Shown here: positions 1 to 64,000 of the stretch, piece after piece | How the letters are laid out: every line of letters starts with the position of its first letter | Position numbering within the stretch: the first letter of the stretch is position 1 | Assembly: GCA_964035575.1 (NCBI GenBank) | Contig: OZ037838.1 | Coordinates: 1-64,000, forward strand | From: Rhynchopus sp. YZ270_cl-10 | Lineage: Eukaryota | DNA length: 64,000 bases | Direction of reading: 5' to 3' | Notes under the pieces: generated by a model | Told to the model about the DNA's origin: nothing | What the model saw: only the letters and a program-made list of their open reading frames with translations | Database searches by the model: none | Program-made: the position numbers and the translations under genes

Positions 1-3000
1 TGCGGGTTTGCGGGTTTGCGGGTTTGCGGGTTTACGGGTTTGCGGGTTTGCGGGTTTGCGGGTTTGCGGGTTTGCGGGTTTGCGGGTTTGCGGGTTTGCG
101 GGTTTGCGGGTTTGCGGGTTTGCGGGTTTGCGGTTTGCGGGTTTGCGGGTTTGCGGGTTTGCGGGTTTGCGGGTTTGCGGGTTTGCGGGTTTGCGGGTTT
201 GCGGGTTTGCGGGTTTGCGGGTTTGCGGGTTTGCGGGTTTGCGGGTTTGCGGGTTTGCGGGTTTGCGGGTTTGCGGGTTTGCGGGTTTGCGGGTTTGCGG
301 GTTTGCGGGTTTGCGGGTTTGCGGGTTTGCGGGTTTGCGGGTTTGCGGGTTTGCGGGTTTGCGGGTTTGCGGGTTTGCGGGTTTGCGGGTTTGCGGGTTT
401 GCGGGTTTGCGGGTTTGCGGGTTTGCGGGTTTGCGGGTTTGCGGGTTTGCGGGTTTGCGGGTTTGCGGGTTTGCGGGTTTGCGGGTTTGCGGGTTTGCGG
501 GTTTGCGGGTTTGCGGGTTTGCGGGTTTGCGGGTTTGCGGGTTTGCGGGTTTGCGGGTTTGCGGGTTTGCGGGTTTGCGGGTTTGCGGGTTTGCGGGTTT
601 GCGGGTTTGCGGGTTTGCGGGTTTGCGGGTTTGCGGGTTTGCGGGTTTGCGGGTTTGCGGGTTTGCGGGTTTGCGGGTTTGCGGGTTTGCGGGTTTGCGG
701 GTTTGCGGGTTTGCGGGTTTGCGGGTTTGCGGGTTTGCGGGTTTGCGGGTTTGCGGGTTTGCGGGTTTGCGGGTTTGCGGGTTTGCGGGTTTGCGGGTTT
801 GCGGGTTTGCGGGTTTGCGGGTTTGCGGGTTTGCGGGTTTGCGGGTTTGCGGGTTTGCGGGTTTGCGGGTTTGCGGGTTTGCGGGTTTGCGGGTTTGCGG
901 GTTTGCGGGTTTGCGGGTTTGCGGGTTTGCGGGTTTGCGGGTTTGCGGGTTTGCGGGTTTGCGGGTTTGCGGGTTTGCGGGTTTGCGGGTTTGCGGGTTT
1001 GCGGGTTTGCGGGTTTGCGGGTTTGCGGGTTTGCGGGTTTGCGGGTTTGCGGGTTTGCGGGTTTGCGGGTTTGCGGGTTTGCGGGTTTGCGGGTTTGCGG
1101 GTTTGCGGGTTTGCGGGTTTGCGGGTTTGCGGGTTTGCGGGTTTGCGGGTTTGCGGGTTTGCGGGTTTGCGGGTTTGCGGGTTTGCGGGTTTGCGGGTTT
1201 GCGGGTTTGCGGGTTTGCGGGTTTGCGGGTTTGCGGGTTTGCGGGTTTGCGGGTTTGCGGGTTTGCGGGTTTGCGGGTTTGCGGGTTTGCGGGTTTGCGG
1301 GTTTGCGGGTTTGCGGGTTTGCGGGTTTGCGGGTTTGCGGGTTTGCGGGTTTGCGGGTTTGCGGGTTTGCGGGTTTGCGGGTTTGCGGGTTTGCGGGTTT
1401 GCGGGTTTGCGGGTTTGCGGGTTTGCGGGTTTGCGGGTTTGCGGGTTTGCGGGTTTGCGGGTTTGCGGGTTTGCGGGTTTGCGGGTTTGCGGGTTTGCGG
1501 GTTTGCGGGTTTGCGGGTTTGCGGGTTTGCGGGTTTGCGGGTTTGCGGGTTTGCGGGTTTGCGGGTTTGCGGGTTTGCGGGTTTGCGGGTTTGCGGGTTT
1601 GCGGGTTTGCGGGTTTGCGGGTTTGCGGGTTTGCGGGTTTGCGGGTTTGCGGGTTTGCGGGTTTGCGGGTTTGCGGGTTTGCGGGTTTGCGGGTTTGCGG
1701 GTTTGCGGGTTTGCGGGTTTGCGGGTTTGCGGGTTTGCGGGTTTGCGGGTTTGCGGGTTTGCGGGTTTGCGGGTTTGCGGGTTTGCGGGTTTGCGGGTTT
1801 GCGGGTTTGCGGGTTTGCGGGTTTGCGGGTTTGCGGGTTTGCGGGTTTGCGGGTTTGCGGGTTTGCGGGTTTGCGGGTTTGCGGGTTTGCGGGTTTGCGG
1901 GTTTGCGGGTTTGCGGGTTTGCGGGTTTGCGGGTTTGCGGGTTTGCGGGTTTGCGGGTTTGCGGGTTTGCGGGTTTGCGGGTTTGCGGGTTTGCGGGTTT
2001 GCGGGTTTGCGGGTTTGCGGGTTTGCGGGTTTGCGGGTTTGCGGGTTTGCGGGTTTGCGGGTTTGCGGGTTTGCGGGTTTGCGGGTTTGCGGGTTTGCGG
2101 GTTTGCGGGTTTGCGGGTTTGCGGGTTTGCGGGTTTGCGGGTTTGCGGGTTTGCGGGTTTGCGGGTTTGCGGGTTTGCGGGTTTGCGGGTTTGCGGGTTT
2201 GCGGGTTTGCGGGTTTGCGGGTTTGCGGGTTTGCGGGTTTGCGGGTTTGCGGGTTTGCGGGTTTGCGGGTTTGCGGGTTTGCGGGTTTGCGGGTTTGCGG
2301 GTTTGCGGGTTTGCGGGTTTGCGGGTTTGCGGGTTTGCGGGTTTGCGGGTTTGCGGGTTTGCGGGTTTGCGGGTTTGCGGGTTTGCGGGTTTGCGGGTTT
2401 GCGGGTTTGCGGGTTTGCGGGTTTGCGGGTTTGCGGGTTTGCGGGTTTGCGGGTTTGCGGGTTTGCGGGTTTGCGGGTTTGCGGGTTTGCGGGTTTGCGG
2501 GTTTGCGGGTTTGCGGGTTTGCGGGTTTGCGGGTTTGCGGGTTTGCGGGTTTGCGGGTTTGCGGGTTTGCGGGTTTGCGGGTTTGCGGGTTTGCGGGTTT
2601 GCGGGTTTGCGGGTTTGCGGGTTTGCGGGTTTGCGGGTTTGCGGGTTTGCGGGTTTGCGGGTTTGCGGGTTTGCGGGTTTGCGGGTTTGCGGGTTTGCGG
2701 GTTTGCGGGTTTGCGGGTTTGCGGGTTTGCGGGTTTGCGGGTTTGCGGGTTTGCGGGTTTGCGGGTTTGCGGGTTTGCGGGTTTGCGGGTTTGCGGGTTT
2801 GCGGGTTTGCGGGTTTGCGGGTTTGCGGGTTTGCGGGTTTGCGGGTTTGCGGGTTTGCGGGTTTGCGGGTTTGCGGGTTTGCGGGTTTGCGGGTTTGCGG
2901 GTTTGCGGGTTTGCGGGTTTGCGGGTTTGCGGGTTTGCGGGTTTGCGGGTTTGCGGGTTTGCGGGTTTGCGGGTTTGCGGGTTTGCGGGTTTGCGGGTTT

Positions 3001-3399
3001 GCGGGTTTGCGGGTTTGCGGGTTTGCGGGTTTGCGGGTTTGCGGGTTTGCGGGTTTGCGGGTTTGCGGGTTTGCGGGTTTGCGGGTTTGCGGGTTTGCGG
3101 GTTTGCGGGTTTGCGGGTTTGCGGGTTTGCGGGTTTGCGGGTTTGCGGGTTTGCGGGTTTGCGGGTTTGCGGGTTTGCGGGTTTGCGGGTTTGCGGGTTT
3201 GCGGGTTTGCGGGTTTGCGGGTTTGCGGGTTTGCGGGTTTGCGGGTTTGCGGGTTTGCGGGTTTGCGGGTTTGCGGGTTTGCGGGTTTGCGGGTTTGCGG
3301 GTTTGCGGGTTTGCGGGTTTGCGGGTTTGCGGGTTTGCGGGTTTGCGGGTTTGCGGGTTTGCGGGTTTGCGGGTTTGCGGGTTTGCGGGTTTGCGGGTT
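1..3399 (+). repeat. (GCGGGTTT)n 8-bp tandem array, about 425 units, continuing beyond the window start
   Basis: Near-perfect 8-mer with one substitution near 34 and a 1-nt deletion near 132. Ends at the unique core ACACTATATATATTACCGGGTTTCAGGTCAAATGGATGGCAA. Confidence 0.98.
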
Positions 3400-3455
3400 A
3401 CACTATATATATTACCGGGTTTCAGGTCAAATGGATGGCAACGATCCCCACAAGA

Positions 3456-3623
3456 GCGGGTTTGCGGGTTTGCGGGTCTGCGGGTCTGCGGGTCTGCGGG
3501 TCTGCGGGTCTGCGGGTCTGCGGGTCTGCGGGTCTGCGGGTCTGCGGGTCTGCGGGTCTGCGGGTCTGCGGGTCTGCGGGTCTGCGGGTCTGCGGGTCTG
3601 CGGGTCTGCGGGTCTGCGGGTTT
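3456..3623 (+). repeat. (GCGGGTCT)n 8-bp variant array
   Basis: Directly visible T-to-C variant of the upstream 8-mer, following the 3400-3455 core. Confidence 0.95.
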
Positions 3624-3639
3624 GTGTGAGGGCCTTATA

Positions 3640-3990
3640 CAGCCAAAAATCCCTGTTTTTTCAATACAGGGATTTTTGGTCCGGATCTTGGCTTTTATGG
3701 ACAGAATGTAATTTATGGACAGATTTGTCGACATTTCTGTCCATAAATCCCAAAATGGCCAAAAATATTTTTTCAAATGGCTTAATGTAGTGGCTTCATC
3801 GGGGTGATTGTGTCGAAGTATGGTGGTCGTGGGACCAAAAATACGTAGTAGACATTAATTTACGTGGCCTACTGAGCTATGTGGGTACCCTTATGGGACC
3901 ACATACACGGAACTTCTATGTAAACTCATGGTACGTACGTGGTTCCGCCAGTACCCTTGTGCCTGTGTGATACACTACTGCAGCTCAGTA
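3640..3990. repeat. Dispersed double-hairpin module, copy 1
   Basis: Hairpin CCAAAAATCCCTGT..ACAGGGATTTTTGG (3643-3679) and hairpin ATTTATGGACAGA..TCTGTCCATAAAT (3711-3748). Homologous copies at about 8311, 24121, 24503 and 54505. Confidence 0.85.
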
Positions 3991-4310
3991 TGTACTAGGG
4001 CAGTGCTTCAGAATTCCTCACATTGTATGTTTGCATGTTGTAGTATGATGTTGGAAAGTAGAAGCTGATGCTGGAGTGTGGGTGTTGGCAAAAGAATATG
4101 GAAGGAAGGAATGAATAGATTTTAGACAAGTGGTAAAGCAAAATACGGGTGCATTGGGTTTGATTGACCTTTCTTTTTTTGTTTTTGTTGGAACATTTGT
4201 TTTCATATCTCTGTATTTGAAGAAAACATTGACATGACAGGCTAGATGTGTCTTGTCGTCCTTCCCCAGTCTCAGTTTTTGTATTTCCTCCCTATGGCCT
4301 AAAAAAAACC

Positions 4311-4856
4311 CTAGTTTCTTGACTTCATGGAGGATGACAGCCAGTCAAGTCCTTCATACAAACCTTCACCAGTTGCGGCGCAACTTCCCTGGATGTACCA
4401 CTCCCGGAGCCTTAGAGAGTGCAGCCCAAGTTTGTCAGTCATTTCAGCTGGGGTCATCGCCTTTGGAAGATCCTGTTTGTTTGCAAGCACAAGAAGTGTT
4501 GCATCACGGAGGGCATCATCTGTTGCCAGCTTGTGCAGCTCATCACGTGCAAGATAAATTCTTTCCCTGTCGTTGCTGTCAACAACAAATATAATGCCAT
4601 CAGTCCCCTCAAAGTAGTGGCGCCACAGCGGTCTCAGCTTGTCCTGGCCACCAATGTCCCACATGGTGAACTTGAGGTTCTTGTACTCCACTGTCTCCAC
4701 ATTGAACCCGATTGTCGGTATGGATGTGATCAAATCCCCTAACTTCAGCTTGTACAGCACAGTGGTCTTGCCAGAAGCATCGAGCCCCACCATCAGCATC
4801 TTCACATTCTTCTTCCCTGCAAAGAGCGTTGTCAGTGCAGAGGCAATGTTACCCAT
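4311..4856 (-). CDS. ARF: ADP-ribosylation factor (Arf family small GTPase), copy 1
   Basis: 181 aa. Gly2 myristoylation site, GLDASGKT (G1), [14 protein letters not shown] (G3), NKQD (G4), SCA (G5). Confidence 0.95.
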
Positions 4857-5149
4857 TGTGAAGGTTTATGTGTGAGTTTTGTGTTAATATCTGGGTGAAG
4901 TGGATGGAGTGGCGTTTGTGGGTTTGTGGGGTGGGTTTGGGGTCAGTTCAGTGAGGTGGGATTTGTAACACACCTCCCACCTAAGCCCAACCCACCACGG
5001 TGTGTACACCATAGTTGTACACAATCCCTACACCAACTAGCCAGCCAACCTCACTAGTGTCCCCTTCACTATTGTGTAAGAGTCCCGTTATCATCGGACG
5101 TGTTGTTTCCCAACATATAGACCATGTATACCGTGCAGAGTGTAGAGTG

Positions 5150-8100
5150 TGTACACTGTGTATACCTGCAACCCATGCCTTTTATGGTTGGTCAGTGGGT
5201 TAGTAGGAGTGCCGTCACCATAGGATCTGTGGGTCGGAACATATATTAGCAATATTTTGTACTGTGTATACTGTGTATACTGTATACACTGTACACACTG
5301 TTAACACTGTGTACACGGTGTATACTATGTATACCCGCAACCCTTGCCTTTTATGGTTGGTCAGTGGGTTAGCAGGAGTGCCGTCACCATAGGAATAATA
5401 ATCTTAACATATATTAGCAATATTTTGCCCTGTGTATACTGTGTGCACTGTATACACTGTGTACACTGTTTACACTGTGTACACTGTTTACACTGTGTAC
5501 ACTGTATACACTGTACACACTGTTAACATTGTGTACACTGTGTATACTGTGTATACCAGCAACCCTTGCCTTTTATGGTTGGTCAGTGGGTTAGTAGGAG
5601 TGCCGTCACCATAGGAATAATAATCTTAACATATATTAGCAATATTTTGTCCTGTGTATACCGTGTATACTGTATACACTGTGTACACTCTTTACACTGT
5701 GTACACTGTGTACACTGTGTACACTGTGTACACTGTGTACACTGTGTACACTGTGTATACTGTGTATACCAGCAACCCTTGCCTTTTATGGTTGGTCAGT
5801 GAGTTTGTAGGAGTGCCGTCACCATAGGAATAATAATCTTAACATATATTAGCAATATTTTGCCCTGTGTATACTGTGTACACTGTATACACTGTGTACA
5901 CCGTGTACACTGTGTACACACTGTTAACATTGTGTACACTGTGTATACTGTGTATACCAGCAACCCTTGCCTTTTATGGTTGGTCAGTGAGTTTGTAGGA
6001 GTGCCGTCACCATAGGAATAATAATCTTAACATATATTAGCAATATTTTGCCCTGTGTATACTGTGTACACTGTATACACTGTGTACACTGTGTACACAC
6101 TGTTTCCACCGTGTACACTGTGTACACTGTGTATACTGTGTATACCAGCAACCCTTGCCTTTTATGGTTGGTCAGTGGGTTAGCAGGAGTGCCGTCACCA
6201 TAGGAATAATAATCTTAACATATATTAGCAATATTTTGCCCTGTGTATACTGTGTACTCTGTATACACTGTGTACACTGTGTACACTGTTTACACCGTGT
6301 ACACTGTGTACACACTGTTAACATTGTGTACACTGTGTATACTGTGTATACCAGCAACCCTTGCCTTTTATGGTTGGTCAGTGGGTTTGTAGGAGTGCCG
6401 TCACCATAGGAATAATAATCTTAACATATATTAGCAATATTTTGCCCTGTGTATACTGTGTGCACTGTATACACTGTGTACACTGTATACACTGTGTACA
6501 CTGTTTACACTGTGTACACTGTACACACTGTTAACACTGTGTGTATACTGTGTATACCAGCAACCCTTGCCTTTTATGGTTGGTCAGTGGGTTTGTAGGA
6601 GTGCCGTCACCATAGGAATAATAATCTTAACATATATTAGCAATATTTTGCCCTGTGTTTTCTGTGTACACTGTATACACTGTGTACACTGTGTACACAC
6701 TGTTAACACTGTGTACACTGTGTATACTGTGTATACCAGCAACCCTTGCCTTTTATGGTTGGTCAGTGAGTTTGTAGGAGTGCCGTCACCATAGGAATAA
6801 TAATCTTAACATATATTAGCAATATTTTGCCCTGTGTTTTCTGTGTATACTGTATACACTGTGTACACTCTTTACACTGTGTACACTGTGTACACTGTGT
6901 ACACTGTGTACACTGTGTACACTGTGTACACTGTGTATACTGTGTATACCAGCAACCCTTGCCTTTTATGGTTGGTCAGTGAGTTTGTAGGAGTGCCGTC
7001 ACCATAGGAATAATAATCTTAACATATATTAGCAATATTTTGCCCTGTGTATACTGTGTACACTGTATACACTGTGTACACTGTGTACACACTGTTTCCA
7101 CCGTGTACACTGTGTATACTGTGTATACCAGCAACCCTTGCCTTTTATGGTTGGTCAGTGGGTTAGAAGGAGTGCCGTCACCATAGGAATAATAATCTTA
7201 ACATATATTAGCAATATTTTGCCCTGTGTATACTGTGTGCACTGTATACACTGTGTACACTGTTTACACTGTGTACACTGTGTACACTGTGTACACTGTA
7301 CACACTGTTAACCCTGTGTACACTGTGTATACTGTGAACACCAGCAACCCTTGCCTTTTATGGTGGGTCAGTGGGTTTGTAGGAGTGCCGTCACCATAGG
7401 AATAATAATCTTAACATATATTAGCAATATTTTGCCCTGTGTATACTGTGTACACTGTATACACTGTGTACACTGTGTACACTGTTTACACCGTGTACAC
7501 TGTGTACACACTGTTAACATTGTGTACACTGTGTATACTGTGTATACCAGCAACCCTTGCCTTTTATGGTTGGTCAGTGAGTTTGTAGGAGTGCCGTCAC
7601 CATAGGAATAATAATCTTAACATATATTAGCAATATTTTGCCCTGTGTATACTGTGTACACTGTATACACTGTGTACACTGTGTACACTGTTTACACCGT
7701 GTACACTGTGTACACACTGTTAACATTGTGTACACTGTGTATACTGTGTATACCAGCAACCCTTGCCTTTTATGGTTGGTCAGTGGGTTTGTAGGAGTGC
7801 CGTCACCATAGGAATAATAATCTTAACATATATTAGCAATATTTTGCCCTGTGTATACTGTGTGCACTGTATACACTGTGTACACTGTATACACTGTGTA
7901 CACTGTTTACACTGTGTACACTGTACACACTGTTAACACTGTGTGTATACTGTGTATACCAGCAACCCTTGCCTTTTATGGTTGGTCAGTGGGTTTGTAG
8001 GAGTGCCGTCACCATAGGAATAATAATCTTAACATATATTAGCAATATTTTGCCCTGTGTTTTCTGTGTACACTGTATACACTGTGTACACTGTTTACAC

Positions 8101-8300
8101 TGTGTACACTGTGTACACACTGTTAACACTGTGTACACTGTGTATACTGTGTATACCAGCAACCCTTGCCTTTTATGGTTGGTCAGTGAGTTTGTAGGAG
8201 TGTCGTCACCATAGGAATAATAATCTTAACATATATTAGCAATATTTTGTCCTGTATACTGTGTATACTGTGTACCCTATGTAGTGCTCTATGTACACTG
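5150..8300 (+). repeat. Composite minisatellite, about 16 units of ~180-225 bp
   Basis: A constant ~100-bp block (CAGCAACCCTTGCCTTTTATGGTTGGTCAGTG...AGCAATATTTTG) alternates with a variable-length (CTGTGTACA)n tract. Confidence 0.95.
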
Positions 8301-8310
8301 TGTGGAGCAA

Positions 8311-8665
8311 AGCCAAAAATCCCTGTATTTTCAATACAGGGAGTTTTGGCCAGGATCTTGGCTTTTATGGACAGAACGTAATTTATGGACAGATTTGTCA
8401 ACATTTCTGTCCATAAATCCCATGGCCAAAAATATTTTTTCAAATGGCTTACTGTAGTGGCTTCATCGGAGCAATTGAGGCGAAGTCTGGTGGTCGTGGG
8501 CCCAAAAATACATGGTAGACATCAGTTTACTTGGCCTACTGAGGTCTGTGGGTACCCTTACAGAGTCATACACAGGGAATTACTGTGTAAACTCATCGTA
8601 CGTGGGGTTCCCCAGAACCCTTGTGCACCAGTCCAACATGTGTGATACACTACTGCAGCTCAGTC
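8311..8665. repeat. Dispersed double-hairpin module, copy 2
   Basis: Same two hairpins (8312-8350 and about 8381-8418) and same downstream sequence as 3640-3990. Confidence 0.85.
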
Positions 8666-8984
8666 TGCGGTCAGAATTCCTCACCTTGTATATTTGCATG
8701 TTGTAGTATGATGTAGGAAAGTAGAAGCTGATGTTGGCGTGTGGGTGTTGGGCAAAATAATATGGAAGGAAGGAATGAATAAATTTTAGACAAGTGAAAA
8801 AGCAAAAATACGGGTGCATTGGGTTTGATTGAACTTTTTATTTTTGTTTTTGTTGGAGCATTTGTTTTCATATCTCTGTATTTAAAGAAAACATGACATA
8901 ACATGACATGACAGGCTAGATGTGTCTTGTCGTCCCTCCCCAGTCTCAGTTTTTGTATTTCCTCCCTATGGCTTTTAATATACC

Positions 8985-9530
8985 CTAGTTTCTTGACTTC
9001 ATGGAGGATGACAGCCAGTCAAGTCCTTCATACAAACCTTCACCAGTTGCAGCGCAACTTCCCTGGATGTACCACTCCCGGAGCCTTAGAGAGTGCAGCC
9101 CAAGTTTGTCAGTCATTTCAGCTGGGGTCATCGCCTTTGGAAGATCCTGTTTGTTTGCAAGCACAAGAAGTGTTGCATCACGGAGGGCATCATCTGTTGC
9201 CAGCTTGTGCAGCTCATCACGTGCAAGAGAAGTTCTGTCCCTGTCGTTGCTGTCAACAACAAATATAATGCCATCAGTCCCCTCAAAGTAGTGGCGCCAC
9301 AGCGGTCTCAGCTTGTCCTGGCCACCAACGTCCCACATGGTGAACTTGAGGTTCTTGTACTCCACTGTCTCCACATTGAACCCGATTGTCGGTATGGATG
9401 TGATCAAATCCCCTAACTTCAGCTTGTACAGAACAGTGGTCTTGCCAGAAGCATCGAGCCCCACCATCAGCATCTTCACATTCTTCTTCCCTGCAAAGAG
9501 CGTTGTCAGTGCAGAGGCAATGTTACCCAT
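8985..9530 (-). CDS. ARF: ADP-ribosylation factor (Arf family small GTPase), copy 2
   Basis: 181 aa with all G motifs intact (WDVGGQ). Differs from copy 1 at 3 residues. Confidence 0.95.
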
Positions 9531-9629
9531 GGTGAAAATATATGTGTCACTTTTGTGTTACTGTAGTAATATCTGGGTGGAGTGGGTGGAGTGAGCGGAG
9601 GGGGTTGGTATGGGCTCAGTTCAGTGAGG

Positions 9630-10085
9630 TTGGAGAGTTTGTAGGAGTGTCCTCATCATAGAACATATAGGCTATGACCATCACCGTGAAGACTGTGTAT
9701 AGTGTGTACACTGTGTAAACCTGCAACTAATGCCTCTTATGGTTGGTCAGTGAGTTTGTAGGAGTGCCGTCATCATAGAACATGTAGTTTGGAACATATA
9801 GGCTATGATCAGCACTGTGTATACTATGTATAGTGTGAAAAGTGTGTACACTGTGTACACTGTGTACACTGTGTATACCTGCAACTCATGCCTCTTATGG
9901 TTGGTCAGTGAGTTTGTAGGAGTGCCGTCATCATAGAACATGTAGTTTGGAACATATAGGCCATGATCAGTACTGTGTTTGCTGTGTATACAAGTATATA
10001 CAGTGTATGGTGTGTATACAGTGTATACTGTGTATACCTGATACTCATGCCTCTTATGGTTGGTAGGAGTGCCATCATAGAAAGT
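9630..10085 (+). repeat. Degenerate copies of the minisatellite unit between ARF and actin
   Basis: About 3-4 diverged TTATGGTTGGTCAGTGAGTTTGTAGGAGTGCCGTCA blocks with TGTGTACAC-like spacers. A homologous stretch lies at about 55830-56120. Confidence 0.75.
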
Positions 10086-10717
10086 GTTGTTTCCGATAAT
10101 CGATAGACTGCCGAAAATATTCTATAATAACATCAGTTTTCTTGTCTTTTGTGCCTGTTATATTATGCGCAAAGGTTTGTATAGAGAAGGTAGCAGAGGG
10201 TATTCTTAATGCTATGGAGGCTTGGAAAGAGGTAGATTAGTTTCTGTTATTGTTATGTATGTGTTGGACAGAGGTATTATTGTTTTCTGTGTGGTGTGTG
10301 TGTTGGGGTTTATGGGTGTTTCAAGCATAACAGGGAAAATAGTATGTTTCTTTTTTATTTTTTCTCTTTTTGGCTTTGTTTTTTGCTTTTGTTTCTGCTT
10401 TGGAGTTTTTTTTGTTCTTTTGTTTGCTGTCTTATTTTCTTTTGTATTCATGTCTCCTTTTATTATTTTGGTTTTATTTGCTTTTGTGTTAAAAATATAT
10501 TTGTTTTTTTGTTTGTATCATTTGTAATTTTTGCCGCATACGAATATACAGTACAATCAAATAAAAAAAATCCACACTACAGGCAAGTTCTCGCAATAAC
10601 CCTATCCCCGACACCCCGAAAGTTTGTATTTGTTTTTTTGTTTTGTCTTGATTTAAATGATTTTTCTTTTGCATTTTTTATTTTAAATTCTTTGTGTTCA
10701 TTTGTCGTTTTTTATGA

Positions 10718-11894
10718 CTAGAAGCACTTCTTATGAACAATCCCTGGGCCACTCTCATCATACTCCTCCTTCTTGACCCACATGGACGCAAAGGTGGAAA
10801 GGGAAGAGAGAATAGACCCTCCAATCCACACAGAGTACTTTCTCTCTGGTGGGGCAACAACCTTGATCTTCATGCTGTTTGGTGCCAGGTTTGTGACTTC
10901 CTTGGAAAGACGGTCTGCAAGCCCCTCGTACATGGTAGTTCCTCCTGAGAGAACAATGTTGGCGTACAAGTCCTTACGCACATCGATGTCACACTTCATG
11001 ATGGAGTTGTACACCGTCTCATGGATGCCATTTGCCTCAAGCCCAATGAACTGTGGCTTGAAGAGTGCCTCAGGGCAACGGAATCTCTCAGAGCCCACTG
11101 TGATCACCTGTCCATCGGGAAGCTCGTAGTCCTTTTCCAACGACGACGATGACGAGGCCAGGGACATCTCCTCGTCAAAGTCCTGGTGGTGGGTTTTTAG
11201 GTTTTCTTTTTCCTGTACAAAATATGCATACCAAGGCAACGTAGGCGAGTTTTTCTTTCACATCACGCACAATCTCGCGCTCTGCAGAGGTGACAAAGCT
11301 GTTACCACGTTCTGTCAGAAGCTTAATCATCCAGTCTGTCATGTCTCTTCCAGCCATGTCAATACGAAGCACGGCGTGTGGCAGAGAGTACCCCTCGTAG
11401 ATGGGAACTGTGTGGGTCACACCATCTCCTGAGTCAAGAACAATTCCTGTTGTGCGTCCAGACGAGTACAGGGACAGCACCGCCTGGATCCCAACGTACA
11501 TTGCAGGGCTGTTGAACGTCTCAAACATGATCTGTGTCATCTTTTCACGGTTGGCCTTTGGGTTCATGGGCGCTTCTGTGAGAAGCACAGGGTGATCCTC
11601 AGGTGCAACACGGAGCTCGTTGAAGAAGGTGTGGTGCCAGATCTTTTCCATATCATCCCAGTTTGTGATGATACCATGCTCAATCGGATACTTAATCAGC
11701 AGAATACCACGCTTGGACTGTGCATCGTCACCAATATAGGCTTCCTTCTTTGCTGTTCCCATCATTGCTGCAGCGGTCTTTGGCCTTCCAACAATGGACG
11801 GAAACACGGACCTCGGGGCATCGTCTCCTGCGAAACCTGCCTTCACCATCCCAGACCCATTGTCACAGACGATTGCTTGCTGGTCATCATCCAT
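10718..11894 (-). CDS. ACT: Actin, 375 aa, two exons: complement(join(10718..11182,11232..11894))
   Basis: [36 protein letters not shown] and C-terminal IVHKKCF. Removing a 49-nt GT..AG intron (11183-11231) joins AYVAL to DFDEEM. The exons total 663+465 nt, giving 375 aa plus stop. Confidence 0.96.
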
Positions 11895-12700
11895 GTTGAA
11901 GTTTGTACGTGTTTAAGGGTATGTGTTGTTCTGTGGTTTGAGTCTATGGGTATATACTTGTGGTGGGGGGGTTTGGCCGGGTGGTTTACGGTCAGGGCCA
12001 CAACCCACACACACACAGCAGGGACCTCCAAACCAGTGAGAAACCAGAAAACCAAAGAGAAAACACCATGCACCAAAAAAAAGGCAAAATCCTGGAATAT
12101 TTTCCGAATGCAAAAATTGAGCTTTTATGGACAGAACCAAATTTATGGACAGAATATCCGTAAAATCTGTCCATAAATTACAACCCCCCCGTGTGTTGTC
12201 TTAGGTGTTCCTGTGCTGAGAGGTGTGGAGACTTACAAATGAGAGGACTGGGGAGTGGAGAATTCTGAGGACATTGCCTCATGCCTTTTGGGTTTGCGTG
12301 GGTTTGTGGGTGAGTAACACCATGGGAGTGCCTAGGGAGCTGACCTTTCCCTAGAAGCCTAGAAACCGAGAGAGGTGTGTGAATGTATACTTCCCTTTGT
12401 ACACATGAAGTTGTGGTTCTCTGGTGAGCTGTGGTGTGATGTGTTGTTGTTTCTTGGCTGGGGGAAGGTAAAAAACTATGTCTAAGCAGAGGAAGTGGGG
12501 GAGATATCACTTTTTTTCTTTTTTCCTTCATTTTTGTGAAACAGTGCAAGCTCTTTATTTTTTTTTTCTCTCTTTGCATCCTTCTTTATTTGATTTCTTT
12601 CTTTTTTTTTTTTTCTTCTTTTTTTTATGTGAGGGTAGGTAGAGGGGTTCACATATGGGTGACTGGTCATCTGGGTTTGCGGAACTGGCGTAGTTACATA

Positions 12701-13930
12701 TTATTGGGAATAGTAGAATGGCACGGTGCTGTATGGATCATGTCGGTACACTGGCTGCTGTTGAGAAGTTGGCTTCATGTTGAACCCTATGTGCTGATTG
12801 AGAAAACGAGGTAGGCTGTGTTTCTGAGCTGTGCTACTTGTGCTAGGTTTTATATAGTTCTGACTGTCGTGGCAGAGAATTCTATCAGAAGAAGCCAGGC
12901 CAATACGCGTAGGCTGGTCGGGCCCTGCTGTCCACGCAAATGTTTTATCGTGTCTGGAGAGAAACCGCATGAGAAGAGAGTGGCTTGGGAATAGAGAGTT
13001 TGTGAACACTTCAAATCCATTCAACTTCTGCAACAGCTCCTTCTGGGACATGGGGCCTTCAGAGAGCATTCCTAGCAGGGCCTTTTTAAGATTTTCCTCA
13101 TCTTCACGTTGGACCTTGCTTCTCGACTTGTCTATTTCGCGCACTGAAGAGAGCGGTGTTCCAAAGAGGCAGACACGTGCATCAGACTTTTTTATCTGTG
13201 GAGCAAGACAATTTTCAACAATATCCTCATCAGAATAGTGGAACAGAGAGAAGTCCTCAGGATGGGCCCTGAGAAATTCCTGCCAGGCACCGTAGCATTT
13301 CCCCACAACGTTGTCGTAGAGTGGACTCTCCTTCGCTTTGTTGCTCAGCACAATAGACCCCAGAGAACCTCTGCACACATTCAGCCGTGGGTTTTCCAAA
13401 ATAGCTCTGACCTCTTTAACAAGTTGCCTCTCTGCGGACCCTTGCTTCACATTGTCAATTGGCATGTGTTGAACCTTCACTGTGAATGTAGTTGGGTGGT
13501 ATGCAATGTAGTGGCCAGAGTGTGATGCATCTTGAGATTGCACGAGGTTCCCAAGATCAACTTCAAAGTCCTCACGGCCTTCACAGGTACATTCCAGGGT
13601 TGCATTCCATGCACTCCCAGGAAGCGGATCATGAGTTGTGATAAAGAGAGCGTCAAGTCCAAGCCCGCCCTTTTCCCCAGTGATGTTTATGTCTTCATTA
13701 GCTGACACTGTGAGTGTTTCTTCTTTCCCTGGGAGCGGGAGGTTGCAACGTATAAGTTGTAAGCCATTCAGCAGAACTGATGCGTATCCTCGCTCCACTG
13801 GATTGGTGGGTCCTGCAATGTCAGTGATGTTGAAGCAACCGCTGGGTTCAAAGTCTGAGTCTGTGTTTCCTATGCTGCCTCCTGCTGTTGATATGACAGA
13901 ATACTGCCGAACAGAATCTACTGAGCTCAT
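12701..13930 (-). CDS. Uncharacterised 409-aa protein with C-terminal YRHDPY motif and two possible LOTUS/OST-HTH-like segments
   Basis: Long ORF kept open in the second cassette (410 aa, one in-frame codon insertion). GAWQEFLRAHPEDF and SLLMRFLSRHDKTF resemble winged-helix LOTUS ends (inference only). Confidence 0.75.
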   Translation of the reverse strand: MSSVDSVRQYSVISTAGGSIGNTDSDFEPSGCFNITDIAGPTNPVERGYASVLLNGLQLIRCNLPLPGKEETLTVSANEDINITGEKGGLGLDALFITTHDPLPGSAWNATLECTCEGREDFEVDLGNLVQSQDASHSGHYIAYHPTTFTVKVQHMPIDNVKQGSAERQLVKEVRAILENPRLNVCRGSLGSIVLSNKAKESPLYDNVVGKCYGAWQEFLRAHPEDFSLFHYSDEDIVENCLAPQIKKSDARVCLFGTPLSSVREIDKSRSKVQREDEENLKKALLGMLSEGPMSQKELLQKLNGFEVFTNSLFPSHSLLMRFLSRHDKTFAWTAGPDQPTRIGLASSDRILCHDSQNYIKPSTSSTAQKHSLPRFLNQHIGFNMKPTSQQQPVYRHDPYSTVPFYYSQ

Positions 13931-14116
13931 TGTTCTTGTGTTACAGTATATTTGTAGTGGCCTGTGATTTGTTGTTAGTCCGCTGAGTAAGACAAAAAAA
14001 ACTTAAAGAATACAAGAAAAACAGAGGGAGGGATAAGTAATAATTGGGATGGGTTGCAATATTTTTTTATTTGGGGTGTTCTTTATTTTTGTTTTCTTTG
14101 TATTGGTTTTTATTTA

Positions 14117-14788
14117 TTAAACCCAGTGTGCAGCAAACCTGTTCAGTGCCATGAAGGTTATTTCAGATGCTGAAGAGGGGGATAGGGTATCAACACTAGA
14201 TTTGCTGCTCGATGTGCTGCCTTCCTGCCAGGTGTCTGCATAGGATTCACTGCTGGAGCAAGTACTGTAAGGGCAGAATGATGCAAGGTTCTCCAGGTCA
14301 AGTTCTCGGCATATATGGATGTTGATACAACGCTCCCCCCATTTGCATCTCTTCAATTTGTTCAGCCCACAAATCCTGTTCTTTTGTACAATAATTCTGT
14401 CCCCCCTGCGCAAAAGCTCCTCCAAACCTCTTGTACTGCTGAAACTGCTCACAGAGAGCAATGCTATGTTGTCCTTGCCCTTCAACATGACGCATTTTTT
14501 GCTGGCCCATTTTCCGGAATGAAGCGCGCAGCACTGGCCCGCCATTTCATCACGAAGTCTGTCCACAGCATCTGGACTCACATGTAGTTGACGGCACGTC
14601 TTCTGTGACTTACATTTCCCTCTGTGAAATAGTATGCACACATTCAGTGGTCTATTTCCAAGGGTTCCTTGAAGATATGCTGTTCGTCCTTTCGTTTCAC
14701 ATGTTTCTGAAAAATGGAATGCAACAAGCTGGGCACGGTTTCCAGGGTCTCTTGCTTCTATCACTTTGCCTTCTAACAGTGTGTTCAT
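14117..14788 (-). CDS. Tandem CCCH zinc-finger protein (putative RNA-binding)
   Basis: Two C-x7-C-x5-C-x3-H motifs (CILFHRGKCKSQKTCRQLH and CGLNKLKRCKWGERCINIH) with an intervening CCALH and a Ser-rich tail. ATG start at 14788 inferred from the paralog at 60825. Confidence 0.85.
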   Translation of the reverse strand: MNTLLEGKVIEARDPGNRAQLVAFHFSETCETKGRTAYLQGTLGNRPLNVCILFHRGKCKSQKTCRQLHVSPDAVDRLRDEMAGQCCALHSGKWASKKCVMLKGKDNIALLSVSSFSSTRGLEELLRRGDRIIVQKNRICGLNKLKRCKWGERCINIHICRELDLENLASFCPYSTCSSSESYADTWQEGSTSSSKSSVDTLSPSSASEITFMALNRFAAHWV

Positions 14789-14994
14789 GTTGTGCAACAA
14801 AAATGTGTGTTAGGCTGTGTGGTGTTTGGGTATGGAAGATGAGGGGTGCCTGGGTGATTTACAAAACCAAGAGGGGAGTGTGAGGTAAAGGGAGATACAC
14901 TTTGCCAGTCTGTTCTGTGAGTGTGCTGTTTACCCCTGGACACACCCAATAATATTTCCACACAAATTAATATTATGTTCCAACTACTATTCCT

Positions 14995-15260
14995 AGATGC
15001 ACTCCTACTCACTGACTGACGAACTAAAAAAGGCATGAATTTGAGGTACACACAGTATACACAGTATACACAGTATACACAGTATACACAGTATACACAG
15101 TATACACAGTATACACAGTATACACAGTATACACAGTATACACAGTATACACAGTATACACAGTATACACAGTATACACAGTATACACAATATTGCTAAT
15201 ATATGTTCAGATTACTATTCCTATAGTGACGGCACTCCTACAAACTCACTGACCAATAGA
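14995..15260 (-). repeat. Inverted copy of the minisatellite unit with (CAGTATACA)n
   Basis: Reverse complement of the 5150-8300 unit (AATATTGCTAATATATGTT...GACGGCACTCCTACAAACTCACTGACCAA), lying in the divergent strand-switch region. Confidence 0.85.
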
Positions 15261-15540
15261 AAACACCGCAAAAACAGCAAAATTGACTACACAGGTTTAC
15301 GAGTTGACTGGTTAGTTGTATATGTATTGGTGTTTCCCTGCGGTGCGGGATGTGTGTAGGAGGGAATGCCACCTTACCGGTTTAACCAAATTTAATTTTA
15401 AGCATGAGATGGATGGAGATGAATTAGATTTTTGGTCTGTAGCCCAGGAGATACCATTTTTGTGGTAGTCCTACTTAATATATTTCTCTTATTCACTCCC
15501 TTCCCCCAGAAAATCCTACGACACAAACAAAAACAACAAC

Positions 15541-16411
15541 ATGAAGCCTACACCGTGGAGTGCTGCTCTTCAGTCCACCAATCTTCTTGCGGAAGCCCCG
15601 ATGCTCCTTCCAACTCTGAAGCCTGAAGAAGAGTCTAATTCACCACCGGATGATGAGCTCCCGGATGACGTTGTCAGAAACAATGTGCTTAATGAGCCGG
15701 TTGATGATAGTCTTGCGGGTCTGATTGCGGATCTACACATCCAGATGGAGAAAACTAAAGAAATGTGCAGGCAACTCACAGAAGCTCATATCATGATCCA
15801 TTCCGCCCACAGCTTCTACACATCACTGGTATGTAATATTACAGTTATTACTTTCAAATTCTCTTAACACAGCATGAACGTGCGATGGAACACATCGTTG
15901 AACATCAAAACAAGAGGAGGAGGGTTAGTACACCAAAGGTATAATGACTATTTGGTTTTATTCAATTAGCATTATTTACAAATACAATTATTAATCACAG
16001 AACAATGCGACGCCACAGGATGCTAGAACGCTTGATACCCCCACACCAGAGGCCCAAACCGCCCCCCCAGCCGCCCCCCCAGCCGCCCCCCTAGCCGCTC
16101 CCCCAGCCGCCCCCCCAGGCACCCCACCAGGCACCCCCCAGGTCACCACCCCTCTCTCTCCTTGGGAGTGCGAAACATGCTGTCGGACCTTCAAAAAGTC
16201 CTCAGCATTAATTAGCCACATGCAAGTACATGAGGAGAAGAAAACCACAAGGGCTTACAAAAAAAAATCACGAGTGACCACCCCCACAACGGTTGATACC
16301 GCCACACCAGAGGCCCCGGCCACCCCCCAGGTCACTCCCATCCCACTCCCAGAAATCATCATCCCTGATGAGGATGATGATGAGGATGATGATGATGAGG
16401 AATATTTTTAA
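15541..16411 (+). CDS. C2H2 zinc-finger protein with Pro/Thr-rich linker and acidic tail: join(15541..15828,15873..15938,16001..16411), 254 aa
   Basis: Two predicted GT..AG introns (44 and 62 nt) restore a single frame containing WECETCCRTFKKSSALISHMQVH, a KRRR basic patch and a DDD..EEYF end. The intron positions are the same in the second cassette. Confidence 0.8.
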
Positions 16412-16920
16412 GAAATTGTAAATATTTATTCATCCAGTAAAATTGTTTTTTTTTTGTTTTCCGTTTATTCCGTTCAGTAGTCGTAGTATTTGAGCCCCGG
16501 GCTTGTTTTCCCTCACTTCCTTTTTCCTCTGTGTCTACTACACGTTCTGTACTTCAAAAAAACACATCCATACCGTAAGTCGAAAAAAAAAAGGGAAAAA
16601 AATAAAAATAAAAAGTCCACACCTACAAGGCGAGCGTTTTGGCAGGCGCTTGTAAGGACAGCCAATAGACTTTCATATGAAACAGAAGTGGTGTGGAAAC
16701 AAACAATTTTTATTTTTTCCCCTCCCATTTTATGTCGTTTGAGCCACGAAAAAATAGAAACTGTCGGCAATTAACTTTTTTTTGTTTTCCGTTTTATTTG
16801 TATATTTTTCCAGACACGGAATATCAGATACAATAAAAATAGAAAATTTCTTTTTTTCTGTAATAAAAAAGTATATTTTTATTTATCATTAGAAGGAAAT
16901 ACAAAACACACAAATAAACT

Positions 16921-17463
16921 ATGTCTGAGTACGCTGTGAAGGCACGTCCTGACGTTCTTACAATGAAGGCTTTTCGTCACGGAGAATCCTATGGGGAAGC
17001 TGATTTATTCTTCACCATAAAATTCAACCCAATGTGGTATGAGATCAAGGCTAATCTGCTAGAAGGAGAGACAGCTCTGGACCGTCCGGATCTGGTACAC
17101 CGCGTGTTCTGCCTCAAGGTTAAGGAGCTTGTAAATTATATCAAAAAAAATAATGTTCTTGGGGAAAACATCGCAACGGTGATTGTGACGGAGTACCAGA
17201 AGAGGGGTCTGCCCCATGCTCACGCAATCTTTTGGAACAACAACAAAACATCACCGAAGAACCCTGTGGATCACATCGTACAACTCCCTGGACCACACCC
17301 AAACATCTACAAAGCTTTCAGTCAGTATCTGATGAACAACAGGTGGGTGGTTCAGTACAGTCTTCTCCTGAAATATCGGCGCCAGCGAAGGGTCCTTGTT
17401 GTTAAGTATTTGTTTAAATACTTATTCAAGGGGGAGCCTGTGACAGGTCTATTGATGCAATGA
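16921..17463 (+). CDS. Stand-alone miniature Helitron-type HUH Rep (Y2) domain protein, 180 aa
   Basis: Motif 1 DLFFTIKFNPMW, DRPDLVHRVF, motif 2 EYQKRGLPHAH and motif 3 KYLFKYLFKG. No helicase domain. Confidence 0.8.
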   Translation: MSEYAVKARPDVLTMKAFRHGESYGEADLFFTIKFNPMWYEIKANLLEGETALDRPDLVHRVFCLKVKELVNYIKKNNVLGENIATVIVTEYQKRGLPHAHAIFWNNNKTSPKNPVDHIVQLPGPHPNIYKAFSQYLMNNRWVVQYSLLLKYRRQRRVLVVKYLFKYLFKGEPVTGLLMQ

Positions 17464-17779
17464 TTTGTGTGGTAGAGTTGTGAACATTAAAGATAAAAAA
17501 TAAAACGAAATACCAAATAGCGATAAGTGGGGATATGTCTTTGTGGGCTTGCGGGTTTGTGGGTTTTGTTTGTCTCAGTTACTTTTTGTTTGTTATTTGT
17601 TTTCCTAATTTTTCCTACTCCCCACCCCCCATTTCATTTGTATATTTTGTCAGACACAGAATATCAAAGCACATGATACAACAACAAAAAAGGAATAACA
17701 TATTTTTTCAATAATTCTGAGAACATTTTTATTCACCACCAGTCACTACATAACAGAAAAACATAACACACCGTAAACT

Positions 17780-20700
17780 ATGTTTGAAGGGGGATATCAA
17801 AATCTCTATGGCCATATGATAGAAGAAGACTTTGATGACTGCGCCAGAGAGCCCCCATCGAAGGACTGGTCTAGATACCTGACTAACATGCGTGAATCTT
17901 TGCGTCTCTCAGCTGAAACATCACGAATGCAGTTAGAAGATATAAATTTTTTCTGCAGCCAGTACGAAACACCACACACTCAATGTGATGTCTGTGAGTG
18001 GTGTTTACAGAGATACAATAAAACAAAAACACATGATCCATATTGTCTCTTCAGGCACATGCACATCACGCACGTTGCAAAATGCCGTCTTGCGTACGTT
18101 ATTGCTTCTATTAGAACAATAACTAATAAAGCTTCATTCAGAGATCTCTTCTCTGTACATCCGGAGTTAGAGTCTCTCTGGAACTGTTCTCTTGATTCTC
18201 TCACACCTTCCGACAAGAAGAAAATCAAGTTGCTTGAGGAAGAAAAACGTGATGGCATGCAAGGACTTTCTCCGTACATTCTTGGATCAATAGAGAACTG
18301 TGCAAATGACATCTGCAAAAGATGGCTCGAGAAGAGGTCCGATACGCTGAGAACAAACGGGCCCATCTGTCAAGCATTAGTTGCAGAATTCGAAAATAGG
18401 GTTTCTACTTCGGAAATGTGTGGGAGAAGTCTTGACCCAAGCCTCCACTCAGCTGCAATGAAGCTTGAAGACTACACAAATGGATGCGTGTCTTATGCTG
18501 ACATTGGGGGGATGAATTCTGTCTGTAGAAAATGTGGTGCAAAGCTCTTCTCTGGTGAGGTCCGAGGAGAAGGGAGATATGGAATTTGCTGCAACAGAAT
18601 CAAGGCGAGTGGCATCCCTGCACCAATTGAATTTGAGAACGACGACCACAAGAGGTTGTTCTCGGATCAAACGTTTCTTAAGAATTCATACCGCCTGAAT
18701 TCTTATCACCAGATGGCCAAGGCATTGCATACCCCCCACAAGTTGTTTTCCAACACACGCGGAATACACAACATAGTTGTAAAAGGAAAAGGGGTGAAGA
18801 AAATTATGGGCCTGTCTGACGATGCGGAAACAAGAAACCAAACCTGGTTTGTTGGTGGATACAACGAGCAGGACCGCGCCTTGAAAGGCTTGCAAGAGAT
18901 GGAGAGGATCCCAGAACTGGAACGCGACACAACCCTCTACCAGGACATCATGACCATGCTGAAAGACAATTGCTATGTCAGGATGTTCAGGAGAGCCTCG
19001 GTTCTGATGGACAGTGCCGAAGAGAACACACATGTTGCCATCAACTTTGACGATCTGCGAGGACCTGAGAAGACGGGACGGGAGTACGCAAACGCCGCTG
19101 CAGAAGATGAATTGCGGGCTGTATATACTGTCAGTACTGGAACAGATGATCACAAATACGCAGCAGGTTGGGGCCGGCAGCAGTACAGCGTTATTATGCA
19201 GGGAGAAGCTGAAGGTGAAGGAAGCGATAGATACAGCAGAAAGATATCAGATTTTGATGCCAGGTTCGAGCCACTGTGTTTTCCCCTGATACATGTGTGT
19301 CCAAAAGACAGTACAGGTTGGAGACACAGTCGAAAGGATGAAGCAACGCCAAACCCCTACAGTGGTGTGTCAGCACAGGAGTATGGCTGCTTCCACCTGT
19401 TTTCACGGGCGACTGAGAAGAACCCAGATGGGGAACCAGGGCCTGCACTGATAGGGCGCAAGCTGACCGAATACTTCTTCCTTCAGCTTGGCATCCGTGC
19501 CATTACGCAACGCATTTCTTACCACAGCCAGCAGATAGTAAAGAAGTATGCAACAAAAGAATTCCTTGAAGAGGCCCGTGTTACGACAGTGGTGGAAAAC
19601 CGTCGCGTCACCACACACGATGCGACCAATGACGCTACAACAGCCACCACCACCCTCTATGCCAGCTACCCGCGTGGGAAGAGAGCTAGAATTCAAGACC
19701 TCAACGATTCACTTGCGTTGAAGGCCCGTCTTGGCTGCCCCGATTATTTCCTGACCATGACAGCCAACCCACACTGGCCAGAGATTCTCAGGGAGCTGCG
19801 TCCAGGAGAAAGACCCTGCGACAGGTCTGATCTTGTGCACCGAGTGTTCAACCTCAAGATGGATCAACTTGAGAGAAAGTTGAAAGAGAATGCACTCGGG
19901 ACGTACCAGGCAATGGTTCGTGTGGTGGAGTACCAGAAGCGCGGACTCCCCCACTTGCATCTTCTTCTGTGGGTTTCCAAGGAGCATAAGCCGAAGTCTG
20001 CAGCCATTTTTGACATGGCGGTGTCGTGCCAGTTGCCTGATCCCGAAACGCAAGAAGAGCTATACAACTTGGTGTCGGAGCAGATGATGCACACCAAGTG
20101 TGATACTGTTCCCAGTGCACGATGCAAGGTGCCTGGCCCAGACGGCAACGCACGGTGCAAACAGCACTACCCCAAAAACTTTCGTAAAGATACCCTGGCA
20201 ACTGAGACAGGAATGTACAGCTATGGTATGCGTCCTGAAAATGGGAGAACAAGCGCTGTTGCGGAAAAAGACCAAGAGCGGGCAAGAAAGCTGGCCACAG
20301 AAGGGAAGGTACACCCCAGCTGTAGAGACAACCGCTATGTTGTTTCCTACAACATAGTTCTTCTCACCCAGTTCATGAGCCACTTCAACATAGAGGCTGT
20401 TGGATCTCCAGTTGTCATCAGATACCTCTTCAAGTACCTGTTCAAGGACGATGAGTATGCTAATGTGTCAGTTACAGCCAAAGACGGAGAAAAAAACAAA
20501 ACGGATGAGTGTATGAGCTATCTGACAGGCATACACATTGGGTCACTTGAGGCCATTGGATACCTTCTCGGAACGAAGATGAGATACATTGACCCAAGTG
20601 TCACCAGACTTGATGTTCATCTTGCAGGCCAGCAAAGGCTGTACTACTTTCCTGGCAAGGAGGCAGAGGCACTTGACAAGGCCACGGACACAACACTCAC

Positions 20701-23700
20701 AGCCTGGTTTGCTGCAAATAGCGACGCAAAACGTGACCCGTCTTCCAAGTACCAGGGAATACAAACCCTGAACTACATCACTGTTCCTGAATACTTTGCC
20801 TTCTCCAGAGATAAAGCAGAGTGGACCCTGAGGAAAAGCTACGTGTACTGCCCCAGGACTGAGTCGCTTGTCACAACGGACAGATCACGAGCTGCAAAGT
20901 CCCATCTTCTGGCTATTGGGCGCCTGTACAGAACCCCTGTGTTGGATAAGGAGCTCCAGGCTCTGCGCACGATCCTCATGGTTAGAAAAGGACCCACTAG
21001 CTTTGATGACCTGATGACTGTAGAAGGGAAAAAGTGCGAGTCCTTTACGGATGCAGCAAATGAAATGGGGCTCCTTCAGGATGGTGAACTTGTGAAGCTT
21101 ACACTTGTGGATGCAGTCAAAACCACTGTGTCAGGAAGATGCCTGAGGTTTACCCTTGCTGTTCTACTCAACTCCTTTGCTATTCCTCCTAATAGCATGA
21201 AAGAACTCTGGAAGACATACAAGGTGGAGCTGTGCAAGCGTCCTCTGAAGCAGGGAGAGACTGCACCGGATGAGGAGGCTACGGTATCTGAGCAGGAGGA
21301 AAATGAAGCACTGTTGGATATTCAGAATGTATTGAGAAACATTTGTGGGTCGGATGTAAAGCTAGAAGTCTTTGGACTCCCAACACCAACTGCTGCTGTG
21401 AGGAGTGCGAACGATGGAGTGTCTTGGGTTATGAAGGATGAAATCTACAACATGGAAAAGCAGTGGCAGGAGTGGGAGAAGATTGAACCTAAGCTCAATA
21501 CAAAACAGAGGGAAGCAGTTCAGCGTGTTCAACTCTCTGTGACTCAGGGCAAAGGCGAGATGTTTCTGCTTCAGGGTGCTGCAGGGACTGGAAAAACGTT
21601 TACCTACCAGGCCATGCTCAGTTGGTGCAGAAGCCACAGAGGGGTTCCGGCGCAAGGTGACACACATCGTCCTAACATTGCCCTTGCAGTCGCAAGCTCT
21701 GGTATTGCAGCAATGCTCCTGCCTGGAGGAAGAACATCACACAACAGATTCAAGTTTCCTCTTGATCTGTACCCAGATGACCACCACTCTGTCTGCAAAC
21801 TGACAAAAGAAATTGAGGATCTCATCCGCACAACGGATCTTATTGTCTTTGACGAGGTGGTTATGGCAAACAGGGGGCACATAGAACTTCTCGACAGAAC
21901 CTGCAGAAAGGTGACCGGAAAGGCCATGTGGTTTGGTGGAATCACTGTGGTTCTTGGTGGCGACTTCAAGCAGATTCTTCCTGTCACTGAGGGAGACAAG
22001 AGTGCCACGCTTAAAAACTGTCTGCATACTTCTCCTCTCTTCCAAAACATGACTATGCTGTCCCTTATCGAAATAATGAGGCAGAAGGATGACAAAAAAT
22101 GGGCGACCTACCTGGGAACCATTGGCGATGGGTCGTGCAACGATAGAGACGGTTCCATATCTCTCCCAATAAACCTCTACCGAAAAAATTGTGGGGATTA
22201 TGTTGTACCTGATGATCTCATCACCCACGTCTTCCCTCTAATTGGAGAAGGTGTAGTCGGAAATGGGATGATCCTTGCACCAACTAACAAAGCTCAGAAG
22301 GCAATGAACAACATTTGCCTCAAGAGGCTGTGTGGGAAACAAAAAGAAGTACTCCACGAGTTCCAGCTGACAGGGAAGGACACATGCACAGAGGAGTCTG
22401 TTGAGGGGGAATCTGCCATTGACTCAGACGTGATGAATGCGTACCAGCAGACAGGCATACCTGACCACTGCATCACTGTCAAGGTTGGTGCTCCTCTAAT
22501 GTTGCTTAAAAACCTCAACCCACCAAAGGGTCTCTGCAATGGAACGAGGTTCATTGTAACTGGCGTGACACAGCTCAACATTCAGGGGATCATTGTTGGT
22601 GACCCTAAAAGAGTTGGAACGGCAGTGAACATCCCCAGAGTTAAGAACACTCCTGACGAGAAGAAGGCTGGTTTCAGCATGCAGCGCGTCCAGTTTCCTG
22701 TCGCACTGTCATTTGCCTCTACAATCAACAAGTCTCAGGGACAGACCCTCGATAGGGTCGGACTCGACCTCACAGAGTCACAGTGCTTTGCACATGGGCA
22801 GTTGTACGTTGCTCTGAGTAGATGCCCAAAGGCAGAGCATGTCAAGGTTGCAGTGCCTCTAAAGAAATGGACCAAATCAACCAGAACTATTGTGGAGCCA
22901 TACAGAGTGTCAAACCCTGTCTACAAGGACATGCTGAAATCTGTTGCTGACCGTGGACTTGAGGGCATCTTTATGCAGCTTACTGAAGCAGAAGAGGCCA
23001 TGCTACAGAGTTACCACGTCATGACTGACAAAGAGTACTCTGAACAGACCCACAGACAAGCAAAGATGCCTCCACCATCTGACGACCATAAATTCTGGGA
23101 CCCCATGCCAATGCAGTGCGAAAGCATTCAGTTTGAAGATGCTGAAGATCTTGTCTATGTAGCCAAAAAGAGGAAGAGAGATCCAGAAGATAAGTCTCCT
23201 AAGAAGCGGAAGAAGAATAACCCTACATCAGCAGAAACAACAACAGCACAAAAGCCGAAGCTCTCCATTACCAGGGTTTTGGGGGATGGTACTTGCTTTT
23301 ACCATGCTGTAGACCAGTCTATTACAAAGAGGATAGGACAAGGGAATCAACTCAGAAGTGAATTGGAATTGTTTGTTGTGCAGAACAGTACTACAATAAA
23401 ACATCATCCTCTTATTGTACCTGAAAACGCTAACACCGTATCCTCGATTGTAGGCACCTACAACGCCCTTATGAACAGAATAACTGGCAGGATTGATGGG
23501 ACGTACGCAACATCAGACTATGCAGAACAGATTGAGTTTGCCTTGGTGAGTCTCTTAAAACGTGTTCTCATAACTATTGTCAAAATGAACCAAGATAACA
23601 AGCCCTCATCTTTTCACTTTTTAGGGAACAACTTGTCTACTGAACAAGTTCTTGCTAATATTCCTGCAAAAGACAGGATTATTTTATTACATACTTCAAA

Positions 23701-23827
23701 CCCTGATCATTTTAATATTGGTACAGGGTCTCCTGAACATGAATTGGAAACACACAAAAATGGTTTGGAACAATTGCATAGGGGATTTCCCAATGAGATT
23801 TTATATCAAGTTGATTGGGAGTTGTGA
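17780..23827 (+). CDS. Helitron Rep-helicase transposase (Zn motif, HUH Rep, Pif1 helicase, NLS, OTU-like C terminus), 2015 aa
   Basis: Zn motif CRKC..CC. Rep motifs PDYFLTMTANPHW, EYQKRGLPHLH and RYLFKYLFK. Pif1 motifs GAAGTGKT, ASSGIAA, IVFDE, GGDFKQILPV, LCNGTR, QFPV..TINKSQGQTL and HGQLYVALSR. Basic patch KKRKR..KKRKK. OTU-like GDGTCFYHA...DHFN. Confidence 0.95.
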   Translation: MFEGGYQNLYGHMIEEDFDDCAREPPSKDWSRYLTNMRESLRLSAETSRMQLEDINFFCSQYETPHTQCDVCEWCLQRYNKTKTHDPYCLFRHMHITHVAKCRLAYVIASIRTITNKASFRDLFSVHPELESLWNCSLDSLTPSDKKKIKLLEEEKRDGMQGLSPYILGSIENCANDICKRWLEKRSDTLRTNGPICQALVAEFENRVSTSEMCGRSLDPSLHSAAMKLEDYTNGCVSYADIGGMNSVCRKCGAKLFSGEVRGEGRYGICCNRIKASGIPAPIEFENDDHKRLFSDQTFLKNSYRLNSYHQMAKALHTPHKLFSNTRGIHNIVVKGKGVKKIMGLSDDAETRNQTWFVGGYNEQDRALKGLQEMERIPELERDTTLYQDIMTMLKDNCYVRMFRRASVLMDSAEENTHVAINFDDLRGPEKTGREYANAAAEDELRAVYTVSTGTDDHKYAAGWGRQQYSVIMQGEAEGEGSDRYSRKISDFDARFEPLCFPLIHVCPKDSTGWRHSRKDEATPNPYSGVSAQEYGCFHLFSRATEKNPDGEPGPALIGRKLTEYFFLQLGIRAITQRISYHSQQIVKKYATKEFLEEARVTTVVENRRVTTHDATNDATTATTTLYASYPRGKRARIQDLNDSLALKARLGCPDYFLTMTANPHWPEILRELRPGERPCDRSDLVHRVFNLKMDQLERKLKENALGTYQAMVRVVEYQKRGLPHLHLLLWVSKEHKPKSAAIFDMAVSCQLPDPETQEELYNLVSEQMMHTKCDTVPSARCKVPGPDGNARCKQHYPKNFRKDTLATETGMYSYGMRPENGRTSAVAEKDQERARKLATEGKVHPSCRDNRYVVSYNIVLLTQFMSHFNIEAVGSPVVIRYLFKYLFKDDEYANVSVTAKDGEKNKTDECMSYLTGIHIGSLEAIGYLLGTKMRYIDPSVTRLDVHLAGQQRLYYFPGKEAEALDKATDTTLTAWFAANSDAKRDPSSKYQGIQTLNYITVPEYFAFSRDKAEWTLRKSYVYCPRTESLVTTDRSRAAKSHLLAIGRLYRTPVLDKELQALRTILMVRKGPTSFDDLMTVEGKKCESFTDAANEMGLLQDGELVKLTLVDAVKTTVSGRCLRFTLAVLLNSFAIPPNSMKELWKTYKVELCKRPLKQGETAPDEEATVSEQEENEALLDIQNVLRNICGSDVKLEVFGLPTPTAAVRSANDGVSWVMKDEIYNMEKQWQEWEKIEPKLNTKQREAVQRVQLSVTQGKGEMFLLQGAAGTGKTFTYQAMLSWCRSHRGVPAQGDTHRPNIALAVASSGIAAMLLPGGRTSHNRFKFPLDLYPDDHHSVCKLTKEIEDLIRTTDLIVFDEVVMANRGHIELLDRTCRKVTGKAMWFGGITVVLGGDFKQILPVTEGDKSATLKNCLHTSPLFQNMTMLSLIEIMRQKDDKKWATYLGTIGDGSCNDRDGSISLPINLYRKNCGDYVVPDDLITHVFPLIGEGVVGNGMILAPTNKAQKAMNNICLKRLCGKQKEVLHEFQLTGKDTCTEESVEGESAIDSDVMNAYQQTGIPDHCITVKVGAPLMLLKNLNPPKGLCNGTRFIVTGVTQLNIQGIIVGDPKRVGTAVNIPRVKNTPDEKKAGFSMQRVQFPVALSFASTINKSQGQTLDRVGLDLTESQCFAHGQLYVALSRCPKAEHVKVAVPLKKWTKSTRTIVEPYRVSNPVYKDMLKSVADRGLEGIFMQLTEAEEAMLQSYHVMTDKEYSEQTHRQAKMPPPSDDHKFWDPMPMQCESIQFEDAEDLVYVAKKRKRDPEDKSPKKRKKNNPTSAETTTAQKPKLSITRVLGDGTCFYHAVDQSITKRIGQGNQLRSELELFVVQNSTTIKHHPLIVPENANTVSSIVGTYNALMNRITGRIDGTYATSDYAEQIEFALVSLLKRVLITIVKMNQDNKPSSFHFLGNNLSTEQVLANIPAKDRIILLHTSNPDHFNIGTGSPEHELETHKNGLEQLHRGFPNEILYQVDWEL

Positions 23828-24119
23828 ACATACAAAAAAGAGAAAAATGAAAGAGTGGTAACAATCGGGGGTATTTTTGCGGGTTGGGTTGGGTATTTTT
23901 TGGGATTGTGGGTTTGGGGATATTAGTTTTGAACACAATACAAATGAAGCATGAAATATGAGAGAACAAAAACAAAGGAACATTTTATATTTCAATTTTT
24001 CCTCAAACCCCCCACACACAGCCACACACACCCCCACAGAGTAGCCACAATATGTCCTCAATCAAGAGAGAATTTTACCAGTCAGGTACATGCGAGGGGA
24101 AAACCCGCAAACGCCTTAT

Positions 24120-24745
24120 GCAGCCAAAAATCCCTGTATTTTCAATACAGGGATTTTTGGTCGGGATTTTGGCTCTCTCTTATGGACAGAACGTAATTTA
24201 TGGACAGATTTGTCGACATTTCTGTCCATAAATCCCAAAATGGCCAAAAATATTTTTTTAAATGGCTTACTGTATTGGCTTCATCGGAGCAATTGCGTCG
24301 AAGTATGGTGGTCGTAGGCCCAAAAATACGTAGTAGACATTAATTTACTTGGCCTACTGAGGTCTGTGGGCACCCTTACAGGGCCTTATACAGGGAATTA
24401 CTGTGTACAGTGCATAAAAACTCACAAACCACAGGTTACCTGCAAACATCAATACACATACTGCAATAGGTTATTCAGGTATGTGGAACAAGGCATTATG
24501 CAAGCAAAAATCCCTGTATTTTCAATACAGGGATTTTTGGTCGGGATCTTGGCTTTTATGGACAGAACGTAATTTATGGACAGATTTGTCGACATTTCTG
24601 TCCATAAATCCCAAAATGGCCAAAAATATTTTTTCAAATGGCTTACTGTAGTGGCTTCATCGGAGCAATTGCCTCGACGTATGGTGGTAGTAGACTCCAT
24701 GAATCGTAGTATACAAAAGGTTACTTGGCCAACTGATGTCTTTAC
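24120..24745. repeat. Two tandem copies (3 and 4) of the double-hairpin module downstream of the Rep-helicase
   Basis: Perfect 17-bp stem CCAAAAATCCCTGTATT-TTC-AATACAGGGATTTTTGG at 24124-24160 and a second copy at 24505-24539. Each is followed by the TTATGGACAGA hairpin. Confidence 0.85.
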
Positions 24746-24962
24746 GGTATACCTGCAGTCGGCCACATAAACGATATTACTAAACATTCATAAATTCTCA
24801 CACACGCAATAAATATAAACTCCACTTTAGCAACGTGAACTCAAATGCTAATACCTCACCTCACCAACAAGATTCCCTAAGAATAACACAATAGAATATT
24901 TTCGATACACCAGCCGGTAACACTTCACACCAGCCTGCCTCATATGGTTGCTCACTTCTCGT

Positions 24963-25265
24963 ACGGGTTTGCGGGTTTGCGGGTTTGCGGGTTTGCGGGT
25001 TTGCGGGTTTGCGGGTTTGCGGGTTTGCGGGTTTGCGGGTTTGCGGGTTTGCGGGTTTGCGGGTTTGCGGGTTTGCGGGTTTGCGGGTTTGCGGGTTTGC
25101 GGGTTTGCGGGTTTACGGGTTTGCGGGTTTGCGGGTTTACGGGTTTGCGGGTTTGCGGGTTTGCGGGTTTGCGGGTTTGCGGGTTTGCGGGTTTGCGGGT
25201 TTGCGGGTTTGCGGGTTTGCGGGTTTGCGGGTTTGCGGGTTTGCGGGTTTGCGGGTTTGCGGGTT
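24963..25265 (+). repeat. (GCGGGTTT)n array
   Basis: Preceded by ATGGTTGCTCACTTCTCGT and followed by the same core as at 3400. Confidence 0.95.
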
Positions 25266-28200
25266 ACACTATATATATTACCGGGTTTCAGGTCAAATGG
25301 ATGGCAACGTTCCCCACAAGAGCGGGTTTGCGGGTTTGCGGGTTTGCGGGTCTGCGGGTCTGCGGGTCTCAAACCCGCAGACCCGCAGACCCGCAGACCC
25401 GCAGACCCGCAGACCCGCAGACCCGCAGACCCGCAGACCCGCAGACCCGCAGACCCGCAGACCCGCAGACCCGCAGACCCGCAGACCCGCAGACCCGCTG
25501 CGGGTTTGCGAAATTAGTATTTTTGCCTGTGGTGACCTTTTAGCCGAAATTTTCGACACAGTGGTCTGACAGAAAAAAACGCGTGAAATTAAGGGGTCGG
25601 AGTGCTATGTGGAAAAAAAACCGAAAAATTCAGCCAACCCGCAATTCAGCAAACCCGCTGAGATTTTGCGGGTTCGCGGGTTCGCGGGTTGTCGGGTAGG
25701 CAAAATTGGAAATTTTCCAAAATTTTCCACATAGCACATATCCCCCTTAATTTCACGCAAATTTTCCACAGAATCCACTGTCACACAAATTTTCGTGAAA
25801 AATATTTTTGTGGCAAAAATCCTCTTATGTGTATTTTTGCGGGTTTGCGGGTCTGCGGGTCTGCGGGTTTGCGGGTTACACTATATATATTACCGGGTTT
25901 CAGGTCAAATGGATGGCAACGTTCCCCACAAGAGCGGGTTTGCGGGTTTGCGGGTTTGCGGGTCTGCGGGTCTGCGGGTCTCAAACCCGCAGACCCGCAG
26001 ACCCGCAGACCCGCAGACCCGCAGACCCGCAGACCCGCAGACCCGCAGACCCGCAGACCCGCAGACCCGCAGACCCGCAGACCCGCAGACCCGCTGCGGG
26101 TTTGCGAAATTAGTATTTTTGCCTGTGGTGACCTTTTAGCCGAAATTTTCGACACAGTGGTCTGACAGAAAAAAACGCGTGAAATTAAGGGGTCGGAGTG
26201 CTATGTGGAAAAAAAACCGAAAAATTCAGCCAACCCGCAATTCAGCAAACCCGCTGAGATTTTGCGGGTTCGCGGGTTCGCGGGTTGTCGGGTAGGCAAA
26301 ATTGGAAATTTTCCAAAATTTTCCACATAGCACATATCCCCCTTAATTTCACGCAAATTTTCCACAGAATCCACTGTCACACAAATTTTCGTGAAAAATA
26401 TTTTTGTGGCAAAAATCCTCTTATGTGTATTTTTGCGGGTTTGCGGGTCTGCGGGTCTGCGGGTTTGCGGGTTACACTATATATATTACCGGGTTTCAGG
26501 TCAAATGGATGGCAACGTTCCCCACAAGAGCGGGTTTGCGGGTTTGCGGGTTTGCGGGTCTGCGGGTCTGCGGGTCTCAAACCCGCAGACCCGCAGACCC
26601 GCAGACCCGCAGACCCGCAGACCCGCAGACCCGCAGACCCGCAGACCCGCAGACCCGCAGACCCGCAGACCCGCAGACCCGCAGACCCGCTGCGGGTTTG
26701 CGAAATTAGTATTTTTGCCTGTGGTGACCTTTTAGCCGAAATTTTCGACACAGTGGTCTGACAGAAAAAAACGCGTGAAATTAAGGGGTCGGAGTGCTAT
26801 GTGGAAAAAAAACCGAAAAATTCAGCCAACCCGCAATTCAGCAAACCCGCTGAGATTTTGCGGGTTCGCGGGTTCGCGGGTTGTCGGGTAGGCAAAATTG
26901 GAAATTTTCCAAAATTTTCCACATAGCACATATCCCCCTTAATTTCACGCAAATTTTCCACAGAATCCACTGTCACACAAATTTTCGTGAAAAATATTTT
27001 TGTGGCAAAAATCCTCTTATGTGTATTTTTGCGGGTTTGCGGGTCTGCGGGTCTGCGGGTTTGCGGGTTACACTATATATATTACCGGGTTTCAGGTCAA
27101 ATGGATGGCAACGTTCCCCACAAGAGCGGGTTTGCGGGTTTGCGGGTTTGCGGGTCTGCGGGTCTGCGGGTCTCAAACCCGCAGACCCGCAGACCCGCAG
27201 ACCCGCAGACCCGCAGACCCGCAGACCCGCAGACCCGCAGACCCGCAGACCCGCAGACCCGCAGACCCGCAGACCCGCAGACCCGCAGACCCGCTGCGGG
27301 TTTGCGAAATTAGTATTTTTGCCTGTGGTGACCTTTTAGCCGAAATTTTCGACACAGTGGTCTGACAGAAAAAAACGCGTGAAATTAAGGGGTCGGAGTG
27401 CTATGTGGAAAAAAAACCGAAAAATTCAGCCAACCCGCAATTCAGCAAACCCGCTGAGATTTTGCGGGTTCGCGGGTTCGCGGGTTGTCGGGTAGGCAAA
27501 ATTGGAAATTTTCCAAAATTTTCCACATAGCACATATCCCCCTTAATTTCACGCAAATTTTCCACAGAATCCACTGTCACACAAATTTTCGTGAAAAATA
27601 TTTTTGTGGCAAAAATCCTCTTATGTGTATTTTTGCGGGTTTGCGGGTCTGCGGGTCTGCGGGTTTGCGGGTTACACTATATATATTACCGGGTTTCAGG
27701 TCAAATGGATGGCAACGTTCCCCACAAGAGCGGGTTTGCGGGTTTGCGGGTTTGCGGGTCTGCGGGTCTGCGGGTCTCAAACCCGCAGACCCGCAGACCC
27801 GCAGACCCGCAGACCCGCAGACCCGCAGACCCGCAGACCCGCAGACCCGCAGACCCGCAGACCCGCAGACCCGCAGACCCGCAGACCCGCAGACCCGCTG
27901 CGGGTTTGCGAAATTAGTATTTTTGCCTGTGGTGACCTTTTAGCCGAAATTTTCGACACAGTGGTCTGACAGAAAAAAACGCGTGAAATTAAGGGGTCGG
28001 AGTGCTATGTGGAAAAAAAACCGAAAAATTCAGCCAACCCGCAATTCAGCAAACCCGCTGAGATTTTGCGGGTTCGCGGGTTCGCGGGTTGTCGGGTAGG
28101 CAAAATTGGAAATTTTCCAAAATTTTCCACATAGCACATATCCCCCTTAATTTCACGCAAATTTTCCACAGAATCCACTGTCACACAAATTTTCGTGAAA

Positions 28201-31200
28201 AATATTTTTGTGGCAAAAATCCTCTTATGTGTATTTTTGCGGGTTTGCGGGTCTGCGGGTCTGCGGGTTTGCGGGTTACACTATATATATTACCGGGTTT
28301 CAGGTCAAATGGATGGCAACGTTCCCCACAAGAGCGGGTTTGCGGGTTTGCGGGTTTGCGGGTCTGCGGGTCTGCGGGTCTCAAACCCGCAGACCCGCAG
28401 ACCCGCAGACCCGCAGACCCGCAGACCCGCAGACCCGCAGACCCGCAGACCCGCAGACCCGCAGACCCGCAGACCCGCTGCGGGTTTGCGAAATTAGTAT
28501 TTTTGCCTGTGGTGACCTTTTAGCCGAAATTTTCGACACAGTGGTCTGACAGAAAAAAACGCGTGAAATTAAGGGGTCGGAGTGCTATGTGGAAAAAAAA
28601 CCGAAAAATTCAGCCAACCCGCAATTCAGCAAACCCGCTGAGATTTTGCGGGTTCGCGGGTTCGCGGGTTGTCGGGTAGGCAAAATTGGAAATTTTCCAA
28701 AATTTTCCACATAGCACATATCCCCCTTAATTTCACGCAAATTTTCCACAGAATCCACTGTCACACAAATTTTCGTGAAAAATATTTTTGTGGCAAAAAT
28801 CCTCTTATGTGTATTTTTGCGGGTTTGCGGGTCTGCGGGTCTGCGGGTTTGCGGGTTACACTATATATATTACCGGGTTTCAGGTCAAATGGATGGCAAC
28901 GTTCCCCACAAGAGCGGGTTTGCGGGTTTGCGGGTTTGCGGGTCTGCGGGTCTGCGGGTCTCAAACCCGCAGACCCGCAGACCCGCAGACCCGCAGACCC
29001 GCAGACCCGCAGACCCGCAGACCCGCAGACCCGCAGACCCGCAGACCCGCAGACCCGCAGACCCGCAGACCCGCAGACCCGCAGACCCGCAGACCCGCAG
29101 ACCCGCTGCGGGTTTGCGAAATTAGTATTTTTGCCTGTGGTGACCTTTTAGCCGAAATTTTCGACACAGTGGTCTGACAGAAAAAAACGCGTGAAATTAA
29201 GGGGTCGGAGTGCTATGTGGAAAAAAAACCGAAAAATTCAGCCAACCCGCAATTCAGCAAACCCGCTGAGATTTTGCGGGTTCGCGGGTTCGCGGGTTGT
29301 CGGGTAGGCAAAATTGGAAATTTTCCAAAATTTTCCACATAGCACATATCCCCCTTAATTTCACGCAAATTTTCCACAGAATCCACTGTCACACAAATTT
29401 TCGTGAAAAATATTTTTGTGGCAAAAATCCTCTTATGTGTATTTTTGCGGGTTTGCGGGTCTGCGGGTCTGCGGGTTTGCGGGTTACACTATATATATTA
29501 CCGGGTTTCAGGTCAAATGGATGGCAACGTTCCCCACAAGAGCGGGTTTGCGGGTTTGCGGGTTTGCGGGTCTGCGGGTCTGCGGGTCTCAAACCCGCAG
29601 ACCCGCAGACCCGCAGACCCGCAGACCCGCAGACCCGCAGACCCGCAGACCCGCAGACCCGCAGACCCGCAGACCCGCAGACCCGCTGCGGGTTTGCGAA
29701 ATTAGTATTTTTGCCTGTGGTGACCTTTTAGCCGAAATTTTCGACACAGTGGTCTGACAGAAAAAAACGCGTGAAATTAAGGGGTCGGAGTGCTATGTGG
29801 AAAAAAAACCGAAAAATTCAGCCAACCCGCAATTCAGCAAACCCGCTGAGATTTTGCGGGTTCGCGGGTTCGCGGGTTGTCGGGTAGGCAAAATTGGAAA
29901 TTTTCCAAAATTTTCCACATAGCACATATCCCCCTTAATTTCACGCAAATTTTCCACAGAATCCACTGTCACACAAATTTTCGTGAAAAATATTTTTGTG
30001 GCAAAAATCCTCTTATGTGTATTTTTGCGGGTTTGCGGGTCTGCGGGTCTGCGGGTTTGCGGGTTACACTATATATATTACCGGGTTTCAGGTCAAATGG
30101 ATGGCAACGTTCCCCACAAGAGCGGGTTTGCGGGTTTGCGGGTTTGCGGGTCTGCGGGTCTGCGGGTCTCAAACCCGCAGACCCGCAGACCCGCAGACCC
30201 GCAGACCCGCAGACCCGCAGACCCGCAGACCCGCAGACCCGCAGACCCGCAGACCCGCAGACCCGCAGACCCGCAGACCCGCAGACCCGCTGCGGGTTTG
30301 CGAAATTAGTATTTTTGCCTGTGGTGACCTTTTAGCCGAAATTTTCGACACAGTGGTCTGACAGAAAAAAACGCGTGAAATTAAGGGGTCGGAGTGCTAT
30401 GTGGAAAAAAAACCGAAAAATTCAGCCAACCCGCAATTCAGCAAACCCGCTGAGATTTTGCGGGTTCGCGGGTTCGCGGGTTGTCGGGTAGGCAAAATTG
30501 GAAATTTTCCAAAATTTTCCACATAGCACATATCCCCCTTAATTTCACGCAAATTTTCCACAGAATCCACTGTCACACAAATTTTCGTGAAAAATATTTT
30601 TGTGGCAAAAATCCTCTTATGTGTATTTTTGCGGGTTTGCGGGTCTGCGGGTCTGCGGGTTTGCGGGTTACACTATATATATTACCGGGTTTCAGGTCAA
30701 ATGGATGGCAACGTTCCCCACAAGAGCGGGTTTGCGGGTTTGCGGGTTTGCGGGTCTGCGGGTCTGCGGGTCTCAAACCCGCAGACCCGCAGACCCGCAG
30801 ACCCGCAGACCCGCAGACCCGCAGACCCGCAGACCCGCAGACCCGCAGACCCGCAGACCCGCAGACCCGCAGACCCGCTGCGGGTTTGCGAAATTAGTAT
30901 TTTTGCCTGTGGTGACCTTTTAGCCGAAATTTTCGACACAGTGGTCTGACAGAAAAAAACGCGTGAAATTAAGGGGTCGGAGTGCTATGTGGAAAAAAAA
31001 CCGAAAAATTCAGCCAACCCGCAATTCAGCAAACCCGCTGAGATTTTGCGGGTTCGCGGGTTCGCGGGTTGTCGGGTAGGCAAAATTGGAAATTTTCCAA
31101 AATTTTCCACATAGCACATATCCCCCTTAATTTCACGCAAATTTTCCACAGAATCCACTGTCACACAAATTTTCGTGAAAAATATTTTTGTGGCAAAAAT

Positions 31201-34200
31201 CCTCTTATGTGTATTTTTGCGGGTTTGCGGGTCTGCGGGTCTGCGGGTTTGCGGGTTACACTATATATATTACCGGGTTTCAGGTCAAATGGATGGCAAC
31301 GTTCCCCACAAGAGCGGGTTTGCGGGTTTGCGGGTTTGCGGGTCTGCGGGTCTGCGGGTCTCAAACCCGCAGACCCGCAGACCCGCAGACCCGCAGACCC
31401 GCAGACCCGCAGACCCGCAGACCCGCAGACCCGCAGACCCGCAGACCCGCAGACCCGCAGACCCGCAGACCCGCAGACCCGCTGCGGGTTTGCGAAATTA
31501 GTATTTTTGCCTGTGGTGACCTTTTAGCCGAAATTTTCGACACAGTGGTCTGACAGAAAAAAACGCGTGAAATTAAGGGGTCGGAGTGCTATGTGGAAAA
31601 AAAACCGAAAAATTCAGCCAACCCGCAATTCAGCAAACCCGCTGAGATTTTGCGGGTTCGCGGGTTCGCGGGTTGTCGGGTAGGCAAAATTGGAAATTTT
31701 CCAAAATTTTCCACATAGCACATATCCCCCTTAATTTCACGCAAATTTTCCACAGAATCCACTGTCACACAAATTTTCGTGAAAAATATTTTTGTGGCAA
31801 AAATCCTCTTATGTGTATTTTTGCGGGTTTGCGGGTCTGCGGGTCTGCGGGTTTGCGGGTTACACTATATATATTACCGGGTTTCAGGTCAAATGGATGG
31901 CAACGTTCCCCACAAGAGCGGGTTTGCGGGTTTGCGGGTTTGCGGGTCTGCGGGTCTGCGGGTCTCAAACCCGCAGACCCGCAGACCCGCAGACCCGCAG
32001 ACCCGCAGACCCGCAGACCCGCAGACCCGCAGACCCGCAGACCCGCAGACCCGCAGACCCGCAGACCCGCAGACCCGCAGACCCGCAGACCCGCAGACCC
32101 GCTGCGGGTTTGCGAAATTAGTATTTTTGCCTGTGGTGACCTTTTAGCCGAAATTTTCGACACAGTGGTCTGACAGAAAAAAACGCGTGAAATTAAGGGG
32201 TCGGAGTGCTATGTGGAAAAAAAACCGAAAAATTCAGCCAACCCGCAATTCAGCAAACCCGCTGAGATTTTGCGGGTTCGCGGGTTCGCGGGTTGTCGGG
32301 TAGGCAAAATTGGAAATTTTCCAAAATTTTCCACATAGCACATATCCCCCTTAATTTCACGCAAATTTTCCACAGAATCCACTGTCACACAAATTTTCGT
32401 GAAAAATATTTTTGTGGCAAAAATCCTCTTATGTGTATTTTTGCGGGTTTGCGGGTCTGCGGGTCTGCGGGTTTGCGGGTTACACTATATATATTACCGG
32501 GTTTCAGGTCAAATGGATGGCAACGTTCCCCACAAGAGCGGGTTTGCGGGTTTGCGGGTTTGCGGGTCTGCGGGTCTGCGGGTCTCAAACCCGCAGACCC
32601 GCAGACCCGCAGACCCGCAGACCCGCAGACCCGCAGACCCGCAGACCCGCAGACCCGCAGACCCGCAGACCCGCAGACCCGCAGACCCGCAGACCCGCAG
32701 ACCCGCAGACCCGCAGACCCGCAGACCCGCAGACCCGCAGACCCGCTGCGGGTTTGCGAAATTAGTATTTTTGCCTGTGGTGACCTTTTAGCCGAAATTT
32801 TCGACACAGTGGTCTGACAGAAAAAAACGCGTGAAATTAAGGGGTCGGAGTGCTATGTGGAAAAAAAACCGAAAAATTCAGCCAACCCGCAATTCAGCAA
32901 ACCCGCTGAGATTTTGCGGGTTCGCGGGTTCGCGGGTTGTCGGGTAGGCAAAATTGGAAATTTTCCAAAATTTTCCACATAGCACATATCCCCCTTAATT
33001 TCACGCAAATTTTCCACAGAATCCACTGTCACACAAATTTTCGTGAAAAATATTTTTGTGGCAAAAATCCTCTTATGTGTATTTTTGCGGGTTTGCGGGT
33101 CTGCGGGTCTGCGGGTTTGCGGGTTACACTATATATATTACCGGGTTTCAGGTCAAATGGATGGCAACGTTCCCCACAAGAGCGGGTTTGCGGGTTTGCG
33201 GGTTTGCGGGTCTGCGGGTCTGCGGGTCTCAAACCCGCAGACCCGCAGACCCGCAGACCCGCAGACCCGCAGACCCGCAGACCCGCAGACCCGCAGACCC
33301 GCAGACCCGCAGACCCGCAGACCCGCTGCGGGTTTGCGAAATTAGTATTTTTGCCTGTGGTGACCTTTTAGCCGAAATTTTCGACACAGTGGTCTGACAG
33401 AAAAAAACGCGTGAAATTAAGGGGTCGGAGTGCTATGTGGAAAAAAAACCGAAAAATTCAGCCAACCCGCAATTCAGCAAACCCGCTGAGATTTTGCGGG
33501 TTCGCGGGTTCGCGGGTTGTCGGGTAGGCAAAATTGGAAATTTTCCAAAATTTTCCACATAGCACATATCCCCCTTAATTTCACGCAAATTTTCCACAGA
33601 ATCCACTGTCACACAAATTTTCGTGAAAAATATTTTTGTGGCAAAAATCCTCTTATGTGTATTTTTGCGGGTTTGCGGGTCTGCGGGTCTGCGGGTTTGC
33701 GGGTTACACTATATATATTACCGGGTTTCAGGTCAAATGGATGGCAACGTTCCCCACAAGAGCGGGTTTGCGGGTTTGCGGGTTTGCGGGTCTGCGGGTC
33801 TGCGGGTCTCAAACCCGCAGACCCGCAGACCCGCAGACCCGCAGACCCGCAGACCCGCAGACCCGCAGACCCGCAGACCCGCAGACCCGCAGACCCGCAG
33901 ACCCGCAGACCCGCAGACCCGCAGACCCGCTGCGGGTTTGCGAAATTAGTATTTTTGCCTGTGGTGACCTTTTAGCCGAAATTTTCGACACAGTGGTCTG
34001 ACAGAAAAAAACGCGTGAAATTAAGGGGTCGGAGTGCTATGTGGAAAAAAAACCGAAAAATTCAGCCAACCCGCAATTCAGCAAACCCGCTGAGATTTTG
34101 CGGGTTCGCGGGTTCGCGGGTTGTCGGGTAGGCAAAATTGGAAATTTTCCAAAATTTTCCACATAGCACATATCCCCCTTAATTTCACGCAAATTTTCCA

Positions 34201-37200
34201 CAGAATCCACTGTCACACAAATTTTCGTGAAAAATATTTTTGTGGCAAAAATCCTCTTATGTGTATTTTTGCGGGTTTGCGGGTCTGCGGGTCTGCGGGT
34301 TTGCGGGTTACACTATATATATTACCCGGTTTCAGGTCAAATGGATGGCAACGTTCCCCACAAGAGCGGGTTTGCGGGTTTGCGGGTTTGCGGGTCTGCG
34401 GGTCTGCGGGTCTCAAACCCGCAGACCCGCAGACCCGCAGACCCGCAGACCCGCAGACCCGCAGACCCGCAGACCCGCAGACCCGCAGACCCGCAGACCC
34501 GCAGACCCGCAGACCCGCAGACCCGCTGCGGGTTTGCGAAATTAGTATTTTTGCCTGTGGTGACCTTTTAGCCGAAATTTTCGACACAGTGGTCTGACAG
34601 AAAAAAACGCGTGAAATTAAGGGGTCGGAGTGCTATGTGGAAAAAAAACCGAAAAATTCAGCCAACCCGCAATTCAGCAAACCCGCTGAGATTTTGCGGG
34701 TTCGCGGGTTCGCGGGTTGTCGGGTAGGCAAAATTGGAAATTTTCCAAAATTTTCCACATAGCACATATCCCCCTTAATTTCACGCAAATTTTCCACAGA
34801 ATCCACTGTCACACAAATTTTCGTGAAAAATATTTTTGTGGCAAAAATCCTCTTATGTGTATTTTTGCGGGTTTGCGGGTCTGCGGGTCTGCGGGTTTGC
34901 GGGTTACACTATATATATTACCGGGTTTCAGGTCAAATGGATGGCAACGTTCCCCACAAGAGCGGGTTTGCGGGTTTGCGGGTTTGCGGGTCTGCGGGTC
35001 TGCGGGTCTCAAACCCGCAGACCCGCAGACCCGCAGACCCGCAGACCCGCAGACCCGCAGACCCGCAGACCCGCAGACCCGCAGACCCGCAGACCCGCAG
35101 ACCCGCAGACCCGCAGACCCGCAGACCCGCAGACCCGCAGACCCGCAGACCCGCAGACCCGCAGACCCGCTGCGGGTTTGCGAAATTAGTATTTTTGCCT
35201 GTGGTGACCTTTTAGCCGAAATTTTCGACACAGTGGTCTGACAGAAAAAAACGCGTGAAATTAAGGGGTCGGAGTGCTATGTGGAAAAAAAACCGAAAAA
35301 TTCAGCCAACCCGCAATTCAGCAAACCCGCTGAGATTTTGCGGGTTCGCGGGTTCGCGGGTTGTCGGGTAGGCAAAATTGGAAATTTTCCAAAATTTTCC
35401 ACATAGCACATATCCCCCTTAATTTCACGCAAATTTTCCACAGAATCCACTGTCACACAAATTTTCGTGAAAAATATTTTTGTGGCAAAAATCCTCTTAT
35501 GTGTATTTTTGCGGGTTTGCGGGTCTGCGGGTCTGCGGGTTTGCGGGTTACACTATATATATTACCGGGTTTCAGGTCAAATGGATGGCAACGTTCCCCA
35601 CAAGAGCGGGTTTGCGGGTTTGCGGGTTTGCGGGTCTGCGGGTCTGCGGGTCTCAAACCCGCAGACCCGCAGACCCGCAGACCCGCAGACCCGCAGACCC
35701 GCAGACCCGCAGACCCGCAGACCCGCAGACCCGCAGACCCGCAGACCCGCAGACCCGCAGACCCGCAGACCCGCAGACCCGCAGACCCGCAGACCCGCTG
35801 CGGGTTTGCGAAATTAGTATTTTTGCCTGTGGTGACCTTTTAGCCGAAATTTTCGACACAGTGGTCTGACAGAAAAAAACGCGTGAAATTAAGGGGTCGG
35901 AGTGCTATGTGGAAAAAAAACCGAAAAATTCAGCCAACCCGCAATTCAGCAAACCCGCTGAGATTTTGCGGGTTCGCGGGTTCGCGGGTTGTCGGGTAGG
36001 CAAAATTGGAAATTTTCCAAAATTTTCCACATAGCACATATCCCCCTTAATTTCACGCAAATTTTCCACAGAATCCACTGTCACACAAATTTTCGTGAAA
36101 AATATTTTTGTGGCAAAAATCCTCTTATGTGTATTTTTGCGGGTTTGCGGGTCTGCGGGTCTGCGGGTTTGCGGGTTACACTATATATATTACCGGGTTT
36201 CAGGTCAAATGGATGGCAACGTTCCCCACAAGAGCGGGTTTGCGGGTTTGCGGGTTTGCGGGTCTGCGGGTCTGCGGGTCTCAAACCCGCAGACCCGCAG
36301 ACCCGCAGACCCGCAGACCCGCAGACCCGCAGACCCGCAGACCCGCAGACCCGCAGACCCGCAGACCCGCAGACCCGCAGACCCGCAGACCCGCAGACCC
36401 GCAGACCCGCTGCGGGTTTGCGAAATTAGTATTTTTGCCTGTGGTGACCTTTTAGCCGAAATTTTCGACACAGTGGTCTGACAGAAAAAAACGCGTGAAA
36501 TTAAGGGGTCGGAGTGCTATGTGGAAAAAAAACCGAAAAATTCAGCCAACCCGCAATTCAGCAAACCCGCTGAGATTTTGCGGGTTCGCGGGTTCGCGGG
36601 TTGTCGGGTAGGCAAAATTGGAAATTTTCCAAAATTTTCCACATAGCACATATCCCCCTTAATTTCACGCAAATTTTCCACAGAATCCACTGTCACACAA
36701 ATTTTCGTGAAAAATATTTTTGTGGCAAAAATCCTCTTATGTGTATTTTTGCGGGTTTGCGGGTCTGCGGGTCTGCGGGTTTGCGGGTTACACTATATAT
36801 ATTACCCGGTTTCAGGTCAAATGGATGGCAACGTTCCCCACAAGAGCGGGTTTGCGGGTTTGCGGGTTTGCGGGTCTGCGGGTCTGCGGGTCTCAAACCC
36901 GCAGACCCGCAGACCCGCAGACCCGCAGACCCGCAGACCCGCAGACCCGCAGACCCGCAGACCCGCAGACCCGCAGACCCGCAGACCCGCAGACCCGCAG
37001 ACCCGCTGCGGGTTTGCGAAATTAGTATTTTTGCCTGTGGTGACCTTTTAGCCGAAATTTTCGACACAGTGGTCTGACAGAAAAAAACGCGTGAAATTAA
37101 GGGGTCGGAGTGCTATGTGGAAAAAAAACCGAAAAATTCAGCCAACCCGCAATTCAGCAAACCCGCTGAGATTTTGCGGGTTCGCGGGTTCGCGGGTTGT

Positions 37201-40200
37201 CGGGTAGGCAAAATTGGAAATTTTCCAAAATTTTCCACATAGCACATATCCCCCTTAATTTCACGCAAATTTTCCACAGAATCCACTGTCACACAAATTT
37301 TCGTGAAAAATATTTTTGTGGCAAAAATCCTCTTATGTGTATTTTTGCGGGTTTGCGGGTCTGCGGGTCTGCGGGTTTGCGGGTTACACTATATATATTA
37401 CCGGGTTTCAGGTCAAATGGATGGCAACGTTCCCCACAAGAGCGGGTTTGCGGGTTTGCGGGTTTGCGGGTCTGCGGGTCTGCGGGTCTCAAACCCGCAG
37501 ACCCGCAGACCCGCAGACCCGCAGACCCGCAGACCCGCAGACCCGCAGACCCGCTGCGGGTTTGCGAAATTAGTATTTTTGCCTGTGGTGACCTTTTAGC
37601 CGAAATTTTCGACACAGTGGTCTGACAGAAAAAAACGCGTGAAATTAAGGGGTCGGAGTGCTATGTGGAAAAAAAACCGAAAAATTCAGCCAACCCGCAA
37701 TTCAGCAAACCCGCTGAGATTTTGCGGGTTCGCGGGTTCGCGGGTTGTCGGGTAGGCAAAATTGGAAATTTTCCAAAATTTTCCACATAGCACATATCCC
37801 CCTTAATTTCACGCAAATTTTCCACAGAATCCACTGTCACACAAATTTTCGTGAAAAATATTTTTGTGGCAAAAATCCTCTTATGTGTATTTTTGCGGGT
37901 TTGCGGGTCTGCGGGTCTGCGGGTTTGCGGGTTACACTATATATATTACCGGGTTTCAGGTCAAATGGATGGCAACGTTCCCCACAAGAGCGGGTTTGCG
38001 GGTTTGCGGGTTTGCGGGTCTGCGGGTCTGCGGGTCTCAAACCCGCAGACCCGCAGACCCGCAGACCCGCAGACCCGCAGACCCGCAGACCCGCAGACCC
38101 GCAGACCCGCAGACCCGCAGACCCGCAGACCCGCAGACCCGCAGACCCGCAGACCCGCTGCGGGTTTGCGAAATTAGTATTTTTGCCTGTGGTGACCTTT
38201 TAGCCGAAATTTTCGACACAGTGGTCTGACAGAAAAAAACGCGTGAAATTAAGGGGTCGGAGTGCTATGTGGAAAAAAAACCGAAAAATTCAGCCAACCC
38301 GCAATTCAGCAAACCCGCTGAGATTTTGCGGGTTCGCGGGTTCGCGGGTTGTCGGGTAGGCAAAATTGGAAATTTTCCAAAATTTTCCACATAGCACATA
38401 TCCCCCTTAATTTCACGCAAATTTTCCACAGAATCCACTGTCACACAAATTTTCGTGAAAAATATTTTTGTGGCAAAAATCCTCTTATGTGTATTTTTGC
38501 GGGTTTGCGGGTCTGCGGGTCTGCGGGTTTGCGGGTTACACTATATATATTACCGGGTTTCAGGTCAAATGGATGGCAACGTTCCCCACAAGAGCGGGTT
38601 TGCGGGTTTGCGGGTTTGCGGGTCTGCGGGTCTGCGGGTCTCAAACCCGCAGACCCGCAGACCCGCAGACCCGCAGACCCGCAGACCCGCAGACCCGCAG
38701 ACCCGCAGACCCGCAGACCCGCAGACCCGCAGACCCGCAGACCCGCAGACCCGCAGACCCGCAGACCCGCAGACCCGCAGACCCGCAGACCCGCTGCGGG
38801 TTTGCGAAATTAGTATTTTTGCCTGTGGTGACCTTTTAGCCGAAATTTTCGACACAGTGGTCTGACAGAAAAAAACGCGTGAAATTAAGGGGTCGGAGTG
38901 CTATGTGGAAAAAAAACCGAAAAATTCAGCCAACCCGCAATTCAGCAAACCCGCTGAGATTTTGCGGGTTCGCGGGTTCGCGGGTTGTCGGGTAGGCAAA
39001 ATTGGAAATTTTCCAAAATTTTCCACATAGCACATATCCCCCTTAATTTCACGCAAATTTTCCACAGAATCCACTGTCACACAAATTTTCGTGAAAAATA
39101 TTTTTGTGGCAAAAATCCTCTTATGTGTATTTTTGCGGGTTTGCGGGTCTGCGGGTCTGCGGGTTTGCGGGTTACACTATATATATTACCGGGTTTCAGG
39201 TCAAATGGATGGCAACGTTCCCCACAAGAGCGGGTTTGCGGGTTTGCGGGTTTGCGGGTCTGCGGGTCTGCGGGTCTCAAACCCGCAGACCCGCAGACCC
39301 GCAGACCCGCAGACCCGCAGACCCGCAGACCCGCAGACCCGCAGACCCGCAGACCCGCAGACCCGCAGACCCGCAGACCCGCAGACCCGCAGACCCGCTG
39401 CGGGTTTGCGAAATTAGTATTTTTGCCTGTGGTGACCTTTTAGCCGAAATTTTCGACACAGTGGTCTGACAGAAAAAAACGCGTGAAATTAAGGGGTCGG
39501 AGTGCTATGTGGAAAAAAAACCGAAAAATTCAGCCAACCCGCAATTCAGCAAACCCGCTGAGATTTTGCGGGTTCGCGGGTTCGCGGGTTGTCGGGTAGG
39601 CAAAATTGGAAATTTTCCAAAATTTTCCACATAGCACATATCCCCCTTAATTTCACGCAAATTTTCCACAGAATCCACTGTCACACAAATTTTCGTGAAA
39701 AATATTTTTGTGGCAAAAATCCTCTTATGTGTATTTTTGCGGGTTTGCGGGTCTGCGGGTCTGCGGGTTTGCGGGTTACACTATATATATTACCGGGTTT
39801 CAGGTCAAATGGATGGCAACGTTCCCCACAAGAGCGGGTTTGCGGGTTTGCGGGTTTGCGGGTCTGCGGGTCTGCGGGTCTCAAACCCGCAGACCCGCAG
39901 ACCCGCAGACCCGCAGACCCGCAGACCCGCAGACCCGCAGACCCGCAGACCCGCAGACCCGCAGACCCGCAGACCCGCAGACCCGCTGCGGGTTTGCGAA
40001 ATTAGTATTTTTGCCTGTGGTGACCTTTTAGCCGAAATTTTCGACACAGTGGTCTGACAGAAAAAAACGCGTGAAATTAAGGGGTCGGAGTGCTATGTGG
40101 AAAAAAAACCGAAAAATTCAGCCAACCCGCAATTCAGCAAACCCGCTGAGATTTTGCGGGTTCGCGGGTTCGCGGGTTGTCGGGTAGGCAAAATTGGAAA

Positions 40201-43200
40201 TTTTCCAAAATTTTCCACATAGCACATATCCCCCTTAATTTCACGCAAATTTTCCACAGAATCCACTGTCACACAAATTTTCGTGAAAAATATTTTTGTG
40301 GCAAAAATCCTCTTATGTGTATTTTTGCGGGTTTGCGGGTCTGCGGGTCTGCGGGTTTGCGGGTTACACTATATATATTACCGGGTTTCAGGTCAAATGG
40401 ATGGCAACGTTCCCCACAAGAGCGGGTTTGCGGGTTTGCGGGTTTGCGGGTCTGCGGGTCTGCGGGTCTCAAACCCGCAGACCCGCAGACCCGCAGACCC
40501 GCAGACCCGCAGACCCGCAGACCCGCAGACCCGCAGACCCGCAGACCCGCAGACCCGCAGACCCGCTGCGGGTTTGCGAAATTAGTATTTTTGCCTGTGG
40601 TGACCTTTTAGCCGAAATTTTCGACACAGTGGTCTGACAGAAAAAAACGCGTGAAATTAAGGGGTCGGAGTGCTATGTGGAAAAAAAACCGAAAAATTCA
40701 GCCAACCCGCAATTCAGCAAACCCGCTGAGATTTTGCGGGTTCGCGGGTTCGCGGGTTGTCGGGTAGGCAAAATTGGAAATTTTCCAAAATTTTCCACAT
40801 AGCACATATCCCCCTTAATTTCACGCAAATTTTCCACAGAATCCACTGTCACACAAATTTTCGTGAAAAATATTTTTGTGGCAAAAATCCTCTTATGTGT
40901 ATTTTTGCGGGTTTGCGGGTCTGCGGGTCTGCGGGTTTGCGGGTTACACTATATATATTACCGGGTTTCAGGTCAAATGGATGGCAACGTTCCCCACAAG
41001 AGCGGGTTTGCGGGTTTGCGGGTTTGCGGGTCTGCGGGTCTGCGGGTCTCAAACCCGCAGACCCGCAGACCCGCAGACCCGCAGACCCGCAGACCCGCAG
41101 ACCCGCAGACCCGCAGACCCGCAGACCCGCAGACCCGCAGACCCGCAGACCCGCAGACCCGCAGACCCGCTGCGGGTTTGCGAAATTAGTATTTTTGCCT
41201 GTGGTGACCTTTTAGCCGAAATTTTCGACACAGTGGTCTGACAGAAAAAAACGCGTGAAATTAAGGGGTCGGAGTGCTATGTGGAAAAAAAACCGAAAAA
41301 TTCAGCCAACCCGCAATTCAGCAAACCCGCTGAGATTTTGCGGGTTCGCGGGTTCGCGGGTTGTCGGGTAGGCAAAATTGGAAATTTTCCAAAATTTTCC
41401 ACATAGCACATATCCCCCTTAATTTCACGCAAATTTTCCACAGAATCCACTGTCACACAAATTTTCGTGAAAAATATTTTTGTGGCAAAAATCCTCTTAT
41501 GTGTATTTTTGCGGGTTTGCGGGTCTGCGGGTCTGCGGGTTTGCGGGTTACACTATATATATTACCGGGTTTCAGGTCAAATGGATGGCAACGTTCCCCA
41601 CAAGAGCGGGTTTGCGGGTTTGCGGGTTTGCGGGTCTGCGGGTCTGCGGGTCTCAAACCCGCAGACCCGCAGACCCGCAGACCCGCAGACCCGCAGACCC
41701 GCAGACCCGCAGACCCGCAGACCCGCAGACCCGCAGACCCGCAGACCCGCAGACCCGCTGCGGGTTTGCGAAATTAGTATTTTTGCCTGTGGTGACCTTT
41801 TAGCCGAAATTTTCGACACAGTGGTCTGACAGAAAAAAACGCGTGAAATTAAGGGGTCGGAGTGCTATGTGGAAAAAAAACCGAAAAATTCAGCCAACCC
41901 GCAATTCAGCAAACCCGCTGAGATTTTGCGGGTTCGCGGGTTCGCGGGTTGTCGGGTAGGCAAAATTGGAAATTTTCCAAAATTTTCCACATAGCACATA
42001 TCCCCCTTAATTTCACGCAAATTTTCCACAGAATCCACTGTCACACAAATTTTCGTGAAAAATATTTTTGTGGCAAAAATCCTCTTATGTGTATTTTTGC
42101 GGGTTTGCGGGTCTGCGGGTCTGCGGGTTTGCGGGTTACACTATATATATTACCGGGTTTCAGGTCAAATGGATGGCAACGTTCCCCACAAGAGCGGGTT
42201 TGCGGGTTTGCGGGTTTGCGGGTCTGCGGGTCTGCGGGTCTCAAACCCGCAGACCCGCAGACCCGCAGACCCGCAGACCCGCAGACCCGCAGACCCGCTG
42301 CGGGTTTGCGAAATTAGTATTTTTGCCTGTGGTGACCTTTTAGCCGAAATTTTCGACACAGTGGTCTGACAGAAAAAAACGCGTGAAATTAAGGGGTCGG
42401 AGTGCTATGTGGAAAAAAAACCGAAAAATTCAGCCAACCCGCAATTCAGCAAACCCGCTGAGATTTTGCGGGTTCGCGGGTTCGCGGGTTGTCGGGTAGG
42501 CAAAATTGGAAATTTTCCAAAATTTTCCACATAGCACATATCCCCCTTAATTTCACGCAAATTTTCCACAGAATCCACTGTCACACAAATTTTCGTGAAA
42601 AATATTTTTGTGGCAAAAATCCTCTTATGTGTATTTTTGCGGGTTTGCGGGTCTGCGGGTCTGCGGGTTTGCGGGTTACACTATATATATTACCGGGTTT
42701 CAGGTCAAATGGATGGCAACGTTCCCCACAAGAGCGGGTTTGCGGGTTTGCGGGTTTGCGGGTCTGCGGGTCTGCGGGTCTCAAACCCGCAGACCCGCAG
42801 ACCCGCAGACCCGCAGACCCGCAGACCCGCAGACCCGCAGACCCGCAGACCCGCAGACCCGCAGACCCGCAGACCCGCAGACCCGCAGACCCGCAGACCC
42901 GCAGACCCGCAGACCCGCAGACCCGCAGACCCGCAGACCCGCTGCGGGTTTGCGAAATTAGTATTTTTGCCTGTGGTGACCTTTTAGCCGAAATTTTCGA
43001 CACAGTGGTCTGACAGAAAAAAACGCGTGAAATTAAGGGGTCGGAGTGCTATGTGGAAAAAAAACCGAAAAATTCAGCCAACCCGCAATTCAGCAAACCC
43101 GCTGAGATTTTGCGGGTTCGCGGGTTCGCGGGTTGTCGGGTAGGCAAAATTGGAAATTTTCCAAAATTTTCCACATAGCACATATCCCCCTTAATTTCAC

Positions 43201-45498
43201 GCAAATTTTCCACAGAATCCACTGTCACACAAATTTTCGTGAAAAATATTTTTGTGGCAAAAATCCTCTTATGTGTATTTTTGCGGGTTTGCGGGTCTGC
43301 GGGTCTGCGGGTTTGCGGGTTACACTATATATATTACCGGGTTTCAGGTCAAATGGATGGCAACGTTCCCCACAAGAGCGGGTTTGCGGGTTTGCGGGTT
43401 TGCGGGTCTGCGGGTCTGCGGGTCTCAAACCCGCAGACCCGCAGACCCGCAGACCCGCAGACCCGCAGACCCGCAGACCCGCTGCGGGTTTGCGAAATTA
43501 GTATTTTTGCCTGTGGTGACCTTTTAGCCGAAATTTTCGACACAGTGGTCTGACAGAAAAAAACGCGTGAAATTAAGGGGTCGGAGTGCTATGTGGAAAA
43601 AAAACCGAAAAATTCAGCCAACCCGCAATTCAGCAAACCCGCTGAGATTTTGCGGGTTCGCGGGTTCGCGGGTTGTCGGGTAGGCAAAATTGGAAATTTT
43701 CCAAAATTTTCCACATAGCACATATCCCCCTTAATTTCACGCAAATTTTCCACAGAATCCACTGTCACACAAATTTTCGTGAAAAATATTTTTGTGGCAA
43801 AAATCCTCTTATGTGTATTTTTGCGGGTTTGCGGGTCTGCGGGTCTGCGGGTTTGCGGGTTACACTATATATATTACCGGGTTTCAGGTCAAATGGATGG
43901 CAACGTTCCCCACAAGAGCGGGTTTGCGGGTTTGCGGGTTTGCGGGTCTGCGGGTCTGCGGGTCTCAAACCCGCAGACCCGCAGACCCGCAGACCCGCAG
44001 ACCCGCAGACCCGCAGACCCGCAGACCCGCAGACCCGCAGACCCGCAGACCCGCAGACCCGCAGACCCGCAGACCCGCAGACCCGCAGACCCGCAGACCC
44101 GCAGACCCGCAGACCCGCAGACCCGCTGCGGGTTTGCGAAATTAGTATTTTTGCCTGTGGTGACCTTTTAGCCGAAATTTTCGACACAGTGGTCTGACAG
44201 AAAAAAACGCGTGAAATTAAGGGGTCGGAGTGCTATGTGGAAAAAAAACCGAAAAATTCAGCCAACCCGCAATTCAGCAAACCCGCTGAGATTTTGCGGG
44301 TTCGCGGGTTCGCGGGTTGTCGGGTAGGCAAAATTGGAAATTTTCCAAAATTTTCCACATAGCACATATCCCCCTTAATTTCACGCAAATTTTCCACAGA
44401 ATCCACTGTCACACAAATTTTCGTGAAAAATATTTTTGTGGCAAAAATCCTCTTATGTGTATTTTTGCGGGTTTGCGGGTCTGCGGGTCTGCGGGTTTGC
44501 GGGTTACACTATATATATTACCGGGTTTCAGGTCAAATGGATGGCAACGTTCCCCACAAGAGCGGGTTTGCGGGTTTGCGGGTTTGCGGGTCTGCGGGTC
44601 TGCGGGTCTCAAACCCGCAGACCCGCAGACCCGCAGACCCGCAGACCCGCAGACCCGCAGACCCGCTGCGGGTTTGCGAAATTAGTATTTTTGCCTGTGG
44701 TGACCTTTTAGCCGAAATTTTCGACACAGTGGTCTGACAGAAAAAAACGCGTGAAATTAAGGGGTCGGAGTGCTATGTGGAAAAAAAACCGAAAAATTCA
44801 GCCAACCCGCAATTCAGCAAACCCGCTGAGATTTTGCGGGTTCGCGGGTTCGCGGGTTGTCGGGTAGGCAAAATTGGAAATTTTCCAAAATTTTCCACAT
44901 AGCACATATCCCCCTTAATTTCACGCAAATTTTCCACAGAATCCACTGTCACACAAATTTTCGTGAAAAATATTTTTGTGGCAAAAATCCTCTTATGTGT
45001 ATTTTTGCGGGTTTGCGGGTCTGCGGGTCTGCGGGTTTGCGGGTTACACTATATATATTACCGGGTTTCAGGTCAAATGGATGGCAACGTTCCCCACAAG
45101 AGCGGGTTTGCGGGTTCGCGGGTTCGCGGGTTGTCGGGTAGGCAAAATTGGAAATTTTCCAAAATTTTCCACATAGCACATATCCCCCTTAATTTCACGC
45201 AAATTTTCCACAGAATCCACTGTCACACAAATTTTCGTGAAAAATATTTTTGTGGCAAAAATCCTCTTATGTGTATTTTTGCGGGTTTGCGGGTCTGCGG
45301 GTCTGCGGGTTTGCGGGTTACACTATATATATTACCGGGTTTCAGGTCAAATGGATGGCAACGTTCCCCACAAGAGCGGGTTTGCGGGTTCGCGGGTTCG
45401 CGGGTTGTCGGGTAGGCAAAATTGGAAATTTTCCAAAATTTTCCACATAGCACATATCCCCCTTAATTTCACGCAAATTTTCCACAGAATCCACTGTC
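25266..45498 (+). repeat. ~20-kb satellite of a self-complementary 540-644-bp unit (32 full periods plus two 274-bp truncated periods)
   Basis: Periods measured between repeated ORF starts (25689 to 44857) differ only by multiples of 8 bp, reflecting (GACCCGCA)n copy number. The rest of the unit is almost invariant. Confidence 0.97.
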
Positions 45499-45507
45499 TG
45501 CGACCGA

Positions 45508-45620
45508 GCGTCCGCACACCGCGAAGCGGTGTGCGGACGCGAGGGAGCGCGGAGCAAGCCTTCACGCAAAGCGTGAAGGCGAGCGGAGCACGGGGGGTCT
45601 GGGGGGGCAGTGCCCCCCCA
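45508..45620. other. Cluster of three GC-rich perfect hairpins
   Basis: GCGTCCGCACACCGC-GAA-GCGGTGTGCGGACGC (45508-45540), GCCTTCACGC-AAA-GCGTGAAGGC (45558-45580) and TGGGGGGGC-AGT-GCCCCCCCA (45600-45620). Confidence 0.85.
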
Positions 45621-45868
45621 GAAAAATTTTTGAGCAATTGGGATCCTGTTTTGAGCTTATTTTGCTGTTTTCCTGGTAATTTTGTGTGATACAGTGGTGA
45701 GTTTGACCGTATCCGATTTGAAATAGAGCTCAGTGATACCTGGACAATAGTGTACAAGAAGACTGTGTAAGGTGACACCCTTTGTGCACCACAGTAATGT
45801 CTGTACACAATGTCCCTGAGTTGATACCGTTATTTTCTGCAACATGTGGCAGATGTAAAACTTAAGTA

Positions 45869-46181
45869 CCGTCTTCGTAAGTATGTTGGACCGTAAGAAA
45901 GTTCGTCCATTTCCGGACTTTTCTGGAAGTTCGTCCTTTTTTACGGTCGAATATTAGGACAGTTGGTTGTAGAAATACTTTTGTGATAGTGGTGTGGCCG
46001 GAAACCCGGCTTTGGGGTATATTGGAAGTACAAGTTTTTGAATTCGGGCCACACCACTATCACAAATAAATACTGCAAACATGTTCGACCGTAAATATGT
46101 TCGACCGTAATAATGTAGTCCTTTTCAGGATGTTTCTGGAAGTGAGTCCTTTTTTACGGTCGAACATTTATACGAATACGG
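45869..46181. mobile_element. MITE, Tc1/mariner-superfamily-like (CCGT termini, TA flanks)
   Basis: Left end TA|CCGTCTTCGTAAGTATGTTGGACCGTAA matches the reverse complement of right end TTACGGTCGAACATTTATACGAATACGG|TA. An internal inverted repeat TTTGTGATAGTGGTGTGGCC / GGCCACACCACTATCACAAA is also present. Confidence 0.7.
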
Positions 46182-47747
46182 TATTTACTTCCGCGAACAA
46201 TGTGAAGTACGTTGTATGCTCGAATGCTAGGTTTCCAGACTGAGAGTACTGATGTTGTTACACTGTTTATATTATCTGATTATTGTGGGGTAGGATTTAT
46301 ATTTCCACCGTTCCTTACGCAAAGAAAATTTGGATGTTGTCGTTCTGGAGGTGTTGCTAATTGGGTTAGGGATTTAAGAAGTTTGATGTACTGTCTCAAT
46401 CTAATGCTGTGTCTTATTGACATATTTAGAGCTGTGTTATTGCACGTAGGTGTAGTATTGAGGTAGAGATGTGTGGTCAGCGTATCTGGCTGGTGGACTA
46501 GATAGTGGTATTTTGTAATTATTGCTGTAGATTTATATTTGTAGGTCTGCGTCTCTGTGTTTAAGTATATAGTACCTGCTACTGTATCTTAAGTAAATCC
46601 GCCAGCACATAGTGTCTTGGTGGCCGACTTCCCGATTTCTGGCCAAGGTTCCCACAAGTGTGCTAATTTAGCCCCCAGATAGCTCTTGCTTATCTGTGTC
46701 ACTGTGACTGCTTCCACAATCAGCCTTGGAGTCATGAAGTCCTCTTGTTTGTCAGGCAGAACCTGTTCTCTGCGTGCATATTCTCTATCATTGGGGTTAG
46801 CTCTTCAGAGATGTTTGTTGCGGATTGGTTGTAGATCGGTGCAGGCTGCGTTGTAATTTTCCGTCGTCATCACATAGTGTCTTTTGGTGGTTGACTTTCC
46901 GAGTTCTGTCCAGTCTGCCTTGTTGTGATACTGTGTGGTGATGATGCAAGTTTTTTTTGATCCACGCAGCAGCCCTGACTGTGGGCAATTCTGAGTAATT
47001 TGAAAGTCACTTGCTACGTTCACATTGTTCCATCTTTTTAAATTGCGTTTAGTAATCACTCCTGGCATTGCTTTGCTTTCTGGTTGCTATTGACGTATTG
47101 GAGGTGCATTATTGTGTTTAGGAGTAGTGTTGAGAGGTGGTGATGCGGGGCTCAGCGTATCATGCTGGATGGTGGTATTTTGTTATTATTGCTGTACCTT
47201 TCTCTTAGTAGTTCTCCGTCTGCGTCTATGTATGTAATTTGTCTTACTTGTATCCTGAAGAAATCTGTGTACGAATTTTCCTTGGTGCCTTGGTCACTCC
47301 TGTGTGGATGATGCAAAACGTTTGCATTGTCAACCTGCTGTTTGTCCACTCAAATATCTGAGCCTTGGTGAGTGGGGAGCCACACGTGTCTACAATGATA
47401 CATCTTATCAAATAACCGGAACCAGCACAACACAACAATGTGAATTGAGTAGGGCAATGCGAACGCACAGAACCAATGCAGCAACCAATCAATGAACTCT
47501 GTAGTGCGAGTACACCAGTTCATACTAAATTTAAATAACATTCTCATACGGAGCTTCTGACAACTAACCAGCTGGAAACCCCCTTGTGAAGTTGCTTTGA
47601 TCGTATTCGTTTTCCATCCATCATATTCCCAGAAATTTCCAAATCATGTTCTGGTTTCTGGTTTCTCTTTGTTTTTAGTTATTGGAGTTATTGCAACAAT
47701 ATTGGTAATGACCTTGCAATATATTTCAATCATTCCGAAAATATACA

Positions 47748-48582
47748 TTTATTCCCCGAAATAAAGTGCCTCAAGCCAAATTGCTTAGGAGGCAGGGACG
47801 GTAAAGTGTCAGTATTTCCCTGCTATTTTCATATTTTCCCCGACCAAATTACACGTAAAAAATTGGAGCAGGTAAATATAGCAATTTGAGCAGGTAAAGT
47901 ATAGTAAATAGCCGGGGATCCCAGCCAAAAATGGGTAGGTAAAATATTATAATATTTTCCCGGCAAAAAAAAATTTTTTTTTCTTTTTTCACAAGTGTTT
48001 TTTGTGACTGCTCACTACACCCTAGGCACCCTTCTGGGACCAAAAAATCAAAAAAAGCAAGAATTGGGCTGTTTTGAGCATCACAAATTTATTCCCCGGT
48101 CATTTTCTGTACAAAAATCCACCTATACTGTCAAAATGTATGGGCCAACGCCTTGTCAAAAAATCAAAAAAAAATCTCAGAAGAAAAAAAGATCCGGGAA
48201 AAATTCGACCCCTGCGTTGGGTTTTTGGGCACCAAAAAATGCAAAAACCCGCAAAAATCGGGTGTTTTGACCATCTAGGGTTACACCAAAGTACACTTCT
48301 GTGTACAAGCCTAGGAGAAGGAGTATAAACCCAACACCATGTGGTATGTGTTCAGTAGGCTTAACTACACACATGAACACGAAAACGGGGAGAAGCTGCA
48401 AGTGGCTTTCCCCCCCGTTTGGGCACTCTCCTCCTAAGGGTTCGTAAAAGAACGAGGCGACGTCCAAAAAGTTTTTGTTTACCACCACCATTCACCTCCC
48501 CACACACCCATCAACCAACAGCACGCAAGGGTCACAATCTCCTAAGCAATTTGGCTTTTGGCACTTTATTTTGGGAAATAAA
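47748..48582. mobile_element. Non-coding element bounded by ~43-bp inverted repeats (possible non-autonomous DNA transposon)
   Basis: TTTATTCCCCGAAATAAAGTGCCTCAAGCCAAATTGCTTAGGA (47748-47790) is inverted relative to TCCTAAGCAATTTGGCTTTTGGCACTTTATTTTGGGAAATAAA (48540-48582). No TSD established. Confidence 0.55.
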
Positions 48583-48590
48583 ATTACAAA

Positions 48591-48735
48591 CTCTTGGGAA
48601 ATATTGAAGATATTTCCCTTCGGGGGGTGTCAACCACCTCGGGTGCGGATTTACCTCGCCTTCGGCTCGGTAAATCCGAACCCTTGGTGGTTGACACCCC
48701 CCTCAGGTAAATATAGCTTCAATATTTCCCTAGAG
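48591..48735. mobile_element. 145-bp palindromic (foldback) element
   Basis: Arms CTCTTGGGAAATATTGAAG..GGGGGTGTCAACCACC..CGGATTTACC and their complements surround a central GCCTTCGGC hairpin. Confidence 0.7.
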
Positions 48736-49076
48736 TATATAATTATTCTTCTCCCATATTTCACACTTTAGAATGTCTCTATCACACTCCCACGAGAGTG
48801 CACTAACTTGAAATCTGTTCCTTTGGTTGAGTTCGTTCTGTAAGTTCGGCGGTTTGGCGCCTGCGTTCCTTATGTTTACATCATTATATAATACCTCAAT
48901 CACACACCCATGTATGCTGATCACTTTGGAAACTAGCAGAACACCAACCACCTTTCTACTCCACACAAACACGCAAACCCATGGTTGCTGACCCACCTAC
49001 AAGTTAAGCATCATAATAGTAGACCAGCCTGCTATAAGCCACACCAGCCAGATAACGATGGTTGCTCACTTCTCGT

Positions 49077-49363
49077 GCGGGTTTGCGGGTTTGCGGGTTT
49101 ACGGGTTTGCGGGTTTGCGGGTTTGCGGGTTTGCGGGTTTGCGGGTTTGCGGGTTTGCGGGTTTGCGGGTTTGCGGGTTTGCGGGTTTGCGGGTTTGCGG
49201 GTTTGCGGGTTTGCGGGTTTGCGGGTTTGCGGGTTTGCGGGTTTGCGGGTTTGCGGGTTTGCGGGTTTGCGGGTTTGCGGGTTTGCGGGTTTGCGGGTTT
49301 GCGGGTTTGCGGGTTTGCGGGTTTGCGGGTTTGCGGGTTTGCGGGTTTGCGGGTTTGCGGGTT
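49077..49363 (+). repeat. (GCGGGTTT)n array at the start of cassette B
   Basis: Same ATGGTTGCTCACTTCTCGT left flank and ACACTATATATATTACCGGG right core as at 24944-25310. Confidence 0.95.
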
Positions 49364-49409
49364 ACACTATATATATTACCGGGTTTCAGGTCAAATGGAT
49401 GGCAAGGTG

Positions 49410-49648
49410 GCGGGTTATGGGGGTTGTGGGGGTTTGCGGGTCGTGGGGGTCATGGGGGTCGTGGGGGTCGTGGGGGTCGTGGGGGTTGTGGGGGTCGTGG
49501 GGGTTGGGGGGGTCGTGGGGGTTGTGGGGGTCGTGGGGGTCGTGGGGGTCGTGGGGGTTGTGGGGGTCGTGGGGGTTGGGGGGGTCGTGGGGGTTGTGGG
49601 GGTCGTGGGGGTCGTGGGGGTTATGTGGGTCGTGGGGGTCGTGCGGGT
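49410..49648 (+). repeat. G-rich 9-bp repeat (GGGGGTCGT/GGGGGTTGT)n
   Basis: Directly visible. It occupies the position held by the (GCGGGTCT)n tract in cassette A. Confidence 0.9.
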
Positions 49649-49649
49649 C

Positions 49650-52600
49650 ACTGTGAAAACCTGCAACCCATAGCAATTATGGTTGGTCAGTGGGTTTGTA
49701 GGAGTGCCGTCACCATAGGAATAATAATCTTAACATATATTAGCAATATTTTGTCCTGTGTATGCTGTGTATACTGTGTACAGTGTTTACACTGTGTACA
49801 CTGTGTACACTGTGTACACTGTGTACACTGTGTATACTGTGTGTACCAGCAAGCCTTGTCTTTTACGGTTGGTCAGTGGGTTTGTAGGAGTGCCGTCACC
49901 ATAGGAATAATACTCTTAACATATATTAGCAATATTTTGTCCTGTGTATACTGTGTATACTGTGTACAGTGTGTACACTGTGTACACTGTGTACACTGTG
50001 TACACTGTTTACACTGTTTACACTGTTTACACTGTGTATACTGTGTACACTGTGTATACTGTGTGTACCAGCAACCCTTGCCTTTTATGGTTGGTCAGTG
50101 GGTTTGTAGTAGTGCCGTCACCATAGGATTAATAATCTTAACATATATTAGCAATATTTTGTCCTGTGTATACTGTGTATACTGTGTACAGTGTTTATAG
50201 TGTGTACACTGTGTACACTGTTTACACTGTGTATACCAGCAACCCTTGCCTTTTATGGTTGGTCAGTGGGTTTGTAGGAGTGCCGTCACCATAGGAATAA
50301 TAATCTTAACATTTTTTAGCAATATTTTGTCCTGTGTATGCTGTGTTTTCTGTGTACAGTGTTTACACTGTGTACACTGTGTACACTGTTTACACTGTGT
50401 ACACTGTGTATACTGTGTGTACCAGCAAGCCTTGTCTTTTACGGTTGGTCAGTGGGTTTGTAGGAGTGCCGTCACCATAGGAATAATACTCTTAACATAT
50501 ATTAGCAATATTTTGTCCTGTGTATACTGTGTATACTGTGTACAGTGTGTACACTGTGTACACTGTGTACACTGTGTACACTGTTTACACTGTTTACACT
50601 GTGTATACTGTGTGTACCAGCAACCCTTGCCTTTTATGGTTGGTCAGTGGGTTTGTAGGAGTGCCGTCACCATAGGAATAATAATCTTAACATATATTAG
50701 CAATATTTTGTCCTGCGTATGCTGTGTATACTGTGTACAGTGTTTACACTGTGTACACTGTGTACACTGTGTACACTGTGTACACTGTGTACACTGTGTA
50801 CACTGTTTACACTGTGTATACTGTGTGTACCAGCAAGCCTTGTCTTTTACGGTTGGTCAGTGGGTTTGTAGGAGTGCCGTCACCATAGGATTAATAATCT
50901 TAACATATATTAGCAATATTTTGTCCTGTGTATACTGTGTATACTGTGTACAGTGTTTATAGTGTGTACACTGTGTACACTGTTTACACTGTGTATACCA
51001 GCAACCCTTGCCTTTTATGGTTGGTCAGTGGGTTTGTAGGAGTGCCGTCACCATAGGAATAATAATCTTAACATATATTAGCAATATTTTGTCCTGCGTA
51101 TGCTGTGTATACTGTGTACAGTGTTTACACTGTGTACACTGTGTACACTGTTTACACTGTGTATACTGTGTGTACCAGCAAGCCTTGTCTTTTACGGTTG
51201 GTCAGTGGGTTTGTAGGAGTGCCGTCACCATAGGAATAATAATCTTAACATATATTAGCAATATTTTGTCCTGTGTATACTGTGTACACTATGTACACTG
51301 TGTACACTGTGTACACTGTGTACACTGTTTACACTGTGTATACCAGCAACCCTTGCCTTTTATGGTTGGTCAGTGGGTTTGTAGGAGTGCCGTCACCATA
51401 GGAATAATAATCTTAACATATATTAGCAATATTTTGTCCTGTGTATACTGTGTATACTGTGTACACTGTGTACACTGTGTACACTGTGTACACTGTGTAC
51501 ACTGTTTACACTGTGTATACCAGCAACCCTTGCCTTTTATGGTTGGTCAGTGGGTTTGTAGGAGTGCTGTCACCATAGGAATAATAATCTTAACATATAT
51601 TAGCAATATTTTGTCCTGTGTATGCTGTGTACACTATGTACACTGTGTACACTGTGTACACTGTGTACACTGTTTACACTGTGTATACCAGCAACCCTTG
51701 CCTTTTATGGTTGGTCAGTGGGTTTGTAGGAGTGCCGTCACCATAGGAATAATAATCTTAACATATATTAGCAATATTTTGTCCTGTGTATACTGAGTAT
51801 ACTGTGTACTGTGTTTACACTGTGTACACTGTGTACAGTGTTTACACTGTGTATACCAGCAACCCTTGCCTTTTATGGTTGGTCAGTGGGTTTGTAGGAG
51901 TGCTGTCACCATAGGAATAATAATCTTAACATATATTAGCAATATTTTGTCCTCTGTATGCTGTGTATACTGTGTACACTGTGTACACTGTGTACACTGT
52001 GTACACTGTTTACACTGTGTATACCAGCAACCCTTGCCTTTTATGGTTGGTCAGTGGGTTTGTAGGAGTGCTGTCACCATAGGAATAATAATCTTAACAT
52101 ATATTAGCAATATTTTGTCCTGTGTATACTGTGTACACTATGTACACTGTGTACACTGTGTACACTGTGTACACTGTGTACACTGTGTACACTGTTTACA
52201 CTGTGTATACCAGCAACCCTTGCCTTTTATGGTTGGTCAGTGGGTTTGTAGGAGTGCCGTCACCATAGGAATAATAATCTTAACATATATTAGCAATATT
52301 TTGTCCTGTGTATACTGAGTATACTGTGTACTGTGTTTACACTGTGTACACTATGTACAGTGTTTACACTGTGTATACCAGCAACCCTTGCCTTTTATGG
52401 TTGGTCAGTGGGTTTGTAGGAGTGCTGTCACCATAGGAATAATAATCTTAACATATATTAGCAATATTTTGTCCTGTGTATGCTGTGTACACTATGTACA
52501 CTGTGTACACTGTGTACACTGTGTACACTGTGTACACTGTTTACACTGTGTATACCAGCAACCCTTGCCTTTTATGGTTGGTCAGTGGGTTTGTAGGAGT

Positions 52601-54500
52601 GCCGTCACCATAGGAATAATAATCTTAACATATATTAGCAATATTTTGTCCTGTGTATACTGTGTATACTGTGTACACTGTGTACACTGTGTACACTGTG
52701 TACACTGTTTACACTGTGTATACCAGCAACCCTTGCCTTTTATGGTTGGTCAGTGGGTTTGTAGGAGTGCTGTCACCATAGGAATAATAATCTTAACATA
52801 TATTAGCAATATTTTGTCCTGTGTATGCTGTGTACACTATGTACACTGTGTACACTGTGTACACTGTTTACACTGTGTACACTGTTTACACTGTGTATAC
52901 CAGCAACCCTTGCCTTTTATGGTTGGTCAGTGGGTTTGTAGGAGTGCCGTCACCATAGGAATAATAATCTTAACATATATTAGCAATATTTTGTCCTGTG
53001 TATACTGTGTATACTGTGTACACTGTGTACACTGTGTACACTGTGTACACTGTTTACACTGTGTATACCAGCAACCCTTGCCTTTTATGGTTGGTCAGTG
53101 GGTTTGTAGGAGTGCCGTCACCATAGGAATAATAATCTTAACATATATTAGCAATATTTTGTCCTGTGTATACTGAGTATACTGTGTACTGTGTTTACAC
53201 TGTGTACACTGTGTACAGTGTTTACACTGTGTATACCAGCAACCCTTGCCTTTTATGGTTGGTCAGTGGGTTTGTAGGAGTGCTGTCACCATAGGAATAA
53301 TAATCTTAACATATATTAGCAATATTTTGTCCTGTGTATGCTGTGTACACTATGTACACTGTGTACACTGTGTACACTGTGTACACTGTTTACACTGTGT
53401 ATACCAGCAACCCTTGCCTTTTATGGTTGGTCAGTGGGTTTGTAGGAGTGCCGTCACCATAGGAATAATAATCTTAACATATATTAGCAATATTTTGTCC
53501 TGTGTATACTGTGTATACTGTGTACACTGTGTACACTGTGTACACTGTGTACACTGTGTACACTGTTTACACTGTGTATACCAGCAACCCTTGCCTTTTA
53601 TGGTTGGTCAGTGGGTTTGTAGGAGTGCTGTCACCATAGGAATAATAATCTTAACATATATTAGCAATATTTTGTCCTGTGTATGCTGTGTACACTATGT
53701 ACACTGTGTACACTGTGTACACTGTGTACACTGTGTACACTGTTTACACTGTGTATACCAGCAACCCTTGCCTTTTATGGTTGGTCAGTGGGTTTGTAGG
53801 AGTGCCGTCACCATAGGAATAATAATCTTAACATATATTAGCAATATTTTGTCCTGTGTATACTGTGTATACTGTGTACAGTGTTTACACTGTGTACACT
53901 GTTTACACTGTGTATACTGTGTATACTGTGTATACTGTGCACAGTGTTTACACTGTGTACACTGTTTACACTGTGTATACTGTGTATACCAGCAACCCTT
54001 GTCTTTTATGGTTGGTCAGTGGGTTTGTAGGAGTGCCGTCACCATAGGAATAATAATCTTAACATATATTAGCAATATTTTGTCCTGTGTATACTGTGTA
54101 TACTGTGTACAGTGTTTACACTGTGTACACTGTTTACACTGTGTATACTGTGTATACTGTGTATACTGTGTACACTGTGTACACTGTGTACACTATGTAC
54201 ACTGTTTACACTGTGTATACCAGCAACCCTTGCCTTTTATGGTTGGTCAGTGGGTTTTTAGGAGTGCTGTCACCATAGGAATAATAATCTTAACATATAT
54301 TAGCAATATTTTGTCCTGTGTATACTGTGTATACTGTGTACAGTGTTTACACTGTGTACACTGTGTACACTGTGTACACTGTTTACACTGTGTTTTCCAG
54401 CAACCCTTGCCTTTTATGGTTGGTCAGTGGGATTGTAGGAGTGCCGTGTACACTGTGTATACTGTGTACACTGTGTAGTGCTCTGTGTACACTGTGTGGA
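49650..54500 (+). repeat. Composite minisatellite, about 27 units of ~168-231 bp
   Basis: Same constant block plus (CTGTGTACA)n tract as 5150-8300. Confidence 0.95.
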
Positions 54501-54504
54501 GCAA

Positions 54505-54855
54505 AGCCAAAAATCCCTGTATTTTCAATACAGGGATTTTTGGCCAGGATCCTGGCTTTTATGGACAGAACGTAATTTATGGACAGATTTGTCAACATTT
54601 CTGTCCATAAATCCCAAAATGGCCAAAAACATGTTTTCAAATGGCTTACTGTAGTGGCTTCATCGGAGCAATGGCGTCAAAGTATGGTGGTCGTGGGCCC
54701 AAAAATACATAGTAGACATCAATTTACTTGGCCTACTGAGGTCTGTGGGTACCCTTACAGGGTCATACACAGGGAATTACTGTGTAAACTCATAGTACGT
54801 GGGGTTCCCCCAGAACCCTTGTGCACCAGTCCAACATGTGTGATACACTACTGTA
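54505..54855. repeat. Dispersed double-hairpin module, copy 5
   Basis: Perfect 18-bp stem at 54506-54544 followed by the TTATGGACAGA hairpin. Confidence 0.85.
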
Positions 54856-55180
54856 TCTCAGTCTCTATTAAGCAGGGCGGTCAGAATTCCTCACCTTGTA
54901 TATTTGCATGTTGTAGTATGATGTTGGAAAGTAGAAGCTGATGTTGGCGTGTGGGTATGTTGGCAAAAGATTATGGAAGGAATAAAGATTTTAGACAAGT
55001 GATAAAGCAAAAATACGGGTGCATTGGGTTTGATTGAACATTCCTTTTTTGTTTTTGTTGGAGCATTTGTTTTCATATCTCTGTATTTGAAGAAAACATT
55101 GACATGACAGGCTAGATGTGTCTTGTCGTCCCTCCCCAGTCTCAGTTTTTGTATTTCCTCCCTATATCCTTTAAAAAACC

Positions 55181-55726
55181 CTAGTTTCTTGACTTCATGG
55201 AGGATGACAGCCAGTCAAGTCCTTCATACAAACCTTCACCAGTTGCAGCGCAACTTCCCTGGATGTACCACTCCCGGAGCCTTAGAGAGTGCAGCCCAAG
55301 TTTGTCAGTCATTTCAGCTGGGGTCATCGCCTTTGGAAGATCCTGTTTGTTTGCAAGCACAAGAAGTGTTGCATCACGGAGGGCATCATCTGTTGCCAGC
55401 TTGTGCAGCTCATCACGTGCAAGAGAAATTCTGTCCCTGTCGTTGCTGTCAACAACAAATATAATGCCATCAGTCCCCTCAAAGTAGTGGCGCCACAGCG
55501 GTCTCAGCTTGTCCTGGCCACCAACGTCCCACATAGTGAACTTGAGGTTCTTGTACTCCACTGTCTCCACATTGAACCCGATCGTCGGTATGGATGTGAT
55601 CAAATCCCCTAACTTCAGCTTGTACAGCACAGTGGTCTTGCCAGAAGCATCGAGCCCCACCATCAGCATCTTCACATTCTTCTTCCCTGCAAAGAGAGTT
55701 GTCAGTGCAGAGGTAATGTTACCCAT
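55181..55726 (-). CDS. ARF: ADP-ribosylation factor, copy 3
   Basis: 181 aa with all GTPase motifs intact. Differs from copy 2 at 2 residues. Confidence 0.95.
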
Positions 55727-56739
55727 GGTGAAAATATATGTGTCACTTTTGTGTTACTGTAGTAATATGTGGGTGGAGTGGGTGGAGTGAGCGGAGGGGG
55801 TTGGTATGGGCTCAGTTCAGTGAGGTTGGAGTTTGTAGGAGTGTCCTCATCATAGAACATATAGGCTATGACCATCACTGTGTATACTGTGTATACTGTG
55901 TACAGTGTGTAAACCTGCAACTAATGCCTCTTATGGTTGGTCAGTGATTTAGTAGGAGTGCCGTCACCATAGAACATGTAGTTTGGAACATATAGGCCAT
56001 GATCAGTACTGTGTTTGCTGTGTATACAAGTATACACAGTGTATGGTGTGTATACAGTGTATACTATGTATACCTGATACTCATGCCTCTTATGGTTGGT
56101 AGGAGTGCCATCATAGAAAGTGTTGTTTCCAACATATAGACTGCCGAAAATATTCTATAATAACCGTATAGGTTTTCTTGTCTTTTGTGCATGTTATATA
56201 TTATGCGCAAAGGTTTGTGAGAGAAGGTAGCAGAGGGTATTGATGAATGCTATGGAGGCTTGGAAAGAGGTAGATTAGTTTCTGTTATTGTTAGTATGTG
56301 TTGGACAGAGGTATTATTGTTTCTGTGTAGTGTGTGTTGGGGTTTATGGGTGTTTCAAGCTTAACAGGGAAAATAGTATGTTTCTTTTTTATTTTTTCAC
56401 TTTTTGGTTTTGTTTTTTGCTTTTGTTTCTGCTTTGGTGTTTTTTTTGTTTGCTGTCTTATTTTCTTTTGTATTCATGTCTCCTTTTATTATTTTGGTTT
56501 TATTTGTGTTAAAAATATATTAAATTTTGCTTTTTTGTTTGTATCATTTGTAATTTTTGCCGCATACGACGGAATATACAGTACAATCAAATAAAAAAAA
56601 TCCACACTACAGGCAAGTTCTCGCAATAACCCTATCCCCAACACCCCGAAAGTTTGTATTTGTTTTTTTTGTTTTGTCTTGATTTTTATTTTGCATTTTT
56701 TATTTTAATTTTTTTGTATTCATTTGTCGTTTTTTATGA

Positions 56740-57913
56740 CTAGAAGCACTTCTTATGAACAATCCCTGGGCCACTCTCATCATACTCCTCCTTCTTTACC
56801 CACATGGACGCAAAGGTGGAAAGGGAAGAGAGAATAGACCCTCCAATCCACACAGAGTACTTTCTCTCCGGTGGGGCAACAACCTTGATCTTCATGCTGT
56901 TTGGTGCCAGGTTTGTGACTTCCTTGGAAAGACGGTCTGCAAGCCCCTCGTACATGGTAGTTCCTCCTGAGAGAACAATGTTGGCGTACAAGTCCTTACG
57001 CACATCGATGTCACACTTCATGATGGAGTTGTACACCGTCTCATGGATGCCATTTGCCTCAAGCCCAATGAACTGTGGCTTGAAGAGTGCCTCAGGGCAA
57101 CGGAATCTCTCTGAGCCCACTGTGATCACCTGTCCATCGGGAAGCTCGTAGTCCTTTTCCAACGACGATGATGACGAGGCCAGGGACATCTCCTCGTCAA
57201 AGTCCTGGTGGGTTTTTGGGTTTTCTTTTTCCTGTAAAAAATATGCATACCAAGGCAACGTAGGCGAGCTTTTCTTTCACATCACGCACAATCTCGCGCT
57301 CTGCAGAGGTGACAAAGCTGTTACCACGTTCTGTCAGAAGCTTAATCATCCAGTCTGTCATGTCTCTTCCAGCCATGTCAATACGAAGCACGGCGTGTGG
57401 CAGAGAGTACCCCTCGTAGATGGGAACTGTGTGGGTCACACCATCTCCTGAGTCAAGAACAATTCCTGTTGTGCGTCCAGACGAGTACAGGGACAGCACC
57501 GCCTGGATCCCAACGTACATTGCAGGGCTGTTGAACGTCTCAAACATGATCTGTGTCATCTTTTCACGGTTGGCCTTTGGGTTCATGGGCGCTTCTGTGA
57601 GAAGCACAGGGTGATCCTCAGGTGCAACACGGAGCTCGTTGAAGAAGGTGTGGTGCCAGATCTTTTCCATGTCATCCCAGTTTGTGATGATACCATGCTC
57701 AATCGGATACTTGATCAGCAGAATACCACGCTTGGACTGTGCGTCGTCACCAATATAGGCTTCCTTCTTTGCCGTTCCCATCATTGCTGCAGCAGTCTTT
57801 GGCCTTCCAACAATGGACGGAAACACGGACCTCGGGGCATCGTCTCCTGCGAAACCTGCCTTCACCATCCCAGACCCATTGTCACAGACGATTGCTTGCT
57901 GGTCATCATCCAT
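56740..57913 (-). CDS. ACT: Actin, 375 aa: complement(join(56740..57204,57251..57913))
   Basis: 46-nt GT..AG intron at the same codon as in cassette A. The spliced protein is identical by eye to the cassette A copy. Confidence 0.96.
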
Positions 57914-58733
57914 GTTGAAGTTTGTACGTGTTTAAGGGTATGTGTTGTTCTGTGGTTTGAGTCTGTGGGTATATACTTGTGGTGGGGGGGTTTGGGGGGT
58001 GGGCCACGTAGGGTGGGTGGTTCACGGTCAGGGCCACAACCCACACACACACAGCAGGGACCTCCAAACCCAGCGAGAAACCAGAAAACCAAGAGAAAAC
58101 ACCATGTGCACCAAAAAAAAGGCAAAATCCTGGAAAATTTTCCGAATGCAAAAATTGAGCTTTTATGGACAGAACCAAATTTATGGACAGAATATCCGTA
58201 AAATCTGTCCATAAATTACAACCCCCCCGTGTGTTGTCTTAGGTGTTCCTGTGGTGAGAGGTGTGGAGACTTGCAAATGAGAGGACTGGGGGGGTCAGTG
58301 GAGGATTCTGAGGACATTGCCTCATGCCTTTTGGGTTTGCGTGGGTTTGTGGGTGAGTAACACCACGGGAGTGCCTAGAACCTTTCCCTAGAAGCCTAGA
58401 AACCGAGAGAGTGTGAATGTATACTGCCCTTGTACACATGAAGTTGTGGTTCTCTGGTGAGCTGTGGTGTGATGTGTTGTTGTTTCTTGGCTGGGGGAAG
58501 GTAAAAAACTATGTCTAAGCAGAGGGAGTGGGGGAGATATCACTTTTTTTCTTTTTTCCTTCATTTTTGTGAAACAGTGCAAGCTCTTTATTTCTTTTTT
58601 TCTCTCTTTGCATCCTTCTTTATTTGATTTCTTTCTTTTTTTTCTTCTTTTTTTTATGTGAGGGTAGGTAGGGAGAGGGGTTCACATATGGGTGACTGGT
58701 CATCTGGGTTTGCGGAACTGGTGTAGTTACATA

Positions 58734-59966
58734 TTATTGGGAATAGTAGAATGGCACGGTGCTGTATGGATCATGTCGGTACACTGGCTGCTGTTGAGAA
58801 GTTGGCTTCATGTTGAACCCTATGTGCTGATTAAGAAAACGAGGTAGGCTGTGCTTCTGAGATGTGCTACTTGTGCTAGGTTTTATATAGTTCTGACTTT
58901 CGTGGCAGAGAATTCTATCAGAAGAAGCCAGGCCAATACGCGTAGGCTGGTCGGGCCCTGCTGTCCACACAAATGTTTTATCGTGTCTGGAGAGAAACCG
59001 CATGAGAAGAGAGTGGCTTGGGAATAGAGAGTTTGTGAACACTTCAAATCCATTCAACTTCTGCAACAGCTCCTTCTGGGACATGGGGCCTTCAGAGAGC
59101 ATTCCTAGCAGGGCCTTTTTAAGATTTTCCTCATCTTCACGTTGGACTTTGCTTCTAGACTTGTCTATTTCGCGCACTGAAGAGAGCGGTGTTCCAAAGA
59201 GGCAGACACGTGCATCAGACTTTTTTATCTGTGGAGCAAGACAATTTTCAACAATATCCTCATCAGAATAGTGGAACAGAGAGAAGTCCTCAGGATGGGC
59301 CCTGAGAAATTCCTGCCAGGCACCACCGTAGCATTTCCCCACAACGTTGTCGTAGAGTGGACTCTCCTTCGCTTTGTTGCTCAGCACAATAGACCCCAGA
59401 GAACCTCTGCACACATTCAGCCGTGGGTTTTCCAAAATAGCTCTGACCTCTTTAACAAGTTGCCTCTCTGCGGACCCTTGCTTCACATTGTCAATTGGCA
59501 TGTGTTGAACCTTCACTGTGAATGTAGTTGGGTGGTATGCAATGTAGTGGCCAGAGTGTGATGCATCTTGAGATTGCACGAGGTTCCCAAGATCAACTTC
59601 AAAGTCCTCACGGCCTTCACAGGTACATTTCAGGGTTGCATTCCATGCACTCCCAGGAAGCGGATCATGAGTTGTGATAAAGAGAGCGTCAAGGCCAAGC
59701 CCGCCCTTTTCCCCAGTGATGTTTATGTCTTCATTAGCTGACACTGTGAGTGTTTCTTCTTTCCCTGGGAGCGGGAGGTTGCAACGTATAAGTTGTAAGC
59801 CATTCAGCAGAACTGATGCGTATCCTCGCTCCACTGGATTGGTGGGTCCTGTAATGTCAGTGATGTTGAAGCAACCGCTGGGTTCAAAGTCTGAGTCTGT
59901 GTTTCCTATGCTGCCTCCTGCTGTTGATATGACAGAATACTGCTGAACAGAATCTACTGAGCTCAT
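58734..59966 (-). CDS. Uncharacterised 410-aa protein with C-terminal YRHDPY motif
   Basis: Near-identical paralog of 12701..13930. Confidence 0.75.
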   Translation of the reverse strand: MSSVDSVQQYSVISTAGGSIGNTDSDFEPSGCFNITDITGPTNPVERGYASVLLNGLQLIRCNLPLPGKEETLTVSANEDINITGEKGGLGLDALFITTHDPLPGSAWNATLKCTCEGREDFEVDLGNLVQSQDASHSGHYIAYHPTTFTVKVQHMPIDNVKQGSAERQLVKEVRAILENPRLNVCRGSLGSIVLSNKAKESPLYDNVVGKCYGGAWQEFLRAHPEDFSLFHYSDEDIVENCLAPQIKKSDARVCLFGTPLSSVREIDKSRSKVQREDEENLKKALLGMLSEGPMSQKELLQKLNGFEVFTNSLFPSHSLLMRFLSRHDKTFVWTAGPDQPTRIGLASSDRILCHESQNYIKPSTSSTSQKHSLPRFLNQHIGFNMKPTSQQQPVYRHDPYSTVPFYYSQ

Positions 59967-60159
59967 TGTGTTCTTGTTGTGTTGACAGTATATTTGTAGT
60001 AGTGGCCTGTGATGTGTTAGTCCGTTGAGTAAGACAATAAAAACTTAAAGAATACAAGAAAAACAGATGGAGGGATAAGTAATAATTGGGATGGGTTGCA
60101 ATATTATTTAATTTGGAGTGTTCTTTATTTTTGTTTTCTTTTGTCTTGGTTTTTATTTA

Positions 60160-60825
60160 TTAAACCCAGTGTGCAGCAAACCTGTTCAGTGCCATGAAGG
60201 TTATTTCAGATGCTGAGGGAGATAGGGTATCAACACTAGATTTGCTGCTCGATGTGCATTCCTGCCAGGTGTCTGCATAGGATTCACTGCTGGAGCAAGT
60301 ACTGGAAGGGCAGAATGATGCAAGGTTCTCCAGGTCAAGTTCTCGGCATATATGGATGTTGATACAACGCTCCCCCCATTTGCATCTCTTCAATTTGTTC
60401 AGCCCACAAATCCTGTTCTTTTGTACAATAATCTTGTCCCCCCGGCGCAAAAGCTCCTCCAAACCTCTTGTACTGCTGAAATTGCTCACAGAGAGCAATG
60501 CTATATTGTCCTTTCCCTTCAACATGACGCATTTTTTGCTGACCCATTTTCCGGAATGAAGTGCGCAGCACTGGCCCGCCATTTCATCGCGAAGTCTGTC
60601 CACAGCATCTGGACTGACATGTAGTTGACGGCACGTCTTCTGTGACTTACATTTCCCTCTGTGAAATAGTATGCACACATTCAGTGGCCTATTTCCAAGG
60701 GTTCCTTGAAGATATGCTGTTCGTCCTTTCGTTTCACATGTTTCTGAAAAATGGAATGCAACAAGCTGGGCACAGTTTCCAGGGTCTCTTGCTTCTATCA
60801 CTTTGCCTTCTAATAGTGTGTTCAT
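60160..60825 (-). CDS. Tandem CCCH zinc-finger protein, 221 aa
   Basis: Paralog of 14117..14788. Both fingers are intact and all indels are in frame. Confidence 0.85.
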   Translation of the reverse strand: MNTLLEGKVIEARDPGNCAQLVAFHFSETCETKGRTAYLQGTLGNRPLNVCILFHRGKCKSQKTCRQLHVSPDAVDRLRDEMAGQCCALHSGKWVSKKCVMLKGKDNIALLSVSNFSSTRGLEELLRRGDKIIVQKNRICGLNKLKRCKWGERCINIHICRELDLENLASFCPSSTCSSSESYADTWQECTSSSKSSVDTLSPSASEITFMALNRFAAHWV

Positions 60826-61059
60826 GTTGTGTTCAAAAAATGTGTGTTAGGCTGTGGTGTTTGGGTATGGAGGATGAAGGGTGCCTGGGTGGTTTACAAA
60901 AACAAGAGGGGAGTGTGAGGTAAAAAGAGATACACTTTGCCAGTCTGTTCTGTGAGTGTGCTTACATACTTACTCTGCTGAGTGTTTACCCCTGGACACA
61001 CCCAATAATATTTCCATACAATAGCAAACCCGTAATAGTAAATATAATATTGCTAAAAA

Positions 61060-61420
61060 ACTACAGTATACACAGTATACACAGTATACACAGTATACAC
61101 AGTATACACAGTATACACAGTATACACAGTATACACAGTATACACAGTATATTCTGCAAACCCGCAAACTCAACAACAACAAAATATTGCTAATATATGT
61201 TCAGATTATTATTCCTATGGTGACGGCACTCCTACAGACTCACTGACCAACCATAAAAGGCATGGGTTGCAGGTATACACAGTATACACAGTATACACAG
61301 TATACACAGTATACACAGTATACACAGTATACACAGTATACACAGTATACACAATATTGCTAATATATGTTCAGATTACTATTCCTATGGTGACGGCACT
61401 CCTACAAACTCACTCACCAA
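61060..61420 (-). repeat. Inverted minisatellite units with (CAGTATACA)n
   Basis: Two reverse-oriented units in the strand-switch region, as at about 15000. Confidence 0.85.
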
Positions 61421-61702
61421 TAGAAAACACTGTAAAAACAGCAAAATTGACTACACAGGTTTACGAGTTGACTGGGTAGTTGTATATGTATTGGTGTTTC
61501 CCTGCGGTGTGGGATGTATGTAGGAGGGAATGCCACCTTACCCTTTAACCAAATTTAATTCAGGCATTAGATGGATGGAGATGAATTAGATTTGTGGTCT
61601 GTAGCCCAGGAGATACCATTTTTTTGGTAGGTCCTACTTAATATATTTCTCTTATTCATTCCCCTCCCCAGAAAATCCTACGACACAAACAAAAACAACA
61701 AC

Positions 61703-62525
61703 ATGGACCCCAAGAAACCGACACCGTGGAGTGATGATTTGCAGTCCACCAATCTCCTTGCGGAAGCCCCGATGCTCCTTCCTACTCCAACTGAAGAAGG
61801 GCCTAATTCACAGCCGGATGATGAGCTCCCGGATGACGTTATCAGAAACAATGTGCTTAATGAGCCGGTTGATGATAGTCTTGCGGGTCTGATCACGGAT
61901 CTACATATCCAGATGGAGAAAACTAAAGAAATGTGCAGGCAACTCACAGAAGCTCACAACATGATCCGTTCAGCCCACAGCTTCTACACATCACTGGTAT
62001 GTAATATTACAGTTATTACTTTTAAATTCTTCTTAACACAGCATGAACGTGCGATTGAACACATCGTTAACCACCAAAACAAGAGGAGGAGGGTTGATAC
62101 ACCAAAGGTATAATGACTATTTGGTTTTATTCAACTGATACAAATAATAATCACAGCGCAATTCGAGGATGTCTCAGGAGGCTATAACACCTGAGACCCC
62201 CACACTTGAGACGCCCACACTTGAGACCCCCACAACACCGGAGACCCCCCCAACTCGTACTCGTACTCCAGCGAGGAGAGGAGTATGGGTTTGTGAAACG
62301 TGCAAGAAGGTTTGCGAAACCTTATCTGCACTTAATAACCACGTCAAAGTGCACGAGGAAAAATCTCCAAAACCCAGGAGGAATTACAAGAAAAAAAGCC
62401 CCCTGGTGACCACCCCCCAGGTTACCACACCCCAGGTTACCACACCCCAGGTTACCGCACCCCAGGTCACCACCCCCATCCCACTTCCAGAAGATGATGA
62501 CGATGATGATGAAGAATATTTTTAG
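61703..62525 (+). CDS. C2H2 zinc-finger protein: join(61703..61996,62042..62107,62157..62525), 242 aa
   Basis: GT..AG introns of 45 and 49 nt at positions homologous to cassette A. Finger WVCETCKKVCETLSALNNHVKVH and acidic EEYF end. Confidence 0.8.
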
Positions 62526-62987
62526 GAATTTTTATCATTATTTTTTACAGTAAATTTTTTTAGTAGTTGTAGTATTTGACAAAATGATCCCCGTAAAAAA
62601 TAGTGCTTCTGCGCATTCCCCCGCTTTTTTTCCCCTACTCAATTTATATTTTATAAAAAAAAGTCCACACCCATGAGGCGAGCGTTTTGGCATACGCTTG
62701 TAAGGACAGCCTTAAAAAAAACTTTCATCTGAAACAGAAGCGGTGTGGAAGCAAACAACAAACAATCTTTACTTTTTCCCTCCCGTTTTATGACACCATA
62801 AAAGAGAAAGGTGTCGCTCGAGCATTGTCTTCTGTTTTTAATTTTTCCGTTTTATTTGTATATTTTTTCAGACACAAAATATCAGATACAATAAAAAAAT
62901 AGAAAAAAAAATTTTTTTCTATTTTTCTGAAATAACAAAGTACATTTTTATTTATCAGCAGAAGGAAGAATAACACACAAACAAACT

Positions 62988-63464
62988 ATGACGTTCAACC
63001 CAATGTGGTATGAGATTCAGTCTAATCTGCTAGAAGGGGAGACAGCTATTGACCGTCCGGATCTGGTGCACCGCATCTTCTACCTCAAGGTGAAGGAGCT
63101 TGTAAATTATATCAGAGAAAAAAATGTTCTTGGGGATCACATTGCAATGGTGGTGGTGATGGAGTACCAGAAGAGGGGTCTGCCTCATGCTCACGCAATT
63201 CTTTGGAAAGACAACAGAACATCACCGAAGAACCCTTTAAATGTGGATCACATTGTACAACTCCCGGGACCATTCGCACACCCAAACCTCTACAAAGCTT
63301 TCAGTCAGTATCTGATGAACGACAGGTGGGTGGTTCAATACAATCTTCTCCTGAAATATCGGCGCCACAGAAACAATGAGGAAGTGCGCGGGGTCCTTGT
63401 TGTTAAGTATTTGTTTAAATACTTATTCAAGGGGGAGCCTGTGACAGGTCTATTGATGCAATGA
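62988..63464 (+). CDS. Miniature Helitron-type HUH Rep protein, 158 aa
   Basis: MTFNPMW, DRPDLV, EYQKRGLPHAH and KYLFKYLFKG. The N terminus is shorter than in copy A, so motif 1 is partly lost. Confidence 0.75.
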   Translation: MTFNPMWYEIQSNLLEGETAIDRPDLVHRIFYLKVKELVNYIREKNVLGDHIAMVVVMEYQKRGLPHAHAILWKDNRTSPKNPLNVDHIVQLPGPFAHPNLYKAFSQYLMNDRWVVQYNLLLKYRRHRNNEEVRGVLVVKYLFKYLFKGEPVTGLLMQ

Positions 63465-63776
63465 TTTGTGTGATAGAGTTGTGAACATAAGGGATAAAAA
63501 AAGAAAACAAAATACAAAATAGCGATAAGTGGGGATATGTCTTTGTGGGCTTGCGGGTTTTCGGGTTTTTTTGTCTCAGTTACTTTTTGTTTGTTATTTA
63601 TTTGTTTTCCGAATTTTTCCTACTCTTCCAATATATTTGTATATTTTGTCAGACACAGAATATCAAATCACATAATACAACAACAAAAAAGGAATGTCCT
63701 ATTTTTCCAATAATTCTGAGAACATTTTTATCCATCATCAGTCATTACAAACAGAAAAACATAACACACCATAACT

Positions 63777-64000
63777 ATGTTGGAAGGGGGATATCAAGAT
63801 CTCTATGGTCATATGATAGATGGAGATTTGGATGACTGCGCCAGAGAGCCCCCATCGAATGGATGGTCTAGATACCTGTCGGACATGCGTGAATCTTTGC
63901 GTCTCTCGGCTGAAACATCACAAATGCAGTTAGAAGATATAAATTTTTTCTGCAGCCAGTACGAAAGCTCTGCACCACACACTCAATACGATGTCTGTGA
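63777..64000 (+). CDS. 5' part of a second Helitron Rep-helicase (open to the window end)
   Basis: ATG at 63777 gives MLEGGYQDLYGHMIDGDLDDCAREPPSNGWSRYL..., homologous to MFEGGYQNLYGHMIEEDFDDCAREPPSKDWSRYL at 17780. Confidence 0.88.
   Translation, partial: MLEGGYQDLYGHMIDGDLDDCAREPPSNGWSRYLSDMRESLRLSAETSQMQLEDINFFCSQYESSAPHTQYDVC

Follow-up and report, generated by a model that had tools for sequence, protein, structure and literature searches.

The window, i.e. the whole 64-kb stretch of DNA analysed here, belongs to a diplonemid, in line with the euglenozoan host that had been predicted, and contains two blocks with the same genes in the same order (Table 1): block A (8304-24740) and block B, which extends from 54498 to the window end. 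The original prediction of a gene block present twice in identical order about 46 kb apart agrees with the coordinates and with masked self-BLASTN: the actin start codons at 11894 and 57913, both on the minus strand, are 46,019 bases apart, and satellite fills most of this spacing. The unit between the outer modules measures about 16.4 kb, and the predicted size of more than 20 kb is only reached (about 21 kb) if the extra ARF copy in A0 is counted; A0 is 90% identical both to 8311-9643 and to 54505-55837. Full-length genes had been expected in both blocks, and this is the case for all of them except for the second Rep-helicase (RepHel), of which the window holds only the first 224 bases. Introns, which all genes were thought to keep, are present in actin (one) and predicted in the C2H2 gene (two), but the other five genes are single open reading frames.

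Table 1. Features of the 64-kb window
Feature	Position	Strand	Evidence or remark
8-bp microsatellite run (TTTGCGGG)n, 3.4 kb, left of block A	1..3399	+	TRF
A0, extra partial copy: hairpin module + ARF gene (CDS 4311-4856)	3631..4967	-	self-BLASTN
Satellite, units ~170-210 bp	5149..8283	+	TRF
Hairpin module, left edge of block A	8304..8590	+	
ARF GTPase, 181 aa, intronless (block A)	8985..9530	-	Pfam Arf E 8e-73
Actin (block A), exons 11232-11894 and 10718-11182	10718..11894	-	Pfam Actin
Partial module (12-bp repeats + one hairpin), upstream of actin	12121..12179	+	
ORF409 (block A)	12701..13930	-	
CCCH zinc-finger protein, 223 aa (block A)	14117..14788	-	Pfam Torus E 0.007, weak
Inverted remnant of 170-bp satellite, where gene direction switches	14991..15256	-	
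C2H2 zinc-finger gene (block A), predicted introns 15829-15872 and 15939-16000	15541..16390	+	
mini-Rep, 180 aa (block A)	16921..17463	+	Pfam Helitron_like_N E 9e-23
Helitron Rep-helicase (RepHel), 2015 aa, uninterrupted ORF	17780..23827	+	HUH Rep + Pif1 helicase
Two tandem hairpin modules, right edge of block A	24113..24740	+	
38-bp segment (also at 49040-49075), then (TTTGCGGG)n	24926..25265	+	
~600-bp satellite, 20 kb	25266..45498	+	
Hairpin-rich non-coding segment, 3.6 kb	45499..49075	none	
(TTTGCGGG)n run + G-rich repeat + 170-bp satellite, left of block B	49076..54497	+	
Block B	54498..64000	both	RepHel cut by window end
ARF (block B)	55181..55726	-	
Actin (block B)	56740..57913	-	
ORF410, counterpart of ORF409 (block B)	58734..59966	-	
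CCCH (block B)	60160..60825	-	
C2H2 (block B)	61703..62525	+	
mini-Rep (block B)	62988..63464	+	
RepHel start (block B), 224 bases	63777..64000	+	rest cut by window end

The cargo had been described as host genes, and this description holds for ARF, actin, ORF409 and CCCH. In the phylogenetic tree, the block ARF groups with Rhynchopus copies in an ARF1-like clade to which the D. papillatum ARF1 entries do not belong, and the 120 best hits included no separate donor copy (75-96% identical) from the contig set on which the block was found. Actin has one predicted GT-AG intron (49 nt in block A, 46 nt in block B). Every named homologue of ORF409 is from a diplonemid, and none of 151 candidates in an alignment scan of JGI metagenomes was related. 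The structure predicted for ORF409 is LOTUS-like, with a beta-sandwich and two winged-helix domains. In VIA-align, it reached Z scores of 8.4-9.1 to domains of Egalitarian, TDRD5, TDRD7, Tejas and MARF1, and Egalitarian/LOTUS domains made up five of the six best rows, with other winged helices close behind (Z 8.2-8.6); the Pfam WH_Egal match was below the cut-off (E 0.022), and a Foldseek search gave no match at E 0.001. For CCCH, the first Atlas matches are euglenozoan C3H1 clusters (0.87-0.88), which provide only a lead. Both ORF409 and CCCH are predicted to be RNA-binding genes.

The C2H2 and mini-Rep genes, by contrast, seem to belong to the Helitron side and not to the host cargo. Exon 3 of the C2H2 gene matches Pfam zf-met (E 3e-4), and both of its predicted introns are GT-AG. 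The mini-Rep is an internally deleted HUH Rep that retains motifs 2 and 3; it is 72% identical to a protein of another Helitron family (P0217) as compared to 42% for the neighbouring RepHel, and, as judged from its sequence, it derives from this second family. RepHel itself (Pfam Helitron_like_N E 1e-31, PIF1 E 5e-49) matches the Helraiser structure 7lcc (E 7e-119). With an HUH Rep, a Pif1 helicase and intact catalytic motifs (Rep motifs 2 and 3, Walker A), its sequence is that expected of a Helitron-like element. Rep motif 2 carries L, the residue of the HLE1 class, rather than S, the distinction between L and S being a criterion for the Helitron state (excerpt of PMC4067079); L was found in 106 of the 119 best matches and S in none of them, and Pfam revealed no endonuclease domain of the Helentron (HLE2) kind. 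At the C-terminus, there is a weak OTU-like domain (Pfam OTU E 0.003, below the cut-off), for which a single-sequence model gave a pLDDT of 45 and BLASTP to an OTU-bearing relative covered only 24 residues. Alignment scans with RepHel gave 76 loci in JGI metagenomes, all 26-36% identical, and no related locus among 17 candidates in viral contigs. The idea of an endogenous giant virus was dropped: viral genes are absent, and the host-type intron of the actin gene sits at the position found in a relative.

The hairpin modules and satellites that had been noticed around the blocks are indeed shared. Five modules of about 290 bp, starting at 3631, 8304, 24113, 24492 and 54498, are 88-92% alike and contain a 12-bp motif in direct and inverted orientation and a 17-18-bp stem-loop; in the left-edge module, an 18-bp stem-loop is followed by two direct and one inverted copy of the motif, which had no match in viral contigs. 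Tracts of (TTTGCGGG)n with one polarity are located at 1-3399, 24964-25265 and 49076-49363, i.e. on both sides of the block as in the Helitrons of Paramecium chromosome ends. In the ~600-bp satellite, 29 of 29 regular-size units are identical except for the microsatellite length. An Rfam scan of the window gave no match. The run at 1-3399 is G-rich on the plus strand and was therefore dropped as a true left telomere, in keeping with the polarity rule for the G-rich strand of telomeres. The literature searched gave no diplonemid telomere repeat.

Both ends of both blocks pass into satellite, and the five modules share no TC start. A strict scan of five unique regions for a GC-rich hairpin followed by CTRR gave no match, and a relaxed scan gave three, all inside 45499-49075, none 3' of the RepHel stop and none at the modules; these scans covered unique sequence outside the satellites. 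Since this terminus was not found, the whole block is not filed as a canonical HLE1 element. Sharp shared boundaries had also been proposed as a check, but the loose ends shown in four runs (24 of 218 rows) revealed none within 15200-24960. Candidate ends of the element are the hairpin modules and the segment that precedes (TTTGCGGG)n. Of the autonomous rolling-circle element that had been suggested, the intact and selected RepHel is in place, but canonical termini were not found in the scanned regions.

Near-identical proteins of the block were detected on 28 ENA contigs, 11 of them longer than 1.2 Mb; the chromosomes of D. papillatum run from 1.1 to 1.8 Mb (excerpt of PMC10161547). The ENA contigs were told apart by length only, so that presence on the same contig does not mean adjacency. 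The ENA 90% clusters have 12 members for ARF, 20 for ORF409, 17 for CCCH and 29 for RepHel, which thus forms a dispersed multi-copy family to the extent that length separates the contigs. Among the matches listed, ARF was found on 24, actin on 20 (for each of its exon ORFs) and the mini-Rep on 15 contigs, and the members listed place ORF409 on 21 (15 of 20 members), CCCH on 19 (15 of 17) and RepHel on 18 contigs (15 of 29). The parts of the block are roughly equal in number, each on about 15-24 listed contigs. Copies confined to a single locus, as in a tandem segmental duplication, and RepHel copies devoid of the linked genes had been named as outcomes that would speak against the original prediction; what we find are multi-copy parts that co-occur on many contigs. 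Contigs with RepHel or the mini-Rep have 17 distinct lengths, nine of them over 1.1 Mb. Cargo is also listed on 13 of these 17 as compared to 5 of 17 for other Helitron families drawn from the same contig set (Fisher p 0.007), and on 7 of 9 versus 3 of 12 if only contigs over 1.1 Mb are considered (p 0.024). Mantel tests of RepHel against the cargo were not significant (ORF409, p 0.31, n=6; CCCH, p 0.13, n=4; ARF, negative, n=6); the only significant pair was ORF409 and CCCH (p 0.011, n=7). Two agreeing sister pairs (1518833/748199 and 1361800/501316) that might have indicated co-transposition were set aside as possible haplotype pairs because each joins one large and one smaller contig.

The comparison of the two blocks by masked self-BLASTN gave identities of 94.6% (8304-9682), 95.0% (10462-14965), 92.2% (15194-15965) and 87.4% (17023-17997), all far beyond chance. 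The coding DNA of the cargo differs by 0.9-2.4% and the cargo spacers by 2.5-12.4%, as compared to 7-8% for the Helitron-side genes (7.8% for the RepHel start) and 39% for C2H2 exon 3, and the mini-Reps belong to different subtypes that are 83% identical. Thus, the blocks are not a fresh tandem pair. All ten changes in actin are silent (p 3e-7), as are 29 of 43 in the pooled cargo genes and 17 of the 24 listed differences between the RepHel ORF and other runs (0.22 expected, p 4e-7). Both the cargo and the transposase are under purifying selection. Moreover, 8 of the 15 RepHel members listed (of 29 in the cluster) have 2003-2017 amino acids, and Rep motifs 2 and 3 as well as Walker A are retained in all seven that were checked.

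A hint at the origin of the cargo comes from a Rhynchopus humris-like relative, in which one 1.41-Mb contig contains the ORF409 orthologue together with several ARFs and exon 2 of actin, and the actin intron has the same position. The ORF409 cluster of this relative has only two ENA members and is not amplified. As ARF, actin and ORF409 share one contig there and ORF409 is unamplified, the cargo resembles a piece cut out of a host chromosome.

We suggest that the block, about 16 kb long and present in many copies, is a composite of four intact host genes and an intact RepHel and that it was spread across chromosomes by rolling-circle transposition; the evidence tips slightly in favour of this idea, although the termini and boundary that were not found, the satellite at both ends of the blocks, the 5' position of the cargo, the non-significant Mantel tests and the absence of a donor ARF from the 120 best hits count against it. 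A Helitron may have landed beside or within a host run of co-transcribed genes; ARF, actin and ORF409 share a contig in the Rhynchopus-like relative. The host run might then have come to lie inside a transposable unit, either because a second Helitron was nested with the first or because an upstream one was read through, and this would explain why the cargo sits 5' of the transposase, an arrangement that simple 3' bypass does not yield (excerpt of PMC13085455). RepHel would then have nicked and peeled off the complete unit and pasted it in elsewhere, probably within or next to arrays of satellite; recombination among the copies may later have shuffled the two halves and given rise to the extra module-ARF piece. 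The cargo may stay intact because it provides extra working copies of the host's own genes. It is tempting to go further, although we hold this to be doubtful: the working actin of the diplonemid, the block ARF paralogue and the two RNA-binding genes might exist mainly or only as cargo of about 20-50 autonomous Helitron copies of 16-22 kb that insert into (TTTGCGGG)n arrays. Such copies would be hard to lose owing to their essential genes, and the LOTUS-like and CCCH cargo might affect the silencing of the element itself.

The main rival is a dispersed segmental duplication, which is possible but the less expected outcome: a Helitron would lie beside ARF-actin-ORF409-CCCH, and the stretch would have been copied via the flanking satellites by ectopic recombination or break-induced replication, like subtelomeric repeat blocks, with the transposase as a passenger. 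Both blocks start after the same piece of (TTTGCGGG)n and 600-bp satellite and carry the 170-bp satellite, as this scenario would have it; gene clusters of D. papillatum sit between long repeat regions (excerpt of PMC10161547), Helitron termini were not found in the scanned regions, the co-divergence of RepHel and cargo is not significant, and the mosaic divergence between the blocks and the tandem module-ARF duplicate point to recombination. However, a passenger transposase should decay, whereas RepHel is under selection and full length in about half of the members listed; its count matches that of the cargo, neither above it nor lagging, and the mini-Rep and C2H2 genes are also still open in both window copies. 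It is unlikely that a smaller Helitron of about 9.5 kb (C2H2, mini-Rep, RepHel and the 3' modules) is mobile alone beside a separately amplified host block bounded by the inverted 170-bp satellite, with both halves sharing satellite-rich targets and recombining there. The flip of gene direction at this satellite remnant, the low coding divergence of the cargo (about 1%) relative to the Helitron half and an 84% identical sister RepHel (P0210) on a contig with no listed cargo would fit, as would the 4 of 17 Helitron contigs for which no cargo is listed, a number that counts against a composite spread by the Helitron. Yet junction, order and spacing are equal in both copies in spite of the different mini-Rep subtypes, other Helitron families co-occur with the cargo far less often, the whole block has modules at its two outer edges, and the cargo spacers are as divergent as the Helitron half. 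Finally, it is most improbable that the many contigs merely represent one or two tandem loci that recur in several assemblies or haplotypes or were multiplied by mis-joins: diplonemid genome projects do deposit second haplotypes (excerpts of PMC13598402 and PMC12171722), the RepHel of the window is recorded only on a 41,984-base contig and hence in a differently joined assembly of the collection, and the 600-bp array is perfectly homogeneous, but the 11 largest contigs differ in length, most members are on one contig only, two haplotypes would merely halve the count, one of the family contigs carries a 46% ORF409 paralogue whose cluster is limited to this one member and one contig, and two independent runs gave the family contigs 30-54x and 38x the read depth of a diverged RepHel relative, although this depth is no copy number.

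If transposition by RepHel is the correct explanation, this Helitron would resemble a bacterial cargo element in that it moves four intact genes under selection, among them those for actin and an ARF GTPase, and it would raise the dose of core genes by a factor of tens. If the main rival holds instead, the genome would still be unusual in its architecture, with about 20 dispersed blocks of actin and ARF that are each linked to an intact transposase. The window moreover gives a first view of how Helitrons are built in diplonemids: in the diplonemid and Rhynchopus literature, Helitrons appeared only in a single line of the D. papillatum genome paper, whose main additional PDF may say more, and the term is absent from seven of its supplement files. 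Helitrons are known for gene fragments, and the capture of whole genes has been called exceptionally rare (excerpt of PMC6431247); the literature searched, mostly abstracts, contained no case of an actin-carrying Helitron or of whole-gene cargo of this kind.

Among the known systems, the canonical HLE1 Helitrons (Helraiser, the maize cargo Helitrons and HELPO1 of Pleurotus) share with the block a RepHel made up of an HUH Rep and a Pif1 helicase, the L flanked by G and P in motif 2 and host DNA carried with introns; they can be as large as 14 kb in fungi and, in maize, 39 kb (excerpt of PMC6431247). In the block, however, the cargo lies 5' of RepHel, neither TC nor hairpin-CTRR ends were found, and a mini-Rep of a second family is retained. 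Moreover, its OTU-like domain is C-terminal, whereas such domains lie upstream of RepHel in the HELIANO results (excerpt of PMC11417382). The HLE2 elements (Helentron, Helitron2) and HINE/DINE-1 resemble the block in their direct and inverted short repeats beside a stem-loop and their association with tandem repeats, but the block's RepHel lacks both HLE2 hallmarks named above, and its repeats are only candidate termini. Yeast Y' elements are subtelomeric segmental duplications with a helicase gene. Like the block, they have copies on several chromosomes, a helicase gene between tracts of short repeats and recombination mosaics; in the block, however, the helicase is part of a complete Helitron transposase that also has a Rep nickase, and core host genes lie inside. 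The Helitrons at Paramecium chromosome ends differ from the block in that they carry satellites but no host genes and have known telomeric-repeat targets and defined ends (excerpt of PMC13085455). Nevertheless, they share with it a long ORF under purifying selection, many surrounding satellites, a short repeat of one polarity on both sides and a host with many small chromosomes, and nesting has been proposed for 5' capture there too (same excerpt).

The predicted gene block does occur twice in the same order, as seen in an ORF listing and by masked self-BLASTN: blocks A and B each carry four cargo genes (ARF, actin, ORF409 and the CCCH gene) and a Helitron half consisting of the C2H2 gene, the mini-Rep and the Rep-helicase RepHel. 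The further claim that every gene is full length and keeps its introns holds in part: RepHel of block B has only its first bases inside the window, and introns are present in actin (one) and in the C2H2 gene (two predicted) whereas the other genes are intronless. Between the blocks lie a (TTTGCGGG)n run, the 600-bp satellite, a non-coding segment, a second (TTTGCGGG)n run and a 170-bp satellite. All 29 regular-size satellite units (29/29; 34 intervals between anchors) are identical save for the length of their 8-bp microsatellite, and thus reflect either a very recent amplification (through unequal exchange or a rolling circle) or smoothing of the consensus. The 3.6-kb segment has long hairpins (45508-45540, 45980-46066, 46090-46174 and 48610-48714) and an inverted repeat (47721-47791/48539-48613); it probably represents nested non-autonomous elements.

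Features of the two blocks and of the region between them
Feature	Position	Strand	Content
Third module-plus-ARF copy	3631-4967		
Block A, minus-strand genes	8304 onward	-	hairpin module, then ARF, actin, ORF409, CCCH gene
Block A, plus-strand genes	to near 24740	+	C2H2 gene, 180-aa mini-Rep, 2015-aa Rep-helicase, then two more modules
Mini-Rep, two copies	16921-17463 and 62988-63464	+	180 aa in block A
600-bp satellite array	25266-45498		20 kb; unit with internal inverted repeats
Non-coding 3.6-kb segment	45499-49075		interrupts the 600-bp satellite
Block B	from 54498		gene order as in block A; window end cuts Rep-helicase after 224 bases

The block belongs to a dispersed family. We judged dispersal from cluster look-ups in which contigs are told apart by base count alone and contig counts refer to listed members, no more than 15 per cluster. 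The 90% identity clusters, all from ENA, hold 12 members for ARF, 20 for ORF409, 17 for CCCH and 29 for RepHel, and the actin exon ORFs are each found on 20 contigs. Taken together, cargo and Helitron parts occur on at least 28 distinct contigs, 11 of them over 1.2 Mb; chromosomes of D. papillatum, given as 1.1-1.8 Mb (PMC10161547), fall in the same size class as the large family contigs. Among listed members, ARF is present on 24 contigs, actin on 20, ORF409 on 21, CCCH on 19, the mini-Rep on 15 and RepHel on 18. Four public runs cover 25-30 of 30 bins over 15200-24960, and in two runs the depth of the family contigs is 3227 and 2162, whereas a diverged relative of RepHel reaches 60-108 and 56; this makes a rough excess of about 30-54-fold that does not equal copy number.

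The transposase is that of a Helitron-like element. Pfam domains among the block genes are Arf, Actin, Helitron_like_N and PIF1, RepHel matches the solved Helraiser transposase structure (E 7e-119), and Rep motifs 2 and 3 as well as Walker A are kept. Motif 2 has L, described as the Helitron rather than the Helentron state (PMC4067079), and an OTU-like domain at the C-terminal end is matched weakly, below cut-off (E 0.003). Full-length RepHel was found in 8 of 15 listed cluster members. Comparison of the window with other runs gave 457 differences, 40 of them listed; 24 of the 40 are inside the RepHel ORF, and 17 of these are silent (expected share 0.22, p 4e-7); judged from these substitutions, the transposase is under selection. 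The same contig set has at least three further Helitron families with long open ORFs, represented by the proteins P0217, P0218 and P0210/P0333 (34, 5 and 2 members). These families, the window RepHel, a 70-member family of another contig set and five relatives form one branch (100/99), separate from the tree's 14 other Helitrons. The branch repeatedly shows deubiquitinase domains: P0213, a 3125-aa RepHel relative (36%), has a ubiquitin C-terminal hydrolase domain (PF00443), and P0215 carries OTU.

The mini-Rep is 72% identical to P0217, from a different Helitron family, but 42% to the neighbouring RepHel, and it clusters with P0217/P0218 (support 100/100), indicating that the block is chimeric, with parts from two Helitron families. 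The mini-Rep has lost about 80 aa internally, which joins Rep motifs 2 and 3; across 15 contigs its open reading frame is represented by 8 distinct proteins of two subtypes, and the product could act as a nickase by itself or regulate RepHel. A 38-bp motif (87% alike) lies upstream of both mini-Rep and RepHel (16789-16826 and 17629-17666) and likely serves the two genes in common as a promoter or trans-splicing signal. In run X3, this region has short matches in other contexts.

We lean towards a Helitron-built composite: peel-and-paste driven by RepHel would spread it, selection on cargo and transposase would keep it intact, and recombination would remix its copies. Since the cargo lies 5' of the transposase, either nesting or an upstream element that reads through is required, and the mini-Rep from a second family fits nesting. 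The Helitron half has diverged more between A and B than the cargo coding DNA, which points to recombination among copies; co-divergence of RepHel and cargo was not significant (n 4-6). A strict hairpin-plus-CTRR scan of five unique regions gave no match, and the three sites of a relaxed scan are all inside 45499-49075. With this 3' end test negative across the regions scanned, we do not assign the block to canonical HLE1, nor, with the S of the HLE2 state absent from motif 2, to HLE2. About 250-290 bp are common to the five modules, including a 17-18-bp stem-loop and a 12-bp motif in direct and inverted form; the modules stand at both outer block edges yet also repeat in tandem, and may thus be ends, junctions or satellite. 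Part of a module is also present within the cargo, upstream of actin (12121-12179). For contigs on 15200-24960, a boundary was found in none of the 24 listed of 218 loose ends; those seen are more satellite, more module repeats or short matches from other contexts. The missing ends agree with a less probable scenario in which ectopic recombination between flanking satellites disperses the block with the Helitron as a passenger, but a transposase that is selected and as numerous as the cargo is not easily explained in this way. Cargo was co-listed on 13 of 17 contigs with RepHel or mini-Rep, whereas three other Helitron clusters of the same contig set (listed members 15/34, 5/5 and 2/2) reached 5 of 17 (Fisher p 0.007); for contigs over 1.1 Mb the counts were 7 of 9 versus 3 of 12 (p 0.024). 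That target regions are shared by a 9.5-kb Helitron and a gene block amplified separately from it seems improbable. Multiple assemblies of one locus are a very improbable source of the family: a second haplotype is reported to be among the deposits of diplonemid projects (PMC13598402, PMC12171722), and this could leave half as many loci, but not the single tandem locus that would speak for a segmental duplication.

For the cargo gene ORF409, nine more homologue clusters exist. Those with a species name come from Sulcionema specki and Rhynchopus humris, which identifies the host as a diplonemid. The predicted ORF409 structure (pLDDT 71) combines a beta-sandwich with two winged helices and best matches Egalitarian and LOTUS domains (Z 8.4-9.1), with other winged helices only slightly lower; RNA binding is a lead from the model. 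The clusters nearest to the CCCH protein are euglenozoan C3H1 (0.87-0.88). Cargo coding DNA differs by 0.9-2.4% between A and B and spacers by 2.5-12.4%; all ten actin changes (10/10) are silent (p 3e-7), as are 29 of 43 in the four pooled genes; like the transposase, the cargo is under selection. The actin intron varies in length among copies, and on seven contigs it keeps the frame and contains no stop, so that a 395-aa read-through ORF results (P0078). A 1.41-Mb contig of a Rhynchopus humris-like assembly has an ORF409 orthologue, several ARFs (about 82%) and two ORFs for actin exon 2 whose intron position is that of the cargo actin; a second contig (2.0 Mb) has ARFs and ORF409, with no actin among those listed, and a 243-kb contig of another species has an ORF409 relative and one ARF. 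These shared contigs, which do not equal adjacency, suggest that the cargo is an old host linkage copied as one block. With two ENA members in its cluster, ORF409 is not amplified in the Rhynchopus humris-like relative. In a tree, the cargo ARF sits with those of Rhynchopus and away from the D. papillatum ARF1 rows. The 120 best matches included no ARF 75-96% identical to it from its own contig set, so the donor locus is one of the near-identical copies, escapes notice through its introns, or no longer exists. ORF409 also has a 46% paralogue in single copy, P0066; with cassette-type ARF and CCCH on its contig (993,258 bases), it is a candidate marker of this locus.

Helitron cargo of up to 39 kb is known, and whole-gene capture has been termed exceptionally rare (PMC6431247). 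In our literature search, neither a Helitron carrying intact actin or ARF nor an account of diplonemid Helitrons longer than one line was found. For Paramecium Helitrons, telomeric repeats sharing one polarity on both flanks and abundant satellites have been reported (PMC13085455). Reminiscent of this, the same 38 bases before (TTTGCGGG)n, a repeat that may or may not be telomeric, close both block A and the 3.6-kb segment.
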